Made by a program: the position numbers and the translations under genes. The notes under the pieces were generated by a model. That model did not search any database. It saw only the letters and a list, made by a program, of their open reading frames with translations, and was not told the DNA's origin. Positions 1 to 64,000 of a stretch of 64,000 nt of DNA are shown one piece after another. Positions within the stretch are counted from its first letter, which is position 1, and the number at the start of each line of letters is the position of its first letter. The stretch lies in the sequence record NC_041975.1; one strand, written 5' to 3'.

Positions 1-996
1 ATGGCACATGATCATCAATTCAACGAAGCCTCAGACAGAGGGCTATTCGATTATGATGCTGACTGTAAAGTAAGTTACTTTATTAAGTCCGCACTCAAGA
101 CTCCGTTATTCATTCGACAGCGTACCGGATTGGATAATATCATCCCACCGAAGTTTTATGGTGGCGGGGTCATGGATCAGGTGGAAATCATGCTAGAGTT
201 TCAGATCAAGGAGCATGTATTTCTCGACATTAACAGTAAATCAATTGAGGAGCTACCACCCGAGTACGCCGTGATTGCCAAGGCAATTAATGTAATAAAA
301 GAAAAGCGTGTACGTGAACATGGCAACTATTATGTTGGTCGTGTTGTGTATACCTTTACCAGCGAATATTTCGAGCGCTGTAATGGTCAGTTCTATTTCT
401 CTGTGTTGGATATGGTTTTCTCCGTAAACAGCCCAGATGAGACAGACGAGCACCCGTATTGCATTAATGTGTTACAGCAAACCATGGCCGCGAAATTAAA
501 GGACGATTATGCCGGCTTAGTGACCTATGCAGTTAAGCTGGTAGATTCGCAGACGCGACTAGGCCCAAAGTACATCAATATCGCTGGTGATGTCTTTGAA
601 GTCACACCCACCGAAGGGCAAGGGACCGAATCAGCTGACGGCCTCTATCTCATTGGTGATGCACCGATCCGCAGAGGGAAGAAAGAATCTACTGGGCGTA
701 CACGATTTACGCCACTCGACTCGATACTACAAAGCCCTGAGAAGTATGGATTATTTTCTACTATTGGGGAAGCAAAGCATCGGGGAGATAAACAGTTGGA
801 TGCGGCATTTAATGCATTAGACGCAGCTAACGCGAAGGAACGGAAAGCGCAGCAGAAGATCGCTCAGCTGGAGACTCAGCTGGAAGGGTTTAAAGCAAAA
901 GAGAAACAGGACAATGGACTGGTTCTCAACAAAGGGATAACGGAGCTCATCAAACTTATTACTGCCACTATAGGCATTGTTAAACTCTTGAGGTAA
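1..996 (+). CDS. Conserved jumbo-phage hypothetical protein with C-terminal coiled coil and hydrophobic tail
   Basis: 331-aa ORF ending 4 nt before the RNAP subunit gene; heptad-like K/E/Q-rich segment near the C-terminus. Function not recognised. Confidence 0.75.
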   Translation: MAHDHQFNEASDRGLFDYDADCKVSYFIKSALKTPLFIRQRTGLDNIIPPKFYGGGVMDQVEIMLEFQIKEHVFLDINSKSIEELPPEYAVIAKAINVIKEKRVREHGNYYVGRVVYTFTSEYFERCNGQFYFSVLDMVFSVNSPDETDEHPYCINVLQQTMAAKLKDDYAGLVTYAVKLVDSQTRLGPKYINIAGDVFEVTPTEGQGTESADGLYLIGDAPIRRGKKESTGRTRFTPLDSILQSPEKYGLFSTIGEAKHRGDKQLDAAFNALDAANAKERKAQQKIAQLETQLEGFKAKEKQDNGLVLNKGITELIKLITATIGIVKLLR

Positions 997-1000
997 CTCA

Positions 1001-2689
1001 ATGGACCCGTTGCTCGAAACAGCTATAAAAAATACCATACCAAAAATGAATCCAGATATCTCTAATGGATTTGTAAAGCGAGAGCTAGACAAAGCACTTG
1101 AATATCTCAACAACGTCTTTGCCAGCGCCTTTGGTAGTTTGGGTTCCAACATTAAGTACATCGGGTATCAACGTTGTCGTCCCGATGAAGAGTACCGTTT
1201 CAGTTTAAAGCGTAATGGCGGAGCAACAGCTTCGAAGGCACGTTATGAGCTGGCCCGGTCTGATGTGTTTCTCACCAAGTTCAACTTCACGGTCGATGGG
1301 AAAGCAACCAAGCCATTGCTGCTCTATGTGCCGTACTGTGATGACACTGGACTGATGCACCTGCGTGGGACAGCACACACCATCTCACCTGTCTTGGAAG
1401 ATCCAGGGATCTCTGTGACACGGGATGGTTGTTTCTTTCGCGTGACCTGTGACAAGATCGTGGTGAAACGTACTGGCCATACGGTCTGTCGTGATATCAT
1501 GGACATCACACAAAAGCGTAAGCGGGTGCAGAAGCACATCAACGTACCGTGGGCGAAGATCTACCGTGCTAAGCAACAGAAAGCGAACTCAGCGAAGACC
1601 GCACCGGTTACCTCGTTGCCGCACTATCTGTTTGCGAAGTATGGTGTCACGCACACCTTTAAGAAGTATGCCGGTATGGATGTGGTGTTCGGGACTGAGT
1701 TGGATATCACACCTCAGAACTATCCTGACAATGAGTGGACGCGGTTCTATTCCGCTAAACAAACCCACCCTAACAACAAGCGTCCGTCCCAAGAGTGGGT
1801 GCCAACGGCTGCAGCGTTAGCTGTCAGAACCACCGCGCCGTCTCAGTTGGTGGATATCTTGGTGGCGGGCTACTTCTATGTCGCTGACTGTTATACCCAT
1901 GAATTTAATCCGATTCACTCTGATGAGCCAGATCATTGGCGTCTGATGATGGGTAAGATGGTCTTTAACAAGACGGTCAAGTATGTGCAGATGACAGAAT
2001 ACCTGGCACCGCACTTTGCCTCACTTGATACGTACCTGGACGACATCGCCAAAGAGAACCTGGCCGAAGAAGGGGTGTTGTGTGAAGACGTATATGAGCT
2101 GATGACTTACATCATCGCGAACCTGGATCACATGATCAACACCGTGAACCTGGCTAGCATGTACAACAAGAAACTCGTTGTATTGCCGTATGTGCTATCA
2201 CCGATCATTCACGGGATCTTCTATACCAAGTTTAACCTGATGCAACAATGCAAGAAGCGTGCTGTTGATACCACCACTGGTGAAGAGATCATGGTGTTCA
2301 CGGAAGACACGTTATTTGATGTTCTTGGACGTAACCTGAAGCCGGAAGCGATTAACAAAGTGAAAGGGCCAGACCATGGCATGATTAGCTCTGTTGCAGC
2401 CCCAGGCGACAATAAGATGTTTAAGATAAATAACAAGATTACACTACAGCAAAATGCAACGCAATCAGGTGGGCGTCGTAATGAATCACCGATGACCGAT
2501 GATTCGAAAGGGCTGGATGTCAGTATTGCAGACTGTGCATCGTATCTCCACATTACGAAACCCGATCCGACCGGCCGCTCTTTATTTAACCCCTTTAAGT
2601 TATTGGTACGTGATAAACTCCTTCCGTCCGTTAAATATGAAAAACTGTTTAGCGTAACGCAGGCGATTATCTATCGTCGCAATATTTAG
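1001..2689 (+). CDS. Non-virion RNA polymerase beta subunit, N-terminal part (phiKZ gp123-like)
   Basis: 562 aa. Motifs PKMNPDISNG, YIGYQRCRPDEE, YELARSDVFL, LYVPYCDDTGLMHLRG, SPVLEDPGIS match my recollection of phiKZ gp123 homologues. Position upstream of portal/baseplate genes fits phiKZ synteny. Confidence 0.85.
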   Translation: MDPLLETAIKNTIPKMNPDISNGFVKRELDKALEYLNNVFASAFGSLGSNIKYIGYQRCRPDEEYRFSLKRNGGATASKARYELARSDVFLTKFNFTVDGKATKPLLLYVPYCDDTGLMHLRGTAHTISPVLEDPGISVTRDGCFFRVTCDKIVVKRTGHTVCRDIMDITQKRKRVQKHINVPWAKIYRAKQQKANSAKTAPVTSLPHYLFAKYGVTHTFKKYAGMDVVFGTELDITPQNYPDNEWTRFYSAKQTHPNNKRPSQEWVPTAAALAVRTTAPSQLVDILVAGYFYVADCYTHEFNPIHSDEPDHWRLMMGKMVFNKTVKYVQMTEYLAPHFASLDTYLDDIAKENLAEEGVLCEDVYELMTYIIANLDHMINTVNLASMYNKKLVVLPYVLSPIIHGIFYTKFNLMQQCKKRAVDTTTGEEIMVFTEDTLFDVLGRNLKPEAINKVKGPDHGMISSVAAPGDNKMFKINNKITLQQNATQSGGRRNESPMTDDSKGLDVSIADCASYLHITKPDPTGRSLFNPFKLLVRDKLLPSVKYEKLFSVTQAIIYRRNI

Positions 2690-2701
2690 TGAGCCTACAT
2701 C

Positions 2702-2878
2702 ATGAAACAGAACGCTGAGATCGATTCGTCTATTATTTCTACCGGTAATATCTTCCAGGCACACAAGCCAGCCCCAGTTGGTCGTTGTGATCTGTCGGGT
2801 GAATCACAGAAACGCTCACAGAGCATGACAGAAGAAGATAAGGCGGCAGTAGCCAAACGTTTTGGTTTGACTAAATAA
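2702..2878 (+). CDS. Small 58-aa hypothetical protein (not in ORF track)
   Basis: ATG at 2702 to TAA at 2876-2878 (MKQNAEIDSS...KRFGLTK) fills the gap between two plus-strand genes; weak RBS. Confidence 0.45.
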   Translation: MKQNAEIDSSIISTGNIFQAHKPAPVGRCDLSGESQKRSQSMTEEDKAAVAKRFGLTK

Positions 2879-2925
2879 TTAACTTTTTGTAAGCAGATTG
2901 TTTTAGTCTGCAAAAGGAAACCGTT

Positions 2926-5409
2926 ATGAGCAATATGTACCCACCGCAGATGATGATGGCCCAAGGAGGGTTGTATCCTCAGCAAGGGATGTATCCGCAG
3001 CAGCAGATGATGCAACCCCCGATGATGATGCAACAACAAGCTCCACAAATCGATAAGCAAGCTTTAGCACAGGCTTTTGCAAAGTTTATCGATCAGGCGG
3101 CCACGCAGAACCAGAACCAGCTGACTGCCTATATCCACATGCGTTACACACAGAACCAGTATCAGAACCAGCAGTTCCAAACTGCGGTGAACACGGTACT
3201 GGCGATGTACATGTTGGCGCTGCAGACAGCCCCTGGTATGCCACCGCATCAACTGCAGGGTCAAGCGGTGGTTGATGCATACGAAATCCACGCCATTCTG
3301 GAGTTGCAGCAGAACCCACAGATGGTGCAGGCTTTGGCGCCGAATATCATTCAGGCGCTTGTGCAGAACATCCCGCGCTTACAGCAGCAGTTAAATCAAA
3401 GCTTCCCGCAGCTGCAGTTGCAAGTACCACAGCTTAATGTTCCGGGTTATCAGCTGCAGAATACCATGCAGCCGCAGCAGCACATGTTACCTGGTTATAA
3501 TGCCATGATGCCACCGATGCAGGGTTATGCACCGGTCCCGCAGCAGGGGATGTATCAGAACAGCATGATGCCTGGTCAGCCGTACAATGGTTATAACGCG
3601 CAGACCAATGATAACCTTGGCATGAGCGATGCCCGTGCTCAGTTACCTGCACCGCCAGCCGATGGTAAGTATTACGGCCCAGCAAGCATCGGTAACAACA
3701 CCGACAACAAACCAGCCAACACCGTGCAGCCTATTGCGGTCGCCGGCTTTGAAGTCAGTGAAGCGCGTGTACCAATGCATGCGGTGGGTGTGTTGGAAGA
3801 GTACAGCACACCTAACCTGCAACAAGCGATGCAACAACAGCAAGACATGCCAATGCCGAGTAACATCGACTTTGACAGTGTGATGTCGCTGGAAGAGGAA
3901 GAGCACGAAGAACCGATGTTCAACATCCCGATGGCGGATGAAGAGCAACTGGTGCTGAATGCGGGTACAGATGCTAGCACAGATGACGAACCGTATCAGA
4001 GTCCGTTCCCGTCATTCTCTCAGATCTTCGGTCAACCTGCCTCAGGTGCTAACATCAGTGCAGCAGCAGAAGCGGCGATGACGCCACCTCCTGCTGAAGC
4101 GTTACTGTCTCAGCCGGTTGCAAACAAACCGACGGTGGTGGTAACCAAAGCTGCTGAAGTGTCACCAGACGGCCTGCCAGATGGCTGGATGTTCACTGAG
4201 TCGCTGGAAGCCGGTGAGTTCCTGAAGCTGATCCGTGCTGCTAAACGCAATCGTAAGAATCCACTACCGATTCATTACGACCGTACTTTCATGACCCGCT
4301 TGTATCGCTATAACCCAGATGGTGCGATTGAGCAACGTATCGTAGGAGAAACCATGGACAGACTTCGTCACGACCTATCCTCACTGGACGAGGTAGATAA
4401 TCAAGGGGCACGTGAGCAAGCAGCACTGTTCGCACCACTGACCACTGCGACTATTGATGAAGTCAATAAGGTAGTGAAGGAAGCAGAGAAAGACAGCGGG
4501 AAAGTGACTGAGAAGCTGAAAGAGAAAGACATCGTCGTTCTTAGCAAGCCAGTGACTGTATCGTGCCGTCAAGAAGCAGCTATCCTGGTGGCAGCCAAAG
4601 CGGGCGAGATTCAGAAACTCAACAGCAACAAACACGGTTATGAGTACTACTACCGTGAAGCGATGATACTGCAAACCACCAAGAACGTGGTGGCGTTGTT
4701 GGAGAACCCAACTGTCAAAGCGTTGTCTCAGCGTTCACAGGTGAACAACCTGGTTGAGCTGGCAGAAGCAATCCGTGCAGCGCGTGCAGAAGGTGCGTTA
4801 AGTCCACAGGCACTGACCAAGCTGACTGACCACATGATGGAAGTGTTTAACGACATGCTCACTCATGATTACGGTTATGCGGGCGAACTGGTGTTGACCG
4901 GTAGCGATGAAGACGGTAACAAAACCCAGCTGGAAGATGAGCTGATGGACTTCGTGGTCTACATGGACAGTAATGAAGATCATCGTGAAGTGCTCGATCT
5001 GATTCATAAGCGTTGGATTCCGCTGCGTGAGCGTCTGTGCATTATCTTAACGGATGGTGCCTTAACCTCTGCACAACGTATCCTGGCCAAACGTTACGGT
5101 TCAGACGATGACATGGATGCGATGGTTGATGCGACCAGTAACATGCTGATTGCAATGACCTCGGTTAGCGTAACCAACCTCAACAAAACCAGCCGTGAGC
5201 TGAAGCTTGATGACAAGGACCGTATCTTCGCTGTAAACGCGTCTGACAGCCCGTATCTGTACAGTGTGTTGAAAGGTATCACCGAGCGCACTAAACAGCA
5301 CACATCGCGTTACACGAAGCATCGCGTGGTAACGGCAGATGGTCGCTTCCTGAACTTCCGCTTAGGTGGTTTGGGTGACGGCAGTGTCTTCATTGCCAAC
5401 TTTGAGTAA
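2926..5409 (+). CDS. Hypothetical protein with long Q/P/M-rich low-complexity N-terminal region
   Basis: 827 aa; AAGGA RBS. Roughly the first 330 aa are Q/P/M/Y-rich, followed by an acidic linker and a globular-looking C-terminal half. Confidence 0.85.
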   Translation: MSNMYPPQMMMAQGGLYPQQGMYPQQQMMQPPMMMQQQAPQIDKQALAQAFAKFIDQAATQNQNQLTAYIHMRYTQNQYQNQQFQTAVNTVLAMYMLALQTAPGMPPHQLQGQAVVDAYEIHAILELQQNPQMVQALAPNIIQALVQNIPRLQQQLNQSFPQLQLQVPQLNVPGYQLQNTMQPQQHMLPGYNAMMPPMQGYAPVPQQGMYQNSMMPGQPYNGYNAQTNDNLGMSDARAQLPAPPADGKYYGPASIGNNTDNKPANTVQPIAVAGFEVSEARVPMHAVGVLEEYSTPNLQQAMQQQQDMPMPSNIDFDSVMSLEEEEHEEPMFNIPMADEEQLVLNAGTDASTDDEPYQSPFPSFSQIFGQPASGANISAAAEAAMTPPPAEALLSQPVANKPTVVVTKAAEVSPDGLPDGWMFTESLEAGEFLKLIRAAKRNRKNPLPIHYDRTFMTRLYRYNPDGAIEQRIVGETMDRLRHDLSSLDEVDNQGAREQAALFAPLTTATIDEVNKVVKEAEKDSGKVTEKLKEKDIVVLSKPVTVSCRQEAAILVAAKAGEIQKLNSNKHGYEYYYREAMILQTTKNVVALLENPTVKALSQRSQVNNLVELAEAIRAARAEGALSPQALTKLTDHMMEVFNDMLTHDYGYAGELVLTGSDEDGNKTQLEDELMDFVVYMDSNEDHREVLDLIHKRWIPLRERLCIILTDGALTSAQRILAKRYGSDDDMDAMVDATSNMLIAMTSVSVTNLNKTSRELKLDDKDRIFAVNASDSPYLYSVLKGITERTKQHTSRYTKHRVVTADGRFLNFRLGGLGDGSVFIANFE

Positions 5410-5418
5410 CCCATAACA

Positions 5419-5445
5419 GGAGAGCTTCGGCTCTCCTTTATGCCG
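5419..5445 (+). terminator. Hairpin (GGAGAGC-TTCG-GCTCTCC) followed by TTTATGCCG
   Basis: Perfect 7-bp stem with UUCG loop just after the stop codon at 5409. Confidence 0.85.
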
Positions 5446-5681
5446 GCCAGGTTTTCCACCCATCTCCTCTATCGGACAACAGATATAGATAGCGTCTGAT
5501 CAACGTCATTGATTACACTTTATTCTACGACCCCAACGTAACCTGTCGACATTCATAAGGGAATGCCACACCGTTGTTTATGTACGTCCTTATAAAAGAA
5601 GCGACCAAGCAAAAGACCAATAATCCGCAAACCTTCTTTAAACCAAACCTATTCTCTTTTCTTATTAATCTGGAGTGTTGT

Positions 5682-6014
5682 ATGGATTTCTCATTTCTAC
5701 TTGATCAAAACCCGTTGAGCCATTACAAAAACGAGTTACCGGCCTTAGTCCGTGAACTTAATGGCTCGATGGAAGATGATGCCCGTGTTTCCTGTGAAGA
5801 CGCACTGAATGCGCTGGTGCATCTCTTTGCAACACCGGGTGAGCTCATCAGCCTTACTATTCAACGCCACTGTAGCATTGCTGAGCAGAAGCTGCGCTAT
5901 ACGGCAAAGTTCATCAATGACACGGTGGCCACGGTCGAAGGACCTGAACCAATGGATCTGCGCTATGTGCTAGGGACTGCAGTATTTAACGCCATTACCA
6001 TTCCTATCAAATAA
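5682..6014 (+). CDS. Hypothetical protein (110 aa)
   Basis: GGAG RBS before ATG 5682; ends at a bidirectional terminator. Confidence 0.7.
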   Translation: MDFSFLLDQNPLSHYKNELPALVRELNGSMEDDARVSCEDALNALVHLFATPGELISLTIQRHCSIAEQKLRYTAKFINDTVATVEGPEPMDLRYVLGTAVFNAITIPIK

Positions 6015-6016
6015 AT

Positions 6017-6057
6017 CGGCATAAGAGGAGAGGCAAATGCCTCTCCTCTGTTATGCT
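6017..6057. terminator. Bidirectional terminator: CGGCATA-hairpin-TTATGC
   Basis: 12-bp stem AGAGGAGAGGCA/TGCCTCTCCTCT between convergent genes, with the motif on both flanks. Confidence 0.85.
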
Positions 6058-6075
6058 ACTTCTTTTTTTTTTGGT

Positions 6076-8934
6076 TTAGAACGTGAACTTCGGGTTTTTC
6101 GAATCGTCGTCGTTGAAGTCGTCATCCGTCGGATCTTCAAGACTCGGGTCAGCGGCATCATCATCATCCGGATTAGTGGTATCGTCCGGGTTCTGTATGT
6201 CATCTGGGTTCTGCTCATCTACCGGGGGTTCGTCGCCATCGGTGGGTGGCGTCGGCATGGCAAACGGGTCAGCTTCGCCCTCATCCGGTGGAGCATTCGG
6301 ATTAGCAGCGGTATCACCCAACTGCTCATCTTCCTTCAGCTTATCGTATTTACTCTGCAGCTTCTCTTCGACTTTCTTCTTATCTTTCAGATACGTGAGA
6401 ATGCCTTCCCAGACATTTTCATTGTAGCTGATGATTTCAGAAAGCAGGGCAGCGGTAGCGTTAGTGTCTTCACCCAGATCATTCAGGATTGCGTATTGCT
6501 GCGCATTACCGGAATCATCCATCCACTTACGCATGTACATTGCCACCAGAGACTGACGCCAGGTTTCCAGATCCTCTTCAGAACCATCCAGGAACTTGCC
6601 TACCACAGCATCTGGGAAGCGGTCATTGATGACAGCCTCAGTGTGTTCACGACGTGTCTGGTAGGCACGGGTGATCTCTTCCAGGTCGGTGGTTTCAGGT
6701 TCAGGTAGGGTGACGATGATTGAGTTAATGAAGTTGGTCAGCAAACGGGCTGCAATCGCATCTTCATCCTTAGCAACATCCGGGTTATTGGCTTTGAAGT
6801 CCTCAAACATCTTCCTGCCTTTAGCAGAAGACGGGCTCCAGAGATTCTTGTTGTTATGAATGAGGTCATACAACTCATTCATCAAGTTACCGGATTTGGC
6901 AGTCAGTTTACGCACCAGGTCAGAGGCATGACCACACACCACACGTTGTGACACGGTGATCTCTTGCGAGTACAGCGCATCGTTGTTGATGTGTTCGATG
7001 GCAAACTTGATGTCGTTCTGCGACGAGATGAGTTCAGGACGAATCCCCCACATCTGTGACAGGAACTCCATCAAGCGGTCATTCCACTCCGGATCAGGTG
7101 GGGTGATATCACGCTTGCCGTGAGAGATATCTGCATCAATCGACGGGTAGTGATCGTTACCACTGGTCTTTACAATCACGCTGGCACTGTCAAGGATGTT
7201 ACACACATCACGCGGGTTCTTGGCGCCGATGATCGAGGAGAGACCAAGGGTGGAGTTCAAGTGCGTGGTGATCACATCTTCGATGGTGTTTTCTGGCTCT
7301 GGGTCATCCTCATCCAGCGGGATGTTCAGGGTGGTGATGTTCACCGAGTTCGCAACGTTAGCAAGTGTAGTAGCAATGATGTTGGTCATCGCCATCGACG
7401 CATACAGACGTGAGCGGTCTAACAGAGAACGACCAATACCAAACCGGTTGTAGTCGAAAGCGAAATAGGTCATCGCTTCTTCTGGCAGGTACAGGATACG
7501 GGTCTGCAGGTTACGGCAAGTACGGGCAAACATGATACGCATGACTTCGTTGGTTAACCCCACGGTCATGGTCTGACCATAGGTGCCATTAGCCAGGCGT
7601 TGCACCAGATCTTTCTCCACTTCTTCGACATACTTGTTGTAGAAGGCAGACGTATCAAAGGTACATTTATTACCCGACTTCATCTCCGCCGCCATGGCAA
7701 TGATGCCTTTGGTGCTGTCGATAGCGCTGTTGGTATCCTGACGGTTCTTCATCTGATCTTGATAGAACTGATCATTCTGCGCCGTACGCACCGGGTTACC
7801 GTGTTCATCCAACAGAACGAAGTAACCCACGCGGTGTTTAAAGTCACCTGGGACGTGTACTGGGATCACACACTCTGAGGGCAGGTGCATCAGTAATGGC
7901 TGACCAACGTTTTCTTTAGACAGCTCGTCGTCACGTCCGACCGTGATGTTGTTGGTCGCTACGTAATCACGCTGTTTAAAGAGGTCGTTGTAGACATTGC
8001 TGTACTGCTCATCCGTTAACACCGGCGTCTGGGCAACTTTGCTGTCTTTGTCCTTACCGCCTTTTGCTTTCGCCCCACCTTTGTCTTCCAGTGCTTCCAT
8101 GCCGGCACGACGCAGACCTAACGGGATACGGTTCTTCTTCGACAGGTTGTGGCGCGCTAACGCCAGCTTAAAGCGCGGCAGACTTAACACCGCATCGTTA
8201 TCGGTGATGGTTAGCCCTAGCTCATTTTTATTATCACCATTCAGATGGTGCATGGTCATAATAGGCGTTTCGCCACTCATCAACGATTCGAGTGACGCGG
8301 TCATCAGCATATTAGAACTACCTGGGTTACCCAGATAGCCACGAGAGCGGAACTGTTGGGAGTGTGCGTCGTAGTCATCAGCAATTGCTTCCATGCCAGA
8401 GCCACGGGTATAACCGTTAATCACGTTATCCAGTGACGACTGGGAAAGCACTGCCCAGGCTGAGGAACCGGTCTTAAATAACATGTCCGGAACGATGTCA
8501 GCAAGTTTGTCAGTAATTTTATAGTTCTTTTCTATGTACTCCCGCACTGCGCTGATCAAAAGACTGTTAAGCTCTGTGTTCTTACCTTCATACGCTTCTG
8601 TGGTATAAGTCAGGGAGACCGTGCGTAAGTTACGCGGAGAGAGAATAGACGCCGTAAGGATCTTACACGCCTTTAAGGCTCCGGGTACACTTTCCATCAA
8701 TTCGGTATTCGAGTCGATACTGGTACTGGTCAGTTTGGAGATGTTTTGGAGCATCCCTGCAGAAGGACCACCATCCCGGTTGGAGCGTCCTGTACGTTTG
8801 GACGTATCCCGCGGTTTGTTGTCCTTCGGAACCAGTATGTCAATGATCGCTTTTGTCGCAGGATCTTTATTGAGTAAATTCAGTTTTGGCGTAGCAGCAC
8901 GGCTGTTACCTGCCAAGCGATTCGATTCGGCCAT
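6076..8934 (-). CDS. Putative portal protein (phiKZ gp129-like)
   Basis: About 950 aa from ATG 8934 with AAGGAG RBS. Segments LLMHLPSECVIPVHVPG...HRVGYFVLLDEHGNP and RILYLPEEAMTYFAFDYNRFGIGRSLL resemble phiKZ-type portals; divergent from a baseplate gene as in phiKZ-like phages. Confidence 0.7.
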   Translation of the reverse strand: MAESNRLAGNSRAATPKLNLLNKDPATKAIIDILVPKDNKPRDTSKRTGRSNRDGGPSAGMLQNISKLTSTSIDSNTELMESVPGALKACKILTASILSPRNLRTVSLTYTTEAYEGKNTELNSLLISAVREYIEKNYKITDKLADIVPDMLFKTGSSAWAVLSQSSLDNVINGYTRGSGMEAIADDYDAHSQQFRSRGYLGNPGSSNMLMTASLESLMSGETPIMTMHHLNGDNKNELGLTITDNDAVLSLPRFKLALARHNLSKKNRIPLGLRRAGMEALEDKGGAKAKGGKDKDSKVAQTPVLTDEQYSNVYNDLFKQRDYVATNNITVGRDDELSKENVGQPLLMHLPSECVIPVHVPGDFKHRVGYFVLLDEHGNPVRTAQNDQFYQDQMKNRQDTNSAIDSTKGIIAMAAEMKSGNKCTFDTSAFYNKYVEEVEKDLVQRLANGTYGQTMTVGLTNEVMRIMFARTCRNLQTRILYLPEEAMTYFAFDYNRFGIGRSLLDRSRLYASMAMTNIIATTLANVANSVNITTLNIPLDEDDPEPENTIEDVITTHLNSTLGLSSIIGAKNPRDVCNILDSASVIVKTSGNDHYPSIDADISHGKRDITPPDPEWNDRLMEFLSQMWGIRPELISSQNDIKFAIEHINNDALYSQEITVSQRVVCGHASDLVRKLTAKSGNLMNELYDLIHNNKNLWSPSSAKGRKMFEDFKANNPDVAKDEDAIAARLLTNFINSIIVTLPEPETTDLEEITRAYQTRREHTEAVINDRFPDAVVGKFLDGSEEDLETWRQSLVAMYMRKWMDDSGNAQQYAILNDLGEDTNATAALLSEIISYNENVWEGILTYLKDKKKVEEKLQSKYDKLKEDEQLGDTAANPNAPPDEGEADPFAMPTPPTDGDEPPVDEQNPDDIQNPDDTTNPDDDDAADPSLEDPTDDDFNDDDSKNPKFTF

Positions 8935-8966
8935 TTTAAAGAGGCTCCTTGCAGTGGGAGAATAGC

Positions 8967-11342
8967 ATGAATTTAAATGTGGACTATACAATTTACGTGG
9001 ATAACACCAAGAAGCTTATCCGCACAATGGTCATTAATTCGGCTCAATCAGCTAATATAATTAACGGCCGTATGGATGGCTTGGGGTACGGTCGTGACAT
9101 CTACGACAAGAGTACCTGGAAGTACTACATGAACATGGCCGGGATCTACCATCCGTCCAATGACCCGATGCAGGTGAAGTCACTCGATAACGGTCAGCTC
9201 ATCGACTTTACCCGTGAGAACATGGAGATCCATGTCAGCACCAAACGCAGCTACCAGTACGGCACCGACTATTATAAAGCCCTGGTTGCCCAATACCCGT
9301 ATCAGATCGCGCTGATCAAGGGGATCTTAAACCCAATTGATCTCAGTGTCTCAACCACCGCCGATGACTGGCAGATCCTCTATTACGATAAGACGCTGGT
9401 AGAAGACGGTGAAGAGAACCTGATCCCCCGTTTCCAGGAGTGGGTCAACACCCTGATCACCCAGACCTATCTGCCGGACTATGTCTACATCACCGAAGAT
9501 CTGATGCACCACTTCTATCTTTCCTTAATTGGTGGTTTTGGCCCTGGTGTGATCCTGGGGATTCGCTTAGAGAACATCAAAACCAACCGGGCACACAGCT
9601 TCCATATCTGGTCGCACATTCTGTCGCATGCTGATATTGAGCAGTATCGTCCGTACCTGAACCGCAAACAGATCCTCTATCTGTATCGCAACATTGTGTG
9701 GCATACCCGCAACCCAGGTGCGCAATACTCCTTCCAGAAGATGATCGACGCCTTCTTAACGGAACGCCGCATCCCATTACAGTCATACAACGCTCAGCAC
9801 AACACCTCGAGCATCCTGACCAAGATTAAACCCGAGGTGGAGTTCAAGCGTGAACTGTTGAACATGCAAGATGCGATTGCCAATGTGAACTATGTGCGCA
9901 GTACCCGTGAGATCCTGGAAGATGAAGTGCCGCTGGCGAAGAACAACGCCGATGTGTACGAAGACCGAATCGGGGAAGTCATTCAGGATGTTGGGACTAA
10001 CCGCAACAGTAACCTGCCGACCAAAGTGTTGGAATCCAACATGCGGGATCTCTCTGACTCGCTGCCGTTCTCACACTCCCTGACATTACTGAACGAATGG
10101 GTGCGGTTGTCCTCTACCGGAATGTACACCGCAGTGATCACCACCACCAACCCCAACACCGGATTGACCATGACCATGACAGTAAAGGAAGCGTTCATCC
10201 TTTACCTGTACGGTGTCTGGCAAAGTCACGGGGTTAACTTGGAGACGATCCCGACCTTCCGTGCCAATATGGTAATGAAGATCCCTCGGCCACAGTTTGC
10301 GTTCTTAAAAGCACAATACGGCTCGCAGCACGTCACTGACGAGTTCATCAAGTACGCCCTGAATCTCTGTCCGGATATCCCGGCGATCATCTCAACAGAA
10401 ACCTTCTATGCGAAGACACTTGAGATTAATGCCGCGACCCAGTTGCACCGGGATCTGTACAGCTACCGTAACCACTATCATGCACGGGCAGAATTCGAAG
10501 CCCTGGCCTTTGGTTTCTACCAAGATCAGGATTGCGACATCAACTCCGGCATGACGTATAAGGAGTTCTTCAAACAGAAGGGGTGGGACTTCACTGACTT
10601 ACCGCCAGAAGAGTGGGTGGTGTTCGCCAACAAGGTCTCCTCCATTGCCACCGGGTTGGACACGGCTAACCAGCAGAAGCTCGCGGATATTCAGCAAGCC
10701 ATGTTGGGTCTGACCATGCAGCTGTCCAGTTACACCATTCAAGTGATCAGGAAGATCAATGAAGAAGCGGTGGTGATGCTCGACTGGCCAACCTTGCGTG
10801 GGGGCGACATGCACATGAAGGTCTATCAACAGTGGCACTTGGTAGATAACCCTGTGCGACCGATTGATACCCACATGCGTGAGAAGAAGACCTACAAGCT
10901 GATCCACGACTTCCCGAAAGGCCATAACTCGGTAGAGCGCAGCTGGCGCTTCTATATCGACACCGCACGGCAGTTAAGTAGTCAGGGAATCAACTCCCGT
11001 TACAACTATTTAAACGGCGCACGTATGCGGCTGTGGACGGCTGACGATGCGGCGGGTACCGAGAACGAGTTTGACCAGCAGATGACCGTGAAAGATCTGC
11101 AAGGTCTCTGGATTGACCCGTACGGCGATGCCCGTCCGCCGGCTGACTTCAGTGCAGAAGTGTTGAACGGATTGTGGACTGATCCGTTACCCGGGATTGC
11201 ACCAATCGTTAGTAGCTTGGGTGGGTTGTGGATCGATGGTCCAAAGAGCAGTGGTTTTGATGAGGATCTCAACGGACTGCATGCCGAAGTCCCTGCGGCA
11301 TTACAAGCCTTACGCAATACCCCGGGTGATAGCGCCACGTAA
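8967..11342 (+). CDS. Virion structural/baseplate protein (phiKZ gp128-like)
   Basis: Motif TWKYYMNMAGIYHPSNDPMQVKSLD is characteristic of this family; GGGAG RBS before ATG 8967. Confidence 0.7.
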   Translation: MNLNVDYTIYVDNTKKLIRTMVINSAQSANIINGRMDGLGYGRDIYDKSTWKYYMNMAGIYHPSNDPMQVKSLDNGQLIDFTRENMEIHVSTKRSYQYGTDYYKALVAQYPYQIALIKGILNPIDLSVSTTADDWQILYYDKTLVEDGEENLIPRFQEWVNTLITQTYLPDYVYITEDLMHHFYLSLIGGFGPGVILGIRLENIKTNRAHSFHIWSHILSHADIEQYRPYLNRKQILYLYRNIVWHTRNPGAQYSFQKMIDAFLTERRIPLQSYNAQHNTSSILTKIKPEVEFKRELLNMQDAIANVNYVRSTREILEDEVPLAKNNADVYEDRIGEVIQDVGTNRNSNLPTKVLESNMRDLSDSLPFSHSLTLLNEWVRLSSTGMYTAVITTTNPNTGLTMTMTVKEAFILYLYGVWQSHGVNLETIPTFRANMVMKIPRPQFAFLKAQYGSQHVTDEFIKYALNLCPDIPAIISTETFYAKTLEINAATQLHRDLYSYRNHYHARAEFEALAFGFYQDQDCDINSGMTYKEFFKQKGWDFTDLPPEEWVVFANKVSSIATGLDTANQQKLADIQQAMLGLTMQLSSYTIQVIRKINEEAVVMLDWPTLRGGDMHMKVYQQWHLVDNPVRPIDTHMREKKTYKLIHDFPKGHNSVERSWRFYIDTARQLSSQGINSRYNYLNGARMRLWTADDAAGTENEFDQQMTVKDLQGLWIDPYGDARPPADFSAEVLNGLWTDPLPGIAPIVSSLGGLWIDGPKSSGFDEDLNGLHAEVPAALQALRNTPGDSAT

Positions 11343-11343
11343 C

Positions 11344-11375
11344 CGGCATAATGAGGGGTCGTCACTGACCCCTCA
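11344..11375 (-). terminator. Hairpin with TATGCCG on the minus strand
   Basis: CGGCATAA at 11344-11351 precedes the 9-bp stem TGAGGGGTC/GACCCCTCA; both flanking genes are plus strand. Confidence 0.6.
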
Positions 11376-11421
11376 AAAGTAATCCTATGTTTACACCACC
11401 TCTACGCCTAAGGAGAACCAC

Positions 11422-12297
11422 GTGCCTGCTAATCAGCCGATTCACGGTGAGGGTGACTATGTTGTAGACGTCGCATTGAGCTCTGCTGAGTTAGTGTATG
11501 GTTTGATTAACCATGACAACAACACAGACTACACCTCATTGACGTTACGGTTAGGAACCCCGACTGTAAATACCAATGCACAGCACGATCGTAATACCCG
11601 TATCTTTGCCCAAACTCGTCCAGGCGCGCCGAAGCAGGGGTCAACGTATTTCTATTATGATCGTATTTCGCTGGCCTACTACCTGCAAAACTACCCCGAC
11701 CTGGAAGTCGACATCACCGATGACATGCTCACCATGCGTGATCTGATTCCGTGGATGAACCAGACCTTTGGATTAGGGTTGGTTGCTGAAGATGTCCGGG
11801 CCGATTTAATTGACCGCACCCCGAACGCTGAAAACCGCTTTGCGATGTCAGCTGCCTCCATGGCCTGGCAGGATTCGATCGTCTTAAAGATCAACATCCC
11901 ACCGGTGGATATTGCCACCTTGACCGGCGACTCGGTCTTTGATGCCATTGAAGTGGTGTCAGAACACCCCCGCACTTACGGTCAGCTGTATGGCTACCAG
12001 GTTGACACCGCTGGTATGGCGGCATTACTGACCGGTCTGCCAATTGGTAAGCTGAGTAATCTCAATGGTGAGAACCTCACGCAAGCATTGTCCACTGCTA
12101 CTTCTGACTATTGGGCTTTCGATGCAACTCCAGTTGTCCGTAACCTCTATGGCGCTACTGTGCGCTTTAATGGTCGCAGTACTGACCAGGCCGTGTACCC
12201 CACTAAACCAGACAACGCGTACATGGTAATCGTGGATATTGTTGAGAGCGAATGCCTGGAGTTCGAAGGCCCGTTGGTTCTCTACTACACCCGTTAA
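11422..12297 (+). CDS. Virion structural protein, paralogue 1 of a tail/baseplate family
   Basis: GTG start with AAGGAG RBS. Shares YxRxxL, xGLxLxxxD and NLxGAxVx(F/Y)NG motifs with 12313-13131 and 14043-14912. Confidence 0.7.
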   Translation: MPANQPIHGEGDYVVDVALSSAELVYGLINHDNNTDYTSLTLRLGTPTVNTNAQHDRNTRIFAQTRPGAPKQGSTYFYYDRISLAYYLQNYPDLEVDITDDMLTMRDLIPWMNQTFGLGLVAEDVRADLIDRTPNAENRFAMSAASMAWQDSIVLKINIPPVDIATLTGDSVFDAIEVVSEHPRTYGQLYGYQVDTAGMAALLTGLPIGKLSNLNGENLTQALSTATSDYWAFDATPVVRNLYGATVRFNGRSTDQAVYPTKPDNAYMVIVDIVESECLEFEGPLVLYYTR

Positions 12298-12312
12298 CCG
12301 AGGAATCGCATT

Positions 12313-13131
12313 ATGTTACAACGCATTCTGCAAAAGACGGCTAACGAGATTATCGTTGAACCGTTTAACCTGGCTTTTAACACCAACTTAAAAGCTGCCA
12401 ATTTTGAGCTGAAGGATGTCGGCCCTGCAACCGGTGGAAAAGATACCCAAGCCACCTTGTCGGTGATCGACACCACTTCCGGGTATAAAGGTGAGCGTCC
12501 GTTCACGTATAACCGTCTGGATGCCACAGAACTCTTTTACGGTGTGCCGAAGTTCTTCCCAATGGGTTCGGCTGACATTGATGAATACTCTGTCGTTGGG
12601 ATGCTGGCCTTACGTTATGGTCTGAAGCTTGACATCAACCATATCGCTAACGTCGCCATCACTGCCGGTAAAGCCGTGGTAACGTTTGCAGATTCATCCC
12701 CGATCATCAAAGGCAGTGTGCAGTTTGACTTCTACGATGAAGCCATCGATTTGGAAGAACTGATTGCTGACCCAGAAATCGGCGTGCTGGAGATGCCAGA
12801 GCGTACTGAGAAGCCGAACGTGACGTATTACAGTTACGCGTATGACATGACGTACTGTAAAGCGTTTGTTCCGGGTATGCCGGTGGGTTCACTGGCAACA
12901 CAGGAACTGGCCGACGCGGTAGCGAACATCACCGGTGATCCGTGGGTGTTGGCAGACGGCTCGACCACTGAATACAACCTGGCCGGTGCCGAGCTTGTCT
13001 ACAACGGCAACACCACCACTGCGAATGCCCAGGGCTATCCCGTCAATGACGAATACGCCATGGTGGCTTTGTTTAAATTAACAGATTCATGTAATAATTT
13101 TAGTGGTCTGCTAATGGTTAACATGAACTAA
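12313..13131 (+). CDS. Virion structural protein, paralogue 2
   Basis: YNRLD, RYGLKLD and YNLAGAELVYNG motifs shared with neighbouring paralogues. Confidence 0.7.
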   Translation: MLQRILQKTANEIIVEPFNLAFNTNLKAANFELKDVGPATGGKDTQATLSVIDTTSGYKGERPFTYNRLDATELFYGVPKFFPMGSADIDEYSVVGMLALRYGLKLDINHIANVAITAGKAVVTFADSSPIIKGSVQFDFYDEAIDLEELIADPEIGVLEMPERTEKPNVTYYSYAYDMTYCKAFVPGMPVGSLATQELADAVANITGDPWVLADGSTTEYNLAGAELVYNGNTTTANAQGYPVNDEYAMVALFKLTDSCNNFSGLLMVNMN

Positions 13132-13151
13132 TCTGTTGAAAAGGAACAATA

Positions 13152-14027
13152 ATGAAACGTAATGTCAGATCGCATGCAGGGAACATGTTGCAGGTCGCCC
13201 AGATGTTGGGGATTGCACATGTGGTTCAGGAGCACACCACGCTGAATGAAAAGTTCAATGTGCTGCCTGATCAGATCCCGCAGACCGGTCGCCCTAACAT
13301 GCAGTACTTCTGCATTGGCTTTGGCGGACACAAAGGTATTCTCGGTAAGAACAATACCTTCCTGTCCACATCGATCGACCACTACCCGGATCATGCAGCG
13401 CTTTATAAACACATCCCGTTTGTGTTGCGTGAGATCGGTAATGACCTCACTGCAGATCAGCGCGCGAAGTATCGTCTGCGCAGCATCATCACGCTGGATG
13501 ATGGCAGTCGCTATATCGCCTATTACCTGAAGAAGATCGAACTCAGTAATGTGGTGGTGCGTTCTCAAAAGAACACACGCGATGAAGCCGGTTTAATCAC
13601 CACCTCTGACTATGTGCCGGATGCCTCGGTACTGAACCCACAACAACCTGAACTCAACACCAACAACATCGACCAGGTAGTCACCTCCACGACCTTCTTG
13701 TCAGCCAACGCTGAACTGGATCTGTCGCTGAATGAGCTTGACTGTTCAGAGCTGCTCGATGTCGCCCGCATCCTTTATAAAGATGAAGCGTATGCCCTGG
13801 TGTCGGAGTACGGTTTGGTGGCGGGTATCGATGTCCCTGCTCAGGGTTCAACCGGTGCTGGCGGAACCATTCAGTATACTGAAGTGGTGGCGGCACAGAT
13901 CGTGGACTTCATGACCAACCGTGGCTCAGGTGCGGATGATGACGATAAAGGCATCACCTGTCTGGTCAACTACGGTGCTACTGAGCCGCTGTTAGCTGAC
14001 AGTGGTGCAAACGCAACAACCGTCTAA
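13152..14027 (+). CDS. Conserved virion structural protein (phiKZ gp139-like)
   Basis: Motifs TTLNEKF, YFCIGFGGH, ALYKHIPFVLR and YIAYYLKKI are typical of a phiKZ-like virion family. Confidence 0.7.
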   Translation: MKRNVRSHAGNMLQVAQMLGIAHVVQEHTTLNEKFNVLPDQIPQTGRPNMQYFCIGFGGHKGILGKNNTFLSTSIDHYPDHAALYKHIPFVLREIGNDLTADQRAKYRLRSIITLDDGSRYIAYYLKKIELSNVVVRSQKNTRDEAGLITTSDYVPDASVLNPQQPELNTNNIDQVVTSTTFLSANAELDLSLNELDCSELLDVARILYKDEAYALVSEYGLVAGIDVPAQGSTGAGGTIQYTEVVAAQIVDFMTNRGSGADDDDKGITCLVNYGATEPLLADSGANATTV

Positions 14028-14042
14028 TGACACGGGGGTGAC

Positions 14043-14912
14043 ATGAACATTCTGGGTAAAGATCCACAACAGTTGATCAAAGAACTCGCTGCCGGTCACA
14101 ACAATGTCACGTTGGTGCCAGGGGCGACGAAAGTGGTTAACTTTCAAAACCTGGCTGGTACGGTTGGTATTGACGCACAGGCGGATATTGTCCCGGCTGA
14201 CCCGACCGTCTATTACCGTAAGAAGACCATCCAGTTTGGCAAGATCGATCTGTCCAAGCATTGGTTGAATCAGCGGCTGACGATCCCACTGCAGGCGAAC
14301 TCAACCAGCCACAGCATCTTACCGCAACTGATCAAACGTTATGGTCTGAAACTGTCCACCGATGATCTGGTGCTGACCACGGTAGATACCAGTAAAGATA
14401 TCTGGGAATTACCGATTCGGGTGAAAGCCACCTCGTGGGTCTTTAAGAACACGCTGGACAACATTATCGTCTACGCCACCGATGTCAGCACTGATCTGCA
14501 GTATGTGATCAAGCGTCCATCGTTAACCGGACTGGCGTATCCTTCTGCCGATACCACCAAGATGCAAGGCCCGCTGTTAAGCTACGGCATGCATTACAGT
14601 GTGTATACCGGACAGAACGAAGCCCTCCGCAATGCGAAGGTCGGTTACAAGATGATTGTGGCCTCTGACGATGACTGGGCGATTGCTGATCTGCTGTCGG
14701 ACTATACGGGCCTGGCGTGGTCGTTTAAACAGACTGGGCCAAGCCTGTACAATGCCGAAGTGGTTTACAATGGTGTTGCAACGAATGTACCGAGCACCTA
14801 TTCCCATCTTGATCGCAATAGCGCCACGAACTTCTTAATTTTGAAGCTCAGTGGTGTTGGTGATGTGGGCGGGTATGTGGCTATTGGTTACACGATCGAA
14901 GTTGATCCGTAG
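14043..14912 (+). CDS. Virion structural protein, paralogue 3
   Basis: KIDL, RYGLKLSTDDL and SLYNAEVVYNG motifs shared with 11422 and 12313. Confidence 0.7.
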   Translation: MNILGKDPQQLIKELAAGHNNVTLVPGATKVVNFQNLAGTVGIDAQADIVPADPTVYYRKKTIQFGKIDLSKHWLNQRLTIPLQANSTSHSILPQLIKRYGLKLSTDDLVLTTVDTSKDIWELPIRVKATSWVFKNTLDNIIVYATDVSTDLQYVIKRPSLTGLAYPSADTTKMQGPLLSYGMHYSVYTGQNEALRNAKVGYKMIVASDDDWAIADLLSDYTGLAWSFKQTGPSLYNAEVVYNGVATNVPSTYSHLDRNSATNFLILKLSGVGDVGGYVAIGYTIEVDP

Positions 14913-14926
14913 CAGTGTATAAATAA

Positions 14927-14950
14927 AGGGTGGGGCTTCGGCTCTGCCCT
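14927..14950 (+). terminator. Hairpin AGGGTGGGGC-TTCG-GCTCTGCCCT, no U-tract
   Basis: UUCG-capped stem after the structural operon, directly upstream of the ruvC RBS. Confidence 0.55.
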
Positions 14951-14961
14951 TAGGGAGTCTT

Positions 14962-15567
14962 ATGATGGTGTTGCAAGATGGACGCCCGGTGGAAGAGTTA
15001 CTGCAGGTCTCCATTGACCCCGGAACCGATACCGTCGGTGTTACGTTATTGGGATTGCATCCGATCACCCTTGAGATGACCTGGAAGGAATCCTTTACGT
15101 TGTATGGATCATTGCTTAATTACCGCTCAGAGCTCGTGTTCCAGGAAGACCGGAATCGCGATGCACGTTTAAAGGGCCTCACTGATGCCCTGCTGCGTTA
15201 TCTCTGTACGGTGCGGCCTCACGTAGTGGTGTTTGAAGATAACTTCTTACGTCACTCCCCACAGGCCTTTAAAGCACTGATCGAATCGGTGGAAGCCATT
15301 AAGCGCGCAGTCTGGGGATATAACCCATACTTACCGTTCTATGAGATCTCTCCGATGCAGGCGAAAGGTGCCGTGAATGCGATTGCTCCTCGCGGACAAA
15401 AACATGATAAGGAGCTAGTGCGTAAGGGACTGATGAACTATCCACGTTTACAAATCCCTCATGCTATTTTGCAGACACTCTCTGAGCACGCAGTTGACTC
15501 CGTCGCCATCGGCATCTACGGCCTGGAACAATTGTCGCTCGCATTGAGTGCTGCTCATTGGAGATAA
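14962..15567 (+). CDS. ruvC: RuvC-like Holliday junction resolvase
   Basis: SIDPGTDTVGV (D1), VVVFEDNF (E), ISPMQAKGAV and SEHAVDSVAIG acidic motifs of the RNase H-like RuvC fold. Confidence 0.85.
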   Translation: MMVLQDGRPVEELLQVSIDPGTDTVGVTLLGLHPITLEMTWKESFTLYGSLLNYRSELVFQEDRNRDARLKGLTDALLRYLCTVRPHVVVFEDNFLRHSPQAFKALIESVEAIKRAVWGYNPYLPFYEISPMQAKGAVNAIAPRGQKHDKELVRKGLMNYPRLQIPHAILQTLSEHAVDSVAIGIYGLEQLSLALSAAHWR

Positions 15568-15568
15568 A

Positions 15569-16078
15569 ATGACTACGCAGGCTACTGAAGAAGAGAAGGT
15601 GGAAGTGCCGGCATCGAGTCTGGTTGAGCCAGTGATCGAGTCGGTACACCCGCCGGTTGTCAGGGCAATGAACTTTGCCGGGGTATTGGCTGTCCTCACT
15701 ACCTGTTTGTGTGCCATTGCTTTCTTTGCCAACATGTCAATCCATGTCTGGCGAAACGGGTCATGGCCGCCGAACGTCGGGGCAGTGATCGTGGCAGTGG
15801 TATTGATCGGCCCTGTCTTAACCGCCTGGCAGTTCATGGGTGTGCGCAAAATCCTAACCTCATTACTTTCAAACGAGAATGGCCTGGGGTTAGGCGGAAT
15901 TGCGAAAGAGGTCGTGGCCCGTCGTATGGGGTTTCAATACCAACCGACCCAGCCAATGACCAGCCAGCAGGTGCAGCAGAACTATCCGCCGCATCAACCG
16001 CCGGTGGAATACCCCACGCCACCCGAGGGCTATGCACAGAACGTCCCGCCCGTACCACCAGGTGAGAATGCACGATGA
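15569..16078 (+). CDS. Two-TM membrane protein with Pro/Gln-rich C-terminal tail (holin candidate)
   Basis: Hydrophobic segments AGVLAVLTTCLCAIAFFA and VGAVIVAVVLIGPVLTAWQFMGV; convergent with the spanin genes. Confidence 0.7.
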   Translation: MTTQATEEEKVEVPASSLVEPVIESVHPPVVRAMNFAGVLAVLTTCLCAIAFFANMSIHVWRNGSWPPNVGAVIVAVVLIGPVLTAWQFMGVRKILTSLLSNENGLGLGGIAKEVVARRMGFQYQPTQPMTSQQVQQNYPPHQPPVEYPTPPEGYAQNVPPVPPGENAR

Positions 16079-16099
16079 ATAGCACCGAACTGATTTAAT

Positions 16100-16152
16100 C
16101 AGCATAAAGACAGAGAGCTTCCTTGCGGAGGCCCTCTGTCTTGTTTATGCCG
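16100..16152. terminator. Bidirectional terminator: CAGCATA-hairpin-TTTATGCCG
   Basis: Long imperfect stem at 16107-16142 between convergent genes. Confidence 0.85.
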
Positions 16153-16159
16153 GTTAAGG

Positions 16160-16663
16160 TTATTTCGTCGATCCCGTAGGGGGATTAACTTTCAGGTTGT
16201 TCAACTGTTTTATTGCAGTGAGCAGACCGGTGGTGTATTCCTGGAGTTTGGTCAGACGACGAGCAGTGTCATCCGCTTCTGCCCCAATGTTGATTAAGAA
16301 CTGACTGTCTTCAGGTGGAAAGTACAGGTACTCATCATCTTCGAGCACACTGGTGACTTTATAGTTTACATCAGGCAAAGGTGCAATCGCTGCCGTTGAG
16401 GTAGCTGGAGCACCCGCTGGAACACCTACAGTTGCAGGCACGACAGCATCACTCGTACTACCAAAGCGGTCAATGATTCGCTTTTGCACCGTCGGAGCCG
16501 CGGGTCGCATCAGGGGAGCTGGCGGCTCCTGGACTTGCAATACCGTTTGCTCCAGCAACGTTCCGGTAAGGGATGGTGACGGGGGCACTTGGTTTCTTGA
16601 TCCGCAACCGGAAAGAACCATCACTAACAGCCCCAAGCAAGTTCCCAGTAGTAGCTTGCGCAT
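16160..16663 (-). CDS. Rz1: o-spanin (Rz1-like outer-membrane lipoprotein)
   Basis: MRKLLLGTCLGLLVMVLSG-C lipobox, Pro-rich periplasmic part; starts inside the i-spanin gene in the +1 frame. Confidence 0.75.
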   Translation of the reverse strand: MRKLLLGTCLGLLVMVLSGCGSRNQVPPSPSLTGTLLEQTVLQVQEPPAPLMRPAAPTVQKRIIDRFGSTSDAVVPATVGVPAGAPATSTAAIAPLPDVNYKVTSVLEDDEYLYFPPEDSQFLINIGAEADDTARRLTKLQEYTTGLLTAIKQLNNLKVNPPTGSTK

Positions 16664-16934
16664 CCTGTGACTCCTTATCATATTCAGAACTGATTCGTTG
16701 AGTCAGCGCCATCTGTTGTTGCTGGATGTCTCTCGTCTGCTCCCCGAGGACCTTTAGTTGATTAACAGATTCGCCTATCGATTCAATCTGTTTCGACATT
16801 TGTTTCTGTTGTTCACCAAGCGTGGCAACCGACGTCGCTGTTGACCACAGAAAATAGACAACGAAGCCTACCACTGCGATGACAAGTACGACTTTGAAGT
16901 TTTTAAGAAATAGTTCTTTCAGCAGAATCCACAT
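16470..16934 (-). CDS. Rz: i-spanin (Rz-like)
   Basis: N-terminal TM, coiled coil, and SEYDKESQDAQATTGNLLGAVSDGSFRLRIK, which resembles the lambda Rz segment KYTKELADAKAEN...AGRRRLHIK. Confidence 0.8.
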   Translation of the reverse strand: MWILLKELFLKNFKVVLVIAVVGFVVYFLWSTATSVATLGEQQKQMSKQIESIGESVNQLKVLGEQTRDIQQQQMALTQRISSEYDKESQDAQATTGNLLGAVSDGSFRLRIKKPSAPVTIPYRNVAGANGIASPGAASSPDATRGSDGAKANH

Positions 16935-16943
16935 AAGTCGACC

Positions 16944-18173
16944 TTAATAGGTAGAGATCTTCAACCACCAGGCTTTGGCAAAGACCCAGGGTTTGGGCAT
17001 CAGCCCATAGTCTGTGACAATGTCCTCGTTACGGTACTGGATGGTTGTGTTAAGGGCGAATCGCCGACGATGGTGTAAGGTAAGTAACCGAGAGCGTCCC
17101 TCGCCCGGGCGTAGCAAAGGCTCCGCCATCACCCCGTTGTTCAGCTGAATGGGGATACGAGTGTTATCGGGCACGGTGAACATACCAGGCCATTTATGTG
17201 TCTCCAGGGGAATCTGCTCCACTTCTAAGAGCGGATTGTCAAACACCACCCAAAAACTGGTAGATAAGAGCAGCCAGGCTTTGTAGAAGTCATCCTTCTG
17301 GTAATCACCCTTGCTCATGATCCGAGGCGAGTCAGGATTGATATTGGCCGGAATGCTAGATAGGTCTATGAATTCGCGGTCATAGAAATAGCGATCAACC
17401 CAGTCAATATACACCGTTGACAAACTGACCAGGCCTTCTCCGAGGATAGAGATGACTTCATCCTGCCAATAGAAGATCCCACCGATCACAATCCCGACGG
17501 ATTTACCCTGGGTGCTAAACGGTGGCGACATCAGGATCTTCTGCCGATAGGGGTTCAGTTCATCTGAAGGCTGGAGCTGGTCAGCGGTGATGGAGTAACA
17601 CTTCAGGGTGCTGACATTATGAAAGCTCAATACGCCTGATTTCACATCGTTGCTGACTTTGGCATTTTTACACGCATCTAACAGATAGATGCCGTCATCG
17701 GATAGCGAGCTGCGGTGCAGGTAGCCGTTCACGGTAAACAATGCACAGTTAAATAATGTCGGGTAGTCCACTCCTTCTTTCATTAAGATGACATCATTAG
17801 CGTCCGCATAGCTAAAGTCACGTTTCAGGGATGAGGTGATGTTGGTTGGTTTTTGGGTAAACCACCATTCATTGAGATTGTTAAATAGCGCAGACTTCTT
17901 GGTGAGATTAGGTAGCGTCGTTGAGGTGGCCAACGCCCGGTTACCGAGCGAGGCTAACCACTGCACCAACGTACCGTTGAAAGCACTCACTTCATTATAA
18001 TAATCCTGCAGAACCAGACAGACGTTCTTCTTTAGAAAGGGTGACGATAATATGACCCGGTTTTCAGAATAGGTCTGCAACACCGTTTTGAGCTGCATGG
18101 ATGAAATATCGTCAGCAACTAACTTCGGGCGCTTGCCCACGGTTTTGGAAATACAGGCAACGTAGTTATACAT
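16944..18173 (-). CDS. Conserved phiKZ-like virion structural protein
   Basis: 409 aa; motif ALFTVNGYLH; lies in the structural module. Confidence 0.65.
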   Translation of the reverse strand: MYNYVACISKTVGKRPKLVADDISSMQLKTVLQTYSENRVILSSPFLKKNVCLVLQDYYNEVSAFNGTLVQWLASLGNRALATSTTLPNLTKKSALFNNLNEWWFTQKPTNITSSLKRDFSYADANDVILMKEGVDYPTLFNCALFTVNGYLHRSSLSDDGIYLLDACKNAKVSNDVKSGVLSFHNVSTLKCYSITADQLQPSDELNPYRQKILMSPPFSTQGKSVGIVIGGIFYWQDEVISILGEGLVSLSTVYIDWVDRYFYDREFIDLSSIPANINPDSPRIMSKGDYQKDDFYKAWLLLSTSFWVVFDNPLLEVEQIPLETHKWPGMFTVPDNTRIPIQLNNGVMAEPLLRPGEGRSRLLTLHHRRRFALNTTIQYRNEDIVTDYGLMPKPWVFAKAWWLKISTY

Positions 18174-18258
18174 GCGCTCCGCCCTTAGTTTGAAAAATCA
18201 ATCATATGTGCTCGTTACTTAAACATACCTAAGCTATAAAATTACTTTGGAGACCGAC

Positions 18259-19233
18259 ATGGCTCAGCAGATCAGCGTGAACGACGTAGTTTATCCGTTC
18301 AACCCCCTTAATACCGTGGCCGGTGCCAAAGGCATTGTGGAGTCCCATACACTTACGCCAGCCAACGGTGTGAATTATGTGACTTTCGTTCCACGCGCAG
18401 CCCCTTTCTTTCGCCGCACCTTAGTACTCAAGAACAAAGCCAACAACCAGGTGTTAGTCGAAGGCCAGCATTATACCCTGGCGTATTTCTTTGCCCCATT
18501 CACCCAGCTGGTCTATAAAGGTGTCTACGGCGGTATTACAGTCAATGAACTGGATGCGCCAATTGAAGTCGAAGTGACCTATGATACCATCGGCGGGGAT
18601 TTTGTCCTGGACAGCACTGGTTATGCACAGCTGGCTGCTAACCTGGTAAACAACCCGCGTGAGTTGGATTGGACACAGATCGCTGATACCCCAGATACGT
18701 ACCCGCCGATCGACCACACCCACCCGGCTGACCAAACCCTGAACTACATGGATTACGTTGAGCAACTGCAGGCCATGCAGGCACTGGTCGCCAGCGCCAT
18801 CGGTGGGTATGTGGCCTCCCTCAATACCCACATCGACACCCAAGGTAATGCCCATGGCATGAAGCCGATCGATATCGGACTGGGTAATGTGATGAACTGG
18901 GCACCGGCTACGACCGAAGATATCCCGGGTGGCGGTACAACGCTGTATGCTTCACTGGCGATTGTGAAACAAGCTTTCCAGTACATGTACGGTGGCTTAA
19001 CCACCCCGGCGTTGAAGAGTGCGATTCTCAATGACTACCTGTCAGCAGAATCTGTGGTCCGTACCTTAACGGTATTGAATGAAGGCGCGTTACTGAACAC
19101 CGATGAAGTGGCGAACTTTGGTTTGTGGAAAACCTATCGGGCACAGATGTTGATCAAAGCATCAACCGGCAATACCACCGTGCTCACTCCGCCAGCGGTA
19201 AACGGAGCGTTCTCACGACTGTTAGGAGTCTAA
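18259..19233 (+). CDS. Tail-fibre/baseplate-associated structural protein
   Basis: N-terminal YPFNP...VPRAAPFF...GQHY module, W..I.D.P..YPP..HTH motif and HIDTQGNAH...IGLGNV repeat, shared with the next three genes. Confidence 0.7.
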   Translation: MAQQISVNDVVYPFNPLNTVAGAKGIVESHTLTPANGVNYVTFVPRAAPFFRRTLVLKNKANNQVLVEGQHYTLAYFFAPFTQLVYKGVYGGITVNELDAPIEVEVTYDTIGGDFVLDSTGYAQLAANLVNNPRELDWTQIADTPDTYPPIDHTHPADQTLNYMDYVEQLQAMQALVASAIGGYVASLNTHIDTQGNAHGMKPIDIGLGNVMNWAPATTEDIPGGGTTLYASLAIVKQAFQYMYGGLTTPALKSAILNDYLSAESVVRTLTVLNEGALLNTDEVANFGLWKTYRAQMLIKASTGNTTVLTPPAVNGAFSRLLGV

Positions 19234-19234
19234 C

Positions 19235-20497
19235 ATGAGCAGTACTTTATTTCCTGATGTACGTCGGTTGGAGTTTGACCGCTCAGGCGTTAGCGCTGAC
19301 AATCACATCACGGACGATTACATTGATCTGCCTGTGGCAGGATCAAACCGCGCGATCGTGTTAAAGCATGGGGCGTTCTATACCGACTCATTGATATTGA
19401 AAGATGACAGCGGCAATATCTTGGAGAAATGGGTGGATTACCAACCTGTCTATCCTTATAACCGCCCTGAGCTCAATATCACTGAGATGACCGGCAAGGA
19501 CAACGCCGCGTTTATCATGATCCTCAATCCCAGTCTGACTGGACGGGTGATCGCTGATTATCAGGCAGTAGGAATTCCAAGTGGGATCGCTAACCGGGAC
19601 TTGATCGACATCCTGGATGCCATTGCCAAAGATGCCCGTAAGTATTACTGGGATGATATCTTTGATAAGCCCGATAAGTTCCCGCCATCACCGCACCCAC
19701 TGGATATCAAAGACACCTACAACTGGGCGCCGATGACAGAAGCCATGGCACGGTTCGTGGATTGTTTGAAACACCTTGATCGTCTGCCAGCCATTCAGGA
19801 TTACATCGATCAGATCGACACGGTGTATAAGGACACGTTACCAAAACTCAATGCAGTTTATAGCGCGTTCCTTACCCACCGACGTAACTACAGTAACCCG
19901 CATCTTGATGTGAAGACCACAGTAGTTAATCTGAACAATGTGGATGATTTTGATATGGCGACCTTGGCAGAGGTCATTGCCGGCACCTCCAGTGTTAAGT
20001 TCATGTCACCGTACACCGGTTCGCAAGCGGCTTACAATACCCTGCTGAAGAATGACACCTCGTTAGTGCACGTTAACCGTGTGCCAATGGTGCAGTTCGG
20101 GGATCTGAGTACCACCGCGATTCCGTATACGATCGCCGGTTTCGTACTGACCATCACCGCTGACGTGCCGGCGATGTTGGCATCACGGGAGTTCACCCTG
20201 AAGAAAGGGGCGATCGACCTGACCAAGTTTGTCAGTGCCCCGGCGAACAAGACCCTCTTCCTCTATGTGCGTATCCGTAATGGACAAGCGAGCTATGAGG
20301 TCGCGAGTGCAGCATCACCTGAGACCACCACGTATATCAACGTAGGACGCATTGTAACCGGTGCATCTGCTATCACGTCTGTTACGATCAATAAGATCTC
20401 CGGACTCGGTACCGTGCGTGTCAGTGAGGTTCAGATTGGTTCTGCGATTGCAGTAACATCTGGTCTGCCATCCCAATCGGCGAATTTGAACTGGTAA
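19235..20497 (+). CDS. Tail-fibre-associated structural protein
   Basis: Same N-terminal module (EFDRSG...HGAFY...DYQP, WDDIFDKPDKFPPSPH), plus a C-terminal module shared with 20551 and 24091. Confidence 0.7.
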   Translation: MSSTLFPDVRRLEFDRSGVSADNHITDDYIDLPVAGSNRAIVLKHGAFYTDSLILKDDSGNILEKWVDYQPVYPYNRPELNITEMTGKDNAAFIMILNPSLTGRVIADYQAVGIPSGIANRDLIDILDAIAKDARKYYWDDIFDKPDKFPPSPHPLDIKDTYNWAPMTEAMARFVDCLKHLDRLPAIQDYIDQIDTVYKDTLPKLNAVYSAFLTHRRNYSNPHLDVKTTVVNLNNVDDFDMATLAEVIAGTSSVKFMSPYTGSQAAYNTLLKNDTSLVHVNRVPMVQFGDLSTTAIPYTIAGFVLTITADVPAMLASREFTLKKGAIDLTKFVSAPANKTLFLYVRIRNGQASYEVASAASPETTTYINVGRIVTGASAITSVTINKISGLGTVRVSEVQIGSAIAVTSGLPSQSANLNW

Positions 20498-20522
20498 GGG
20501 TGAGTGGGTGATCCCCTCACCC
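20498..20522 (+). terminator. Hairpin after tail gene, followed by a TATGACC variant
   Basis: GGGTGAG..GGG/CCC.CTCACCC stem just after the stop codon. Confidence 0.55.
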
Positions 20523-20550
20523 ACTTCCCTATGACCCAGGAGAGGTTTCG

Positions 20551-23500
20551 ATGAACACCCCGATTTTAACGAAGTATAAATTTGACCCCACGGGGAAAGA
20601 TCCCGAGAACCTGATTGGTGGCGAACGCCACACTGTTGCGGCGGGTCCAAAGAACAAAATCATCGCCGTGTTTGAAGGTCCCTTTTTCTCAGCCAGTGCC
20701 AAAGTGCGCTTGCTTGACGGCAGTTACCTGGAACCCTGGGTAGACTTCCAACCCGTGCACCATTTCCCTGAAGCCTCCAAACGCACCGGGAAGTCCTGTA
20801 CGTGCTTTATCAAGATCCTCAATGAATCGGTCAATGGAGATGTCTTTATTGAGTACCAGGTAGTGGGGGGTGAGTTCACCTTCAACAGCATCACGCTTGA
20901 GAACCTGTTGTGGGCAATCATTAATGATGAGCGTTCGGTCCTGTGGGATAACATCAACAACCGTCCCGCTACTTACCCGCCGTCGTATCATACCCATGAC
21001 ATCTTCAATGACACGTATGGCTGGGATGATCGTATCGCTTTCAGTAACTGGATCTCAGATTACCTGATCCTGGGTGGTGAGCGCCTGAACTACGAAGGCT
21101 TTACTAACAAGGTCAATGTGGTACTGGATGAGATCACCACCATTCAGGCGAACATTTTAGCCCAAGTTGCTGAGCATGAAGCCGATTACACCAACCCGCA
21201 TGCCGATACGGCAAAAGCTCTGGGTTACAGCAAACTGCAGAACCTGGCTACCGCGAACGAAGTGCAGGCGCTGGAAGGGCAACGTACCGATCTGCGTCTT
21301 ACCGTGAAGACGGCTGAGAGCATTCTGGCGGATGCAGTAAAAGGCTATTCGGTCAACCTGATTCACCAGGGGATTATTCCGGTCAGTCGCTTTGGTAACC
21401 TGAACTTCTTACAACCAGGGATCATCGGGTCGTTTGAAGGGGCGTCGATGGTTGAAGCAGAAGATCACTACGCCCAGAACGTTGAGAATGACGGCACATA
21501 CATTCGTTTACGTCCAGGTACCAACGGTGAATCTATTGCGTTGTATTACGACTATGTCACCAACATCCATAACAACATTAATACATTCACCGTCACCAAC
21601 ACCAATAACAAATACACACCTGCCAGTTTGGATCAGGCGTATATTCCGGCGCGCTTATTTGACTGTCAAGGTGATGTACTTGCCGGTATTATGTATAACA
21701 AGGCCGCATTGCCGAGCACTGCTGATTATAAGTACTGGGTGGCGCTGACCAACGGCACACTGGACAGCACCAAACATAACTGCGCGGTTATCAACAATGC
21801 CTATTTTACCATGGATGACGGCACAACCCAAGACTTTCGTACCGCCTGGACCCAGTTTTGTTTGATAGGTTCTCGGATTTACATCATCCATCAGAATCCA
21901 AACATCGCTACTACGATGGAGGCCGGCGGTTCAATCTCTGTCAACGCAATTCCCCAATTCTATCTCGGGTATATTAACGTTGCCGATGTAGTGGCCGGCG
22001 GTCCGGTGAATGTGACTCAACTTACGGGTTGGGCAACAACGCTGTTAGGTCAGACCCGTACAGCAGCTCGCAGTATGCAAATCTGTGATCAGGTGATTGG
22101 TCGCTCTAATCAGCACGTTCTGGTGCGTTATGACGGAAATCAATACGTCAAAGCACAATACCGCTCATGGCCAGGTGGTTATGGTAAATTGGTTGCCAAC
22201 ACCGACGGTACGTTAACCATGTTGGTTGACTTCACCCTCAACGTTGATGGTCGCAACAATTCCAACATCTCAATGTTCCCAATCCGTTTCATTGTGGACT
22301 TAAATGCCAAGACTGTGCGGTCACCCGAAACGATGAACCCGTTTGTGATTATCGACGCCCCTAACAGTAACCTGACCATGACGGTGAATACCAATGGGTC
22401 TAACCTGAACATGTTCAAACTACGCGGGGTAAATGATGGTGGGACGGCACTGACCGGCGATTACCACGGCAGTCGGATGATCACGAAGAAAGGGTATTCA
22501 ATCTGCACCCATCGCCAACAATCCACCAACCTCGGTTTGCGGGTTGATGTCCAACAGATCCCGAACTTTACGAACATCGATGCCTACTGGCGCAATCCAG
22601 CCGGGTACAGTAATGTACTGTATCGTTCAGTAGGGGATGACACCTCCTACGGTTCTGAGGCCAAAGGTAACTTACGCTGCCCAATCCTCTTCCCGAACAA
22701 CCGTTTAGGTTTCTACACTCTGGACTCTAGCGGTACGCATTTTGTGTCACAACCGCTTATTGGCAATGGTGATTTCGTTTATAAACTGATCGGACTTGGA
22801 ACAGTGCAGGGTTTCCAGCCCTCGAACGACCGTGTGAAGGCTGTGATTAAGTACCCTACCCGTGAGATCATCACTGAGATCAACGGCGGATCTGTGGTCA
22901 CACATTGCCGTTCAATCTCTGACGATGCACCCGCGGGACCAGCTAACATTGATTACTTGCTCAATGAATCGGGCAGTATCAGTACCGATGTGAACTATCT
23001 GCGGTCGCAGGGTCAGCGTGTGTTAACTCAACTCGGTATTACGGCAGCTAAGTTCAGATGTATTTTGTTTGTACCGACCGATGGCGGGATGTCATTGATG
23101 TTGAAGGTCGTGGGGTATACTCCCCCGCAAGCTAACGGCATTACTAACACCATCACTGCAATTGCAACGGTAACGTATGGCGGTGTACGTGATGGTGTGT
23201 TAGCTGGCTGGACTGCCAATGTGGATGATATCATTAGCAAACCGGAAGTGGTCGGTACGTCAGATATCTCCCGCATCCAAACGACTTTTGGTTTATTGAC
23301 ATATAAGGTAGGGAATGAATACATCGTTGCGATGGGTGGGTTCTATTGCCCTTACACAGTAGGTCCGGCTAACAATTTACCATTAGTGTACTTAAAAATG
23401 ACTAATGGTCGGATTGCCGGCAATCCATCTAACCAGTACTTTGTTTCGCCGTACGTCGACTTGCTGTCTAACACGCCGTTTGCACTGCCGGGCAAGGGTT

Positions 23501-24042
23501 TGTTTGTAACTTACTCAGACGGGAACTACACCACTCCTGTAACGCCTGATGCGGCGGCTGCGGTAGGTCCGTGCGCGATTGTGGTTGCGGGTCAGGGCGA
23601 GGATTTCGAGAAAGTACGGCAATGGACTATTCCAGGCAACTCTACGATGGTGTTGTTGTCACAAACAGTAGAACAAGGCTGGATCTTGTACTTTGCTGAA
23701 GAGATCCCGGTGATTCTGAATGGGCGGGAATACACCTTACCGATCACCAGTATCGACCTGCGTAATGTGAAAGCTAACCCGGCGAGCACCACCTTCTTTG
23801 TCTACATTGAAGCTGTGGATGCAACTACTGCGAAGTACACCATCTCAGCCACGGAGTTGGCGGCTGCGACCACACGGATGTTCATTGGCACGGTAGCAAC
23901 CAATACGTCACAGATCAACACGATCAACGTGACCAAGCGATCGGGTCTGAATAAGTACCAGATCTCTGCGGTGAAAGCCGGATCGTCTATTCCGGTGTCA
24001 ACCGGCTTGCCGTTCCAACGCGGTAACTGGAGTCAGGAATAA
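20551..24042 (+). CDS. Long tail-fibre protein (phiKZ gp145/146-like)
   Basis: 1163 aa; YKFDPTG N-module, NPH..LG..N repeat, HQGIIPVSRFGNLNFL..GSFEG block, beta-rich T/N/G body. Confidence 0.75.
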   Translation: MNTPILTKYKFDPTGKDPENLIGGERHTVAAGPKNKIIAVFEGPFFSASAKVRLLDGSYLEPWVDFQPVHHFPEASKRTGKSCTCFIKILNESVNGDVFIEYQVVGGEFTFNSITLENLLWAIINDERSVLWDNINNRPATYPPSYHTHDIFNDTYGWDDRIAFSNWISDYLILGGERLNYEGFTNKVNVVLDEITTIQANILAQVAEHEADYTNPHADTAKALGYSKLQNLATANEVQALEGQRTDLRLTVKTAESILADAVKGYSVNLIHQGIIPVSRFGNLNFLQPGIIGSFEGASMVEAEDHYAQNVENDGTYIRLRPGTNGESIALYYDYVTNIHNNINTFTVTNTNNKYTPASLDQAYIPARLFDCQGDVLAGIMYNKAALPSTADYKYWVALTNGTLDSTKHNCAVINNAYFTMDDGTTQDFRTAWTQFCLIGSRIYIIHQNPNIATTMEAGGSISVNAIPQFYLGYINVADVVAGGPVNVTQLTGWATTLLGQTRTAARSMQICDQVIGRSNQHVLVRYDGNQYVKAQYRSWPGGYGKLVANTDGTLTMLVDFTLNVDGRNNSNISMFPIRFIVDLNAKTVRSPETMNPFVIIDAPNSNLTMTVNTNGSNLNMFKLRGVNDGGTALTGDYHGSRMITKKGYSICTHRQQSTNLGLRVDVQQIPNFTNIDAYWRNPAGYSNVLYRSVGDDTSYGSEAKGNLRCPILFPNNRLGFYTLDSSGTHFVSQPLIGNGDFVYKLIGLGTVQGFQPSNDRVKAVIKYPTREIITEINGGSVVTHCRSISDDAPAGPANIDYLLNESGSISTDVNYLRSQGQRVLTQLGITAAKFRCILFVPTDGGMSLMLKVVGYTPPQANGITNTITAIATVTYGGVRDGVLAGWTANVDDIISKPEVVGTSDISRIQTTFGLLTYKVGNEYIVAMGGFYCPYTVGPANNLPLVYLKMTNGRIAGNPSNQYFVSPYVDLLSNTPFALPGKGLFVTYSDGNYTTPVTPDAAAAVGPCAIVVAGQGEDFEKVRQWTIPGNSTMVLLSQTVEQGWILYFAEEIPVILNGREYTLPITSIDLRNVKANPASTTFFVYIEAVDATTAKYTISATELAAATTRMFIGTVATNTSQINTINVTKRSGLNKYQISAVKAGSSIPVSTGLPFQRGNWSQE

Positions 24043-24049
24043 CCAGCAC

Positions 24050-24070
24050 GGGGGAGGTGACTCCCCCTTT
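24050..24070 (+). terminator. Intrinsic terminator GGGGGAG-GTGA-CTCCCCC-TTT
   Basis: 7-bp stem followed by a T-rich tract. Confidence 0.7.
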
Positions 24071-24090
24071 CTTTATTGAAAGGAGTTGCC

Positions 24091-27000
24091 ATGAGCAGCA
24101 ACCTTGTGGTCGAGCCAGGCAGTTGGGGTGAGTTCTATGCCTCGATTGAAGCTTTGACCTGGAAGTTACAAAACTCACGTTATTCTCAGTATGATCTGGC
24201 TTCCACGGTGATGGTCAACTTTGAAAACGATGTTGATGATCTGGTAACCAGTGCACAGACCCTTTTAGCCAGTCATCAGGCACGTCGGGATAATGTCCAT
24301 CAGGTGAACGCCGAGCAGTTGGGGTTTGGCTTAGTCGATAACTTTAAAACTGCAACCGTAGCACAAGCCGGCGAAGGCGGATACCCCAATCTCTTTGTTA
24401 CCCCACAGGGGTTTAATGCCCTGGCGAGTAAAGTGTTTGCAGATTTCGGTTCATCACTTCATCATCAAGGGATCAACCCAATCTCGTCGTTTGGTTCGCT
24501 GTCTTTCCTCCCCCCTGACGTCTCCGGTTCTTTTGAAGGTTCAGGTCAGGTATCGGGAAACTCAGCCAGTCCAATGATCATTGAAGACGATGGAACATTA
24601 GTGGGGTTGCGCTACGGTACCACAGGTACCACCGAAGGATTGTACTACTTCTACTTACCAACCGCTGAAGACCGTATTGATAACGCGTCTGTTATTCGCA
24701 CCAACTTTAAGTATGCACCTGCAAACTTACCGGCGGGGGCTTATTGCACCGATGTTTACAATACCGAGTCGGATGTGCTGCTGGGGAATATCAAAGGGTC
24801 ATCAAGCTACAATTGGTTTATCTCCATTACCAACGGAACGTTTGACGCCACCAAACACAACACCGCTTACTTCACTATCAACGGTGATCCGGACCTTGCT
24901 TACCTGGGCAAGTATTCCACGGCGCTGGTAGTCAATGGCTATGTTTATATTTTCGGCATGCTGGATGACGGCTTTACCACCAACCGACCTATTGGTGGTG
25001 AGTTGAAAAACACCAACCCCATTGACATGGTGGTTTGGCGGGTAGCGGTAAGCAGCATTATTAATAACAATGCGGTGACCCTTGAAAAGATCAGTGCCTG
25101 GTCTACCAAAGATATCTGGGGTGACACAACCAGCAATCCCCGTATTCAACTCAGTAAAATCGCGATCAGTGAGAATGCGGCTGACAAACCGTATGTGCAG
25201 GTGAATGGTGCGCTGGTGCGCTCAGTAATCGTTCGTAATGCCCAGCGTCGTCTGTTTGCCGTGGTTGACCCAAGCAACCCTAACCGTATTCGGTTGGCGG
25301 TTAACCACACCTTTTATGCGCAGCTCTCAACCGGCAGCAGTTATAACGGCAGTTGTGCGTTGAGCCTGTTGCTGGATCTGACTGCAAAGACCGCGGTGGT
25401 GGAAGATAACGCCAACCGTATCCTGGTCGGTGTAAATGGTCAGACGGTTACGGTGTCCGGCAATACTCTGCTGACCGATAACCTGTTAACGGGCTCGGCA
25501 TTAGGGGGTAACTGGCATCCGAACGTTACGTTGACCTCACGCGGCTATCTGTTCTGTCGCACCTCGGGTAACCAGCCTGATGAGAACCCACGGTTCAGTA
25601 AAGGACTGATCACCAACTTTACTACCCGGTTTGAAGCGATGCGGATTCGGTCACGTCAAGTGCGCCAGATAACCCTGGTTACCGACCCATTGGTTACCGG
25701 TACGGCACTGACCAACAACTTCATGAAGCCACAGTACTTGGCCGGTAATGCGTTGTTGCTCACCAGTAACCCGTACAAGACGCCCGGGTATTACGCTTAC
25801 GGTACAACTAAACGGGTATTGCTTACCGGATCACCTACCTTTAACTACACGCTGAACTCTGGTGTGACGTTACAGGGCTGGGCGCCTAACAGCAACCGTT
25901 ATGAAATCACCGATGCCAACAACCCACCCCGCAATCGCTTTTACCACATCATCACCCAGGTTGACAGTGCCGGTAATGTGACCTCCAGTCCGTCAGTGTT
26001 GTCAGATGGCAGTTCTGCACAAGTGGGTACTTCCATTGACGCTAACCTGAACATCACCGGCTCGATCACCTTTAACCAGGCTGAACTTAACACCGTGGCG
26101 AAAGCGGCGTGTCAGACCGCCCTGGGGGCTGCGCCGTCGTTGTGGCGTGGTTTGATCTATGTCCCGCAGGATACCGCGGTGCCGTTGATCATGGTGTGTA
26201 CCGGTGAAGTACTGCGCAGTGACGGTAACGGTTATCGGGTGAATCACTCGTTGGTTGAGTTAACGTACACCGGTGCGCGTTCAGGGAACATCACTGGCTA
26301 TACCGTGAAGCGGGTACTCAACTCACAGCTCAATGACCAGCAACCAACCGGCGTGCCGTTAGAGCTGGCGTGTAACGGTGGGTTGAACATCTACAAAACA
26401 GCGGCGGGGGATTATCTGCTGGGGATTGGGGAACCTACCTTCCATCAGACCTACGGTGGGATCTACGGTTATGTCTGGTATGCGGCGATCAAAGCAGGCA
26501 CAGGCACCATTGAAGACAGTTCGTTAAAAGCCTTTAACCATGGCTATTATCCGACGTCCGTTAACCCAACCCCGGTTGTGGTGCCGGGTTATGGTTTGTG
26601 TGTAATGGATTATCAGACGCAGCAGGCTAACGCCAACGCCCTGATGATTGTGGATGTGATGGCGGCAACCTACGCCGAGTTTGTTGCCTGGACATCCAAG
26701 CGTAAGCTGGTCTTAACCGCTCAACAGGTAGAACAAGGGTATCTCGTTTACTTCACGGCACCCACTCAGGTGTTCATGGCTGGTAACGAATACACCCTGC
26801 CTGCGGGTAACATTGACCTGCGTACCATCACTGCCAATCCTGCCAGTAAGACGTTCTATGTTTACGTGCAGTTAGTCGACGAGCAGGTGCAATACCTGAT
26901 CACCCTCGATCAGCTTGCCCCAACCATAACGTTGATGTATATCGGCAAGATTACCACCAACACCACGCAAATCAGTAGCATTGCTGTTGATAAACGTATC

Positions 27001-27546
27001 CGCATCGAAACCTTCGAATTGTCAGCTACCCACATTGGGTCGGGTATTCCGATCACGACAGGCGTGCCGTCAACCGCGGGTAACTTTGCATGGCGTAATG
27101 GTTACTTGAAACTGATGAGCTTTGCAATGCAGCTGGACTATAATGGTATTGTGACAGTGAATCTGAGAACGGGTGCGGTAACCATTGAAATGAGTGTCTC
27201 TGGTACACCACCAGATTCTGTGAGCAGAACAAGAACACAGACTGTCTGGTCTACTGGTGAGACCTGGGTGCCTGGTCTGGTGACGGTGGGGACCGAAGCA
27301 TCAGGGGCAAGCGATGCATTCAATACGTACGCGAGTACATCGAAAACCTTCCCAGCTCTGGCGAGGTCAGATATCGCAAACAGTACTGGGCTTGCAGTTA
27401 TGATGGGTAACGAAAGTAACCCAACTAACAAAGGCGTCTTTACTCAGCAGCCAAGTGCAGCCAATGACTATACCCTTAAGTGGAAAGTCACTGATACACC
27501 GGGTGGTGCTGGCGAATACACCTTTGATCTGTATGTGAAATACTAA
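24091..27546 (+). CDS. Long tail-fibre protein, paralogue with extra C-terminal domain
   Basis: AAGGAG RBS; HQGINPISSFGSLSFL..GSFEG block; shared C-module ends at GNFAW and is followed by 150 extra aa. Confidence 0.75.
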   Translation: MSSNLVVEPGSWGEFYASIEALTWKLQNSRYSQYDLASTVMVNFENDVDDLVTSAQTLLASHQARRDNVHQVNAEQLGFGLVDNFKTATVAQAGEGGYPNLFVTPQGFNALASKVFADFGSSLHHQGINPISSFGSLSFLPPDVSGSFEGSGQVSGNSASPMIIEDDGTLVGLRYGTTGTTEGLYYFYLPTAEDRIDNASVIRTNFKYAPANLPAGAYCTDVYNTESDVLLGNIKGSSSYNWFISITNGTFDATKHNTAYFTINGDPDLAYLGKYSTALVVNGYVYIFGMLDDGFTTNRPIGGELKNTNPIDMVVWRVAVSSIINNNAVTLEKISAWSTKDIWGDTTSNPRIQLSKIAISENAADKPYVQVNGALVRSVIVRNAQRRLFAVVDPSNPNRIRLAVNHTFYAQLSTGSSYNGSCALSLLLDLTAKTAVVEDNANRILVGVNGQTVTVSGNTLLTDNLLTGSALGGNWHPNVTLTSRGYLFCRTSGNQPDENPRFSKGLITNFTTRFEAMRIRSRQVRQITLVTDPLVTGTALTNNFMKPQYLAGNALLLTSNPYKTPGYYAYGTTKRVLLTGSPTFNYTLNSGVTLQGWAPNSNRYEITDANNPPRNRFYHIITQVDSAGNVTSSPSVLSDGSSAQVGTSIDANLNITGSITFNQAELNTVAKAACQTALGAAPSLWRGLIYVPQDTAVPLIMVCTGEVLRSDGNGYRVNHSLVELTYTGARSGNITGYTVKRVLNSQLNDQQPTGVPLELACNGGLNIYKTAAGDYLLGIGEPTFHQTYGGIYGYVWYAAIKAGTGTIEDSSLKAFNHGYYPTSVNPTPVVVPGYGLCVMDYQTQQANANALMIVDVMAATYAEFVAWTSKRKLVLTAQQVEQGYLVYFTAPTQVFMAGNEYTLPAGNIDLRTITANPASKTFYVYVQLVDEQVQYLITLDQLAPTITLMYIGKITTNTTQISSIAVDKRIRIETFELSATHIGSGIPITTGVPSTAGNFAWRNGYLKLMSFAMQLDYNGIVTVNLRTGAVTIEMSVSGTPPDSVSRTRTQTVWSTGETWVPGLVTVGTEASGASDAFNTYASTSKTFPALARSDIANSTGLAVMMGNESNPTNKGVFTQQPSAANDYTLKWKVTDTPGGAGEYTFDLYVKY

Positions 27547-27548
27547 AT

Positions 27549-27594
27549 CGGCATAGAGGGAGAGGTGTTAACCTCTCCCTCGTGCTTTATGCCG
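27549..27594. terminator. Bidirectional terminator: CGGCATA-hairpin-TTTATGCCG
   Basis: 11-bp stem GAGGGAGAGGT/ACCTCTCCCTC with an exact TATGCCG on both strands. Confidence 0.9.
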
Positions 27595-27595
27595 A

Positions 27596-28534
27596 TTAAA
27601 CAGGACCACCAGTTTCTGAACCGCCTTTCTGTACCCCACCGTGCAGGTGACCGGTTAGTGAGATACCGGCTGCGACAACATCCGCTGGGGTGTTTAAACC
27701 GCCAGAGGTCTCAATGTGACCATTGTGGTCGATGTCACCAATCATACTGATCCCACCTGGGGAGTTAATCGTGGTTTTATTAGTAATAAGCTCGAAGGAT
27801 TCATTAGCCGTGATCTTCATGGTTTTGCACAACATGGAAATCAGTTCTTGGGCAGTGAGATTGAAGTTCTCTTGCGCAATGATTTCAATGTTCTTTTTGC
27901 TCATGGTGATCAGGCACTTGTCAGTATTGGTGATCTGCCATAACGCCTCAAGCGAGTTCAGGACCAAGTTGTTGTCCAGGTCATCCGCCAATGAGAAGAT
28001 CGCTTCACCGTAATCCGCCTTGATGACATACTGGACTTGTTCGCCATTCATCTTCGAGTTGGACATCATGAAGTGTTTTTTATGAGAGGACCATTCAATG
28101 AAGTACCAGTCTCCTTCACCGATGTTCTTATCTTCAGTGGTGGCCGGCGAGCCACTCAAGGCAATGATGATGGTCTCTAAACGTCGCAGGTCATCATCCA
28201 GACCCGTTTCCGTCCAGTAGTACTTGTCCTCGTCACCAATCTGCCAGATCACGACACGTTCACCTTTGACCACATCGGGGGCGGTGACGCGGTTAGAACG
28301 GAATGGGAACCAGATTGCTGCGATGGTGGAGTCCGTTACCACTTTGTCTTGGGTGCTGTCACCCGACGAGGTCTTGCCATTATGGGTGATGACCTGTGGG
28401 TTCACTTCAGCTTCACCCGACATCATCGGTGCAGTTTCACGGGGAATAACTTGAATCTCTTTGCTGTTGGTGCTCTTGACTGCAGCCACCACACCCATAG
28501 AGTAAAATTTAAGAACCGATACGTTACTGGCCAT
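27596..28534 (-). CDS. Baseplate central spike (phiKZ gp164 / gpV-like)
   Basis: OB-fold-like N-terminus, beta-helix-like repeats, and a C-terminal apex motif ISLTGHLHGGVQKGG (HxH metal site). Confidence 0.85.
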   Translation of the reverse strand: MASNVSVLKFYSMGVVAAVKSTNSKEIQVIPRETAPMMSGEAEVNPQVITHNGKTSSGDSTQDKVVTDSTIAAIWFPFRSNRVTAPDVVKGERVVIWQIGDEDKYYWTETGLDDDLRRLETIIIALSGSPATTEDKNIGEGDWYFIEWSSHKKHFMMSNSKMNGEQVQYVIKADYGEAIFSLADDLDNNLVLNSLEALWQITNTDKCLITMSKKNIEIIAQENFNLTAQELISMLCKTMKITANESFELITNKTTINSPGGISMIGDIDHNGHIETSGGLNTPADVVAAGISLTGHLHGGVQKGGSETGGPV

Positions 28535-28607
28535 AGCTAACCCTAATGTTATTTTTTACGTAACCCGACCATTCTATAAACCAGATCGAATTAATAGGAA
28601 TCGATAA

Positions 28608-28799
28608 ATGAACCAAGTCTTCTTTATTGAGGCAGCGCCTCAGCGTTTACCGCAGTGGCTCAACCAAGCGATTCTTGACGGCCGTGTTCTTGTGCGCGGT
28701 GACTCCGTAGTAGACTACCCGTTTTACGTGGTCGACGGACAGGTCGCAACAGTCGGCCAAAGCCTGGTCTTTGACGGGCAAACTATCACCATTAACTAG
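28608..28799 (+). CDS. Small hypothetical protein (63 aa)
   Basis: AGGA RBS; directly upstream of sbcC. Confidence 0.6.
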   Translation: MNQVFFIEAAPQRLPQWLNQAILDGRVLVRGDSVVDYPFYVVDGQVATVGQSLVFDGQTITIN

Positions 28800-28810
28800 C
28801 GGCGCACATC

Positions 28811-31303
28811 ATGCTGATTAAATTTATTGAGCTATACAATTATCAGCGATTGAAGAACAAAGGCATCAATCGCATCACCATGACCTTCAGTGAAGTGGTG
28901 CAAGTTATTCTGGGTAAGAACGGCAGTGGTAAGTCATCGCTGATTCGCGAGCTCTCACCACTGCCACCTGCGAATGACGAGTATGATAAAGACGGGTACA
29001 AACATATCGTCATCGAACACAAAGGCGCGGAGTATGAGTTGTACTCCCAGCCTGGCTCACCATCACGTCACACCTTTAAGCGTAATGGCGAAGACCTGAA
29101 CGAAAGCATGACCATGAATGCGCAGAAGATCTTGGTGAAAGAACACTTTGGGTACACTGCCGAAATCCATGAAGTCTTGCTGGGGATGGTGAATGGGGTT
29201 TCCTTTACCTCCATGACCCCACAGAAACGCCGTGAGTGGTTCACCTTACTCCACCCAACTGACCTGTCGTATGTCATTGAATTGCATCAGGTGTTAAAGG
29301 TGATGTTGCGTGATGCCAAAGGCGGGATCAAAACCAGCAACCAGCACTTGACGGACCTGTATGGCCAGCGTCAGGAAGGGGTCACGGTTGAAGCACAGCA
29401 AAGTCAACTGGACGATATCCAACACCGACGTGATCGCATTGCACGGTTTATCTCGGATGAGTTAGCCGGGAAGAACTTCAAGCAAGAGCTCGATAACGAC
29501 ATGTACCGGTTGAAAGATATCGGTGAGCGTTTCCAAGCCAACCCGCCATTACTGTCACGCAACTACCGGTCACGGGAAGATATCTTAACCGAGCTGGAGA
29601 ACTGCCGGGCTGAACTGGGTAAGCTGGAGTATGCCCACAAGACCCACAGCAACGAACTGGCTGAGCTTTCAAAGAACGAGATCTTTACCAGCGGTAACGC
29701 TGAGAAAGACAAAGCAGAACTGGAAGCCTCTAAGCTTGCTATTGCTGAGCATCTTGAACAAAGCCGTGCGGCCCATGCGGATGCGATGAACCGTTTAGGG
29801 GATAACCCTTTATGGCAAAAAATGTACAGTATGCCGTTTGAGCAGGTACGGGTGGTGTTATCGCAGGTGGAGAACCTGATCGATCACCTGTTGCGTATGG
29901 TGCCGATGGATGAGCGCAAGAACACCTTGATGTTCTATGACCGTGCCCGTCGCAGTCAGTATGACCTGCAGGTGATGATTGAAGGGTTAGAGCAAGAAGA
30001 CAAGAAGTACAGTCATCAGCTCTCCCATTTCAATTCCGCCGATAAGACCGAGTGTCCGTCGTGTCACCATCGCTGGGTACCGGGAGTATCTGAGCGGCAG
30101 ATGGAAGAAGTCAAGCAGAAGCACAATGCGGTGAACGTGGAACTCACCACAGCCCGGGAGCGACTGGGTCGGTGTAATGCCTACCTTGAAGCCAATGAGA
30201 CCTGGTATCAGGCTGCCAGTGCGTATATCCGCTATACCGAAACCATGCCAGAGTGTCGGGATGTGTTTGAGTGGATGCTGGCGAATGATGTCCTCTATAT
30301 GGCTAACCGGGAATTCGCGGCGATTCTACCGACCATCAAGCACGGGATCTTAAGTCGTGAAGCGTTGGCGAACGACGAGCAGCGTCTGGTGCAGATTGAC
30401 AATAAGCTGAAGCTCTTTACCAACGATGCCATTGAGTGGCATACCCGCCGTTACAACGAGCATGAGACGGCTTTAAGTCAGGTGATCAGTCAGACCCAAG
30501 CAATCAATCACACCATGGCGGTGCTAAAGAAAGATCTGCGTCTGGTTGATGACAGTCTGATGATGGCAGAAGTCGCACGGGTCTCAATGGAAGGGGTGCG
30601 GGTCAATACCGGTAACCTGGCTAAGCAGGCGATTGCCAATACGGCCAATGACGAATACCGGATGTTGGGAGATCAGCACAAATCCATCACTGCAGGGCTC
30701 TATAACGCACGCTCACTGGAGTCAACCATTCTCAGCACTGAATCCCATGTGCAGTCAATGAAAGCCTCTAAGGACGCGCTGGAGCTCTTGGTGAAGGCCA
30801 CCTCACCAACCGAAGGCATTCCGGCTGAACAGTTGTCTGAGTTCATTGAAACCTTTGTCGGTAACATGAACGCGATCATCTCCGATATTTGGGGTGACAA
30901 TCTGCAGATCAAACCGTGTAACATGGAAAACGGCGATCTCTCCTTTAAGTTCCCGTTAATCTCAGGTGACTTTGAAGGCGGAGCGAAAGATGTCTCTGAC
31001 TCCTCAACCGGGGAAGCACAGATCATCAACTACGTCTTCCGGTTAGTGGTGATGCAGTACCTCGGCTTTGAGCAATATCCGTTGGTCATGGATGAAGCGG
31101 GCGCGAACTTCGATGAAGCACACCGTCCGGCATTAATGAACTACATCAAACGCGCCTCAGAGTCTGGGGTCTATTCGCAGATCTTTTTGATCTCTCACTA
31201 TATCGCACAGCACGGTGTATTAACCCATGCAGAAGTCTGCGCTTTGTCGAACGACGGTGTTGCGCTGCCTGAGACATACAACGACCATGTTGTTATCGAG
31301 TAA
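28811..31303 (+). CDS. sbcC: SbcC/Rad50-like SMC ATPase
   Basis: Walker A GKNGSGKS, coiled coils, zinc hook CPSC, signature SSTGE, Walker B LVMDE, H-loop LISH. Confidence 0.92.
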   Translation: MLIKFIELYNYQRLKNKGINRITMTFSEVVQVILGKNGSGKSSLIRELSPLPPANDEYDKDGYKHIVIEHKGAEYELYSQPGSPSRHTFKRNGEDLNESMTMNAQKILVKEHFGYTAEIHEVLLGMVNGVSFTSMTPQKRREWFTLLHPTDLSYVIELHQVLKVMLRDAKGGIKTSNQHLTDLYGQRQEGVTVEAQQSQLDDIQHRRDRIARFISDELAGKNFKQELDNDMYRLKDIGERFQANPPLLSRNYRSREDILTELENCRAELGKLEYAHKTHSNELAELSKNEIFTSGNAEKDKAELEASKLAIAEHLEQSRAAHADAMNRLGDNPLWQKMYSMPFEQVRVVLSQVENLIDHLLRMVPMDERKNTLMFYDRARRSQYDLQVMIEGLEQEDKKYSHQLSHFNSADKTECPSCHHRWVPGVSERQMEEVKQKHNAVNVELTTARERLGRCNAYLEANETWYQAASAYIRYTETMPECRDVFEWMLANDVLYMANREFAAILPTIKHGILSREALANDEQRLVQIDNKLKLFTNDAIEWHTRRYNEHETALSQVISQTQAINHTMAVLKKDLRLVDDSLMMAEVARVSMEGVRVNTGNLAKQAIANTANDEYRMLGDQHKSITAGLYNARSLESTILSTESHVQSMKASKDALELLVKATSPTEGIPAEQLSEFIETFVGNMNAIISDIWGDNLQIKPCNMENGDLSFKFPLISGDFEGGAKDVSDSSTGEAQIINYVFRLVVMQYLGFEQYPLVMDEAGANFDEAHRPALMNYIKRASESGVYSQIFLISHYIAQHGVLTHAEVCALSNDGVALPETYNDHVVIE

Positions 31304-31323
31304 CTAGGCTTAAGGAGTCTATT

Positions 31324-32724
31324 GTGTCGGCTATTCCTGCTAATCTGTATTACGGTCCTGAGGTTCCGGTCGACGCATTGCCTGGTGCAGTGTTTAACGA
31401 CGGTACATGTTTGTATCGCGGAGGTGAACACGGCTGGTTGTATATGTGTCATCTCCACACTGTTTTAAACACTCTCGATTCACCTTTGGCGATGTATGCT
31501 GCTGAACCGAACAACGGCACGATCGCTGAGCTTAATGAACCGTTTGCGGTTTACCATCAAGGTAACTGGCTGGAGTTGGACAAAGACGCCGTGCCGGACT
31601 TGAATGCGACCGTGGTCTTCAAAGATGAACATGTGGGTGCAATCGCCGCCGACAGCAATAGAACCTGTTTGGTGTTTATGGTCGGCGACATCGTAGCGCA
31701 GGTGGCTTTCAAGGTAACACTGTACCTTTGCCATAAAGGCGAAGTGGTGGGGCTTGGTGACTACGACTACGTTAGCGCCGATAATCTACCGCTGCTGCAG
31801 AGAATGATGTTCGGTAACCGGGGAGGGGGTATGGTTGAATACATGGAGCTAGACATCACATCACGGTTTATCGTGAACAAAGGACATTTACCGGAAGTGG
31901 GTGATACCTGGATCGATAACGAGTTCAACGAATACGTGTACAGCGCGACACGGCTGTGGGATCGTATTGGTAAGCTTGCCTTTGTGTATAAAGGTAGCCT
32001 GGCTTCCGGTATCGATGCCTTGCGTCACCCCGGCCCGCATAACACCGGCGACACGTACTTGGTTGACAATTTTGCGTATGTCTATAACAAAATCGTGAAC
32101 CGCTTTGTGGTGTTGCAAGTTGATCCGGGTAACGATAACACACCGTTTGATCTCTATCCTGATGGTGCACTCGAACCCATTCCAATGCAGGGGATCTACC
32201 GGCGCAGTACTGATGCCTTGCCTAGTGAACCCAATGGCTGTGGGTATGTCGTGATTGAGCAAGATGGCAGTCATGTCATCTACAATCAGTACGGATTGCG
32301 TATTGACTGCGATGTGGTGGAAACCACCGAGCGCACCGAGTCCCGCACACCGATGGTGGTGATCGGCGATAACGCGTTGCTGAGGCTTTATTACGAAGCC
32401 AACGACATGGACCCTTGTGAAGGGGACGTCTGGGTGAATGATAAACAGCTCATGACCTTCTTTGCTGGCGAGTGGACGTTATTGCCCGTGGGCCGCCTCT
32501 ACACTGAACGACACCAACCGCTGCGTGATAAAGTTCAGGCATTGCGTGAACTAATTGACAGTGGTCGGTTCAAAAGTGTGATCGATAAAGCCCGAGAGCA
32601 GGAGTTTGAACGCGAGCTGGCCGAATACGACGCTGTCCTCAAACAACCCCAGCTAGAACAAGAACCCAAAGACACTTCTTTCTTTGCACCGATCAAAGCC
32701 TTCTTTAAGCGCTTGATACAGTAA
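31324..32724 (+). CDS. Hypothetical protein with degenerate PxxGDxW repeats and amphipathic C-terminus
   Basis: 466 aa; GTG start with AAGGAG RBS; repeats PEVGDTW, HNTGDTY, PCEGDVW. Confidence 0.75.
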   Translation: MSAIPANLYYGPEVPVDALPGAVFNDGTCLYRGGEHGWLYMCHLHTVLNTLDSPLAMYAAEPNNGTIAELNEPFAVYHQGNWLELDKDAVPDLNATVVFKDEHVGAIAADSNRTCLVFMVGDIVAQVAFKVTLYLCHKGEVVGLGDYDYVSADNLPLLQRMMFGNRGGGMVEYMELDITSRFIVNKGHLPEVGDTWIDNEFNEYVYSATRLWDRIGKLAFVYKGSLASGIDALRHPGPHNTGDTYLVDNFAYVYNKIVNRFVVLQVDPGNDNTPFDLYPDGALEPIPMQGIYRRSTDALPSEPNGCGYVVIEQDGSHVIYNQYGLRIDCDVVETTERTESRTPMVVIGDNALLRLYYEANDMDPCEGDVWVNDKQLMTFFAGEWTLLPVGRLYTERHQPLRDKVQALRELIDSGRFKSVIDKAREQEFERELAEYDAVLKQPQLEQEPKDTSFFAPIKAFFKRLIQ

Positions 32725-32744
32725 AGATCGTAGATCATTTTATT

Positions 32745-32754
32745 CCTACATTAC
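32745..32754 (+). promoter_or_regulatory. Putative early-type phage promoter motif CCTACATTAC
   Basis: Recurs in intergenic DNA at 40045 and 58586 (variant at 54178); resembles the phiKZ early motif TATATTAC. Confidence 0.5.
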
Positions 32755-32781
32755 CAGATTGGTATAGTCATCGAGGTCATC

Positions 32782-33126
32782 ATGTTAGTGATACTACCCC
32801 TCGGTAATTTGGCCGCACGGATTGATCGTGCGCTCCAGGTTACTGATTACGTGTTCTCTGCTGAAGAGATTGCCGAAGCTGCGGTTCATTACATCAACGG
32901 AGATGTGGACTGTGCGCTGGATCAGCTCTTTCGCAAGATCAACGCTTTAGATGAGACCTTTGTTGACTTGCCGTATAACACCCCTTCTGACCAAGTACTG
33001 AAAAAAGTGATTGGTCAGGTAGGGCGTGAAATCAATACCAATCTATTTAACCTCTATCACGACGTCTGTATCCCGCACTTTGTAAGCGCAGGAGAACATC
33101 AAGTCGTGCTAACTGTCGATATGTAG
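32782..33126 (+). CDS. Hypothetical protein
   Basis: 114 aa; GAGG RBS. Confidence 0.7.
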   Translation: MLVILPLGNLAARIDRALQVTDYVFSAEEIAEAAVHYINGDVDCALDQLFRKINALDETFVDLPYNTPSDQVLKKVIGQVGREINTNLFNLYHDVCIPHFVSAGEHQVVLTVDM

Positions 33127-33135
33127 GAGTTACCC

Positions 33136-33624
33136 ATGAGCAGTATTCATCGCGTCTTTTCCACGGACTTACAAACTATCAAAGACACTCCGACGCCGGA
33201 GCTCGAAGATAGTGTTACGGTCGCCCGGAGAATTGCCATGCAGCAACAGCATCAAACGAGTTTCCTGATACTTTTCAAAGAGCGTGCGCGTCAATGCACC
33301 GATGGCTTTGACAAGTGGCGGATGGATAAAACCAACAACCCTCTGTTTGAACAGACGGCACGCCAGCGTTTAGCGGGCATTGCCATCAACATCTACCAGG
33401 AAGTCACCGGTGAGGTGGTCAGCAGCGACACCAGGCACCAGTTGATTAAATGGGCCGAAGACAACAAAGTGATCATCATCAACCATGTGGTCGGCATGCA
33501 GCTGTGGCACCGTATGGTGAACAACACCCCGGCTGAAACCCAGCTGCAGGTGTTCAGTGGTGGTCGGCAAGCCCTGATGTTCTCTTTCAAAATCCCCGGG
33601 GCGAAGCATCCTTATCTTATATAA
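33136..33624 (+). CDS. Hypothetical protein
   Basis: 162 aa; AGGAG RBS. Confidence 0.7.
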   Translation: MSSIHRVFSTDLQTIKDTPTPELEDSVTVARRIAMQQQHQTSFLILFKERARQCTDGFDKWRMDKTNNPLFEQTARQRLAGIAINIYQEVTGEVVSSDTRHQLIKWAEDNKVIIINHVVGMQLWHRMVNNTPAETQLQVFSGGRQALMFSFKIPGAKHPYLI

Positions 33625-33633
33625 GGTGTCGTG

Positions 33634-33963
33634 ATGAAGCTGCAATATCATGCTATCATCCCTATCCCCTCTATGCCGGCTATTTGTCAACAGTACGGTA
33701 TTTCGCGTGAAGGGCTCGTGCGAATGGTATTGGAATACCTGGAGGGGAATGAGTATCAGATGATGAGACGCATCCAAGAACTGCCTGCTGTGACTGACCC
33801 TGACATGACTGAAGCGGTTGTAGCCGCCGTTTCACGTGCCATGTTGGAGTTCCTGGATTCGTTGCCTGAGGTTAGTGCAGGTCAACATATTCGGGATATC
33901 TATTTGATAGCAGCCCATTCATTAACCGCCCATGTCGGATTCGCTGTGTGCGATGACGAGTAG
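33634..33963 (+). CDS. Hypothetical protein
   Basis: AAGGTG RBS; tightly packed with neighbours. Confidence 0.65.
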   Translation: MKLQYHAIIPIPSMPAICQQYGISREGLVRMVLEYLEGNEYQMMRRIQELPAVTDPDMTEAVVAAVSRAMLEFLDSLPEVSAGQHIRDIYLIAAHSLTAHVGFAVCDDE

Positions 33964-33969
33964 ATTCCC

Positions 33970-34380
33970 ATGACCCTTTATAAAGAACATGTGGTGTTGT
34001 GTATTGTCCAATCTGATGCAGCCACCGAAGCCTGGGTCGAGCTATCGCAGCTAGTTTTCGACAACCCGACTTTGATGTTTGATCAGGAAGACTTTACCCG
34101 CCTCCTTAATTTAGCGTTGGCCGATGACCGGGATGAGATGATCAAATACATCCGCACCGCACTCACGATCGACCTAAATATTGAGCTCATTAATTGGCTC
34201 ACAGACAACATGCTTGACATCGCCTATGCTCTTCGCAAATCGTTACCGGTGTTAACACCCACACAACCCGGAGTTGTGGCCAAGTGTGAGTACCTGTCCC
34301 ATTGCAGGCGCAACGTCGTACTAAAAGCTACCATCCTCGAACCTTTACCTAAGGAGCATTTGACAGTTATTCACTTCTGA
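33970..34380 (+). CDS. Hypothetical protein
   Basis: 136 aa; tight operon packing. Confidence 0.65.
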   Translation: MTLYKEHVVLCIVQSDAATEAWVELSQLVFDNPTLMFDQEDFTRLLNLALADDRDEMIKYIRTALTIDLNIELINWLTDNMLDIAYALRKSLPVLTPTQPGVVAKCEYLSHCRRNVVLKATILEPLPKEHLTVIHF

Positions 34381-34454
34381 CTTTGGGAGAAGTGACCAAG
34401 GCCGTGGGGGTATAAGCCTCCACTTAAAGAACCACGACTTCGGTAAAAACCAAA

Positions 34455-35222
34455 ATGAAAACGATCAACGCGATCCTTCACACCCTCGTGCTGTTTGCAC
34501 TTGTCTTCGTTGCACAATCCTCACTGGTCCACGCCTCGACATCAACTGGAAAAGCTGCCGTCCAGTTTAATCAAGCAGGGTGGGATAAATACAAATCCAC
34601 ATTAACCCGAGCCTCGTTAGCATCCGGTGTACCGGTCACTGAGCTCGTGATCTTTACCTCTATTGAGTCTGACTTCGAAGCCAAGGCCCGCAACACAGCC
34701 GGGAGCAATGCAGGCGGACTGACCCAATTCATTCCAAGTACTTGGCGATCGATGGTGCGAACCCACCACAAAAAGTACGGGTTAAGTAAAAACGTGTCTC
34801 GTTTTAATGCCTATGCCAACGCGGCTATGACCGCAGAGTATATTAAGCAGAACAGGAGCCTTCTACAACAGGCACTAAAACGGGAGATCACCACTACCGA
34901 TGTCTATATGGCTCACTTCCTTGGTCCGGGTACTGCAATTCAAGTCCTGAAGGCCAAAGGTAACCGCTCGATCACATCTGTTGTAAAGGCGACAAAAGGA
35001 AATGCCCGCTTGTTTTACAACAAAGGTCGACCATTAACGGTTGCACAGTTTAAAGCCAATATGGCCCGCAAAGTGGCTAACCACCGCCAGGTCTATAAAC
35101 CCGTTGCCGTAAAGTACGCTGTACGCTACGAGGAAAACCAACGTCTCGATGCGCTTATCGCCAAAGTCAATGATAAGCCAGTACGCGTCGGGTTTAGCAC
35201 CGCATACGTCAGGGAAATGTAA
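34455..35222 (+). CDS. Lytic transglycosylase (SLT/gp144-like endolysin) with N-terminal signal peptide
   Basis: SIESDF (catalytic Glu), AGGLTQFIPSTWRSM..HKKYG and DVYMAHFLGPG motifs; N-terminus MKTINAILHTLVLFALVFVAQSSLVHA looks like a Sec signal. Confidence 0.85.
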   Translation: MKTINAILHTLVLFALVFVAQSSLVHASTSTGKAAVQFNQAGWDKYKSTLTRASLASGVPVTELVIFTSIESDFEAKARNTAGSNAGGLTQFIPSTWRSMVRTHHKKYGLSKNVSRFNAYANAAMTAEYIKQNRSLLQQALKREITTTDVYMAHFLGPGTAIQVLKAKGNRSITSVVKATKGNARLFYNKGRPLTVAQFKANMARKVANHRQVYKPVAVKYAVRYEENQRLDALIAKVNDKPVRVGFSTAYVREM

Positions 35223-35253
35223 AAGTTAACATACCTGCACGATAATATACATT

Positions 35254-35285
35254 GGGAGGGGCGCAGGTCTCTCCCTTTTATGCCG
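35254..35285 (+). terminator. Hairpin + TTTTATGCCG
   Basis: GGGAGGGGC/GTCTCTCCC stem after the endolysin gene. Confidence 0.8.
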
Positions 35286-35317
35286 TTTGAATTTATTAAC
35301 CCCCAAGGAGGTTGTGT

Positions 35318-35731
35318 ATGCCTGCGTTATTGCGTGCCGCCAACACCAGTTGTAACACCATCGGCCATGAGTATCACTCCCCGTTAAACGAACAGGTCAT
35401 CATGATCAGCGATAACCAAATGAAAATGTTAATAGCCCTGCCTGCGAGCAAACTGAATCTATTAACACGTAATCCGGTCTACGCTGACAATGGCATTGAA
35501 TCTGTGTTCGTCCATCCCTTGTTTATTGAGATAGCTGGCCTGATCCAGTTAAGTGCCTATGCCAAAGACCCCGCATGGCAGCAGCATGACCTCAGTAGCA
35601 TGATGGTCTACCTTGGGATGGTCGGGCGTAACAATGTTCGTCTGGTTGAAGTAAACGCCCACCTGGCCAGTTGCGGCATGCTCACGTTGCGCCGTAGTGC
35701 CCTTGAGTTTGCCAAACCCGTTATGTCTTAA
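35318..35731 (+). CDS. Hypothetical protein
   Basis: AAGGAGG RBS before ATG 35318. Confidence 0.65.
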   Translation: MPALLRAANTSCNTIGHEYHSPLNEQVIMISDNQMKMLIALPASKLNLLTRNPVYADNGIESVFVHPLFIEIAGLIQLSAYAKDPAWQQHDLSSMMVYLGMVGRNNVRLVEVNAHLASCGMLTLRRSALEFAKPVMS

Positions 35732-35776
35732 TGGACAAACACTTACTATTATCTGTTAATTAATCTGGAGTGCCTT

Positions 35777-36223
35777 ATGATTCAACCTATTAACGTTCCC
35801 GGGATGGTGATCAACCCCGAAGTCTCCCGTGAAGTGATCTTAATGACCAGTGAACAGCTGGACCGTTTCTCGATTGCTGCCTTCGACATGCTGGCGCTGG
35901 GTAATACCGTGTTCAGTGGCGAGTTCGGCAGTTATGTTACGCCGTCACGTGACGAGTTCATGCAGGCTTACCTGCGTCCATTGCAAGCCCCTGACTCGGT
36001 ACGGCGTTACAATGAGATCGATCAAACCCAAGTCGCCTGTCTGGTCGATTCAATTACCCGTAACGAAAAAGGTGATCTGATTGGGCGGGTGATCCCACAT
36101 GGTCCGAATGGTCCGAAACTTGAGAAGCTGTTTAAAGAAAAGAAACAGAAGTTCAAAGTCTTTCCACGACTCAAGTGGGAAAATGGCTGGAAGTTCGTGG
36201 CATTTGATGTGGGGTATAAGTAA
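35777..36223 (+). CDS. Prohead-protease-fold (T4 gp21/phiKZ gp175-like) homologue, apparently lacking catalytic residues
   Basis: GEFG...R...ID...VA...IGRVIPHGPNGPKL..L...F..R pattern; the His of GExGHP and the Ser of SxRS are absent. Confidence 0.55.
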   Translation: MIQPINVPGMVINPEVSREVILMTSEQLDRFSIAAFDMLALGNTVFSGEFGSYVTPSRDEFMQAYLRPLQAPDSVRRYNEIDQTQVACLVDSITRNEKGDLIGRVIPHGPNGPKLEKLFKEKKQKFKVFPRLKWENGWKFVAFDVGYK

Positions 36224-36544
36224 ATGGTACGCGCCGATACAACCATCGCAACAAAAGGAAAGGTTGTGCGCTTGAGTGTCACCGGCTACGGGGTGATGAG
36301 CATGGATGGGGTTATGGTGGATGACCCTAAGCAGCGCGTGAACATGCGCACTGCGCACCCCAGTCAAAGTTCTTACCCACTACCGGGTGAAAAGAAATGG
36401 TACGAAGTTAAACGGGTAGAACAGACAGCCAATGGTTGGTGTTATCCGGTGGTCGGGTTATTTAAGTATCCCGGTGATGCCACAAACTTTATTCAATCCC
36501 TTATTCAGAAATACAAACTCGATCAGGAAAAACCTCATGAGTGA
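36224..36544 (+). CDS. Hypothetical protein
   Basis: 106 aa; translationally coupled to neighbours. Confidence 0.6.
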   Translation: MVRADTTIATKGKVVRLSVTGYGVMSMDGVMVDDPKQRVNMRTAHPSQSSYPLPGEKKWYEVKRVEQTANGWCYPVVGLFKYPGDATNFIQSLIQKYKLDQEKPHE

Positions 36545-37016
36545 AATTACCGTAAAAGTTGTTGGTCCAATTCAAGCGGGTAAAACCGCAATCGCCTCTT
36601 TATTGGACAATGCCCTGCGTGCGAATGGCATCACAGCAAAGATCCAGTCTGACTCGGCGTTGTCTTATCTGCGTGAGGCTAAGAACCACGTTCCAACCAA
36701 TGTCAGCGTCACGATCATTGACGGCACCACTGACGGTGTACGTGAATTTGGCAACAGTGATGATGTCATTCCAATCCGCGGTCGCATCATGGGTATCGAA
36801 GTCCAACCGGTCAAATACACTCCCGCTGAAGCGACAGTGGTTGCACTGGCCGATGCTAATGCCTTTGCAGTGTATCGCCGTGAATGGCTGAACAATGCTT
36901 CGATGGCCGTCTGGGTGGGTGACTTCCACGTTGAGAGCGATGCCATTGACTGCGCCAACACCTTGGCTGAGAAATACGGCACCATCGCTGACTTCCTTTA
37001 TAAGGCAGGTTTGTAA
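36537..37016 (+). CDS. Small protein with N-terminal Walker A-like motif
   Basis: ITVKVVGPIQAGKT (GxxxxGKT); AGGA RBS. Confidence 0.65.
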   Translation: MSEITVKVVGPIQAGKTAIASLLDNALRANGITAKIQSDSALSYLREAKNHVPTNVSVTIIDGTTDGVREFGNSDDVIPIRGRIMGIEVQPVKYTPAEATVVALADANAFAVYRREWLNNASMAVWVGDFHVESDAIDCANTLAEKYGTIADFLYKAGL

Positions 37017-37018
37017 CC

Positions 37019-37288
37019 ATGCATCAGTTTACTCCTGAGATGAAAGAAACGTTAAACGAACTCGAGCGTGAGTTAGCCCACATTCGTTTAACGCAACCGA
37101 ACCGGATTAACACACTGATCAAAACCAAGTGTTTTAGCCTGGCCCGGAAAACAAAGTCACCGCACGTCAAACGGGTTCTGCAGTCAATTACCGCTACCTC
37201 GTTGTCGGTTGTAAAGTTAGAAGAAGTTCTGAAGCTTTACCATGAAGTGGATAGTGGTGAAGTGGAACTCTCTATCCAGCAGGTTTGA
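37019..37288 (+). CDS. Hypothetical protein
   Basis: 89 aa; operon packing. Confidence 0.6.
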   Translation: MHQFTPEMKETLNELERELAHIRLTQPNRINTLIKTKCFSLARKTKSPHVKRVLQSITATSLSVVKLEEVLKLYHEVDSGEVELSIQQV

Positions 37289-37761
37289 GGGGGGTAGAGT
37301 GGCGTTGGCTTTCGATTCTTAACGAGTCGGACTTCAACGCAATGACCTTCCTCGCGGTGAAACAATACCACGCTCAGTCTATCTATTGGAAACGACTGGG
37401 TGTGGATTGGAACACCCCTAAGCCTGAGACTGTCCACAAGTTTATGGCGACCTATGTAAAGAATGCCCCGATCAAACTGATGATCCGTAACGCGGATGCG
37501 GTAATGATTGGGTTTGCACTACTCAGTACCGAACGCACGGATAAAGGACTTGTCTGTCACATCGACGAGGTGTTTATCGACGAACCCTATCGTAATAAGG
37601 GCATTGGTAAGAAAACGCTTATTAGGATTAAACGGCACGCCGAAAAACAGAAGATCGCTGCATTGACCTTGAACGTCAGTGCTGCCAATCCCGTTCGCGC
37701 ACTTTATGAACGTATGGGGTTTGAACCAGTGCAGGTGAAATACCAGATGCGGCTGGGCTGA
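37285..37761 (+). CDS. GNAT-family acetyltransferase
   Basis: HIDEVFIDEPYRNKGIGKKTL (acetyl-CoA motif A) and LNVSAANPVRALYERMGF (motif B). Start uncertain (TTG 37285 or ATG 37342). Confidence 0.88.
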   Translation: MRGVEWRWLSILNESDFNAMTFLAVKQYHAQSIYWKRLGVDWNTPKPETVHKFMATYVKNAPIKLMIRNADAVMIGFALLSTERTDKGLVCHIDEVFIDEPYRNKGIGKKTLIRIKRHAEKQKIAALTLNVSAANPVRALYERMGFEPVQVKYQMRLG

Positions 37762-37779
37762 CCTAGTGAGGAGTTTGTC

Positions 37780-38334
37780 GTGTCTATCTATCGCATTGAA
37801 ATCCACCCGAACGCCACCAGTGGTCTTACGGTACTTGTCAGCACGGCTGAAGGTATACGGCGGCTGGCATTAGTGGAAGGGTGCCCGGAACAGGGAGCGT
37901 TTGTAGTTATACGGGATAAGGTTATACGGTTCTATCATTGGGATGTACGACGGGAAGAAGACCGGGCGTTGTTCAATGCAGACGGTTTGGCACGGAACAC
38001 ACTGGTTGGGATCGAAGCCTTGTTGTGTAAGAACAAAGATTGGGGGTTTGGTGGGACGCGCTTCCTGGCGTTTATGACAGGGTGCTTAAAACACCGCTGG
38101 AACGAGTACAGCAACACGCGGGGGTTTATCCGAGCAGAACATCATCATTTGGTGCACACTCGCGTAGATCGCCGTGAGGAGCGTGTATTCGTGACATTAG
38201 GGGACTGGGCGCAACACGCACCGTGGAACTTGCGCCTGGACCGTAAAACCCCCTATTCAACGAAATTCAGAGAGGTGGTTGAACGCCTCGTCCGTCAGGA
38301 GTTCGACTTACCGGCGGTCTTTGACATTAATTAA
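37780..38334 (+). CDS. Hypothetical protein
   Basis: GTG start with GAGGAG RBS. Confidence 0.65.
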   Translation: MSIYRIEIHPNATSGLTVLVSTAEGIRRLALVEGCPEQGAFVVIRDKVIRFYHWDVRREEDRALFNADGLARNTLVGIEALLCKNKDWGFGGTRFLAFMTGCLKHRWNEYSNTRGFIRAEHHHLVHTRVDRREERVFVTLGDWAQHAPWNLRLDRKTPYSTKFREVVERLVRQEFDLPAVFDIN

Positions 38335-38348
38335 CCTAAGGTGCTTTC

Positions 38349-38846
38349 ATGGACATTCAACAGTACCAACCCTCTGCCCAGATCCTGCATCTCGCTAATC
38401 TGTTCTGCGACTACTTCAACCAATCGCCGAATTATTATAACTTGGATTTGGGTAACCGGATCTTTGTCGAGACCAGCATCTATCCCATTACTGGGGTCGT
38501 TGATATAACACCACAGCGGATCGAACGTCTGCAAGCGTCACACATGACAGGTCAGCTGGCCACCGTGGTCGATGAGCTGTTAAAACTATTTCCTAACATG
38601 CGCTATGTATCAGATGAGTGTGATGGGTTGTTGTCGTTACTGTGTAACGGACGGGCAATTGAGATGACAACGGCTAAGGGCCTCTGTCGGGGCATTGTCA
38701 CCTTACGGGGCGTGGTCTGGTTAGATCGCTTTGATCACGACTACCTCAATCCTGATGCTGCGCATTATGAAGAGATGGCCCGGCTGATCAATGTCCACCT
38801 GGCGCTGATTAAATTCCAAGGCACCATCCTAAAAAGATTTCTTTAA
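38349..38846 (+). CDS. Hypothetical protein
   Basis: 165 aa; AAGGTG RBS. Confidence 0.65.
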   Translation: MDIQQYQPSAQILHLANLFCDYFNQSPNYYNLDLGNRIFVETSIYPITGVVDITPQRIERLQASHMTGQLATVVDELLKLFPNMRYVSDECDGLLSLLCNGRAIEMTTAKGLCRGIVTLRGVVWLDRFDHDYLNPDAAHYEEMARLINVHLALIKFQGTILKRFL

Positions 38847-38872
38847 CACAAGTATACGTAGCGAGGTCATGA

Positions 38873-39457
38873 ATGAACTACATCTACCGGGCAAACGGCC
38901 ATTTATTTGTGTTGCTCTACCACATTCCAGTTCTTGATGTCGATCCAAATAAAATGACCCATTGGGAACGGGTATTGCATTACCGTCCCTTAACAATTGC
39001 CCTCGGGGCTGAAGAAACAGCGGCAGTCGCATTCATGCCTGTTCATCTCGAACTGAGTGGCTGGTCAATGACAACCGATGAAGGTGAGTTCTACGACGGC
39101 ATCTATGTGATCTGGGAGGGTAAACTCTATCTAACACAGAACGATGAAATGTGTTTGATAGAAGAAATCCCTACCCTGTTTCACAACCTGATGCCAAGTG
39201 CTTATCATCAGCAAATGGTGCGCTACACCCAACCGTTTGAGTTCATCAACGGACTCGACCATCGTAAGTTACGCTCGCTAAAAGCGACAGCCGAAACCGG
39301 CAACAGTTTCCTGCGTATGATGGATCGGTTTGAACAAGCGGTTGAGTGTCATTACATCAATGAACGCACCAACCTCATGGTATCCACCGAGATGCCCTTG
39401 AGCTTTATTCCGCGCCAACGTGGCGCTGCTATTAACGAACCTATCGTCTTACATTAA
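38873..39457 (+). CDS. Hypothetical protein
   Basis: 194 aa; GAGG RBS. Confidence 0.65.
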   Translation: MNYIYRANGHLFVLLYHIPVLDVDPNKMTHWERVLHYRPLTIALGAEETAAVAFMPVHLELSGWSMTTDEGEFYDGIYVIWEGKLYLTQNDEMCLIEEIPTLFHNLMPSAYHQQMVRYTQPFEFINGLDHRKLRSLKATAETGNSFLRMMDRFEQAVECHYINERTNLMVSTEMPLSFIPRQRGAAINEPIVLH

Positions 39458-39468
39458 CGGAGCCAGTC

Positions 39469-39921
39469 ATGTCAGAACAAAAACCCCTTATCCCGTTTCT
39501 CCACTTCCAGATCGATGCATTCCGTAATTACCTGGTCGCTAATGATCTGACCCCGTACGCCGTCTTTACCTTACCTAAAGGTCTGGACCCGGTACTGGAT
39601 CGCTACGCCGACCCTGCCAGTGGTCAGCTGATCCTTAACCTCAGCCCTAACTCCTGTGGTCACTACGAGATCACTGATGATGGTTATATGGTTCTGCATC
39701 AGCGTTTCTCGGGTAAAGCCCACGAAGCGTTCCTGCCGGTCCAACACCTGCTGGCCATGTATGCGCGTGAACGTCAAGACCAGGCCATGGTCTTTGCCGA
39801 CATCGAGCACACCTGCGATGATGATGTGAAATTTGTTGAAGATGAGACTGTACCGGAAGTGGATGACACTAACGTAACAGCCCTGCCCTTCAAGAAACCC
39901 ACATTAACGGTAGTCAAGTAA
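39469..39921 (+). CDS. sspB: SspB-like ClpXP specificity-enhancing adaptor
   Basis: AFRNYLVANDLTPY, GQLILNLSP, RFSGKAHEAFLPVQHLLAMYARE, an acidic linker and C-terminal KPTLTVVK align with E. coli SspB including its ClpX-binding LRVVK tail. Confidence 0.9.
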   Translation: MSEQKPLIPFLHFQIDAFRNYLVANDLTPYAVFTLPKGLDPVLDRYADPASGQLILNLSPNSCGHYEITDDGYMVLHQRFSGKAHEAFLPVQHLLAMYARERQDQAMVFADIEHTCDDDVKFVEDETVPEVDDTNVTALPFKKPTLTVVK

Positions 39922-39983
39922 ATTCTATGACTGCGGTTGCGTTCGGTGAGCTTGCCTTTGTACGGTATTGAAGTTCAGCAGTC

Positions 39984-40001
39984 GGGTGGCATTTGCCACC
40001 C
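39984..40001 (+). terminator. Hairpin GGGTGGCA/TGCCACCC
   Basis: Perfect inverted repeat followed by pyrimidine/T-rich sequence. Confidence 0.65.
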
Positions 40002-40044
40002 TTCTATACACAGCTTCTTTATTTTTTGTCGAAAAATAATCAGA

Positions 40045-40054
40045 CCTACATTAC
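40045..40054 (+). promoter_or_regulatory. Putative early-type promoter motif CCTACATTAC
   Basis: CAGACCTACATTACGT, 14/16 identical to 58582-58597. Confidence 0.5.
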
Positions 40055-40107
40055 GTATAGGCTACAGCTAGTCTGTTGTAATTCGCATCACTAAGGCTAG
40101 GTTTACT

Positions 40108-40404
40108 ATGTCACTCATTTGCGTTGATCATCTTGTGGCGGCTTGCGCTACATTTGTTCTGCTGTTGGTGCTGGAGCGCATCATTCACAGAGACGAACCC
40201 GACCACACCCTGATTGAACTGCTTCTTACCGCCTTCGGCATTTCAATCAGCATTCCCATCACTGTCGGTATGATTATGCTGACTTACGTGATTCTATTGA
40301 TCCGTAAGCAACCCAACGCCTTAACCAGGGCGAGCTATTTCCCGGTGGAGATCCTGCGTCTTATTACCCGCAATCGCTTCAGGCGAAAACCCTCTATTCT
40401 CTAA
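40108..40404 (+). CDS. Small membrane protein (2 TM)
   Basis: Two hydrophobic segments and a basic C-terminus. Confidence 0.6.
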   Translation: MSLICVDHLVAACATFVLLLVLERIIHRDEPDHTLIELLLTAFGISISIPITVGMIMLTYVILLIRKQPNALTRASYFPVEILRLITRNRFRRKPSIL

Positions 40405-40414
40405 CTTACTTCTG

Positions 40415-40443
40415 GGGTGAGTGAAAACTCACCCTTTATGCCG
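40415..40443 (+). terminator. Hairpin (GAAA loop) + TTTATGCCG
   Basis: GGGTGAGT-GAAA-ACTCACCC. Confidence 0.85.
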
Positions 40444-40505
40444 GCGTGTTTAAAACAACTAAACTGCGCCATTATTTAGACACCGTTAATTAAAGGAATA
40501 CTGTT

Positions 40506-41057
40506 ATGTCTGTTGTCGACAAATTCAAGAACTGGAAAGCGAACAAGCGCATCGCGTTGCTCGAAGAACTGCTCGAGGTTCACTACTCAATCGGCGATGT
40601 GGTGAGTTACCCAGATCCACCGGCGTTCGAAGTCTGCTGGCATGACACACCGGACTCGATTCACCGGGCACGCTGGACAGGTGTGGCTGAAGCCACCGGC
40701 ATGACGTATGACGATTTCTTCAAAGCCACGCGCGTAGGTCAGCTGCACGATACCTCAAACGTTGAAATCACCGGTGAACAAGAAGTCGCGGATATGCAAA
40801 CCCAGGGTTGCTATGCCTTCTGTAACTGGCTGACGAATGAGATCCACATCTGGCTGGGTGATCTGCCGTATGATGACCCGCGCACGGAAGAGATCCTGCA
40901 CACCATGATCGCCAGTGAGATCGCGCACCTCACCCCCAACCGTCATCGTAATGAACAGCTGGAAATGTACCGGGCAATGCAGTATGCCGTGGTAGCGCGT
41001 TCTGCCAAAGCAGTACTGGTTGATGCACTGGGCCTGCTGAAAGGAAAACAGGTATGA
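40506..41057 (+). CDS. Hypothetical protein with degenerate HExxH-like motif
   Basis: AAGGA RBS; MIASEIAHL in place of AHExxH. Confidence 0.65.
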   Translation: MSVVDKFKNWKANKRIALLEELLEVHYSIGDVVSYPDPPAFEVCWHDTPDSIHRARWTGVAEATGMTYDDFFKATRVGQLHDTSNVEITGEQEVADMQTQGCYAFCNWLTNEIHIWLGDLPYDDPRTEEILHTMIASEIAHLTPNRHRNEQLEMYRAMQYAVVARSAKAVLVDALGLLKGKQV

Positions 41058-41371
41058 AGAAGGAGCTCTTCACGGTTGTTACCATTGCGGGTGAAGTTAA
41101 AACCCCGATCACGGTGTTTGTTCCGGAGCACGACTACGATATCAATCAACGGGTAGATCTGGTGGCTGCGTGTTATGACCGTCGCCACAAACAAACACCC
41201 ATCAGCAAAGAACACAAAGCATTGGTTACTGACTTACTGGCGCAGATGCGCGAGAAGCTTAACACCGCGATTACACTCGGGGAAGATGTTGTGCTGGTCT
41301 CAGGCGATGTCTCATTGAAGTACCGGGTTTACCTCAGTACTTTTAAAGGAACGACCTATGTTGAGACATGA
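41054..41371 (+). CDS. Hypothetical protein (paralogue of next gene)
   Basis: 105 aa; shares ELxTxVxxxGxxxxPI and VSxxVxxxYxxxxxT with 41358. Confidence 0.65.
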   Translation: MKKELFTVVTIAGEVKTPITVFVPEHDYDINQRVDLVAACYDRRHKQTPISKEHKALVTDLLAQMREKLNTAITLGEDVVLVSGDVSLKYRVYLSTFKGTTYVET

Positions 41372-41672
41372 GTTGATTACTTCAGTAGCAGTCAACGGCA
41401 AGGAGTATTCGCCGATTGTCTGTCCATTGGCTAAAGGACCGGATTACAGCCGGGCGTTTGGTGCGTTGCATAAAGCGTATCGGGATGCTGCGACTTACGG
41501 CAGTCAGATCATCACGGAGCCGTATGTCAAAACCATTTGCGGGTTGATCGACCAAATCCAAACTGATCTGGCATCTGGTGTCGATTTCACCGAGACCCGT
41601 AAAGTCAGTGACGGTGAAGTGGCAATCAGTTATCACATCACCGTTCGCACACTTCCGCGCCACGGCAGTTAA
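41358..41672 (+). CDS. Hypothetical protein (paralogue of previous gene)
   Basis: 104 aa; AAGGA RBS. Confidence 0.65.
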   Translation: MLRHELITSVAVNGKEYSPIVCPLAKGPDYSRAFGALHKAYRDAATYGSQIITEPYVKTICGLIDQIQTDLASGVDFTETRKVSDGEVAISYHITVRTLPRHGS

Positions 41673-41738
41673 TTACCTAGCCCAATCAGTGCAGCCGCTG
41701 GTTGGGTTTTCTTACGCTTCATTATAAAGGAAGACATC

Positions 41739-42368
41739 ATGGGTTGGTTTAATAAACAGAAAGCTACACCGGTAGCTGAAGACACTCCCACGACAGACAA
41801 GCAAGACAGTGCCGACTACCCGTGGGGTGCAACGTATCGCCAACGGCTAATGACACATGCTCGTTCATTATTGACTGTTGATGAACAACAACCCCTGCGT
41901 TCTGGCGAAGCCGGTAAGTTGATCGTTTTTAACGGCGTGGGTTTCTTGATCCGGGGTGAATCGGCCAACATTCCTGATTTGGCTTACATGCACTATCTGG
42001 AAGAAATGTGGAACTGGTTGTTGCGCTGTAATGGAATCGAGCAAAAGCACGGTGGTGTCGTGCCTCGGGCTGAGGTGATTCGCCGTTACGATATCGGCGG
42101 GGTAGCTGAAGGGTGTGGCTATACCGTTGGGTCGCTGGAACCAATCGTACCGGCCTATACTGCCAGTAGCCTGCGTCACCGTAATGCTGCAGACGGTCTG
42201 CATTTACTCAAAACCCTGCAGGACGTGATTCCGGTCACGGACATGCTGATGATTAGTGAACATGAGAAAGAGCTGATCCGCAATATAGAGAACTTGGGGA
42301 TGAAATTGGTTTCAACTCCACTCAGTCACGCCGGTCAGATATTTAGCCGAATCCGCTTTAAGGACTGA
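41739..42368 (+). CDS. Hypothetical protein
   Basis: 209 aa; AAGGA RBS. Confidence 0.7.
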   Translation: MGWFNKQKATPVAEDTPTTDKQDSADYPWGATYRQRLMTHARSLLTVDEQQPLRSGEAGKLIVFNGVGFLIRGESANIPDLAYMHYLEEMWNWLLRCNGIEQKHGGVVPRAEVIRRYDIGGVAEGCGYTVGSLEPIVPAYTASSLRHRNAADGLHLLKTLQDVIPVTDMLMISEHEKELIRNIENLGMKLVSTPLSHAGQIFSRIRFKD

Positions 42369-42373
42369 CACCG

Positions 42374-43483
42374 ATGATCTATCTGGTCTGGATTCTGATT
42401 CCATCCTTGCTACTGGTGCTGTTGTCCAAAGCCGTGTTCCCGCATCACATCACCTTTAAAGAGTGGTCGCTGCAGGGCGTGGCAGTTGTAGTGGGGACGG
42501 CGTTGTCTGTCTTGATACTCTATATCACTACAACGGGGATGAGTATCGATCATGAAGTCTGGAATGGCTCTGTGATCTCCAAAGCGCCGGTGCACGTCTC
42601 CTGTACACACGAACACCAATGTGGCGAGACGTGTTCTACCGACAGTAAAGGTAAGAAACACTGTACGCCGATCTATTGTCCGGACCATGCCTTTGATGTT
42701 GATTGGGATGTCAAGACAACAGTCGGAACGTTTACCATTGATCGCGTGGCGTTTGACCGTCAGGGATTACGGGAACCTAAGCGCTTTACGGCGGTACAGA
42801 TTGGCGAACCGGCAGCAGCAGAGAAGTACACCCGCAATTACCTGTTGCTCGACAGTGACCGCTTTAAAGCCTCAGAAGGGGTGATGGAGAAGTATAAAGG
42901 ACGGATACCGGATTATCCCTCCACTTATGACTATTACCGTTTTAACCGGGTAGTCAACACCACCAAGGATGATTTCAATTACATCAACGATTACCTGAAT
43001 AAGGAACTGATTACACTCGGCGCACAAAAACAACTCAACATTGTCGTGGTAATAACCGACAAGAGTAAAGACTTCTATGAAGCCCTCCGTGAATCCTGGG
43101 ACGGTGCCCGTAAGAACGATGTGATACTCGTCTACGGCATTGACAAGGAACATCATGTGAACTGGTTTAAAGCCGATGCGTTTGCAGACGGGCAGTCAAA
43201 TATGTCGATGATCAAAACACTGAACTCGACGGCTCTTGACCGCACTCTTGATGCTGACCTCGTGCATGAACAACTTCACGTGATCCAGGAGCGTTTTAAT
43301 AGACTGCCTAATAAAACCTTCGAATACCTTAATGAAGATTTCACCCCACCGATGTGGGCGATCATCATGACGGTACTCATTAACCTGCTACTCAATATTG
43401 GCGTGACCTGGTTCATGGTAAAAAATGAAATGGGCGAATACGCATTCATGAATGATAAAGGAAGAAGAAATGCAAGATGGTAA
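42374..43483 (+). CDS. Multi-TM membrane protein with Cys-rich and TPM-like periplasmic region
   Basis: Two N-terminal TMs, C..H..C...C......C...YC cluster, GAQKQLNIVVVIT...WDGARKNDVILVYG segment, C-terminal TM. Confidence 0.7.
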   Translation: MIYLVWILIPSLLLVLLSKAVFPHHITFKEWSLQGVAVVVGTALSVLILYITTTGMSIDHEVWNGSVISKAPVHVSCTHEHQCGETCSTDSKGKKHCTPIYCPDHAFDVDWDVKTTVGTFTIDRVAFDRQGLREPKRFTAVQIGEPAAAEKYTRNYLLLDSDRFKASEGVMEKYKGRIPDYPSTYDYYRFNRVVNTTKDDFNYINDYLNKELITLGAQKQLNIVVVITDKSKDFYEALRESWDGARKNDVILVYGIDKEHHVNWFKADAFADGQSNMSMIKTLNSTALDRTLDADLVHEQLHVIQERFNRLPNKTFEYLNEDFTPPMWAIIMTVLINLLLNIGVTWFMVKNEMGEYAFMNDKGRRNARW

Positions 43484-44060
43484 GAAAGGCCTATCTACTG
43501 GTGCTCTTGTGGGCGTCGTCGCTGTTGGTTTCCTGGTACTGGTCCTGGCCATAGCCGGTTCGATCTTTATGGGTTATGTCTCGGCATCGAACGAAGGGGT
43601 GCGATCTGAAAGCCGCATTGAACAGCTGAACAAAGACTCCGAGAACGTGCTGTCGACCTCAACGATCAAGATCAAGAACATGGCTCAGATTCCGGGCATG
43701 TATGTGAAAGATCTTAAAGAGGTGATCAGGGCGACCTTTGAAGGGCGTTATGGTAAAGATGGGTCGAAAGCCGTAGTGCAGTTTATTCAGGAACAAAACC
43801 AGCAGGTCGATTCCAAACTGTACCTGAACATTCAAAATGAGATGGCAGCTGGTCAGGATGAGTTTCGTATTGCGCAGAGCAACAAGCTTGCAGCATGTCG
43901 TAATTATGAAAACAGCCTGGGTTATTTCTGGAAAGGTATGTTCTTGAAGTGGGCGGGCTATCCGAAGAAAGACCTGAGCAAACTCTGCCAGGTGGTATCG
44001 GATGATCAAACGCAAGAAGCGTTTAAGACCGGCAAGCAAAAGACCATCGAGCTGAACTAA
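43470..44060 (+). CDS. LemA-like single-TM helical protein
   Basis: N-terminal TM followed by an all-helical domain ending YENSLGYFWKGMFLKWAGYP, similar to the LemA C-terminal YN....FP...A...G pattern. Confidence 0.55.
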   Translation: MQDGKKGLSTGALVGVVAVGFLVLVLAIAGSIFMGYVSASNEGVRSESRIEQLNKDSENVLSTSTIKIKNMAQIPGMYVKDLKEVIRATFEGRYGKDGSKAVVQFIQEQNQQVDSKLYLNIQNEMAAGQDEFRIAQSNKLAACRNYENSLGYFWKGMFLKWAGYPKKDLSKLCQVVSDDQTQEAFKTGKQKTIELN

Positions 44061-44088
44061 CTCACCATCGGACAGGGATGTCCTTTTA

Positions 44089-44445
44089 ATGGAGGTCGTC
44101 ATGCCTTTTATTCGATTCAAAGCAAAAGAGATTAAACATACTGCGGAAGCCGTAACAAGCCTTAAGCGGTTCTTTGGTCTGATTGATAAAAACATTGATG
44201 CCGTTAAGATTGTCCAGGCATTTCAAACGGTCGATACCCGCAACGAACCATTGCTGGAAAACTCGTTGTTGATTATCACACGGATGCCAGACGGGACAAA
44301 ACGTCACACTCATATCTGGAACTCGAAGTTCAAAGAAGAACTCGCTGCATTTAAACCTGAACTGGTTGGTGAAGTCCGATCGTTCAGACTCGATTATCAG
44401 TTGTATATGGACGGCGACGAGGATAACCCCCTTAAGCGGTTCTAA
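44089..44445 (+). CDS. Hypothetical protein
   Basis: 118 aa (ATG 44089, or ATG 44101 with GGAGG RBS). Confidence 0.6.
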   Translation: MEVVMPFIRFKAKEIKHTAEAVTSLKRFFGLIDKNIDAVKIVQAFQTVDTRNEPLLENSLLIITRMPDGTKRHTHIWNSKFKEELAAFKPELVGEVRSFRLDYQLYMDGDEDNPLKRF

Positions 44446-44455
44446 GGAATCTAAA

Positions 44456-44978
44456 ATGAAAGGTACGTTGGTTGAGCATCTTGCCAGTCGTGGCTATGAT
44501 GTTGCACGGTATAAAACGCAGTGGTTGACAGACACCCAGTTGACTGTTCCATTGTTCGACTTCGATCACAAACTCAAAGGGTATCAGGTTTATACACCTG
44601 ATGCACCTAAGCATGCCGCTAACCCAAAAGAAGCACGTTACTTTACACGTGGTCTAGGTAAGCAGTTGGTGTGGGGTCTGGAGTTGGAAATTAGTATTAA
44701 CAACCAACAGATTACCAACCGTATTCTTAACTGAATCGGTTTTCAAGGCCTGTGCACTACATCGCTTAGGATTGAACGCCTGGTCTGTTTTAGGTTCTAC
44801 GGTATCTGACCCACTCTATCACCAGCTTCGCTTATTACCTGTTGACTTAGTTTGTTGCGGGGATGATGACAAAGCAGGGAAAGTATTCTCAGAAACCTTT
44901 GGTCGAGGTTTTGTGTCGCACGATCTGGATGAATTATCCCCGAAAGAATTACTCTACTTAACTGCACCGTTTTTATAA
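44456..44978 (+). pseudogene. Primase-like TOPRIM gene split by a +1 frameshift near 44690
   Basis: Frame 1 gives HLASRG...VPLFDFDHKLKGYQVY...RYFT...VWGLE. The +1 frame gives VFLTESVFKACALHRLGLNAWSVLGS...CCGDDDKAG (TOPRIM E and DxD). Confidence 0.7.
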
Positions 44979-44989
44979 AGGTAGTTATC

Positions 44990-46228
44990 ATGTCAAACAT
45001 TATTGAATTAGAAGGCAAGCAGGTTCCCATCAAGATGTGGACGAAGTTTGTTCCGGTAGAAGAACGTGCTCAACAGCAATTACTAAACTTGAGTGAGTTA
45101 CCTTTCATCTTCAAACACCTCGCCGTGATGCCTGATGTGCACTGGGGAATGGGTGCGACCATTGGTTCGGTTATTGCGACTAAAGGTGCGATTATTCCTG
45201 CTGCTGTGGGTGTTGATATTGGTTGTGGGATGATTGCCCAACAAACCTCGCTGGTTGCTGCTGACCTACCCGATAACCTCAGTGCTTTGCGCAGTCGTAT
45301 TGAAGCAGGCATCCCGCATGGCCGTACCGATAACGGCGGTGCAAACGATCGCGGTGCTTGGGGTGATGAGTTCGCCATGGGCTTAGACGATGTGCACCGT
45401 GAAGCATTGCTGGTTCTTCAGCAACGTTTAGTGGCTATTGTGGCTAAGCACCCGAAGCTCACCAAAGCAGCCAGTAAGTTCACCAAACATACTGGCACAC
45501 TGGGTAGCGGTAACCACTTCGTTGAAATCTGTTTAGACGAAGAGCAACGCGTTTGGGTAATGTTGCATTCAGGTTCACGTGGCATCGGTAACACCATCGG
45601 TAAATACTTCATCGAGAAAGCCAAAGAAGAGATGAACCGTTTCTTCGTCCATTTAGTTGACCAAGATCTGGCGTATCTCCCAGAAGGCTCTCAGTATTAC
45701 GATGACTACCTGCAAGCGGTGCAATGGGCACAAGACTTTGCAGCGCTCAATCGTGCGGTGATGCTGAGTGCGACACTGAAGGCATTGCACAGTGCCGTGG
45801 CTAAGCCATTCACTGAAAGCACCATTGCGGTTAACTGTCACCACAACTATGTCGCAATGGAAAACCATTTTGATACCAATGTCCTGGTCACCCGTAAAGG
45901 TGCAGTGCGGGCGCGTGTAGGTGATTTGGCGATTATCCCGGGTAGTATGGGTGCAAAGTCGTTTATTGTCGAAGGGCTGGGTAACCAGGAAAGCTTCTGT
46001 TCGTGCTCGCATGGTGCTGGTCGTTTACTGTCGCGCTCAGCAGCGGTGAAACAATTTAGTCTGGAAGACCATATCCGTGATACCGAGGGTGTGGAATGTC
46101 GTAAAGATAAAGACGTCCTTGATGAAACACCGAAGGCGTATAAGTCGATTGAAGACGTGATGCGTTCACAAGACGATTTGGTGAAAATCAAATATACCCT
46201 GAAACAGATCCTTTGTGTAAAAGGTTAA
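44990..46228 (+). CDS. rtcB: RtcB RNA ligase (3'-phosphate/cyclic-phosphate joining)
   Basis: MPDVHWG, VGVDIGCG, GTLGSGNHFVE, HSGSRG, NCHHNY, TRKGA, PGSMG, SCSHGAGR, DETPKAYK. Confidence 0.97.
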   Translation: MSNIIELEGKQVPIKMWTKFVPVEERAQQQLLNLSELPFIFKHLAVMPDVHWGMGATIGSVIATKGAIIPAAVGVDIGCGMIAQQTSLVAADLPDNLSALRSRIEAGIPHGRTDNGGANDRGAWGDEFAMGLDDVHREALLVLQQRLVAIVAKHPKLTKAASKFTKHTGTLGSGNHFVEICLDEEQRVWVMLHSGSRGIGNTIGKYFIEKAKEEMNRFFVHLVDQDLAYLPEGSQYYDDYLQAVQWAQDFAALNRAVMLSATLKALHSAVAKPFTESTIAVNCHHNYVAMENHFDTNVLVTRKGAVRARVGDLAIIPGSMGAKSFIVEGLGNQESFCSCSHGAGRLLSRSAAVKQFSLEDHIRDTEGVECRKDKDVLDETPKAYKSIEDVMRSQDDLVKIKYTLKQILCVKG

Positions 46229-46230
46229 TT

Positions 46231-46551
46231 ATGAACAAGAAAAAGCAAGTTACGATCTTCGTGGCGGGTGATGTCAATTCAGCTAAGACCACGGTCATTG
46301 CCATTATTGAAAAGGCGCTGAAAGAAGCGGGTCTGGATGCCAAACTGCTTGCGCATGCAGCGGCGGATGCGGAATATTTCGTTGGCGTAAAAAGCGCGTT
46401 AGAATATATTCCAGAGATCAGCGATAAGGTCGAGGTCTCCATTGAAGAACTCACCCGCCCAGCACCGACCAACGATGATGGCTCGCGCCCTGAGAGTTAT
46501 GTGGCGATCACACATAGCGCCGGCATCAAGATCCTTCCCCGTAACAGCTAG
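46231..46551 (+). CDS. Small protein with degenerate P-loop, related to 36537
   Basis: VTIFVAGDVNSAKTTVIAIIEKAL versus ITVKVVGPIQAGKTAIASLLDNAL. Confidence 0.65.
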   Translation: MNKKKQVTIFVAGDVNSAKTTVIAIIEKALKEAGLDAKLLAHAAADAEYFVGVKSALEYIPEISDKVEVSIEELTRPAPTNDDGSRPESYVAITHSAGIKILPRNS

Positions 46552-46556
46552 CTTCT

Positions 46557-46585
46557 AAGAGGACTTCGGTCCTCTTTTATGCCCG
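46557..46585 (+). terminator. Hairpin (UUCG) + TTATGCCCG
   Basis: AAGAGGAC-TTCG-GTCCTCTT. Confidence 0.85.
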
Positions 46586-46629
46586 GTTTAATTGTATATA
46601 GACACAGTACACATCAACCGAGGGCCATC

Positions 46630-47568
46630 ATGTTAGAGTTACTGATGTTAGGACACACCACCCAAAGCGCGGGGGGTAAGCAGGAAGACATCAAGACTGA
46701 CGTCTCGGGACTCATTGCAAAATATAGCAATGCAGGATCTATCAGCGCCTTAAATATCACCGTTGGCGCCAGCGCCGGCCTTGCAGTATATGACAACCAA
46801 TTAATCCTCATTAATCCGGGTTCGATGAGCTATTATGACATCAACACCTTTGCATTAAAGAAGAGCACAACCAACAACGTCAATATCAGCGTTAGTTTTA
46901 ACAGTGTTGCGCATCAGTCAGGCAAACATTGGTGGTTTGGTCAGGATCGTACTACCGCAGTAATTTACCATGCGGATTTAGAAACTGGGGTCATTACCAA
47001 ATACCCTACGCCACCGGTTAAGAAAGGTATGTTCTTTGCTTATAACGGCAGGCTCTGGTTAGTAGGTGGCTGGGTGGGTAGTGTTAGTAATACCACGACC
47101 ATCTACAGCATCGACTACAGCAACCCCGTGAGTTGGAGTAGCCAGCCTTTAAACACTCCATTACCTCGTCAGTTAGCGGGTGCCTCAGCCTATTTCACTA
47201 CAAATGGTTTAGTGGCGTTTGTCGGTGGCGGAGCGGTAGGTAGTTCCGGAGATACTGATGGTACAGGCTATACCAGTGTCATGCTCTTCAATCCCGATAC
47301 GTTAACCTTCACAGGCAAGACGATCTCCACACCAATGGGTGGCGGATACCACAACCCGAACTTTGTCTTCAATGATACCGCGTACCAATTTAAATACACC
47401 AACACCGGGCAGCGTTGGGCGTTAGGCGATGCCAGTCGGGAATCTAGCCTCAGTCCTGCGCCGATCATTGGCGGTTACCATAACGCATTCACCATTGCAG
47501 GTCGCGTTGCTTTCTACGGGAACAGTTACTCTACCAGTCCTGTTTATCTCTACGTTTTACCAGATTAA
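46630..47568 (+). CDS. Kelch-like beta-propeller protein, probably virion-associated
   Basis: Kelch-like blades YNGRLWLVGG, NGLVAFVGGG, AGRVAFYG; N-terminal MLELLMLG leader seen in jumbo-phage accessory virion proteins. Confidence 0.7.
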   Translation: MLELLMLGHTTQSAGGKQEDIKTDVSGLIAKYSNAGSISALNITVGASAGLAVYDNQLILINPGSMSYYDINTFALKKSTTNNVNISVSFNSVAHQSGKHWWFGQDRTTAVIYHADLETGVITKYPTPPVKKGMFFAYNGRLWLVGGWVGSVSNTTTIYSIDYSNPVSWSSQPLNTPLPRQLAGASAYFTTNGLVAFVGGGAVGSSGDTDGTGYTSVMLFNPDTLTFTGKTISTPMGGGYHNPNFVFNDTAYQFKYTNTGQRWALGDASRESSLSPAPIIGGYHNAFTIAGRVAFYGNSYSTSPVYLYVLPD

Positions 47569-47573
47569 GAACC

Positions 47574-47603
47574 GGAGAGGCGCATAGCCTCTCTCTTATG
47601 CCG
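47574..47603 (+). terminator. Hairpin + TTATGCCG
   Basis: GGAGAGGC/GCCTCTCT stem. Confidence 0.85.
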
Positions 47604-47620
47604 TCAAAAGGAAATTAACC

Positions 47621-48031
47621 ATGCGTACACTTGTTGTTGTTTTAACTGAACCGGCTGAGAACCAATCGATTGCTCTGACTATCCGTGACCCGTATCACGA
47701 GCTTACCTTTGACAAGATCGCAGGCTGGATCGAGTCAGCCACCGGTGACAGTGTATTTCGTGACAAATTCGATTTATTGTGTAACGAACACACCCTGGAA
47801 GTTTTGGTCGATGTAGTTGATGACGGCGACACGCCAACGGTGCATTTCGTCTACAGCAACACCCAGTGGAAAGATTGGGTAAAGTCAGTGGCAAAAGCTT
47901 TTGTTTACAATGACCCGCATTCTCGTAACTTCTGCACGGTGAAGGCAGCAGCCGCTTTACTGACCCGTGCGAAACCAACCCTTAGTGACCAACACAGCGA
48001 TCTGCGTGGCATTGCCTACGTCGAGGAGTAA
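47621..48031 (+). CDS. Hypothetical protein
   Basis: 136 aa; AAGGA RBS. Confidence 0.65.
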   Translation: MRTLVVVLTEPAENQSIALTIRDPYHELTFDKIAGWIESATGDSVFRDKFDLLCNEHTLEVLVDVVDDGDTPTVHFVYSNTQWKDWVKSVAKAFVYNDPHSRNFCTVKAAAALLTRAKPTLSDQHSDLRGIAYVEE

Positions 48032-48033
48032 TC

Positions 48034-48465
48034 ATGGACAACAAGATTCAAGTCGTTATCTTATCGGATGATTCGTATCAGCAACGCTTCCTATTCCTGG
48101 AAGTCCCTGCGCTTGTGAACAACACCGATACCGACATCACCGTCCGCAAGCTTATTAATGAAGCGACCGCAAAAGGCCGCCCTGATTTTAACGTCTCTCT
48201 GATCAGTGCAGGGATCGGTATGATTGCTGGTTCCAATAATGTTACCATGGAATACCAGATCAAAGCGAACTGCTCAGGTGCCGCTGGTGAGATCGCTGAG
48301 TATATCCGCACCGTAGGTAACTACGAGCGGGTACAGGTAGCAACTAAACCCCACATCGCTCTGGCAATGCTACACAACGAAGACTGGGTAGGTAAGCAAA
48401 CCATCGATCTGATGGATGCAACGCCATTCCTGACCATCACTCCAGTTACTGAAGAGACCTGCTAA
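48034..48465 (+). CDS. Hypothetical protein
   Basis: 143 aa; GAGGAG RBS. Confidence 0.65.
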   Translation: MDNKIQVVILSDDSYQQRFLFLEVPALVNNTDTDITVRKLINEATAKGRPDFNVSLISAGIGMIAGSNNVTMEYQIKANCSGAAGEIAEYIRTVGNYERVQVATKPHIALAMLHNEDWVGKQTIDLMDATPFLTITPVTEETC

Positions 48466-48466
48466 C

Positions 48467-49420
48467 ATGGCTGAAGTCATTAAACGCTCGCCGGGGATGA
48501 ATCACCATCCGGCACACCCTGGTATCTGGGTGCCCTTCGAAAGCTATCGTCTGAAAGACTACTACGACATCAAACTGAAAACCGGTGAGGTGTATAAGTG
48601 CTGGTACCCGAACGCCACCGCCTGGTCACCCCGGGGTGAATTGGTCGAAGGTCAGCCGGGTCGGGTAGAAGATGATGACGTGGTGGAGATCCGCCTGTTA
48701 CCCGATGAAGAGATCACTGACCGTTATTGGTTTAAAGGCGATGATCGTCTGAAGCGCAATATCGATTTCTTTGGGGATGTATTGCCGGAAGTGATCACCG
48801 CCGAAGATGGCACGGTAACCTTTAAACCGATCACGCGACGCGTGTTTGATGAGCTGGTGACCAGTAGTTGGGATGGCGAGAAAGCGATCTGGCTACGGGA
48901 GGATGAGTTATCCGTCGAGGAGCTCAAGACCAGGCTCTGGAGTGAGAAGGGTGACATCGATCCTGATTCGATACTGGGTCGGTCATTCACCACTTATCTG
49001 ACGCTACTCTGCACCCAGGCCAAGTACGAGCTTGAGTTGCTGGAAGTACCGTGGAAGGGCAGTACGTTCTACATGAACCTGATGAGCCCCACTGACTATC
49101 AGCGTGAAGCGTGTCTGAATGCAGTGGTCAAACTTGAAGAGTTGGCCGCACAGAAGCAGGCTGAGGAGCGTTTACCTTCTACGCCTTGTCGTGGTGTTGT
49201 TCCCCATCTGCGTAAACAGCGTGCGGCGGTCACGGCAGCGGCGCATACATTGGTATCTGCCTTGGATCGTAAAGCGATAGCTGGCGCCAAGCACATGAAA
49301 GGTGATCGCTTTGTTACCAAAGGCGAAGCACGGGTAGTCGCTGGTCAGAAACTGACCGGGAAGCAATTACGTAAACTGCAGAAGAAACAACGGAGGGCTG
49401 AACGTGGAACAGTCGAATGA
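48467..49420 (+). CDS. Hypothetical protein with basic C-terminus
   Basis: 317 aa; K/R-rich tail. Confidence 0.7.
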   Translation: MAEVIKRSPGMNHHPAHPGIWVPFESYRLKDYYDIKLKTGEVYKCWYPNATAWSPRGELVEGQPGRVEDDDVVEIRLLPDEEITDRYWFKGDDRLKRNIDFFGDVLPEVITAEDGTVTFKPITRRVFDELVTSSWDGEKAIWLREDELSVEELKTRLWSEKGDIDPDSILGRSFTTYLTLLCTQAKYELELLEVPWKGSTFYMNLMSPTDYQREACLNAVVKLEELAAQKQAEERLPSTPCRGVVPHLRKQRAAVTAAAHTLVSALDRKAIAGAKHMKGDRFVTKGEARVVAGQKLTGKQLRKLQKKQRRAERGTVE

Positions 49421-49712
49421 AGAAATCAAACTGATCAGTGGTGATGAAGAACGTGGCGAAGCTTCGTATTTAGTCGAAAGTGAATACGAAGCCCGTGACG
49501 CGTATCAGCATTTCATTGAGCACTATACTGGCGATTCAATCACCGATGGCGAAGATCAGTGGCATACGGTTGCCAGTGAAGGATTCCTCAGTGACCTTGA
49601 CTATCCGGTGATTGTGATCTTCTACATCAACTGGGATCATGCTGATCGTCATGAAGTGAAGTCAGTTCCCGTCAATGGTTTGAGTGCGCTTGCGCCTCAT
49701 CTGTTTAAATAA
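49404..49712 (+). CDS. Acidic hypothetical protein
   Basis: GTG start with GGAGG RBS. Confidence 0.6.
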   Translation: MEQSNEEIKLISGDEERGEASYLVESEYEARDAYQHFIEHYTGDSITDGEDQWHTVASEGFLSDLDYPVIVIFYINWDHADRHEVKSVPVNGLSALAPHLFK

Positions 49713-49737
49713 GTTCCATTAACCCAAAGAGGTAATT

Positions 49738-50031
49738 ATGTCGTTCACACTGTCAAAGAAACTCGTTCCTGTTCTGCTCACCGCAAAAGACGGCCGTAAG
49801 TACGCCGTTGTTAATGGTGGTAACCGCGCCAAGCTGACCCTCGGCTTTGATGACGGGATCAGTCAGGAGGTTGCTGTGCCTTCTGAGCAGATTCCTGAAG
49901 AAGCGCGCACCAACGGCACCAAACTGTATTTCGATGCAGAAGGTGCGGTGACGGGCTGGGATGCAGCACCGGGTGGAAAGACGAAGTCAAGCACGACTGC
50001 CGGATCAATGACCATGCGTCGTCCTGGCTAA
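49738..50031 (+). CDS. Hypothetical protein
   Basis: 97 aa; GAGGT RBS. Confidence 0.7.
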   Translation: MSFTLSKKLVPVLLTAKDGRKYAVVNGGNRAKLTLGFDDGISQEVAVPSEQIPEEARTNGTKLYFDAEGAVTGWDAAPGGKTKSSTTAGSMTMRRPG

Positions 50032-50039
50032 ACCATCAG

Positions 50040-50065
50040 GGGGAGGGAAACCTCCCCTTATGCCG
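50040..50065 (+). terminator. Hairpin (GAAA) + TTATGCCG
   Basis: GGGGAGG-GAAA-CCTCCCC. Confidence 0.85.
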
Positions 50066-50077
50066 TATGGAGGGGTT

Positions 50078-50608
50078 ATGAGTTTATTGATCTACACTGA
50101 CGGGCTGTTAATCGGTGATCGTCGGGGAACACGTAATGCAGAGCATGAGCGATTCATCCGTGACATGAAGAAGACCCATGTTTCGAAATGCAAACGCTTA
50201 GCGTTAGGGGTGGTAGGGGAAGAGATTCATCCAACAGATCTGCCAAAGGTGATGACCTTCTTTATTAACTCGCTGACCGATCACTATCACCGTGAGCATG
50301 ATGTGGGCTATGCCCACAGTTATAGCGAAGAAGAGTCATTGGTAGCTGGCCTTGAGAATCGTCGTTTTATCCTGATGACAGCTGACCGGGCTTTTATCAT
50401 TAACTTCGGCTCTTTGACTGAGATCACTCACGAGCCCTGGTATTGCTCAGGCAACGGAATGGCGATGGCCGATGTCTTTCTGACTGCAGGGATGTCGCCG
50501 GGGAAAGTAATTGAAGCGGTAGCCAAACTCAATCTGGAAGTGGGGCATTCATTTACCCGTGTCGAACAGTCTCGTTTAAAACCCTTGATTAAGAAGGTGG
50601 AAGAATGA
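50078..50608 (+). CDS. HslV/proteasome-beta (Ntn hydrolase)-like protein
   Basis: MSLLIYTDGLLIGDRR N-terminus, LALGVVG and CSGNGMAMA...AG....VIEAVAK, matching the Ntn TT....DG.LA.DS / GSG...A pattern. Confidence 0.55.
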   Translation: MSLLIYTDGLLIGDRRGTRNAEHERFIRDMKKTHVSKCKRLALGVVGEEIHPTDLPKVMTFFINSLTDHYHREHDVGYAHSYSEEESLVAGLENRRFILMTADRAFIINFGSLTEITHEPWYCSGNGMAMADVFLTAGMSPGKVIEAVAKLNLEVGHSFTRVEQSRLKPLIKKVEE

Positions 50609-51117
50609 GCGGCATATTCGCAGCCCAAGGACGTAACCTGGTGTTTCCTACTCAACTAGAAAAAGGGAGTGGGCTTTATTACACCCCGCCTCCTGAAGCG
50701 TTCTGGATGCCTTGGGGGCGATACTTCCCTCTTTCGGCCTCGGGCTTTAACATCCTCGAACATTTCATGACCGGTGGTGACATACCCAGGGAGAGTTCTC
50801 ACCATACTCACGTGTTAGGCATTCTGGTCACACCAAACGGACTGATCTACGAATACATCAATACCGTTGAAGGGATTAGACGGCGGGTTGTTCCTTTGGG
50901 TAAAGGTGCGGTGTATTGTCGCTCTGCCGACCCCCTGCTGGAAGAAGCTATGACGGCAGCGATGGTGGTGCATGATCAGCTGGTTGATGCCATTACGCTG
51001 GTGAGTAAGTCCCGCAAACTGATGGCCCATCAGTACAAATATACAACACTGGACAAAGTATATGCGGAAATAAAGGAACGTAAAATTGTCCTGCAACCGC
51101 CCACGAGGAACCACTAA
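50605..51117 (+). CDS. Possible second, more degenerate Ntn-like paralogue
   Basis: MSGIFAAQG start and AMTAAMVVHDQLVDAITLVSK helix pair; overlapping stop/start with the previous gene. Confidence 0.5.
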   Translation: MSGIFAAQGRNLVFPTQLEKGSGLYYTPPPEAFWMPWGRYFPLSASGFNILEHFMTGGDIPRESSHHTHVLGILVTPNGLIYEYINTVEGIRRRVVPLGKGAVYCRSADPLLEEAMTAAMVVHDQLVDAITLVSKSRKLMAHQYKYTTLDKVYAEIKERKIVLQPPTRNH

Positions 51118-51147
51118 TTTAACCCCTGTTTATATAGAAAGGAAAAT

Positions 51148-51594
51148 ATGAACAACTTTATCAACGATGCTTTAGATATCATTGAACTTAACGAAAGTAG
51201 TGCACGTACTGAACTCTGCCGCAAGCAGGAAGCTTCGTTACCGGCCTATATTCTCAAACTGGCGACCCGACTGGCCAAGAAGATTGCCTATGCAGTTAGC
51301 TTAATGGAGAGACGCGATGAAGGGTATGTTCGTCTTGGTACTTATAGCGATCGCTGGTTACTCTGTTTTGGTGACCGCATCAGCCGTTATGGCATGCATA
51401 CGTCGGGTAAACATGCGCTCTATCTTACCTTGGATTGGGCTACTTTTATCCGTGACCATAAGTTATTTGACGTGGCAAATCACCTACTTCAATTGGCTCT
51501 GGGTAAGTTGCTTCCTGGGCATTGTGTGTTACTGGGCGGTGAAACACCCAAACACGAATTCGAGTTCGTGATCTGCAAACAAACAACAAAATAA
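51148..51594 (+). CDS. Hypothetical protein
   Basis: 148 aa; AAGGA RBS. Confidence 0.65.
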   Translation: MNNFINDALDIIELNESSARTELCRKQEASLPAYILKLATRLAKKIAYAVSLMERRDEGYVRLGTYSDRWLLCFGDRISRYGMHTSGKHALYLTLDWATFIRDHKLFDVANHLLQLALGKLLPGHCVLLGGETPKHEFEFVICKQTTK

Positions 51595-51605
51595 GAGAGG
51601 GCGTC

Positions 51606-52025
51606 ATGCCACAGCGTGGTACAACACCAAGCTTTGCAGAATTCACACAGCAAGAACTGGCAGAGAAGGTAATCCCGATACTGCCAGATTACTGTAACCG
51701 TCTTTGTGGGGTCATGATCAGCACATGCTTTGCACATCGCGTTGGACTTACTGACAAATCTGTACTGCGTTTTGCTGAGTATCACTTCAACCCCACGCCC
51801 GACCTAGCGCGACAAACAGACTGGTCGGTGGAAGTGCGAAGTGAGCAGTGTGTGGTTTATGAACTCAACATCCCCAAGTTTGTCCACGAGGCTGGATTGG
51901 TAAAGCAGTTTTTAGATATCCTCTCCAGCCATCTTGAACTTTATTTCACTGACAGTAAGGTGCTCCTCGGTCATGTACTCCCGCCGTGCTTCCTTACTAT
52001 CCGCATTGAGAAAACAACACCATGA
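51606..52025 (+). CDS. Hypothetical protein
   Basis: 139 aa; GAGG RBS. Confidence 0.65.
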   Translation: MPQRGTTPSFAEFTQQELAEKVIPILPDYCNRLCGVMISTCFAHRVGLTDKSVLRFAEYHFNPTPDLARQTDWSVEVRSEQCVVYELNIPKFVHEAGLVKQFLDILSSHLELYFTDSKVLLGHVLPPCFLTIRIEKTTP

Positions 52026-52789
52026 ATCTTTATCTCGTCTCTGACAGTCGTTATACCCCGCCAGGTGATTTCTACAATAACTGGTTAGTCCACGCTAATA
52101 GTCGTGACAATGCCGCGATGTTGTGTAATTCACGTTGTCTGGTTGATACCTTTGAGATCGGTAGCCTGAACTACAACAACGGCGAACTGATCATGATGCA
52201 CAAGACCGTCCAGCACACGGATGAACCGCGTCTGAAGCAGAAGGTTGGTGATGCACTGTATTATCCTTTAACGGTATCACCTGACAGCAGTGCCTTTGAC
52301 CGTATCATTGGTGAGATCGTGAACAAAGCCGCCTCTCCGTTACCGGAAGGTGTCTCTGTCGATCGCCTTCTCATCAATGCTGACAGTCCTGAAGCGCTGT
52401 TCTTTATCTCGCGCCATGACTTTGGTAGTTCGCGTTGTTACTACAAAATCCCCAGTGAACTCGACAGCCAGATCTCTAAACTGCTGGACTTCAATAAAGG
52501 CGAGCGTATTCCCCGTACGTCCCACGAACCGGTCGTGCTCTCCTGGCGTAGTCGACTGTCCCTCATGATCGCGCGTCAGCATGATGATGCGTACAACCAT
52601 GAGAAGCTGGAGATCTACCGTAAAATGGCATTTGATCTGGTAGCTGCTGCGACTGACCACGAGAACGCTGCACTCGCGATACTGGACCCGGACCAACCCG
52701 AATTCAAAGTCTGGATGCCCGGGATTGATGAAGAGAAGATCCATCAAGCGCTGGATGCGTTTGGCGCACCACGTCAGTTAGGGGAATAG
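52022..52789 (+). CDS. Hypothetical protein
   Basis: 255 aa; ATGA overlap with the previous gene. Confidence 0.7.
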   Translation: MNLYLVSDSRYTPPGDFYNNWLVHANSRDNAAMLCNSRCLVDTFEIGSLNYNNGELIMMHKTVQHTDEPRLKQKVGDALYYPLTVSPDSSAFDRIIGEIVNKAASPLPEGVSVDRLLINADSPEALFFISRHDFGSSRCYYKIPSELDSQISKLLDFNKGERIPRTSHEPVVLSWRSRLSLMIARQHDDAYNHEKLEIYRKMAFDLVAAATDHENAALAILDPDQPEFKVWMPGIDEEKIHQALDAFGAPRQLGE

Positions 52790-52806
52790 CCTATTAGGAG
52801 CTGTTT

Positions 52807-53397
52807 ATGGAGAGGATAACATTAGCTTGGCTAAGAGCTAATCAAGGAAGGAAATCTCTGGAAGATCGTTTGTTTCAATTCGGTCACGTTTATAGTGAGA
52901 GAGATTCCTGTTTCACCTGGCGTGGGATGGTGGATAATTACGGCTACGGAAAGATAAAGGTTAAAAGTAGATTGGTGGGTGCACACAAACTGTCTTATCT
53001 GCTATTCAAAGGGGATATTCCAGAAGGTATGGTAGTTAGACACACGTGCGATAACCCAGTCTGTATTAACCCCTCTCATTTAATCGCGGGTACGGTAAAG
53101 CAAAACGTTCATGATGCAATAGCAAAAGGCCGTGCTTCTTTTCAGAATGTTATCAATTCATCGGTATGTAAGTTTCTGCCGGCCAACGCTATTATTATGG
53201 TAGATAGAAAGATAGGCCCACTACTATGTTATGCAACAACCCGGCGATTAGCCCTTGCTGATAATTCTAAAGTTTACTGGGGTCGTCCGTGTAGGTCACA
53301 CGGCATGCCTTGGAGAAGAACCAGTAATGGCGAATGTGTCTATTGCAGACACGAATACCGAGCAGGTGTGAAGTATACACCTAATGGAAAGAGGTGA
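52807..53397 (+). mobile_element. Free-standing HNH homing endonuclease
   Basis: CFTWRG...GYG....AHKLSY...GDIPEGMVVRHTCDNPVCINPSHL..GT..QN..D..KGR plus a C-terminal CxxH...CxxC. More AT-rich than neighbours and uses AGA codons; AGGAG RBS. Confidence 0.9.
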
Positions 53398-53412
53398 TCC
53401 CTTTATCTTCCG

Positions 53413-53488
53413 CGGGTGAGGGTTAGAACCCGGCTGTGGCCGCATAGCCAAAGTCGGTTAATCAAAGTCGACGGATTTGGATTACCCG
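53413..53488 (+). ncRNA. Candidate structured RNA (four-way junction) downstream of the HNH gene
   Basis: Closing stem CGGGTGA/TTACCCG encloses hairpins GGGT-TAGA-ACCC, GGCTGTG-GCCG-CATAGCC and GTCGG...TCGAC. Folded by eye only. Confidence 0.35.
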
Positions 53489-53550
53489 GCGTGACTTGTC
53501 ATTGTTTCACTTTGTTCTACTACACAAACAGCTCAACTCTCTCATAATTC

Positions 53551-53581
53551 AAGGGGTGGGGTAACTCACCCCTTTATGCCG
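53551..53581 (+). terminator. Hairpin + TATGCCG
   Basis: AAGGGGTGGG-GTAA-CTCACCCCTT. Confidence 0.85.
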
Positions 53582-53596
53582 CAAGGATCTATTATC

Positions 53597-53929
53597 ATGC
53601 AGGAATTCTTCAAAAGCTACGGCACGTACTTCTTTGATGTACTCATGTTTATCATGGTGTTCGCCTGGTGTTTCTGTGGCAGTGGCGGCACACGTCATGA
53701 CAAAAACAAATGGTTGCGTTACGGCGCACCTGTTGCATTGGGTCTTTTTGTTGTGCTGGTCGTCCACGGGTTTGGTGCATTTGATCGTTATCTGGAAAGG
53801 AATAAGTGCGCTGACTTACCAATAGGTGTCGGCGTAATGATTGAAGGCCGCTGCTACAAGCGCGTTGATGGACCCGTGTACATATCCGCCGACAGTACCG
53901 TGTACAAGGAGAGCAATGTACATGACTGA
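53597..53929 (+). CDS. Small 2-TM membrane protein
   Basis: AAGGA RBS; two hydrophobic segments. Confidence 0.65.
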   Translation: MQEFFKSYGTYFFDVLMFIMVFAWCFCGSGGTRHDKNKWLRYGAPVALGLFVVLVVHGFGAFDRYLERNKCADLPIGVGVMIEGRCYKRVDGPVYISADSTVYKESNVHD

Positions 53930-54125
53930 TTTGTGGTTGTACATTGCAATCTTTCTGCTCTGTTATATCTGGGCATTCTTCGGTCTTCCACCTACCGGTA
54001 ATAAAAGAAAGCTTTATCTGTATCCGGGAATCGTTGCAGTAGCGTTCTGTTTAGGTGTAATGGCGATTAAGAACTGCAGTGATTCAACCACACGATATCA
54101 ACCGCTGTACAACGTGCATCAATAA
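53922..54125 (+). CDS. Small 2-TM membrane protein
   Basis: AAGGAG RBS; ATG 53916 or 53922. Confidence 0.6.
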   Translation: MTDLWLYIAIFLLCYIWAFFGLPPTGNKRKLYLYPGIVAVAFCLGVMAIKNCSDSTTRYQPLYNVHQ

Positions 54126-54128
54126 CGG

Positions 54129-54156
54129 GAGGAGGCTTTGGCCTCCTCTTATGCCG
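54129..54156 (+). terminator. Hairpin + TTATGCCG
   Basis: GAGGAGGC-TTTG-GCCTCCTC. Confidence 0.85.
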
Positions 54157-54226
54157 ACTATTCTTTTTTGGTTATTTCCTACATCTACCCGCAAATCATT
54201 TAGCCCATTATACACTGGAGTTGTTC

Positions 54227-54781
54227 ATGGAAAAGATTACGAGTGATACGATCCTTGCTAAGTTACGTGAGGTGGCAGAAACAAACAAAGAAAACCAACA
54301 TCGGAAACTCCGCTCAATAAGCCAAACCATGGCGTACAACATTGAAGCGATCGTCGAGTTGATTGCCTTATCCGGTGAGATGCACCTTGATCTGCTTGAT
54401 CGATACAAGGTTGATGCGATCATAGAGCCGCATTACAAAGGCAATCAACGGGCTTATAGTCGACTGAGTCATACCGCCTCTATTCACACGGGGATGGAGT
54501 ACCTTGCCGGCAACGCGCACATCTACACCAACAACGAGGGTAAAGAAGCGGTACGAATCGTCTGTACCTTTAAGTTTAAACGCGACTTCCTGCAACCTAG
54601 CTTATTACCTAAGGTACTTCACTACTGTCTGCAGGAGCTTCAACCGCAGTTTGATGATGGCGGCAGTAGCGTCTTCTTCCACACACCGGGTGAGTTAGAT
54701 AATCCCCGTCTTAAAGCCATTCCGGGCTGGCACGTCGACGCTAACGTCCGTGATAACTCCATTGTCATTAGTTTACGTTAA
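54227..54781 (+). CDS. Hypothetical protein
   Basis: GGAG RBS before ATG 54227. Confidence 0.7.
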   Translation: MEKITSDTILAKLREVAETNKENQHRKLRSISQTMAYNIEAIVELIALSGEMHLDLLDRYKVDAIIEPHYKGNQRAYSRLSHTASIHTGMEYLAGNAHIYTNNEGKEAVRIVCTFKFKRDFLQPSLLPKVLHYCLQELQPQFDDGGSSVFFHTPGELDNPRLKAIPGWHVDANVRDNSIVISLR

Positions 54782-54791
54782 GGAACCAAAC

Positions 54792-55502
54792 ATGATCGTT
54801 GTTGTTGTTGATACTGAATCGACTGCTTTGGATGAGCTCGCGGGTATTCTGAGTTTGTCCGCTATTCGCACTAACGTGGCTGACATGAGTTGCATCAAGC
54901 ACCTGATCGGCGTGCACCAAGCCGGCAAGACGCATGACGACATCTTCCATGCCGTATTGAACCTCAATGAACAATACGTGATGGGTCGTACCTTCTTGCA
55001 AAGCACGCAGGATTGGTGGATGAAGAAAACCACCCCGGCGGCGAAGGCTTCAGTAACCGGACCAACGCAGTCTGCAAAAGATGCTTTGACAGCATTTGTG
55101 GTTTTCATCGAAAAGGCCATTGAGGCGACGATTAACGAACGCGGGGAGAAAGCGAAGGTCCAGCTGTACTACCGTGGCGACTTCGATGCTAAAGCCATTG
55201 CGTCCCTGGCAAAAGCGGTGGGTGTTGAACTCCCGTATATTTTCAATCAGAACAAAGAGATCCGCACATATATCGATGCCAAGCTGGACACGGATATCGG
55301 TTATATCCCGTGGCTCGGTTACCCAGAAGGACTGGGGCGTCATAGCTCACTCGATGATGTTCTAATCGATGGCTTCGAGATGGCGGTGGCCTATCGCATC
55401 AATCACCTCGAAAAGTTCGATAAAAAGTCGGTGCCGGGCGAGATCGCCAAACTGAAAGAAACGTACCCTGTTCCGGAGAAAACCCATGCAAAATCTAAAT
55501 GA
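54792..55502 (+). CDS. DEDDh-family 3'-5' exonuclease
   Basis: ExoI VVVDTESTAL, ExoII RGDFDAKAI, ExoIII HSSLDDV; AAGGA RBS. Confidence 0.82.
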   Translation: MIVVVVDTESTALDELAGILSLSAIRTNVADMSCIKHLIGVHQAGKTHDDIFHAVLNLNEQYVMGRTFLQSTQDWWMKKTTPAAKASVTGPTQSAKDALTAFVVFIEKAIEATINERGEKAKVQLYYRGDFDAKAIASLAKAVGVELPYIFNQNKEIRTYIDAKLDTDIGYIPWLGYPEGLGRHSSLDDVLIDGFEMAVAYRINHLEKFDKKSVPGEIAKLKETYPVPEKTHAKSK

Positions 55503-56208
55503 CCGTATCTTTGCCAATTATGATGGTTACATTGAAGCTATTGATGCGCATTTTAAACCTACCTATCAACTGCAGCTGGCTGAGCAAGTCATCCCGGCTG
55601 AACAGATGGATAAGCTTGTAACCTGGATGGACCACAACGCCCATGTCAAGGGCGCAACCGTCTATCTGATGGAGTTGGTGCCTGATCTCGATAAACCGCA
55701 TCCTGTGCAATCAGAGATGCGTGTGTTTATTGCACTCGGTATGTTTAATCGTGAAGTCAACCCTGATTTGCCTTACTGGTGTCATGTACATCACCATTAT
55801 CCGGTTAACCTCGCTGTCGACTTGATTGTTACTGACCTGCAAGGCGTTCCTGTAACCCATGCCGTTCTGACTGCGTTTAAGTCATTTGATCGAGCGCGTA
55901 CCTACAGGGATAATCTCGGCGGCAAAGGTGGACATCAACCGCATCACGAAATCCATACTGGCATTATTGACCAAAGTGGTAAGGTGATCTTCGAAGCCTA
56001 CGGGAATATCAACTGGCATACCAAGAATGCCATTCGCCGGCTGGCTGAACGACAGATCCTACAGGAAGATACCGAGTTGTCAGCGGTGTGGTTACTGGCG
56101 GGTTTAAAAGCAGGTGTCAACTGGAAAGTCGAAGACCACGTTGACATCATGAAGGCAATCGATACTTTCCGTCCGAGGAATACCCATGATTTTAACGGCT
56201 ATGTTTAA
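55486..56208 (+). CDS. Hypothetical protein
   Basis: 240 aa; overlaps both neighbours. Confidence 0.7.
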   Translation: MQNLNDRIFANYDGYIEAIDAHFKPTYQLQLAEQVIPAEQMDKLVTWMDHNAHVKGATVYLMELVPDLDKPHPVQSEMRVFIALGMFNREVNPDLPYWCHVHHHYPVNLAVDLIVTDLQGVPVTHAVLTAFKSFDRARTYRDNLGGKGGHQPHHEIHTGIIDQSGKVIFEAYGNINWHTKNAIRRLAERQILQEDTELSAVWLLAGLKAGVNWKVEDHVDIMKAIDTFRPRNTHDFNGYV

Positions 56209-56950
56209 GAAGTGCTTTGGTGCGTCGTCTGTCTATAAAGAAGATGACGGCAGTACACGCATTACCGCTGACCAGTATGAACTTACGCTGGGTCGATCCT
56301 ACCATCCTAAGCTTAAGCGTAAGGTAGGTCGGGGTTTTGGTTTCTATGTCGAAAATGGCGAGAAGCTCGAGTTCGTCTTGCGGGGTTACTGGTTTGTGTT
56401 GATCGCCTGGAGCAAGAAGCGCAAATCACTCAAGTGGGACGAAGCGGAGAATGCACCGACTTACGGCTTCAATGTTGTTGACTCTGACTTAGCGATCTAT
56501 CTCGGCAACGAATCCGCTAAGTCAGACAAACACATCAGCATGCGTAGTCGTAGCAAATATATCCCCCTGCCCTGGGCCTGGACCTTCCATAAGCGTGAAG
56601 TGTTAACCACCCGTGACACCTGGGCTGATGTCAAAGAAGGTGCGTTGTCTCAAGAGTGGTCGTTCCCCGCCACATACGTCACCAAGCACAATGAAGTGCA
56701 AGAGATGATGATCGAAGCGAAGATGGAGCGCATGACCTGGCGCCTGGCATGGCTCCCTTGGTTCGTACCGGTTACCAAGAAAGACCGCTCGGCGAGTTAC
56801 AAGTACCACGGGAACGGTGGTAACGGGGTTGGTCACGACGCCAGTGGCTGGAAAGGCGGGGTCATCGGTGGCGGGGTCATCATGCGAGACAATGAACACA
56901 ACCCGAAAGAAACATTCGACCGTTTAATTAAAGAGCAGCATTACGGCTAA
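56201..56950 (+). CDS. Hypothetical protein (Trp/Lys-rich)
   Basis: Long ORF; ATG 56201 preferred over 56186. Confidence 0.7.
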   Translation: MFKKCFGASSVYKEDDGSTRITADQYELTLGRSYHPKLKRKVGRGFGFYVENGEKLEFVLRGYWFVLIAWSKKRKSLKWDEAENAPTYGFNVVDSDLAIYLGNESAKSDKHISMRSRSKYIPLPWAWTFHKREVLTTRDTWADVKEGALSQEWSFPATYVTKHNEVQEMMIEAKMERMTWRLAWLPWFVPVTKKDRSASYKYHGNGGNGVGHDASGWKGGVIGGGVIMRDNEHNPKETFDRLIKEQHYG

Positions 56951-56962
56951 GAAGGAAAACAC

Positions 56963-58114
56963 ATGCGTCAGTATTTGGATGGGATTCGTTACATCTTTGA
57001 GAACGGGTCACAACGAGGGGATCGCACCGGGGTAGGTACGTTGTCGGTGTTCTCGATGAAGCAGACTTATGATCTGCGTCTGGGATTCCCACTGGTCACC
57101 AGTAAGAAAGTGCGTATCGATTTTATTATCGAAGAGCTCATCTCCTTCCTGTCGGGTAATCCCGATATGCCGGGTGTGGGTATCTGGGATGATTGGCGTG
57201 TTAAAGACGAAGTCTCCCGTGAAGTCCCGTTAGAGAACCACGAGCGTTTAAAACTCTGGGTTGAGAAGTCGGACCTGAAGTATAACGTTGCTTACCTTCA
57301 ACTCAATGCGATGGGTTCTGTCGAAGCGGGTCATCGTTTCCTGGATGAGCAAGGGATTCCGCGTAACAGGAAAGAAGTACTGGTAGCAGAAGGTGCACTC
57401 AATGCACCCTATGGGCCAGCGTGGCGTGCGTGGAAAGGTCGTCTGGGCGAAGTGCATGATCAGATCGGTTATCTGCTCAAGTTGCTTAAAAACAATCCTA
57501 CGAGTCGTCGTATGCTATTGTCTGCCTGGGACCCAGCGAACATGCCGGATGAGTCTATCAGCCCGCAGGATAACATCATTGATGGCAAGCCACCTCTGAC
57601 TCCGTGTCATTGGGCGTTTGAGCTGTACACTGACGAAATCCTGGCAGAGGAACGCCTTGATTGGGTCGAAGCTAACGCACCTAGCCTCTGGGAAGACTAC
57701 AATGATCGTTCAGGACGTGGTCAATGGCTAGGCGACACAGACAGTAAGCGCCTTCATGAATTCCTGGACGAAGCCGGCGTACCGAAGTATTACCTGGATC
57801 TGAAGTATCACCAGCGTTCATGTGACTATATGGTTGGCGTGCCGTATAACATCGCCAGCTATGCGGTGTTGCAGCACATGTTCGCCGCCACCTGTAACAT
57901 GATCCCGCGGATACTGGAAGCGGATATGACTAACATCCATATCTACAACTTCCACAAAACCAATGCGGTCATGCAGGCCAGTCGCAGCCCACGCGCACTA
58001 CCCACTCTGAAGGTACTCGCCGCTCACGATAAGTTGGAAGACTATACGTTGGAAGACTTTGAACTCGAAGGTTATGATCCGCATCCTTTTATTAAATATG
58101 AAAGAGCGGTCTGA
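56963..58114 (+). CDS. thyA: Thymidylate synthase with two insertions
   Basis: DRTGVGT, GFPLVTSKK, YG..WR.W, NPTSRRMLLSAW, PCH (catalytic Cys), QRSCD..GVPYNIASY, HIY. Confidence 0.97.
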   Translation: MRQYLDGIRYIFENGSQRGDRTGVGTLSVFSMKQTYDLRLGFPLVTSKKVRIDFIIEELISFLSGNPDMPGVGIWDDWRVKDEVSREVPLENHERLKLWVEKSDLKYNVAYLQLNAMGSVEAGHRFLDEQGIPRNRKEVLVAEGALNAPYGPAWRAWKGRLGEVHDQIGYLLKLLKNNPTSRRMLLSAWDPANMPDESISPQDNIIDGKPPLTPCHWAFELYTDEILAEERLDWVEANAPSLWEDYNDRSGRGQWLGDTDSKRLHEFLDEAGVPKYYLDLKYHQRSCDYMVGVPYNIASYAVLQHMFAATCNMIPRILEADMTNIHIYNFHKTNAVMQASRSPRALPTLKVLAAHDKLEDYTLEDFELEGYDPHPFIKYERAV

Positions 58115-58146
58115 TCCACTGGTACGTTGAAGGGAGCACAACGGTA

Positions 58147-58512
58147 ATGAAGAGAGAGTCCAGTTACACCCTGGTCTTTGGGGAAGGCAGTACTGAAGAA
58201 GATGTCAATACCCTGCGTGAGATGGTGTCACACATGCGGGGGTTGACCGGGTTGTCGCAACTGGGGGCGTTTGAGGTGTTCGTTACCCATTATGAATTGC
58301 AACGTAAAGACGCAGGGCTAATCACCAGTAATCTTCCGGTGAATGCACAGTCGTTGTTTGATGTCAGTGATCGACAGAACTGGCTGACACCGCTGTTCAC
58401 TTCACGGGGGTTAGTGGCGTGTGACTTGTTGTTGTTACTGAAGCAAGGCAAATGGACCGGAGAACACCTCAAGGTGACCTTTCGGGTAAAAGGCATCAGG
58501 GCGAAAGCATAA
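58147..58512 (+). CDS. Hypothetical protein
   Basis: 121 aa; GGGAG RBS. Confidence 0.6.
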   Translation: MKRESSYTLVFGEGSTEEDVNTLREMVSHMRGLTGLSQLGAFEVFVTHYELQRKDAGLITSNLPVNAQSLFDVSDRQNWLTPLFTSRGLVACDLLLLLKQGKWTGEHLKVTFRVKGIRAKA

Positions 58513-58518
58513 CGCATA

Positions 58519-58546
58519 CGGAGGGGTCATTCCCTCCGCTATGCCG
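58519..58546 (+). terminator. Hairpin + TATGCCG
   Basis: CGGAGGG/CCCTCCG stem. Confidence 0.8.
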
Positions 58547-58585
58547 ATTAAGTTTTTGACAAAGTTTACTGCAGATCTTTTCAGA

Positions 58586-58595
58586 CCTATATCAC
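58586..58595 (+). promoter_or_regulatory. Putative early-type promoter motif CCTATATCAC
   Basis: CAGACCTATATCACGT directly after a terminator; near-identical to 40041-40056. Confidence 0.5.
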
Positions 58596-58644
58596 GTCGG
58601 TGAATAACCTTTCACTAATTAACCAATCCGTAGGGAGTTTTATC

Positions 58645-60021
58645 ATGGCTGCATTAAAATCTAAAGTTGAACTGTTTCACTGGTATCAGGAACTGAAAAC
58701 TGAATTTAAAACCGGCAAGATTACCGTGTTCGAATTTGAGCGGCAAGTGCTCAGCGAAATTCTTTCCCTGACCGATACTGGTAAAACACCATCTACTGCC
58801 AAAATCAGTTTGGTAGTGGACATCCTTAATTCTGTGGTTTTTGATCATGTGTTTACCGCAGACGGTATCATTGACCTGGACAACATGCTCGCTCGTGAAC
58901 ACGTACGCAACATTTCGGAATTGACGGCAGCACGCAATAACTTTATTACCATACAAGCCCAGGCCCGTCTGAACAAAGAAAAGGAACAGACTGCGAAACC
59001 AGCAGAGCAGAAGGCATTTGCCAAGTTTCCAACGAAAGAAGAGCTCGAATATTGGGTTAATGCCAGAAAGCTATTCCGTTATGGTAACCCCAATACGCTC
59101 GGCACTGAAGCATACCAGGAGGTTGTCAAATACTGGCATCTGGTCGATAAATATCTGGGTACATTAAAACTGGAACTGGATCACACCGACCCTAACTACG
59201 TCGATAACATCTTGTTGATTGACTACTTTGTATCGTTGGTCGCCAAGCAAGAGGTTCCTGAGGAAGAACGCAGGCATCTGAAAGACACACTTAGCAGTCT
59301 ATATGCGTGCCCCATTAAAACCCCACACATCGATGCATTTGTCGAACGTGGCCAACACCCCCTTCCAGTTAAGCCAAAACAACCACCCATCGCGCAACAA
59401 GCCATCGACCGCGCTATTGCCTGGCGTGAAGAGGAAACCAAAACAAACCATCAGCAAAAAGACATATTACGAGAATTCGCCGATCAATACTGTCCGGTAA
59501 TGGTGGCCAAGCAACATGCCACTCAGCAGTTGTTTGATTTCGTTGCTCGTGCGGTGAAACGTGTCTTGACCGCCATTGCTCAGCCAAACAACCCGGAAGA
59601 CGCCGAGATGCTGGCAAAAGGTCATGCCATCAACATTCTCAATGTTAAGCATGGTGTAATTGGTGTCAGTACCACGATTACCAGAAACGGTCTGGTCAAG
59701 TTACGCATCTTCGCTGAACGTGAACTATGTAACGAGGACTACGGTATTCCGACTCTGTCGTATAATCAAGTCCGTCAATCACCTCATGCAACGTTCAGCA
59801 TACCAGTGCCGGCACTGATAGATGGGTTCATTAACATGTGGGATATCCCTAATCAGGCCCCTCGCCATATGCATAATAGCGTAGGCGGTATGTTGGGTAA
59901 TCCCTATCCGTTACAGCAGCTTGATGGTTTGATGTCAGCTATTGCAAGAGAAGCAGCCGAGTACGGCGTTACGCCTACTTATGGCAGTACTGAAGACAGC
60001 CTTATCGTTGTTCTCCATTAA
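58645..60021 (+). CDS. Hypothetical protein sharing N-terminal helical motifs with 60083
   Basis: GGGAG RBS; WYQELK..FKTGKI motif. Confidence 0.75.
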   Translation: MAALKSKVELFHWYQELKTEFKTGKITVFEFERQVLSEILSLTDTGKTPSTAKISLVVDILNSVVFDHVFTADGIIDLDNMLAREHVRNISELTAARNNFITIQAQARLNKEKEQTAKPAEQKAFAKFPTKEELEYWVNARKLFRYGNPNTLGTEAYQEVVKYWHLVDKYLGTLKLELDHTDPNYVDNILLIDYFVSLVAKQEVPEEERRHLKDTLSSLYACPIKTPHIDAFVERGQHPLPVKPKQPPIAQQAIDRAIAWREEETKTNHQQKDILREFADQYCPVMVAKQHATQQLFDFVARAVKRVLTAIAQPNNPEDAEMLAKGHAINILNVKHGVIGVSTTITRNGLVKLRIFAERELCNEDYGIPTLSYNQVRQSPHATFSIPVPALIDGFINMWDIPNQAPRHMHNSVGGMLGNPYPLQQLDGLMSAIAREAAEYGVTPTYGSTEDSLIVVLH

Positions 60022-60029
60022 TCCACACG

Positions 60030-60056
60030 GGGAGGTTCGCCTCCCTTTTATTTTTT
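60030..60056 (+). terminator. Intrinsic terminator (UUCG) with U-tract
   Basis: GGGAGG-TTCG-CCTCCC-TTTTATTTTTT. Confidence 0.85.
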
Positions 60057-60082
60057 AATTAACCTACTGTGAGAATTTAACC

Positions 60083-60784
60083 ATGAACAAAGAAACTTAT
60101 ACTACCTGGTACAATGGATTAAAAGAAAGATTGGCGGCAGGTGACATTGATCAAGTTACTTATGAATCGCTTATCATCAGTAATCTTCATTCGTTGCTGA
60201 CTCGACACAGACATACCCGGCACGATATTAACCATCTGCCGTTACCAAAACATTTCGAACTGATTAACCATTATTTCGAACTGATTGCTGATGCAGAAAT
60301 GTCAGAAAGAAATGCCAGACATTTAGTCTCTTTTGTGGCCAGTATTATCGAGGCGATCCCGGCAGCCAGGGCATTCGGAAAGAAACATAACACACCACTA
60401 CCCCCTTCTAAGGAAGAGCTCGAGGGTAAACTTGCTTGGGGACGTAAGAAAGTCGCTACCCCAACTGAAGCGATGCGTGGTCGTCCGGTGATCACCCAGG
60501 TCAACGAACCTGAGAACGAAGTAACCATTGAACTACCCTGGAAAACCGCATTGCACGTTTACAAAGGGTTCCTGGTAAAGGCACTGATGTCAAAGCACGG
60601 ATACCAATACAGTGATGCGTATAACCACATTACTGATCATCAGAACAAATACGACGAACTCTTGGCAGAAGTCCTCAACGACATTATTGCTAATAAAGAG
60701 TCGCATCTGGTGTCGGTAGGTGGCGGCATCACTGCAGCGGGTACTGGTCTGGTGGTAAGCGGGATTATTAAGCCGGAGGAATGA
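60083..60784 (+). CDS. Hypothetical protein: helical N-domain fused to an RNAP beta-prime-like fragment
   Basis: RKKV.........RPVIT.......ELPW..AL..YK..L...L...GY....A...I......YD.L..E.L..IIA resembles phiKZ-type beta-prime; see findings. Confidence 0.6.
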   Translation: MNKETYTTWYNGLKERLAAGDIDQVTYESLIISNLHSLLTRHRHTRHDINHLPLPKHFELINHYFELIADAEMSERNARHLVSFVASIIEAIPAARAFGKKHNTPLPPSKEELEGKLAWGRKKVATPTEAMRGRPVITQVNEPENEVTIELPWKTALHVYKGFLVKALMSKHGYQYSDAYNHITDHQNKYDELLAEVLNDIIANKESHLVSVGGGITAAGTGLVVSGIIKPEE

Positions 60785-61344
60785 TGAAAGGAGAGATAGA
60801 GACACGCTTCAGAAGACACTACGGCAACCACATTAAACGGGGTAGTGATATCGCAGTGCCTTTATACCACATTAGTCTACAGAATGACTTGGAGGGGCTA
60901 TGGCGACCTAAAGCCCCTGACTCGCCATTTGATATTCCGAAGAAACCCAGCATCATTACTGAAATGCCGCTCCCGCGTATCTGTGTAGCACCATCTATCG
61001 AACAGTGCTTCTGGGCAATCTATCCCAATATCTCTAAGTTCTTTGAAGAGGAAGAATACGCTGCGGTTTGTTTTGCGGTTTATCAACCGATTCTGCATGC
61101 CGGTATTGCTGTCGTGGATACCAGTACGTTAACGCAATGCCGACTGGTGCACGATGCACATATTACCGGCGAGCATTGGTTACTCAGTGATACCACCATG
61201 TGTGTGATTGACTTTATTCAGGTTAAGAACACTTCACACGGTGAGTTCGTAAAGTTCCATCCGTTTGATACTCCGGCTGGTAACGAGTGGGAACTTGCCC
61301 CTAAAAATGTTGTTTATCATTCACTTAAATTAACGGAGTTGTAA
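60784..61344 (+). CDS. Hypothetical protein (PRICVAPSIEQC family)
   Basis: E..PRICVAPSI..C and VHDAHITGEHW motifs of a widespread phage family. Confidence 0.7.
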   Translation: MKGEIETRFRRHYGNHIKRGSDIAVPLYHISLQNDLEGLWRPKAPDSPFDIPKKPSIITEMPLPRICVAPSIEQCFWAIYPNISKFFEEEEYAAVCFAVYQPILHAGIAVVDTSTLTQCRLVHDAHITGEHWLLSDTTMCVIDFIQVKNTSHGEFVKFHPFDTPAGNEWELAPKNVVYHSLKLTEL

Positions 61345-61348
61345 ATCC

Positions 61349-61993
61349 ATGGTAACTGCTAGAAAAGCTAATAAGACCTTAGGTGAGCACGCGGTGGCTC
61401 ATGAGGCAGTAACACGCTTAGGTAGCAACAAGAAAGTCAAACCAGCTAAGCCGCTTTGGACACTGGAGAACATCGAGGACAATCTGGTTGGTCAAGGTAT
61501 CCTTGCCTACTTGAAACGCCACACGTCGTTATCGATCCGTGACATCAACACCGCGGCTAACCGCCTGACGAAGATTGCTGATTCAGATATAAAGGAAGGG
61601 AAAGCGCGTGATTACGTGGCACGAGTTATTGGGTACAACAATTACGACGCTCTCAACGTCACCGTTCGTGCAGCGGTACCTGTGCGCAATCATGTACAAC
61701 GTCGTAAAGCAAATAAGCCGGTCACAGAGCTGCTGATAGAAGACGAGGAACTACCGCCGGTAACACATACTGAAATCAACCCCTTGGTGATGTTAGCCCT
61801 ACAGCGTGAGATCTCTAAACGCGGCTTTCGTCTCCTGGGCAAGAACTACCGGGCCTTCGTTAACAAGGATAACCCCGAGCACACTTTTACGTTGATGCAG
61901 GCGTATAACTACCTTGCCAAACAACTGGGTTATCCGGACTATCACTCTATGCCCCGTCAATACCCAATCATTAACTTGCGCTACGTCGATTAA
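61349..61993 (+). CDS. Hypothetical protein with internally duplicated helical motif
   Basis: ARDYVARVIGYNNYDAL and AYNYLAKQLGYPDYHSM. Confidence 0.7.
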   Translation: MVTARKANKTLGEHAVAHEAVTRLGSNKKVKPAKPLWTLENIEDNLVGQGILAYLKRHTSLSIRDINTAANRLTKIADSDIKEGKARDYVARVIGYNNYDALNVTVRAAVPVRNHVQRRKANKPVTELLIEDEELPPVTHTEINPLVMLALQREISKRGFRLLGKNYRAFVNKDNPEHTFTLMQAYNYLAKQLGYPDYHSMPRQYPIINLRYVD

Positions 61994-62015
61994 CCTATTG
62001 TAAGGAATAAAGAAC

Positions 62016-62765
62016 ATGACGACGACTTTTCCGAAAGAGATGAATGCAGCTTTCCATCCTGATAACGAGCAAACCACCCAGTTGTGCAAAACGATCCAGC
62101 AGATCAGTGGGGTGGAGATCAAACGTGTACATGTGGTGATGGCGATCCACCATTACAAACAAAACGATACGGCACATCAGCCTGACCACATGCTGGCGGT
62201 CTTAGCAGAAGCAGCCCACATCATCCAGTCGTTTCCTGACCTGGAGAAATGGCGCACCCAGATCATGTTAGGGTGCCTGTTCCATGACACCCACTGTCAC
62301 ATCGATCGGGATATGCACCACCTGCTAGGCGCCGAACATGCTCAAGAGGCATTACTGGAGTATGCGTGTGGTTATGGGATGTCACGTGCGGATGTCTACC
62401 TGATCAGTCAGGCCGTACTGGAGCATCGGGCTTCCTGGAAGTACCCGCGTATTAACCCTGTATCCAACGCTGTAGCGTCTGCAGATCGTGGCTACCCTGA
62501 TCTAAAGAAATACATCCGTCGTGCTGTACAGTACCGTTACAAGCGTATGGCAGTCATCAACATGAACACCATCATCGATGAGTCGATCGAACACATGGTA
62601 GAGAAGTTCGGTGATGGCGGTTATGCCTGGGAAAGCTACCCGACGTATGCAGCGGTGATGCACGGTGATGCGATTCAACAAGTGAAGCAACAACTGCGCA
62701 GTAAAGAAGGAAAGGCGCAGCTCAAAGAGTACGCTGAACTCCACTTTGATGAGTGGGTAGAATAA
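62016..62765 (+). CDS. HD-domain phosphohydrolase
   Basis: H...H (AHQPDH), CLFHDT, HH..GA, LEHR and ASADR motifs. Confidence 0.85.
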   Translation: MTTTFPKEMNAAFHPDNEQTTQLCKTIQQISGVEIKRVHVVMAIHHYKQNDTAHQPDHMLAVLAEAAHIIQSFPDLEKWRTQIMLGCLFHDTHCHIDRDMHHLLGAEHAQEALLEYACGYGMSRADVYLISQAVLEHRASWKYPRINPVSNAVASADRGYPDLKKYIRRAVQYRYKRMAVINMNTIIDESIEHMVEKFGDGGYAWESYPTYAAVMHGDAIQQVKQQLRSKEGKAQLKEYAELHFDEWVE

Positions 62766-62772
62766 GCTACGT

Positions 62773-62803
62773 GGCCGGAGGATTACCTCCGGCTGTTATG
62801 CCT
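62773..62803 (+). terminator. Hairpin + TTATGCCT
   Basis: GGCCGGAGG-ATTA-CCTCCGGCT. Confidence 0.8.
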
Positions 62804-62925
62804 GTTCTTTCTTCTTTGTAATTCTCAACACATTCGGTCTTTGTTATACAAAGGCTATAATCTTTGTCCCGAGCTAAGGGTAACGTGAACAGTTATGCTG
62901 GCTTACTTTTTAAAGGTATCTTTTC

Positions 62926-63456
62926 ATGGATGGTTTATTTAATCTCTCCTCATGGCAATCGCTTTTACTTGTGGTAGTTGTACTCCTGCTGTGGGCGTAT
63001 TACCAACGACTTCAACACCTGCGTCGTAAGTATCATCGCCGTAATGAACGCATGATGGCGCAGAGCGTGGTCATGACATCCCGGCTGTTACTGAGTACCT
63101 TCTCGGAGATTGTGGAACGCGCTAAAGAGGAGGACATCTACCAGCGTGATCCTAACTCCCCGATTGCGGCAGACCGGGCCAGTGCGATGGCCTGCTCCTC
63201 CATCTTCAGTGGGTTGTATAACCTGGTTGTGGTGCCCGTCACCACCCTTGATCCGGTGTTCAACGATTTATTGATTACCGGTACTGAGCGGGAAGATGTT
63301 GAGGAAGGGGTCTTTGTGTCGTTTTATTTGGGTGAACAGCGTAATGATGTGGTTAGGCATTTTATACCCGACCGGTCGTTACAGGCCTTTATCACCCAAA
63401 CGCGTGCCTTCAGTGCTTACCTGCGACAGGCTGCGAATACAAAACCACCACAATGA
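62926..63456 (+). CDS. N-terminally membrane-anchored hypothetical protein
   Basis: TM segment LLLVVVVLLLWAYY followed by a basic stretch. Confidence 0.7.
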   Translation: MDGLFNLSSWQSLLLVVVVLLLWAYYQRLQHLRRKYHRRNERMMAQSVVMTSRLLLSTFSEIVERAKEEDIYQRDPNSPIAADRASAMACSSIFSGLYNLVVVPVTTLDPVFNDLLITGTEREDVEEGVFVSFYLGEQRNDVVRHFIPDRSLQAFITQTRAFSAYLRQAANTKPPQ

Positions 63457-63464
63457 GGTGACAC

Positions 63465-63995
63465 ATGACCAATTATGGTTTTCTGCTGAACACAGTACTT
63501 CTGGCTTTTCTTATTTGGTTTGGTTACCGACTGCACACGTTGGTAAACAACAGCGAGAAAGCCACCCTCGCCGCTGATCATAACGCCAAGCTGCGCTTCC
63601 TGACCTATGCAGCCCGGCAGATAATGAGTGACTTGTATACGTCGCTCAATCTTCCGACGCTCACCGGGTGTGCGAAGATGTATCTACGCGATGACGGCAA
63701 GCTTGATAATATTGAAGTCATTATGCGACTCTTCATGAAAACCCATAATGAGATTATTACCAAGCTCTCCGAGGGATTGGTGTCGGATCATTTGAAGATC
63801 ACCGATGTTAAAGTTACCCATGATCTGGTGACCAACGAAGTGCTCATCACACTCTTGTATCCGAATAAAGTCACTGACATCCTGGTCTTCCATCATAACC
63901 ACCTGGCGCAGGCGATCTACCAACTGGATCGATTGCAACATCGGCTCTCAACGTTCCACAAAGCGGTGCCGAACCGCGACCTGTACCAACTCTAA
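63465..63995 (+). CDS. N-terminally membrane-anchored hypothetical protein
   Basis: GAGGTG RBS; TM segment FLLNTVLLAFLIWFGY. Confidence 0.7.
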   Translation: MTNYGFLLNTVLLAFLIWFGYRLHTLVNNSEKATLAADHNAKLRFLTYAARQIMSDLYTSLNLPTLTGCAKMYLRDDGKLDNIEVIMRLFMKTHNEIITKLSEGLVSDHLKITDVKVTHDLVTNEVLITLLYPNKVTDILVFHHNHLAQAIYQLDRLQHRLSTFHKAVPNRDLYQL

Positions 63996-64000
63996 ACCAA

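Follow-up and report, generated by a model that had tools for sequence, protein, structure and literature searches.

A TATGCCG box after gene-end hairpins of Erwinia phage vB_EamM_Special G resembles the terminators of phiKZ

Introduction

Transcript ends of the Pseudomonas phage phiKZ have been mapped by ONT-cappable-seq, and these 3' ends yielded the terminator motif BCCYCCCCHWWDGGGRRGGBYTTATKYYGT (61 terminators, E 1.7e-212; Putzeys et al. 2024, Microlife, PMC10914365). To be called, a phiKZ terminator had to show a fall in read depth of 20% or more from one side to the other (PMC10914365). For phage 201phi2-1, the corresponding report describes a terminator motif A (n = 59) that 'strongly resembles' the phiKZ motif, and eight strong terminators, with or without that motif, that were tested in a terminator trap between two reporters in uninfected cells (PMC11512511). 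The tetranucleotide TATG, with G as the start, is also the core of the phiKZ late promoter and is necessary in vitro (PMC4666361), and a pocket in the lobe of gp123, for which 14 residues have been named, binds non-template TATG (PMC12809450). In the Agrican357virus genome paper, MEME and FIMO were run and no motif worth following was reported (PMC6690015). On this basis, we found no earlier description of the TATGCCG box in this genus.

Materials and methods

The window analysed here comprises nt 1-64000 of Erwinia phage vB_EamM_Special G (Agricanvirus, a nucleus-forming jumbo phage), whose whole genome has 273,224 nt, an intergenic share of 6% and a G+C content of 50%. Enrichment in the window was measured against dinucleotide shuffles (n = 100). 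The genome-wide gene-end set consisted of hairpins with a dG of -12 or lower that start at most 60 nt past a stop codon (n = 103), and a T-tract was scored where at least 6 T occurred among the next 8 nt. A maximal-order Markov ranking of 7-mers did not single out TATGCCG, because sub-words of the heptamer are enriched too, and it was replaced by a comparison of intergenic with coding sequence and a hairpin-anchored count. Likewise, a survey of all perfect hairpins genome-wide, in which the signal was too diluted by chance hairpins in coding sequence, was replaced by the survey of hairpins at gene ends. Published coordinates were used to place 24 phiKZ TTS (19 with a scorable TAT(G/A)) on the DNA of two 50-kb stretches; ONT-cappable-seq 3' ends have a resolution of ~2 nt, and termination is not separable in them from 3' trimming or processing. 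The public sequencing runs found for this phage were DNA or metagenome runs, with no RNA run among them, apart from two of unknown kind. Over 53000-58999, these two consisted of low-depth contigs from relatives with 90-99% similarity, without 5' or 3' end information.

Results and discussion

Enrichment and placement of the box

The window contains 21 exact copies of TATGCCG where 6.8 +/- 2.6 are expected, a number reached by 0 of 100 shuffles. Thirteen of these copies lie 0-6 nt past a GC-rich hairpin (dG -14 to -28), and the remaining eight (508, 1667, 12876, 29830, 33672, 40983, 50610 on the minus strand and 57166) are coding-sequence copies that lack a strong hairpin, roughly as many as chance would give. 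Genome-wide there are 69 copies, 40 intergenic and 29 coding, corresponding to a ~20-fold difference in density. The exact heptamer follows 37 of the 103 strong gene-end hairpins (background 0.16% per window counted; binomial p 1e-76), TATGCY is found after 51 and TATG after 60 of this Special G set (for TATG, background 3.7%; p 1e-57), and near variants follow seven more. An initial annotation of this DNA had reported an association of hairpin and heptamer, and these counts place it far beyond chance. The short U-tracts that it described were also seen, with just 0-3 A/T bases between the last G/C pair and TATG, and a real T-tract follows only ~8 of the 103 hairpins. A logo of the 60 sites reads Y-T-TATG followed by C (84-92%), C (71-84%) and G (71-85%), with nothing conserved further on. 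When the region from 44 to 64 kb was scanned for standard hairpins with T-tracts, 20 sites were returned against 17.5 expected, and all box hairpins there were missed. A few canonical intrinsic terminators are present in Special G, for example at 24048 and 60027.

The box lies 25-70 nt past a same-strand stop codon and is oriented like the upstream gene, the sole exception among hairpin-linked exact copies being the minus-strand copy at 11344. It occupies 28 of the 36 sides of convergent junctions versus 0 of 36 sides of divergent junctions (Fisher p 8e-13).

Sites in the window

The positions on both strands that the initial annotation had listed for the motif and its variants were all correct. 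On the plus strand, the putative terminator after gp4 (5416..5445) lies 30 nt past the stop codon and consists of a hairpin (dG -14), TT and TATGCCG (5439); its sequence is identical in Ea35-70. Exact boxes also follow the hairpins after the transglycosylase gene gp29 (35253..35285; TTT, box at 35279), gp40 (40414..40443; T, box at 40437), gp52 (47574..47603; CT, box at 47597) and gp71 (58519..58546; C, box at 58540), and directly abut the hairpins after gp57 (50034..50065; box at 50059), before gp64 (53549..53581; box at 53575) and after gp65 (54127..54156; box at 54150). Variants are found after gp51 (46557..46584), where the hairpin is followed by T and TATGCCC (46578), and after gp76 (62771..62803), where it is followed by GT and TATGCCT (62797). 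A weaker variant after gp18 (20498..20536, plus strand) has TATGACC directly after the hairpin.

Three convergent junctions (6017, 16100 and 27549) carry the box on both flanks of the hairpin, as had been noted before, and would act as bidirectional terminators. Between gp5 and gp6, the plus half (6024..6058) has GT and TATGCTA (6052) after the hairpin, with a T10 run further on at 6064-6073, and the minus half, after gp6 (6017..6049), has T and TATGCCG (dG -21). Between gp13 and gp14, GTT and TATGCCG (16146) follow the hairpin of the plus half (16107..16152), and TATGCTG follows that of the minus half (16100..16142; read as CAGCATA at 16100). The plus half of the gp20/gp21 junction (27556..27594) has a longer spacer, GTGCTT, before TATGCCG (27588), and in its minus half (27549..27581) TATGCCG directly adjoins the hairpin. 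The exceptional site (11344..11375, minus strand) lies between gp7 and gp8, both of them plus-strand genes, and is an antisense-oriented hairpin with AT and TATGCCG; its motif is degraded in phage AH06. The exact minus-strand boxes read CGGCATA on the plus strand, at 6017, 11344 and 27549.

In AH06, the stem between gp5 and gp6 is altered by compensatory changes with the flanks kept, the entire stem after gp52 is another sequence with TTATGCCG kept, and the plus half at gp20/gp21 keeps the box while both stem and downstream sequence differ. After gp40 the box is kept and the sequence is divergent past the G, and in the plus half at gp13/gp14 divergence begins right past the final G. Because stems are altered or replaced while TTATGCCG is retained and divergence sets in right after the G, the box is, on this alignment evidence, under selection as a heptamer, and the earlier statement that the heptamer is conserved while stems vary holds in AH06.

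Comparison with phiKZ and other relatives

The Special G annotation includes a nuclear shell protein, the tubulin PhuZ and several split 'RNA polymerase beta subunit' genes, and tblastn with its chimallin reaches phiKZ, 201phi2-1, PhiPA3 and Goslar, the phiKZ chimallin being 24% identical. Judged by its predicted chimallin, PhuZ and two split multisubunit RNAPs, Special G can be placed in the phiKZ-like lineage. In our hairpin surveys, TATG follows 38 of 98 hairpins in phiKZ and TATGYYG follows 17 of 98 (backgrounds 3.8% and 0.3%, respectively); in 201phi2-1 the corresponding counts are 10 and 7 of 33. The first 50 kb of AH06 and Ea35-70 contain six and nine exact copies of TATGCCG, respectively. 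The family does not share the box uniformly: in the chimallivirus Goslar the pattern is weak, with 3 hairpins out of 25 and tails resembling TTATATCGT.

The Special G sites share with the phiKZ and 201phi2-1 terminators a GC-rich stem-loop followed by (T)TTAT, G or T, two pyrimidines and G, as well as their location at gene 3' ends and their bidirectional use at convergent genes, and all are carried by nucleus-forming jumbo phages with their own split beta/beta' polymerases. In fact, TTATGCCG(T) in Special G is a literal instance of the YTTATKYYGT in the phiKZ motif. There are also differences: the pyrimidines are fixed as CC in Special G (37 sites), while TTG, TCG or CTG predominate in phiKZ; the T past the final G is unconserved in Special G; and its stems have a purine-rich 5' arm (GGAGAGG...CCTCTCC), in contrast to CCYCCCC...GGGRRGG in phiKZ. 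The CCG of Special G fits its higher G+C (50% versus ~37-38% in the phiKZ stretches examined).

When the published phiKZ TTS were placed on the DNA, six fell between TAT and G, six after TATGY, five between TATGYY and G, and one a base further. The placed sites lie 3-8 nt past the stem, no further out than the conserved G. The initial annotation had named RNA ends lying away from the motif as a refuting outcome, and in this relative that outcome is not seen, as the placed TTS lie inside the box.

Termination by the phage polymerases

We consider it highly probable that the multisubunit RNA polymerases encoded by the phage terminate at these boxes, which would be terminators of the phiKZ/201phi2-1 type. 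This kind of signal is already known from phiKZ and 201phi2-1, and Special G has its Erwinia-phage version. The earlier proposal of a termination-associated signal is thereby upheld by the position of the boxes at gene 3' ends, their co-directional orientation, their distribution over convergent and divergent junctions and their match to the phiKZ motif. As the box is kept from the Pseudomonas phage phiKZ to Erwinia phages, across shell proteins with 24% identity, it seems to be read by something common to both, most simply their unusual polymerases. A phage RNAP or factor may read the heptamer sequence-specifically, as the initial annotation had inferred. By analogy with phiKZ biology (PMC4666361), the host polymerase would not be expected to transcribe Special G. 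We detected no excess of sigma-70-like sites in Special G, which fits non-host transcription.

The terminator unit would comprise a GC-rich RNA hairpin, 0-3 U and then UAUGCCG in place of the U-tract. Special G transcripts would end 4-8 nt past the stem and reach no further than UAUGCC, so that the conserved G is left out. The short UUAU may make the RNA:DNA hybrid weak in its upstream portion, and the YY/G step may act as a pause at the release point. The pause consensus of multisubunit polymerases has a pyrimidine at the RNA 3' end and G as the incoming base. The base ~10 nt upstream of YY/G in Special G is a stem pyrimidine, where the E. coli pause consensus has G, and this counts against the pausing step.

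Canonical intrinsic terminators likewise have a GC-rich hairpin at the gene end, and the conserved zone of the box covers the same 7-9 nt RNA-release span. Their U-tract of ~7-9 nt is absent at the box hairpins, being cut to 1-3 U plus UAU, after which GCCG would form a strong hybrid, and standard predictors miss the box sites of Special G. The class II pause/termination signal of the single-subunit T7 RNA polymerase is sequence-specific and hairpin-independent. It resembles the box in that termination by a phage polymerase is tied to a short conserved stretch instead of a U-tract, but it needs no hairpin, whereas the Special G box is always accompanied by one and the heptamer alone is tolerated in genes. 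Because hairpin-less copies are tolerated on the sense strand of genes, the heptamer has no strong effect by itself.

A candidate reader of the box is gp2 (1001..2689, plus strand), the homologue of phiKZ gp123, a beta-like nvRNAP subunit, with 28% identity. Seven of the 14 gp123 pocket residues are invariant in gp2, which in addition has the changes H185Y, Y399H and Y406F. We suggest tentatively, and with considerable doubt, that the pocket with which nvRNAP (gp123/gp2) binds TATG at late promoters also grips the terminator TATG during elongation. The complex would then be held or scrunched up to YY/G while the hairpin forms, a built-in sigma-like pause that would replace the U-tract. The phiKZ RNA 3' ends between TAT and G and between TATGYY and G are consistent with such a grip, as is the partial conservation of the pocket residues in Special G. 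Phage AR9 also agrees with it: its late promoter is AACA-N6-TA/G, not TATG, and its terminators have plain T-rich tails, with TATG after only 1 of 29 hairpins. If true, a transcript would have its start and its end marked by a single kind of protein-DNA contact.

Alternative explanations

Termination at the box has to be weighed against an RNA processing or stability signal, in which a host or phage endoribonuclease would cut single-stranded UUAUGCCG or 3' exonucleases would stop at the hairpin. ONT-cappable-seq 3' ends do not discriminate between processing and termination, the phiKZ ends are spread over 4-5 box positions as trimming would give, and gp149 of Special G is annotated as a ribonuclease. 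Moreover, several plus-strand sites have a T8-10 run 8-15 nt past the hairpin, which could be where transcription really stops, but such a run is missing at most sites. The phiKZ sites were required to show a fall in read depth (PMC10914365), the two-reporter tests of selected 201phi2-1 terminators, with or without motif A, point to termination (PMC11512511), and conservation stops exactly at the release position of intrinsic terminators, 7-9 nt past the stem. Processing is therefore an unlikely source of the pattern.

The initial annotation had further proposed that termination is coupled to re-initiation at TATG, such that nvRNAP would restart at the hairpin-adjacent TATG with G as +1. The box does contain the phiKZ late-promoter core (PMC4666361), gp2 retains half of the TATG-pocket residues of gp123, and a same-strand gene lies 12-135 nt further on at 32 of the 60 hairpin-TATG sites. 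The remaining 28, however, aim into the antisense of a convergent gene, and divergent junctions, at which one would expect promoters alone, have the hairpin-box combination in 0 of 18 cases. The divergent junction before gp320 bears TATGCCC without a hairpin; the TATGs of divergent junctions, which are candidate late promoters, are mostly TATGT or TATGA apart from this one and never continue with CCG. The phiKZ late promoter shares the four bases TATG with the box, and Special G encodes the gp123 homologue, but P119L, the late promoter studied in most detail, lacks a hairpin upstream, and the YYG is not conserved. In phiKZ, the terminator TATGs are unused as starts, since no mapped start coincides with the G of a TATG next to a hairpin: those near T011, T014, T015, T021 and T046 (P012, P016, P017, P023 and P054) are 20-50 nt downstream, and P049 starts at a second TATG, 5 nt past the terminator's own. 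Coupled re-initiation is not supported by this indirect evidence, and we regard it as very improbable.

Least plausible, to the point of being nearly negligible, is a DNA-level element without a transcription role, either a palindromic binding site or a mobile repeat CGGCATA-hairpin-TATGCCG: there are near-identical families (genome positions 119741/154903/253827 and 96526/172133/272275) and a long palindrome at convergent junctions, but tandem junctions conserve only the downstream half (by eye, the upstream CATAA is present in just some), hairpin-linked exact copies are, all but one, co-directional with the upstream gene, stems differ widely among sites and from the orthologous AH06 sites while the box is kept, and the same box occurs in phages as distant as phiKZ. 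Extended pairing of an upstream CATAA with the downstream TTATG was also considered as the cause of conservation and was rejected, the upstream half being found by eye in only some tandem sites.

Operon ends and gene starts

With the boxes read as phage terminators, standard predictors would overlook the majority of transcription-unit ends in this phage group, and a hairpin followed by YTTATGCCG would provide a simple operon-end rule for Agricanvirus genomes, including that of RAY, a phage-nucleus model.

The annotated starts of gp58 (50060) and gp64 (53576) are the ATG inside a box. Leaderless starts on the box ATG were considered and rejected, as in both cases an ATG further downstream, preceded by a ribosome-binding site, is the better start, and in-frame placement is a one-in-three chance event. 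For gp58, a start at 50078, with the ribosome-binding site GGAGGGG, looks more likely than 50060. The box rule flags the annotated starts of both genes as likely wrong.

A hairpin-linked heptamer at gene ends

The window exactly matches nt 1-64000 of Erwinia phage vB_EamM_Special G (NC_041975.1 / KU886222.1; 273,224 bp; genus Agricanvirus), whose annotated nuclear shell protein (chimallin), tubulin PhuZ and several split 'RNA polymerase beta subunit' genes identify it as a phiKZ-like, nucleus-forming jumbo phage. The initial annotation, whose coordinates all proved right when checked against the window, held that TATGCCG takes the place of the U-tract after most intergenic hairpins. The window contains 21 copies, compared with 6.8 ± 2.6 in dinucleotide-preserving shuffles, none of 100 of which reached 21. 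Thirteen copies lie 0-6 nt 3' of a hairpin (dG -14 to -28 kcal/mol) and 25-70 nt past a same-strand stop codon; the remaining eight, about the number expected by chance, are inside coding sequence without a strong hairpin. Across the complete Special G genome, on which all genome-wide counts were made, 40 of 69 copies fall in intergenic DNA (6% of the genome) and 29 elsewhere.

A structure-anchored survey, in which hairpins (dG ≤ -12, beginning ≤60 nt from a stop codon) were selected without reference to the motif, found a strong hairpin at 103 of 328 gene ends genome-wide. Exact TATGCCG follows 37 of these (background 0.16% per window, p = 1e-76), TATGCY follows 51 and TATG follows 60 (background 3.7%, p = 1e-57), with near variants such as TATACCG and TGTGCCG at seven more, while a real T-tract follows only approximately eight. 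A standard hairpin-plus-T-tract scan of 44-64 kb gave no excess over shuffled sequence and missed every hairpin carrying the heptamer. Together, these counts and the null scan bear out the replacement of the U-tract.

Alignment of the 60 sites on TATG gave the consensus Y-T-T-A-T-G-C(84-92%)-C(71-84%)-G(71-85%), with conservation stopping at the final G. TATG starts just 0-3 A/T bases after the last G/C pair of the stem, so the heptamer spans positions about 1-9 counted from the stem, the usual place of the U-tract and the RNA release zone of intrinsic terminators. Stem sequences vary, apart from a few near-identical families, and the 5' arm is mostly purine-rich (GGAGAGG...CCTCTCC). By eye, a partial inverted copy, GCATAA, is common 5' of the hairpin; convergent junctions have it in full, tandem sites only in some cases. 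Genes tolerate the heptamer on their sense strand when no hairpin accompanies it, which indicates that it needs the hairpin.

Conservation, placement and direction

As the related phage Ea35-70 is near-identical to Special G at these sites, the more distant AH06 provides the informative comparison. At 6020, Special G has the stem GAGGAGAGGC/GCCTCTCCTC and AH06 has GAGGAGGAGC/GCTCCTCCTC, a compensatory difference; at 47597, the entire stem is of another sequence; and at 16146, 27588 and 40437, AH06 diverges right past the final G. At all five sites TTATGCCG is the same in AH06.

Of the 60 sites, 32 separate tandem genes and 28 are at convergent junctions (n = 18), where the box occupies 28 of 36 possible sides, and the hairpin-box occurs at none of 18 divergent junctions genome-wide (Fisher p = 8e-13). 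A promoter predicts the opposite distribution, so this placement argues against one. What divergent junctions bear instead is CCTAYATTAY, similar to the phiKZ early-promoter core TATATTAC, together with TATG mostly followed by T or A. Hairpin-linked exact copies are co-directional with the upstream gene, with the sole exception of a minus-strand hairpin and TATGCCG at 11344-11375, antisense to the flanking plus-strand genes gp7 and gp8, whose box is degraded or lost in AH06. This element resembles the antisense terminators that account for 9% of sites over six phages in the study of Putzeys et al., and would halt antisense transcription only.

A T8-10 run lies 1-6 nt past the box at seven sites out of the 60, each on the plus strand, with six at convergent junctions (window 6064-6073; genome 96570, 110957, 119784, 143844, 217767 and 229896, among others). 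At these convergent junctions pairing between the two boxes extends the stem, giving a long hairpin and U-run, as in a canonical terminator, in the plus direction and a hairpin with TATGCCG alone in the minus direction; different polymerases on the two strands might be the cause. Separately, gp58 and gp64 are annotated as starting (50060 and 53576) at the ATG within a terminator box; more plausible starts are the in-frame ATGs 18 and 21 nt further on (about 50078 and 53597), each with a Shine-Dalgarno sequence.

Correspondence to mapped phiKZ terminators

ONT-cappable-seq mapped 133 terminators in phiKZ (Putzeys et al. 2024, PMC10914365), of which 61 have in common 5'-BCCYCCCCHWWDGGGRRGGBYTTATKYYGT-3', a stem-loop and then a TTAT region (E = 1.7e-212), and the 201phi2-1 motif (n = 59, E = 2.6e-250) 'strongly resembles' it (PMC11512511). 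Special G TTATGCCG(T) is a literal instance of phiKZ YTTATKYYGT. With the same hairpin finder, TATG follows 38 of 98 hairpins in phiKZ DNA and 10 of 33 in 201phi2-1 DNA (TATGYYG, 17 of 98 and 7 of 33, respectively). In Goslar (nt 1-50000), another chimallivirus, the pattern is weak and tails at some sites (1865 and 33937, minus strand) are TTATATCGT-like rather than TATGYYG; the box may differ between chimallivirus clades. The Special G element is the Agricanvirus member of this published terminator type: a hairpin-linked, direction-specific gene-end heptamer, maintained by selection and homologous to an experimentally mapped terminator motif. We found no earlier description for the genus in the literature, and the Agrican357virus paper (PMC6690015) included a MEME run from which no motif was followed up. 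New findings are that CCG is fixed, that the purine and pyrimidine arms are reversed and that phiKZ 3' ends fall within the box, along with a contrast with AR9.

Published phiKZ 3' ends and start sites were taken from supplementary tables (bioRxiv version), and the 3' ends were placed on two 50-kb stretches. They fall at TAT|G (six sites), TATGY| (six), TATGYY|G (five) and one base further (one), 3-8 nt after the stem and never past the conserved G. By analogy with phiKZ, this supports the termination reading of the initial annotation. The UUAU of the box would form a minimal weak hybrid segment, and the YY|G step, where the RNA ends in a pyrimidine and the next base to be added is G, would be the release point. 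That configuration is the general pause consensus of multisubunit polymerases, and would provide the pause otherwise given by the U-tract.

The annotation had also suggested that re-initiation could be coupled to termination at TATG, the phiKZ late-promoter core, whose G is +1 and which is required in vitro (PMC4666361). No published phiKZ start coincides with the G of a hairpin-adjacent TATG: starts near terminators T011, T014, T015, T021 and T046 lie 20-50 nt further on (P012, P016, P017, P023 and P054), that of P049 is on a second TATG 5 nt past the terminator's own, and no hairpin precedes the reference late promoter P119L. At least in phiKZ, termination is therefore supported and re-initiation is not; the lack of boxes at Special G divergent junctions also speaks against the latter.

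One lead, drawn from sequence comparison, is that the elongating polymerase may read the shared TATG with its promoter pocket. The lobe pocket of gp123, the phiKZ beta-like nvRNAP subunit, binds non-template TATG (PMC12809450). Special G gp2 (1001-2689) is its homologue (28% identity), and seven of 14 named pocket residues (S144, F151, K158, K190, H331, S334 and Q466) are invariant in phiKZ, Special G, AH06 and Goslar, with aromatic-for-aromatic changes at three more. AR9, whose late promoter is AACA-N6-TA/G read on the template strand (PMC5312081), has terminator hairpins with plain T-rich tails (TATG after only one of 29), which fits such reading, as a single contrast in a genome of 27% G+C.

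Candidate promoters

The genome has 21 copies of YCTAYATTAY (mostly CCTACATTAC), every one on the plus strand and 14 of them intergenic (window 32745-32754; genome 66111, 66977, 79714, 86508, 90211, 99633, 117550, 140354, 157841, 161979, 199071, 223082 and 273149), several of them 20-40 nt 3' of a TATGCCG terminator. The motif is similar to TATATTAC, the core of the phiKZ early promoter used by the virion RNAP, and is probably the Agricanvirus early promoter. TTAACC / AATTAACC, which resembles the phiKZ middle-promoter element AAanTTACc, is approximately four-fold enriched in intergenic DNA (TTAACC, n = 34), nearly always on the plus strand (window 35296-35303, 47614-47620 and 40495-40502, and elsewhere genome-wide). 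Sigma-70-like promoters showed no excess in 44001-64000 (23, compared with 25.7 in shuffled sequence), in line with a phage that makes no use of host polymerase. The hairpin-free sequence TATGCCCC (genome 269208-269236), in the interval that separates the DnaB-like helicase gene from the divergent gp320, is a candidate late promoter; phiKZ P119L has the corresponding location, between gp118 and gp119. In the region upstream of the capsid gene, TTTATGTACATAGACAGG is similar to P119L (TATGTAGACAG).

Follow-up and report, generated by a model that had tools for sequence, protein, structure and literature searches.

The segment from about 53388 to 53581 of the Erwinia phage vB_EamM_Special G is, on balance, probably a resident single-copy non-coding RNA element on the + strand, composed of three hairpins and ending in a standard terminator; this reading is built on comparative sequence analysis. 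Alignment with related phages identifies the HNH endonuclease gene directly upstream (gp63) as a later insertion, which the RNA block predates and of which it is independent. The window analysed is the whole 64,000-nt stretch of record NC_041975.1, which is identical in all 1001 compared bases, and in numbering, to the genome of Special G (KU886222.1). Special G is a 273-kb jumbo phage of Agricanvirus. Phages of the Agricanvirus group encode the tubulin PhuZ and split multisubunit RNA polymerases, which places them in the phiKZ-like world, and the PhuZ-encoding jumbo phages considered here probably form a phage nucleus.

The features of the locus are collected in Table 1. An earlier sequence-only reading had proposed a four-way-junction RNA that travels with the HNH gene as a regulatory or guide-like partner of the nuclease, a ribozyme or processing signal, or a tRNA relic. 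The strings that it named were all found where it had placed them, as were the HNH stop at 53397 and the start of the GC hairpin at 53551.

Table 1. Coordinates in the 64,000-nt window of the RNA element, its parts and the neighbouring features.
Feature	Position	Strand	Basis or remark
gp63, free-standing HNH_3 homing-endonuclease gene	52807..53397	+	Pfam HNH_3, E 1.5e-10
Resident motif AAAGAGGTGATCC	53388..53400	+	Holds the HNH stop TGA (53395-97); right edge of the insertion
Hairpin H1, CGGGU/ACCCG	53413..53432 (53413-17/53428-32)	+	RNAalifold consensus; all cells pair
H1 loop, 10 nt, R-AGGGUUAGA	53418-53427	+	Near-invariant in all lineages
Hairpin H2 region	53432..53450	+	Common core UGGC/GCCA, 53437-40/53447-50
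Hairpin H3, long and interrupted, 16 paired columns, GACG loop at 53470-73	53453-69/53474-90	+	RNAalifold consensus
Spacer of variable length, with a small conserved UCUA-Y-ACA box at 53516-53526	53491..53550	+	Alignments; 60 nt here, 23 nt in SA002
phiKZ-type terminator, GC hairpin 53551-60/53565-74 plus TATGCCG 53575-81	53551..53581	+	Recurrence, covariation
GC hairpin plus (Y)TTATGCCG, copies in the window	5439, 6023(-), 11350(-), 16146, 27555(-), 27588, 35279, 40437, 47597, 50059, 53575, 54150, 58540	mixed	
gp64, 110-aa protein with two hydrophobic stretches	53597..53929	+	Next gene after the element
Strings named in the sequence-only reading	CGGGTGA 53413-19; TTACCCG 53482-88; GGGT/ACCC 53420-31; GGCTGTG..CATAGCC 53432-49; GTCGG 53453-57	+	All located

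The gp63 gene is missing from the phages RAY, Bosolaphorus, Rebecca, Deimos-Minion and AH06 and from several metagenome contigs, and the HNH gene is found in 10 of 17 records of related phages. Six of the 17 covered the query only partially, in two pieces lying either side of the HNH gene, and AH06 matched in the gap only. Alignment of Special G with RAY, Deimos-Minion and AH06 recovered the entire gap 3' of the HNH stop in all three, with the HNH gene as a clean insertion, and in one metagenome contig position 52796 is joined to 53401, 29 other letters replacing 604. Both HNH-plus and HNH-minus forms occur among metagenome contigs from Logan and ENA. The last HNH codons, TGA included, sit in the resident motif at the right edge of the insertion. 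All 13 nucleotides of this motif are identical in L043, an HNH-less metagenome contig, which marks the HNH gene as a newcomer, inserted at the 5' edge of a block that was there before it. The string GGTGATC is kept in nearly all HNH-less lineages, the phage pEa_SNUABM_37 (pEa37) being one base off (GGTGGTC), and it falls inside a natural 22-nt deletion in three metagenome contigs.

The gp63 protein is 196 aa long, and its domains are HNH_3 plus a weak, sub-threshold match to the His-Me zinc-loop. With an HNH domain, and with its gene present or absent at one site among near-identical genomes, it has the marks of a homing cassette. The same is seen in the free-standing HNH genes of phages (HNH_3, as annotated for T7 gene 7.7; mobE of Aeh1), where a small HNH_3 protein is likewise encoded in an intergenic position beside highly conserved DNA; the sole oddity of gp63 is a stop codon borrowed from the resident motif. 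Homing endonuclease genes typically adjoin conserved DNA. At this locus an HNH homing endonuclease would have settled at the 5' edge of a conserved block and taken the TGA of the block as its stop, making the block a landing place for the gene and not its partner.

The sequence-only reading drew on the position of the RNA directly 3' of the HNH gene, where co-transcription is expected in Special G. Its central claim, that the RNA travels with the HNH element, is contradicted by the distribution of the block, which is nearly unchanged in HNH-less relatives and is present in two distant HNH-less jumbo phages; altogether, at least five lineages have the RNA but no HNH gene at the site. HNH_3 homologues are found in more than 1000 phage records, whereas the RNA block is limited to one small clade, and at least in AH06 the annotation lists a further HNH gene at another place, yet the RNA is single-copy there too. 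A nuclease-associated guide RNA, such as the omega-RNA of IscB/TnpB, was rejected because the RNA is found in phages and contigs that lack the HNH gene, and gp63, a homing endonuclease of the HNH_3 type with 196 residues, does not belong to the RNA-guided nucleases, which contain RuvC and have about 400 aa or more. Together with the results on the junction and on known RNA families given below, this leaves an RNA partner of the HNH element hardly credible.

The intergenic block, of about 190 nt, was also found in RAY, Deimos-Minion, AH06 and several metagenome contigs without the HNH gene, and its identity in HNH-less relatives is 98-99%. Its identity to AH06, a phage of E. billingiae, amounts to 91% over 203 nt. 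The proteins flanking the block are only 31% and 37.5% identical between Special G and AH06, and some 1.1-1.8 kb on each side cannot be aligned as DNA; the mean identity across the window is 76%. Among 200-nt windows ranked by identity between these two phages the block stands at about the 96th percentile, not first, and part of its similarity could stem from recent exchange. Public assemblies yielded two further sequence types, L021/L033 and L042/L043, and in contig L033 the upstream gene is a different one (140 aa).

A covariance model of the 77-nt core (R1) gave a single full-length match in each of two distant phages, Salmonella phage SA002 (32.5 bits) and Erwinia phage pEa37 (31.3 bits). 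Each was the top match of a genome of about 290 kb, with E about 1e-4, a rough value owing to shortened calibration. Both copies lie in a syntenic gap of about 235 nt, roughly 1.5 kb upstream of an exonuclease homologue. Both phages are HNH-less, and the genes immediately adjoining the element are unrelated to those of Special G; pEa37 shows only about 50% identity in a large virion structural protein, which in AH06 carries the annotation portal. All lineages share one layout of the gap: an AT-rich box after the upstream stop, GGTGATC, the three hairpins, the spacer, the GC hairpin with TTATGCCG, and a ribosome-binding site with ATG. The alignments thus describe a block under constraint, maintained while the genes on both sides get replaced.

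Two variants of the 5' part were observed. Three metagenome contigs (L022:2780-2830, L026 and L027) have lost 22 nt between two GGTGA repeats just 5' of H1, corresponding to about 53393-53414 of the window, so this stretch is dispensable. A further hairpin on the 5' side, with a compensated pair, occurs in SA002 (GTGAC...GTCAC, L035:5308-5337) and pEa37 (GTGGT...GCCAC, L034:5654-5683) and is lacking in Agricanvirus; the 3' spacer of SA002 and pEa37 is shorter to match, and the total length of the gap stays about constant.

There was one copy of the element per genome in every genome searched with blastn and both covariance models. A blastn search of INPHARED in distant mode returned Agricanvirus only, and the same search with the SA002 sequence returned pEa37 and pEa48 only. 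In IMG/VR, searched by flanking proteins and three DNA patterns, RAY alone was found besides chance 16-mer matches. The first pattern used on metagenomes had no matches and the second, a degenerate one, added two new contigs. GTDB bacterial genomes contained no match to the element, and a word-based protein search with gp62 and gp64 gave one cluster each. The other covariance model, R2, scored 16 bits or less, at the level of noise, in FLC4-3B, PA1C, 201phi2-1, KpLz-2_45 and RisingSun; the best-looking of these matches, in PA1C, turned out to be a terminator hairpin. As mapped by these searches, the range of the element is the Agricanvirus jumbo phages and their nearest relatives, SA002 and pEa_SNUABM_37/48.

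Thermodynamic folding favoured structure on the + strand. The 80-nt core reached -32 kcal/mol (z -2.9, with 1 of 200 shuffles as good), against a z-score of -0.96 for the - strand, and the 178-nt gap had a z-score of -3.2; overall the folding z-scores ranged from -2.9 to -4.0. Conservation of structure was assessed on a MAFFT alignment of eight sequences from five lineages (A5). Two of the five lineages had been found with a model built on the three-hairpin structure, and the pair counts were taken from the independent MAFFT alignment. RNAalifold, unaided, predicts H1, the core of H2, and H3. In this consensus 96% of cells are paired and 10 pairs have changed on both sides across the five lineages, giving a covariation score of 0.394, compared with 0.211 for shuffles (0 of 500 reach the observed value) and at most 0.096 for slid controls.

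The changes are spread over all three hairpins. A U-A pair of H1 becomes G-C in SA002 and pEa37, and two pairs of the common H2 core have changed on both sides (U-A to C-G and G-C to A-U). H3 has 7 of its 16 pairs changed on both sides with 94% of cells paired, and in a random-substitution simulation the probability that its helix was preserved by chance was 0.002 for AH06 and 0.02 for the L021 type. The top of H3 (AAGUCG...) is conserved in sequence and the lower stems change by compensation. Since U-G and G-U pairs are invariant, the structure is assigned to the + strand. As reconstructed from these lineages, the fold is a row of three consecutive hairpins with stems evolving by compensatory change. 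Drifting stems combined with a fixed H1 loop and a fixed H3 top suggest that the unpaired parts are recognised by their sequence.

This fold replaces the four-way junction of the sequence-only reading. Across the same eight sequences and five lineages the junction has no pair changed on both sides, and its closing stem, which can be drawn in most lineages with the help of G-U pairs, is paired in 84% of cells. Neither this stem nor the third proposed hairpin, GTCGG/TCGAC, appears in the minimum-energy fold or the RNAalifold consensus, which have the long hairpin 53453-53490 in their place. The remaining two hairpins fared better. Agricanvirus H2 can form the proposed 7-bp stem GGCTGTG/CATAGCC (53432-38/53443-49), which is the stable form there and is kept by thermodynamic folding, but its fourth pair varies uncompensated across lineages. 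A hairpin does exist at GGGT-TAGA-ACCC, but the inner pairing breaks in SA002 and pEa37 and 53413-17 is the better, outer partner. The expectation that the stretch folds below shuffled controls was borne out (z about -3 on the + strand). The broader idea of an element structured at the RNA level also stands, given covariation, G-U pairs confined to the + strand and conservation well above the flanks; what falls away is its tie to HNH loci.

No known RNA family accounts for the element. ARAGORN found no tRNA gene in the 64 kb, and D- and T-loop motifs are lacking, in agreement with the initial observation. Element and tRNA are alike in size (about 76 nt), and a cloverleaf can be drawn by eye, but the element differs in having neither these motifs nor covariation in its closing stem. 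The suggested tRNA relic was therefore dropped, as neither ARAGORN nor Rfam gave a tRNA or tmRNA match and the acceptor-like closing stem does not covary. Known self-cleaving ribozymes and group I or II introns were rejected as well: no Rfam model matched and there is no split host gene. A cmscan search of Special G, RAY and SA002 against Rfam at E<=10 returned chance matches only, far below gathering scores.

The gap had also been described as free of open reading frames. A mechanical 43-aa frame with a GTG start does exist at 53416-53547; it is not conserved and is broken in relatives by indels that are not multiples of three. Open frames differ among lineages and the indels do not come in triplets, as in non-coding intergenic DNA, and the conserved, covarying secondary structure is as expected for a jumbo-phage small RNA. 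The element is a previously undescribed small family, without an Rfam entry, among the folded intergenic RNAs of jumbo phages.

We attach almost no credence to the view that the block is neutral intergenic DNA, shared through recent exchange among close phages, with chance hairpins. It would fit with the mosaic exchange seen in other 200-nt windows, mostly coding, that are 94-97% identical between Special G and AH06, and with the near-identity of most Agricanvirus copies, which makes these uninformative. It does not fit with full-length structural homologues in syntenic position in phages that share only about 50% identity in a virion structural protein, nor with the compensated pairs, a covariation score unreached by any shuffle or slid control, and the folding z-scores.

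A function at the level of DNA, as a replication origin, a protein-binding site or a hot spot for recombination or homing, with hairpins that are incidental or form in the DNA itself, is very unlikely. The block is conserved and non-coding, has an AT-rich box beside GC-rich inverted repeats, lies near genes of DNA metabolism, received a homing endonuclease at its edge and shows a natural deletion between GGTGA repeats, all of which would suit such a function. Against it, the conserved U-G and G-U pairs and the changes from G-C to G-U pair on the + strand only, the - strand folds no better than shuffles, and stem sequences drift with pairing kept, which is typical of RNA. A turn in GC skew was looked for at the locus and none was found, and a replication origin was accordingly rejected.

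The hairpin at 53551-53581 is likely the 3' end of the RNA. Its motif occurs 8 times in the window against 0.86 expected, and about 13 copies lie behind GC hairpins (Table 1). One copy is two-faced (27549-27594) and occupies the 49 nt that separate two convergent genes with ends at 27546 and 27596; facing both ways is what a terminator does there, and a promoter would have no need of it. The stem covaries (G-U to A-U and U-A to U-G, and, by eye, G-C to A-U in L043), and the motif follows the RNA element in every lineage, SA002 and pEa37 included. The 9-mer TTTATGCCG is among the commonest, tied for the top, in the first 70 kb of AH06. Both phiKZ and 201phi2-1 possess terminator motifs that are conserved and, where genes converge, terminators that face both ways (PMC10914365, PMC11512511). 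The motif at 53551-53581 is like them in genome-wide recurrence and two-facedness, in a comparison with papers whose text does not give the motif letters. The likeness is confined to the 3' end of the element; the structured part upstream, of 150 nt, is single-copy and outside the terminator family. TATG is also the core of phiKZ late promoters, with G as +1 (PMC4666361, PMC12809450), and the terminator motif, which contains TATG, may by analogy serve transcription restart as well.

The terminator bears on the annotation of gp64. The start codon annotated for this gene, ATG 53576, belongs to the terminator motif TATGCCG itself and gives a protein of 117 aa. An AAGGA lies 10 nt before ATG 53597, independent gene calls on metagenome contigs give 110 aa, and in AH06 the start is at the place equivalent to 53597. 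The true start of gp64 is thus probably 53597 and not 53576.

The put RNAs of phage HK022 are cis-acting antiterminator RNAs with two stem-loops, located just downstream of a promoter, that act on the host RNA polymerase. The element likewise is a compact run of stem-loops with conserved unpaired bases upstream of terminators, a likeness that is positional only; it differs from put in having three hairpins, in belonging to phages that encode multisubunit polymerases of their own, and in having no mapped promoter. A cis-acting control of the transcript, either put-like antitermination past 53551-53581 or a site of mRNA processing or stability, which would govern gp64 and the exonuclease operon, is an unlikely explanation that nonetheless accounts for several observations. 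In every lineage a terminator follows the element directly; the element shares its strand with the downstream run of genes, and more copies of the same terminator punctuate that run; no terminator separates the upstream gene from the RNA; there are several hairpins with conserved loops; and the exonuclease is the only neighbour retained across clades, beginning 1.3 kb downstream in Special G (gp67) and 1.3-1.5 kb downstream overall. Antitermination has also been raised as a possibility for jumbo phages in the study of 201phi2-1 (PMC11512511). Set against this, the spacer to the terminator varies between 23 and 60 nt, the element has one copy per genome despite dozens of terminators, and the immediate downstream gene differs between clades. 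Alternative pairing of the element with the terminator stem was not seen by eye, and on this evidence, which is weak, a switch of the riboswitch type between terminator and antiterminator was rejected too.

In the reading that we prefer, a non-coding RNA with its own ends, the RNA would begin near the AT-rich box, TATTATATAGG, in HNH-less phages. This box is conserved there directly behind the upstream stop codon and could be a candidate promoter of the RNA. Elsewhere in these genomes it does not recur as a promoter motif, and viable HNH-plus phages have it in disrupted form; both points weaken the promoter step. No AT-rich k-mers are enriched in this part of the genome, and a sigma-70 scan of the region gave nothing better than shuffles. 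In Special G the RNA would instead be co-transcribed with gp62 and the HNH gene. None of the public runs that hold DNA of the element is recorded as RNA, and the one run that is possibly RNA covered just part of the HNH gene, by a single contig. A literature search on Agricanvirus transcription or RNAs found nothing.

As to mechanism, we tentatively propose, at a level somewhat short of probable, a small non-coding RNA of about 200 nt whose activity depends on the invariant loop. The element would be released as a small RNA of roughly this size, and a protein or a second RNA would be bound by its invariant unpaired parts, namely the loop of H1 (10 nt) and the top of H3. Outside the element itself, four phage genomes contain no perfect complement of the nine invariant loop bases. 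A more specific and distinctly doubtful idea is that a new functional family of RNAs in these phages begins with this element: either a cis RNA that reprograms the phage multisubunit RNA polymerase to read through terminators of the phiKZ type, or a decoy or sponge whose invariant 10-nt loop captures a host factor or a defence protein.

The closest known counterparts come from other jumbo phages. Intergenic and leader-derived sRNAs of less than 250 nt have been mapped in 201phi2-1, and one in phiKZ (PMC11512511). The sRNA005 of 201phi2-1 and the sRNA from the gp182 leader of phiKZ, both mapped by ONT-cappable-seq (PMC11512511), are, like the element, short (<250 nt), folded, non-coding, intergenic or leader-derived and terminator-ended, and position and structure are in both cases conserved across genera. 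They differ from it in showing no similarity of sequence or model (R2 gave noise in 201phi2-1 and the four other phiKZ-like genomes), in adjoining a tail gene where the element lies in the neighbourhood of an exonuclease operon, and in having mapped ends, those of the element being predicted from sequence. RNA regulation in jumbo phages is almost unexplored, with a handful of sRNAs mapped in Pseudomonas phages and none of known function. The element adds a candidate well supported by covariation, a defined fold and natural variants, in culturable phages of the fire-blight pathogen. The locus is, besides, a clean example of homing, in which an endonuclease stands beside a conserved non-coding RNA locus and borrows its stop codon, and it corrects a tempting annotation as nuclease plus guide RNA.

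Several observations were made beside the element. In RAY the 300-nt gap after the PhuZ tubulin gene (173070-173280; L044:270-480) opens with CTATTATATGTAAC, which resembles the AT-rich box, and also contains a GC hairpin with TTATGCCG behind it; this gap may be a further non-coding unit. Precomputed Pfam assignments for the equivalent genes of related contigs place gp67 (54792-55502) with the Rv2179c-like exonucleases (PF16473) and gp69 (56186-56950) in family PF25187 (Acb3). We take Acb3 to stand for anti-CBASS protein 3, and gp69 would then, if the name is so meant, be a candidate counter-defence gene. Positions 44300-46250 of the window, syntenic with the RtcB-ligase and thymidylate-kinase genes of AH06, are 95-97% identical to AH06 against the mean of 76%, which suggests recent exchange or very strong constraint. 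A 65-nt stretch at 62838-62900 is 86% identical to AH06 amid poor alignment and may be another small conserved non-coding island.

Follow-up and report, generated by a model that had tools for sequence, protein, structure and literature searches.

Nucleus-forming jumbo phages are fully dependent on their own split RNA polymerases. In phiKZ, the N-terminal beta' subunit (beta'N) of the non-virion RNA polymerase (nvRNAP) is gp55, which binds phiKZ gp71-73 and gp68 (PMC8287921) and whose pairing partners are the beta C-half and sigma-like subunits. The catalytic DFDGD motif of gp55 is located at residues 417-421, and the clamp helices upstream of it receive the N-terminal domain of the sigma-like gp68 (structure papers). 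The nvRNAP subunits depend on each other for import, entering as an assembly, and are aided by poorly conserved, lineage-specific factors (10.64898/2026.09.21.753271). A figure legend in Prichard et al. 2023 gives phiKZ gp055 as homologous to two genes, gp223 and gp070, of RAY, a nucleus-forming member of the Chimalliviridae that has been characterised. RAY gp70 is the ortholog of the gene described here, Special G gp73, and is still annotated as 'hypothetical' in the updated RAY annotation. The bare homology between gp73 and beta'N is already on record: the ortholog in phage AH06 is annotated as a beta' subunit, and PHROGs links both families. In the literature searched, we did not find descriptions of the truncation of gp73, its loss of catalytic and nucleic-acid-contacting features, its three modules, the invariant tail, the allele exchange, or the coupling to gp74.

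The window analyzed, a stretch of 64,000 nucleotides, corresponds by megablast to bases 1-64000 of the 273-kb genome of Erwinia phage vB_EamM_Special G (genus Agricanvirus; KU886222.1); relatives at 97.5-99% identity include Ea35-70 and RAY. Special G is a jumbo, nucleus-forming phage, and its host is the fire-blight bacterium. The features of the locus are summarized in Table 1. gp73 was assigned to a PHROGs family of its own, phrog_11276 (E=1e-146). A first-pass annotation had marked positions 60416-60697 as a detached piece of the polymerase beta' subunit; the gene is present in the list of open reading frames, and these positions correspond to residues 112-205, as that annotation gave. Judged from its sequence, gp73 is a non-catalytic fragment paralog within the known beta'N family.

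Table 1. Features of the gp73 locus and the phage's own nvRNAP beta'N gene. Positions refer to the window unless stated otherwise.
Feature	Position	Strand	Description
gp72	58600..60021	+	473 aa; residues 22-59 paralogous to gp73 residues 3-40 (hhalign, BLASTP)
Terminator-like GC hairpin plus T-run	60029..60056	+	between gp72 stop and gp73 start; scan and sequence
gp73 open reading frame	60083..60784	+	233 aa plus stop; CDS SPECIALG_73, 'hypothetical protein'
All-helical N-terminal domain	60083..60412	+	residues 1-110; AF2 helices, pLDDT 82-91
Allele-replacement island versus RAY	60098..60497	+	58-74% DNA identity, flanks 96-100%, sharp borders (100-nt sliding)
beta'N-derived module	60413..60700	+	residues 111-206, ~97 residues; hhalign, hmmsearch and PDB profile match
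Switch-2-like loop	60413..60496	+	residues 111-138; varies more than any other stretch in the family (32-65% identical to Special G)
Gly-rich hydrophobic C-terminal tail SHLVSVGGGITAAGTGLVVSGIIKPEE	60701..60781	+	residues 207-233; near-invariant in 12 family members
GGAGG Shine-Dalgarno in last gp73 codons; ATGATGA stop/start overlap	60775..60786	+	sequence
gp74	60784..61344	+	186 aa; co-translated partner gene (predicted)
gp226, phiKZ gp55 ortholog (nvRNAP beta'N)	genome 184973-186460		phrog_2987 positions 2-478 of 478

In profile comparisons, the similarity of gp73 to phage beta' is far beyond chance. Alignment of the gp73 family with 38 beta'N proteins (hhalign) gave a probability of 99.5% and E=1.5e-22, pairing gp73 residues 111-206 with residues 291-386 of gp226, the beta'N of the same phage. 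Among the PHROGs, phrog_2987 ('RNA polymerase beta subunit') was matched with E=1.4e-16, in which gp73 residues 60-205 align with positions 232-368 of the 478 in the profile. In the PDB, the single gp73 sequence identified phiKZ gp55 (E=7e-4), while the profile of the 12-member family identified phiKZ gp55 (7ogp_A) with E=7.9e-10 and the AR9 nvRNAP beta' with E=6e-5; bacterial beta' and the cyanobacterial gamma subunit matched marginally. When 1.8 billion representatives were searched exhaustively with HMMER, 222 matches were obtained, nearly all of them beta'N proteins of 400-510 aa that align through their residues ~250-370. The HMMER posterior alignments place the edges of the module at residues ~110 (95 in some alleles) and 206, with hmmsearch scores of 73-93 bits. 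Against our own beta'N HMM, gp73 covers positions ~270-366 of 483; the coverage is not end-to-end, and the match amounts to about one fifth of a beta'N subunit. These searches bear out the beta' homology proposed in the first-pass annotation, and the spacing from RK to R.VIT and the PW motif on which it relied are both present in gp73. It had named phiKZ gp55 and gp180 together as the relatives; the likeness holds for the gp55 (non-virion) type and fails for the gp180 (virion) type. The Foldseek comparison that it had suggested gave weak beta' matches (best E=0.24), although RNAP chains are dominant among the top ranks. The AF2 monomer model of gp73 has a moderate overall pLDDT of 68, and its Foldseek matches in the PDB and BFVD are not significant.

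The beta'N-derived module consists of a switch-2-equivalent stretch, a short hairpin carrying the PW motif, and three helices. Its counterpart in native phiKZ gp55 spans residues ~269-364 when a tag offset of ~21 residues is allowed for. As this mapping places the match ahead of the DFDGD motif, the module represents the switch-2 stretch and the helices leading into the double-psi barrel. In bacterial beta', we take it to correspond to conserved region C and the start of Rpb1 domain 2, based on the alignment together with established knowledge of beta'. Of the 19 beta'N columns that are at least 70% conserved, about 12 are kept in the gp73 family, and the canonical residues kept in gp73 include R121, V136, I137, P152, W153, L168, A179, and Y190. 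At three of these positions (W153, A179, and Y190) gp226 carries clade-wide replacements, of W by R, A by C, and Y by T, respectively. When scored against an HMM built from foreign beta'N segments only, the gp73 module reaches 76-93 bits, compared to 76-84 bits for the resident gp226 and a leave-one-out median of 115 bits for beta'N proteins. This score, together with the retention of W153, A179, and Y190, fits retained interface and fold constraints.

Outside this module, the features that define a catalytic beta' subunit are missing. The match ends at residue 206, just ahead of the position of the RNPSL/RNPTL motif, and gp73 reads HLVSVGGG where beta'N proteins have a hydrophobic strand followed by NRNPSL. 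The DxDGD motif that binds Mg in the double-psi beta-barrel is absent from gp73 and from 11 of the 12 family members; in one family member, the letters DFDGA occur inside a unique 37-residue extension after the tail. The gp73 translation has zero cysteines and thus no Cys4 zinc element, for which C72, C74, C87, and C90 are invariant or nearly so in the beta'N alignment. The switch-2 arginine found in 95% of beta'N proteins is Thr128 in gp73 and Thr or Ile across the gp73 family, the second switch-2 arginine is Cys or Gln in some gp73 alleles, and both conserved beta'N histidines are lost in the family. The first-pass conclusion that the segment stops before the RNPTL motif, has no DFDGD, and cannot be catalytic agrees with the absence of barrel, DFDGD, RNPSL, and zinc site from the translation. 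The analysis confirms gp73 as a stand-alone, non-catalytic fragment homologous to nvRNAP beta'N. Calling the AH06 ortholog an RNAP subunit, as its annotation does, is misleading, since a check for the defining catalytic features found them absent.

The N-terminal domain is 41-62% identical within the family, and a profile of gp73 residues 1-112 showed no detectable homology to beta'N (hhalign, E=0.17), in accordance with the earlier description of a fusion to an unrelated helical domain. Some BLASTP and HMMER alignments to beta'N run colinear into this domain, to residues ~21-60, and a derivation from a diverged beta' clamp region is possible. The N-terminal half had also been described as related to the neighboring gp72. 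This proved true of residues 1 to ~40, where gp73 residues 3-40 match gp72 residues 22-59 with an hhalign probability of 87% and E=3.6e-6 (BLASTP E=6e-5 and 0.026), and it did not extend to the rest of the half. The gp72 family is limited to the same clade as gp73, and no relation of gp72 to PDB, Pfam, or beta'N entries was found.

In a phylogenetic tree, the gp73 sequences form a monophyletic group (100/99) with a long stem, and gp226 is not its sister; the group clusters weakly with an ordinary, chimallin-adjacent beta'N (P0015). The gp73 module is 22-31% identical to all beta'N proteins and 23% identical to the resident gp226. The tree points to a single, old origin with no identifiable donor. 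Recent capture from such a donor was considered and found no support, given the 22-31% identity, the long stem, and the weak grouping with P0015; the 'captured' RNAP piece of the first-pass annotation is accordingly not borne out, as no donor is identifiable. The family comprises 11-12 clusters sharing 52-97% identity, and the open reading frame is intact in every clade member. In eight of 11 clusters, the longest contig measures 89-288 kb, and the others are found on short contigs. The search of 1.8 billion representatives (HMMER) found no member outside agricanvirus-like phages.

Codon-level comparison of seven family members gave dN/dS values of 0.10-0.29 for the N-terminal domain, 0.07-0.43 for the beta' module, and 0.01-0.14 for the tail, the last alongside a synonymous divergence of 50-70%. 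With dN/dS low in all regions, gp73 is functional, and the tail is constrained as a peptide. The gene is mosaic at the same time, which together with the coupling to gp74 described below had escaped the first reading of the sequence. Special G and RAY have a genome-wide median identity of 98.5% and differ at only ~15 divergent loci, mostly indels of HNH genes, and one stretch of gp73 forms a sharply bordered island of divergence between them (Table 1). Here dS is 1.85 and dN/dS 0.14, compared to a dS of 0.04 in the tail, and the saturated synonymous sites mark the island as an imported allele. When the whole genomes of Special G and RAY were compared in search of a co-varying partner, none of the RNAP genes contained a matching island. 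As the RNAP genes do not co-vary with the gp73 alleles, the variable part does not appear to track the phage's own polymerase, and a non-RNAP target is possible. In a metagenomic allele (P0001), the changes relative to Special G are confined to codons 96-137, with six non-synonymous and three synonymous substitutions. This patch looks like gene conversion. Positive selection on the switch-2-like loop was rejected, as the P0001 ratio is about neutral and the clustered changes include synonymous ones. For the same pair of genomes, gp73 is 61% and gp226 89% identical, so that gp73 evolves ~3.5 times faster. The comparative analysis shows gp73 to be a functional, clade-specific accessory protein of three modules.

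From the Shine-Dalgarno motif and the stop/start overlap in Table 1, gp73 and gp74 are predicted to be translationally coupled. The overlap or abutment of the two genes is kept in RAY, AH06, and four further relatives (L011, L012, L013, and L025), and the mean column identity of gp74 in the clade is 77%. Distant gp74 homologs occur without gp73, beside an SNF2 helicase gene (once directly after it) or an HNH gene. In a close relative, on the same metagenomic contig as allele P0001, gp74 carries a replaced cassette at 61083-61282. The AF2 model of gp74 has a pLDDT of 34 and no usable fold. On the upstream side, the terminator-like hairpin between gp72 and gp73 is also present in L010, L011, and L012, where the stem letters differ yet pair, so that the structure is kept. 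The surrounding gene order is conserved and reads exonuclease, Acb3-like, thymidylate synthase, gp71, gp72, gp73, gp74, gp75, and phosphohydrolase. The Acb3-like gene, gp69, lies four genes upstream of gp73 and is a strong match to the CBASS inhibitor Acb3. gp73 is located in a variable accessory region, outside the core gene blocks, and its operon is prone to recombination. A PADLOC scan of gp72-gp75 gave no match, a Pfam scan gave a sub-threshold SHOCT match alone (E=0.13), and PDB, Pfam, and PADLOC sequence scans of gp72, gp74, and gp75 returned nothing. Restriction to one clade, fast evolution, swaps of gp73/gp74 cassettes, and a nearby Acb3 gene are features that favor an accessory or conflict role.

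Since the catalytic parts are lost yet the gene is under selection, gp73 probably mimics a polymerase surface. Our main reading, to which we assign a probability of about 40%, is that gp73 would act as a beta' surface mimic, an accessory or conflict factor that modulates or sequesters polymerase subunits. Joined with the tail, the more conserved half of the beta' module would form a protein-protein mimic of the beta'N surface, and this face might bind the usual partners of that surface, that is gp252 (the beta C-half), gp253 (beta'C), or the sigma-like fifth subunit. The exchangeable N-terminal domain and the loop would be directed at a partner that varies. Overall, polymerase subunits would be sequestered or modulated in assembly or nuclear import. 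With half of the module and the tail conserved while the N-terminal domain and the loop vary freely, an adaptor-like mimic is the most economical reading. Against it stand the moderate AF2 model, the weak Foldseek matches to beta', and the RNAP genes, which do not co-vary with the gp73 alleles. The first-pass proposal of a decoy, assembly factor, or regulator of phage or host RNAP is plausible as a hypothesis. As to the setting, conflict, whether between phages or between phage and host, may be likelier than housekeeping transcription, and we rate it somewhat higher because of the evolutionary behavior of gp73 and its neighborhood.

A more specific proposal, which we consider unlikely as it stands, is that gp73 and gp74 form a conflict module, in which a fragment of the resident RNAP serves as weapon or shield. 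As a weapon, gp73 would act as a dominant-negative beta' mimic and poison nvRNAP assembly or nuclear import in more canonical chimalliviruses infecting the same cell; divergence of the corresponding surface, for example by the clade-wide W to R change at the PW motif, would spare the resident gp226. As a shield, it would be a decoy soaking up a host factor that recognizes or attacks the conserved beta' surface. In both versions, the swapped alleles of the N-terminal domain and the loop would set the specificity.

A housekeeping role is likewise doubtful. gp73 could be a lineage-specific assembly chaperone or import adaptor of the nvRNAP, an analogue of the phiKZ import factor Imp7 that transiently occupies the beta'N docking site. 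The strongly retained beta'N profile and the purifying selection would suit such a helper, as would the dependence of nvRNAP import on subunit-subunit contacts and the reports that Imp7-type factors are poorly conserved between clades; Special G has no Imp7 homolog. However, gp73 and Imp7 have no sequence relation (with hhalign, the gp73 and gp72 families gave E=0.28 and 0.071, respectively; the best tblastn match in Special G had E=0.088), the N-terminal domain and loop are swapped between phages with nearly identical RNAP genes, gp73 evolves far faster than gp226, and it sits in the variable accessory region instead of the core blocks.

The tail, absent from the two-part anatomy of the first-pass annotation, is the best-conserved part of gp73. 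It contains a 21-residue uncharged stretch between charged residues, with a small-xxx-small pattern formed by G214, A218, G222, and S226. Such a C-terminal stretch under very strong purifying selection could be a tail anchor or a glycine zipper, which would attach the beta'-like module to a membrane, for instance that of the cell interior (inner membrane) or of the early vesicle, or drive self-assembly; chimalliviruses use a lipid vesicle early in infection. On hydropathy scales only, however, its KD19 is 1.35-1.5 (the usual threshold being ~1.6) and its summed Hessa value ~+4 kcal/mol, which falls short of the usual thresholds, compared to a KD19 of 2.09 and a Hessa value of +1.3 for the clear transmembrane segment of gp77. 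AF2 leaves the tail unstructured with a pLDDT below 50 and builds no helix, and the family member with 37 more residues does not end at the tail. We consider a membrane or self-assembly role of the tail quite unlikely. The tail was not found elsewhere in the Special G genome or in the phage collection, and the tail alone gave no match to beta'N (hhalign). On visual inspection it lines up colinearly with the first strands of the beta' barrel, with statistical support absent. An apparent occurrence of the tail as a portable module (P0012, E=9.4e-14) was rejected, as it is a multi-exon gene model over decayed agricanvirus-like DNA, located on a 4.7 Mb contig with 41% GC. A Rossmann-like GxGxxA motif in the tail was also rejected by eye, the segment being too short and the spacing of the acidic residue wrong.

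That gp73 is a functionless, decaying remnant of a duplicated or partly copied beta'N gene might be suggested by its truncation, the loss of all catalytic motifs, and the highly variable switch-2-like loop, but it is very improbable in view of a reading frame intact in all clade members at 52-97% identity, a dN/dS well below 1 everywhere, a tail that is near-invariant despite saturated synonymous sites, and the conserved coupling to gp74.

The phage's own polymerases are complete without gp73. gp226 matches phiKZ gp55 with E=1.6e-67 and carries RNPTL and DFDGD (at 435), while gp165, the beta'N of the virion RNA polymerase (vRNAP), contains a colinear switch-2-like stretch of its own at residues 226-254, as well as DYDGD at 483. 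The updated RAY annotation names all eight beta/beta' pieces of both enzymes, including a complete vRNAP set (gp154, gp163, gp164, and gp270), and neither gp73 nor RAY gp70 is flagged as a virion protein in annotations that list proteins detected by MS in virions. Jumbo-phage RNAP genes are notoriously split and the AH06 record calls its homolog a beta' subunit, but the idea of a genuine further split of beta', in which gp73 supplies a segment the other subunits lack, is hardly credible and was rejected, as gp226 spans the full beta'N profile including the gp73-like segment, gp165 contains its own counterpart, the list of eight subunits is full, other chimalliviruses lack the gp73 family, and gp73 has no virion-associated flag. 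By these comparisons, gp73 is not a catalytic subunit of either polymerase of the phage, and it is not a split-off piece that one of them lacks.

We know of no characterised mimic built from a piece of a phage's own polymerase subunit. gp73 bears on the questions of how an nvRNAP assembles without an alpha platform and how it is licensed for import into the phage nucleus. As a natural, selected, non-catalytic copy of a defined beta' surface, it is also a ready-made probe for binders of that surface. If the dominant-negative or decoy version is true, gp73 would add a new class to the conflict proteins of phages, one with its origin in the core transcription machinery, and would be a tool against chimallivirus polymerases. 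If it is a clade-specific helper only, gp73 would still show the reuse of polymerase fragments.

Compared to the known systems, gp73 is closest to the phiKZ gp55-type beta'N proteins (PHROG 2987; PDB 7OGP/7OGR/8QUE chain A), with which it shares ~97 residues and the RK...R.VIT...PW spacing. Unlike them, it lacks a zinc site, RNPSL, the double-psi barrel, and DFDGD, shows no detectable clamp-helix homology, has a Thr in place of the switch-2 Arg, and carries an unrelated N-terminal domain and a novel tail; it is also faster-evolving and mosaic. The N-terminal beta' subunit of the AR9 nvRNAP (PDB 7S00/7S01 chain d) contains the same segment at the profile level (E=6e-5). This protein and bacterial beta' (region C and the start of Rpb1 domain 2) are, unlike gp73, catalytic subunits of active enzymes. 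phiKZ Imp7 (gp166) is a small, clade-restricted protein and a partner of the nvRNAP; its likeness to gp73 is a functional analogy only and, unlike gp73, Imp7 is not RNAP-derived. With phage mimic and decoy proteins and RNAP-binding regulators, to which it has no homology, gp73 would share only the concept of a non-enzymatic imitation of a surface and, like such mimics, its gene lies close to a counter-defence gene, here Acb3, within a variable accessory region.

The gp73-gp74 operon is a hot-spot for allele exchange. A second replaced cassette, comprising codons ~100-166 of gp74, was identified in a comparison with L025, a phage from a metagenome that is nearly identical to Special G in other respects; the cassette shares 58.5% identity with L025, its borders are sharp and its flanks are 93-100% identical. 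Loci missing or strongly diverged in the close relative RAY were also observed elsewhere, both in the window and beyond it (listed below as RAY-divergent). An HNH homing endonuclease gene divides the thymidylate synthase gene of Erwinia phage AH06 into two CDS; the thymidylate synthase gene of Special G is unbroken.

Within the segment copied by gp73, the catalytic beta'N subunit gp226 carries the replacements PW to PR, A to C and Y to T. These are clade-wide (found also in L028-L030), affect residues that are otherwise 79-95% conserved, and gp226 lies at the bottom of the beta'N score range for this segment. P0008, a member of the gp73 family, has 37 residues added after the conserved tail, a feature unique to this protein, and no similar sequence was found among the other sequences compared. 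The extension includes PDFDGAAV, which recalls the catalytic DFDGD and may be due to chance or represent a relic.

Decayed agricanvirus-like fragments were identified in L009 (GCA_054859325.1), a 4.7 Mb contig with 41% GC. They follow the phage gene order, with the gp73 tail, gp75 containing a frameshift, and the N-terminus of gp76, and are interrupted by a retroelement gene encoding reverse transcriptase and integrase. The region has the appearance of phage DNA residing in an assembly of probably eukaryotic origin.

Coordinates of the features described
Feature	Sequence	Position
RAY-divergent locus spanning gp47-gp49	window	44201-45000
RAY-divergent locus spanning gp63	window	52601-53400
HNH endonuclease gp63	window	52807-53397
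gp69	window	56186-56950 (+)
Thymidylate synthase	window	56963-58114
gp74 cassette	window	61083-61282
gp77	window	62926-63456
gp78	window	63465-63995
Further RAY-divergent loci	genome	91601-92000, 166201-166800, 189201-190400, 212001-213000, 256001-256200
gp226	genome; L004	184973-186460; 34973-36460
Split thymidylate synthase, AH06	L008	775-2769
Phage-like fragments	L009 (JBTAPL010000082.1)	about 9290-15076
P0008 extension	L011	6700-6813

In the adjoining ORFs gp77 and gp78, of 176 aa each, an N-terminal segment is hydrophobic (KD19 of 2.09 and 1.58, respectively). Both probably encode small membrane proteins, and the two could be tandem paralogs. All related contigs keep gp69 at the same position, and its identity to RAY (90-94%) is slightly below that of the neighbouring genes. 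Despite its current annotation as a hypothetical protein, gp69 strongly matches the Pfam family PF25187, 'CBASS inhibitor Acb3', over its full length (E=6.6e-63).
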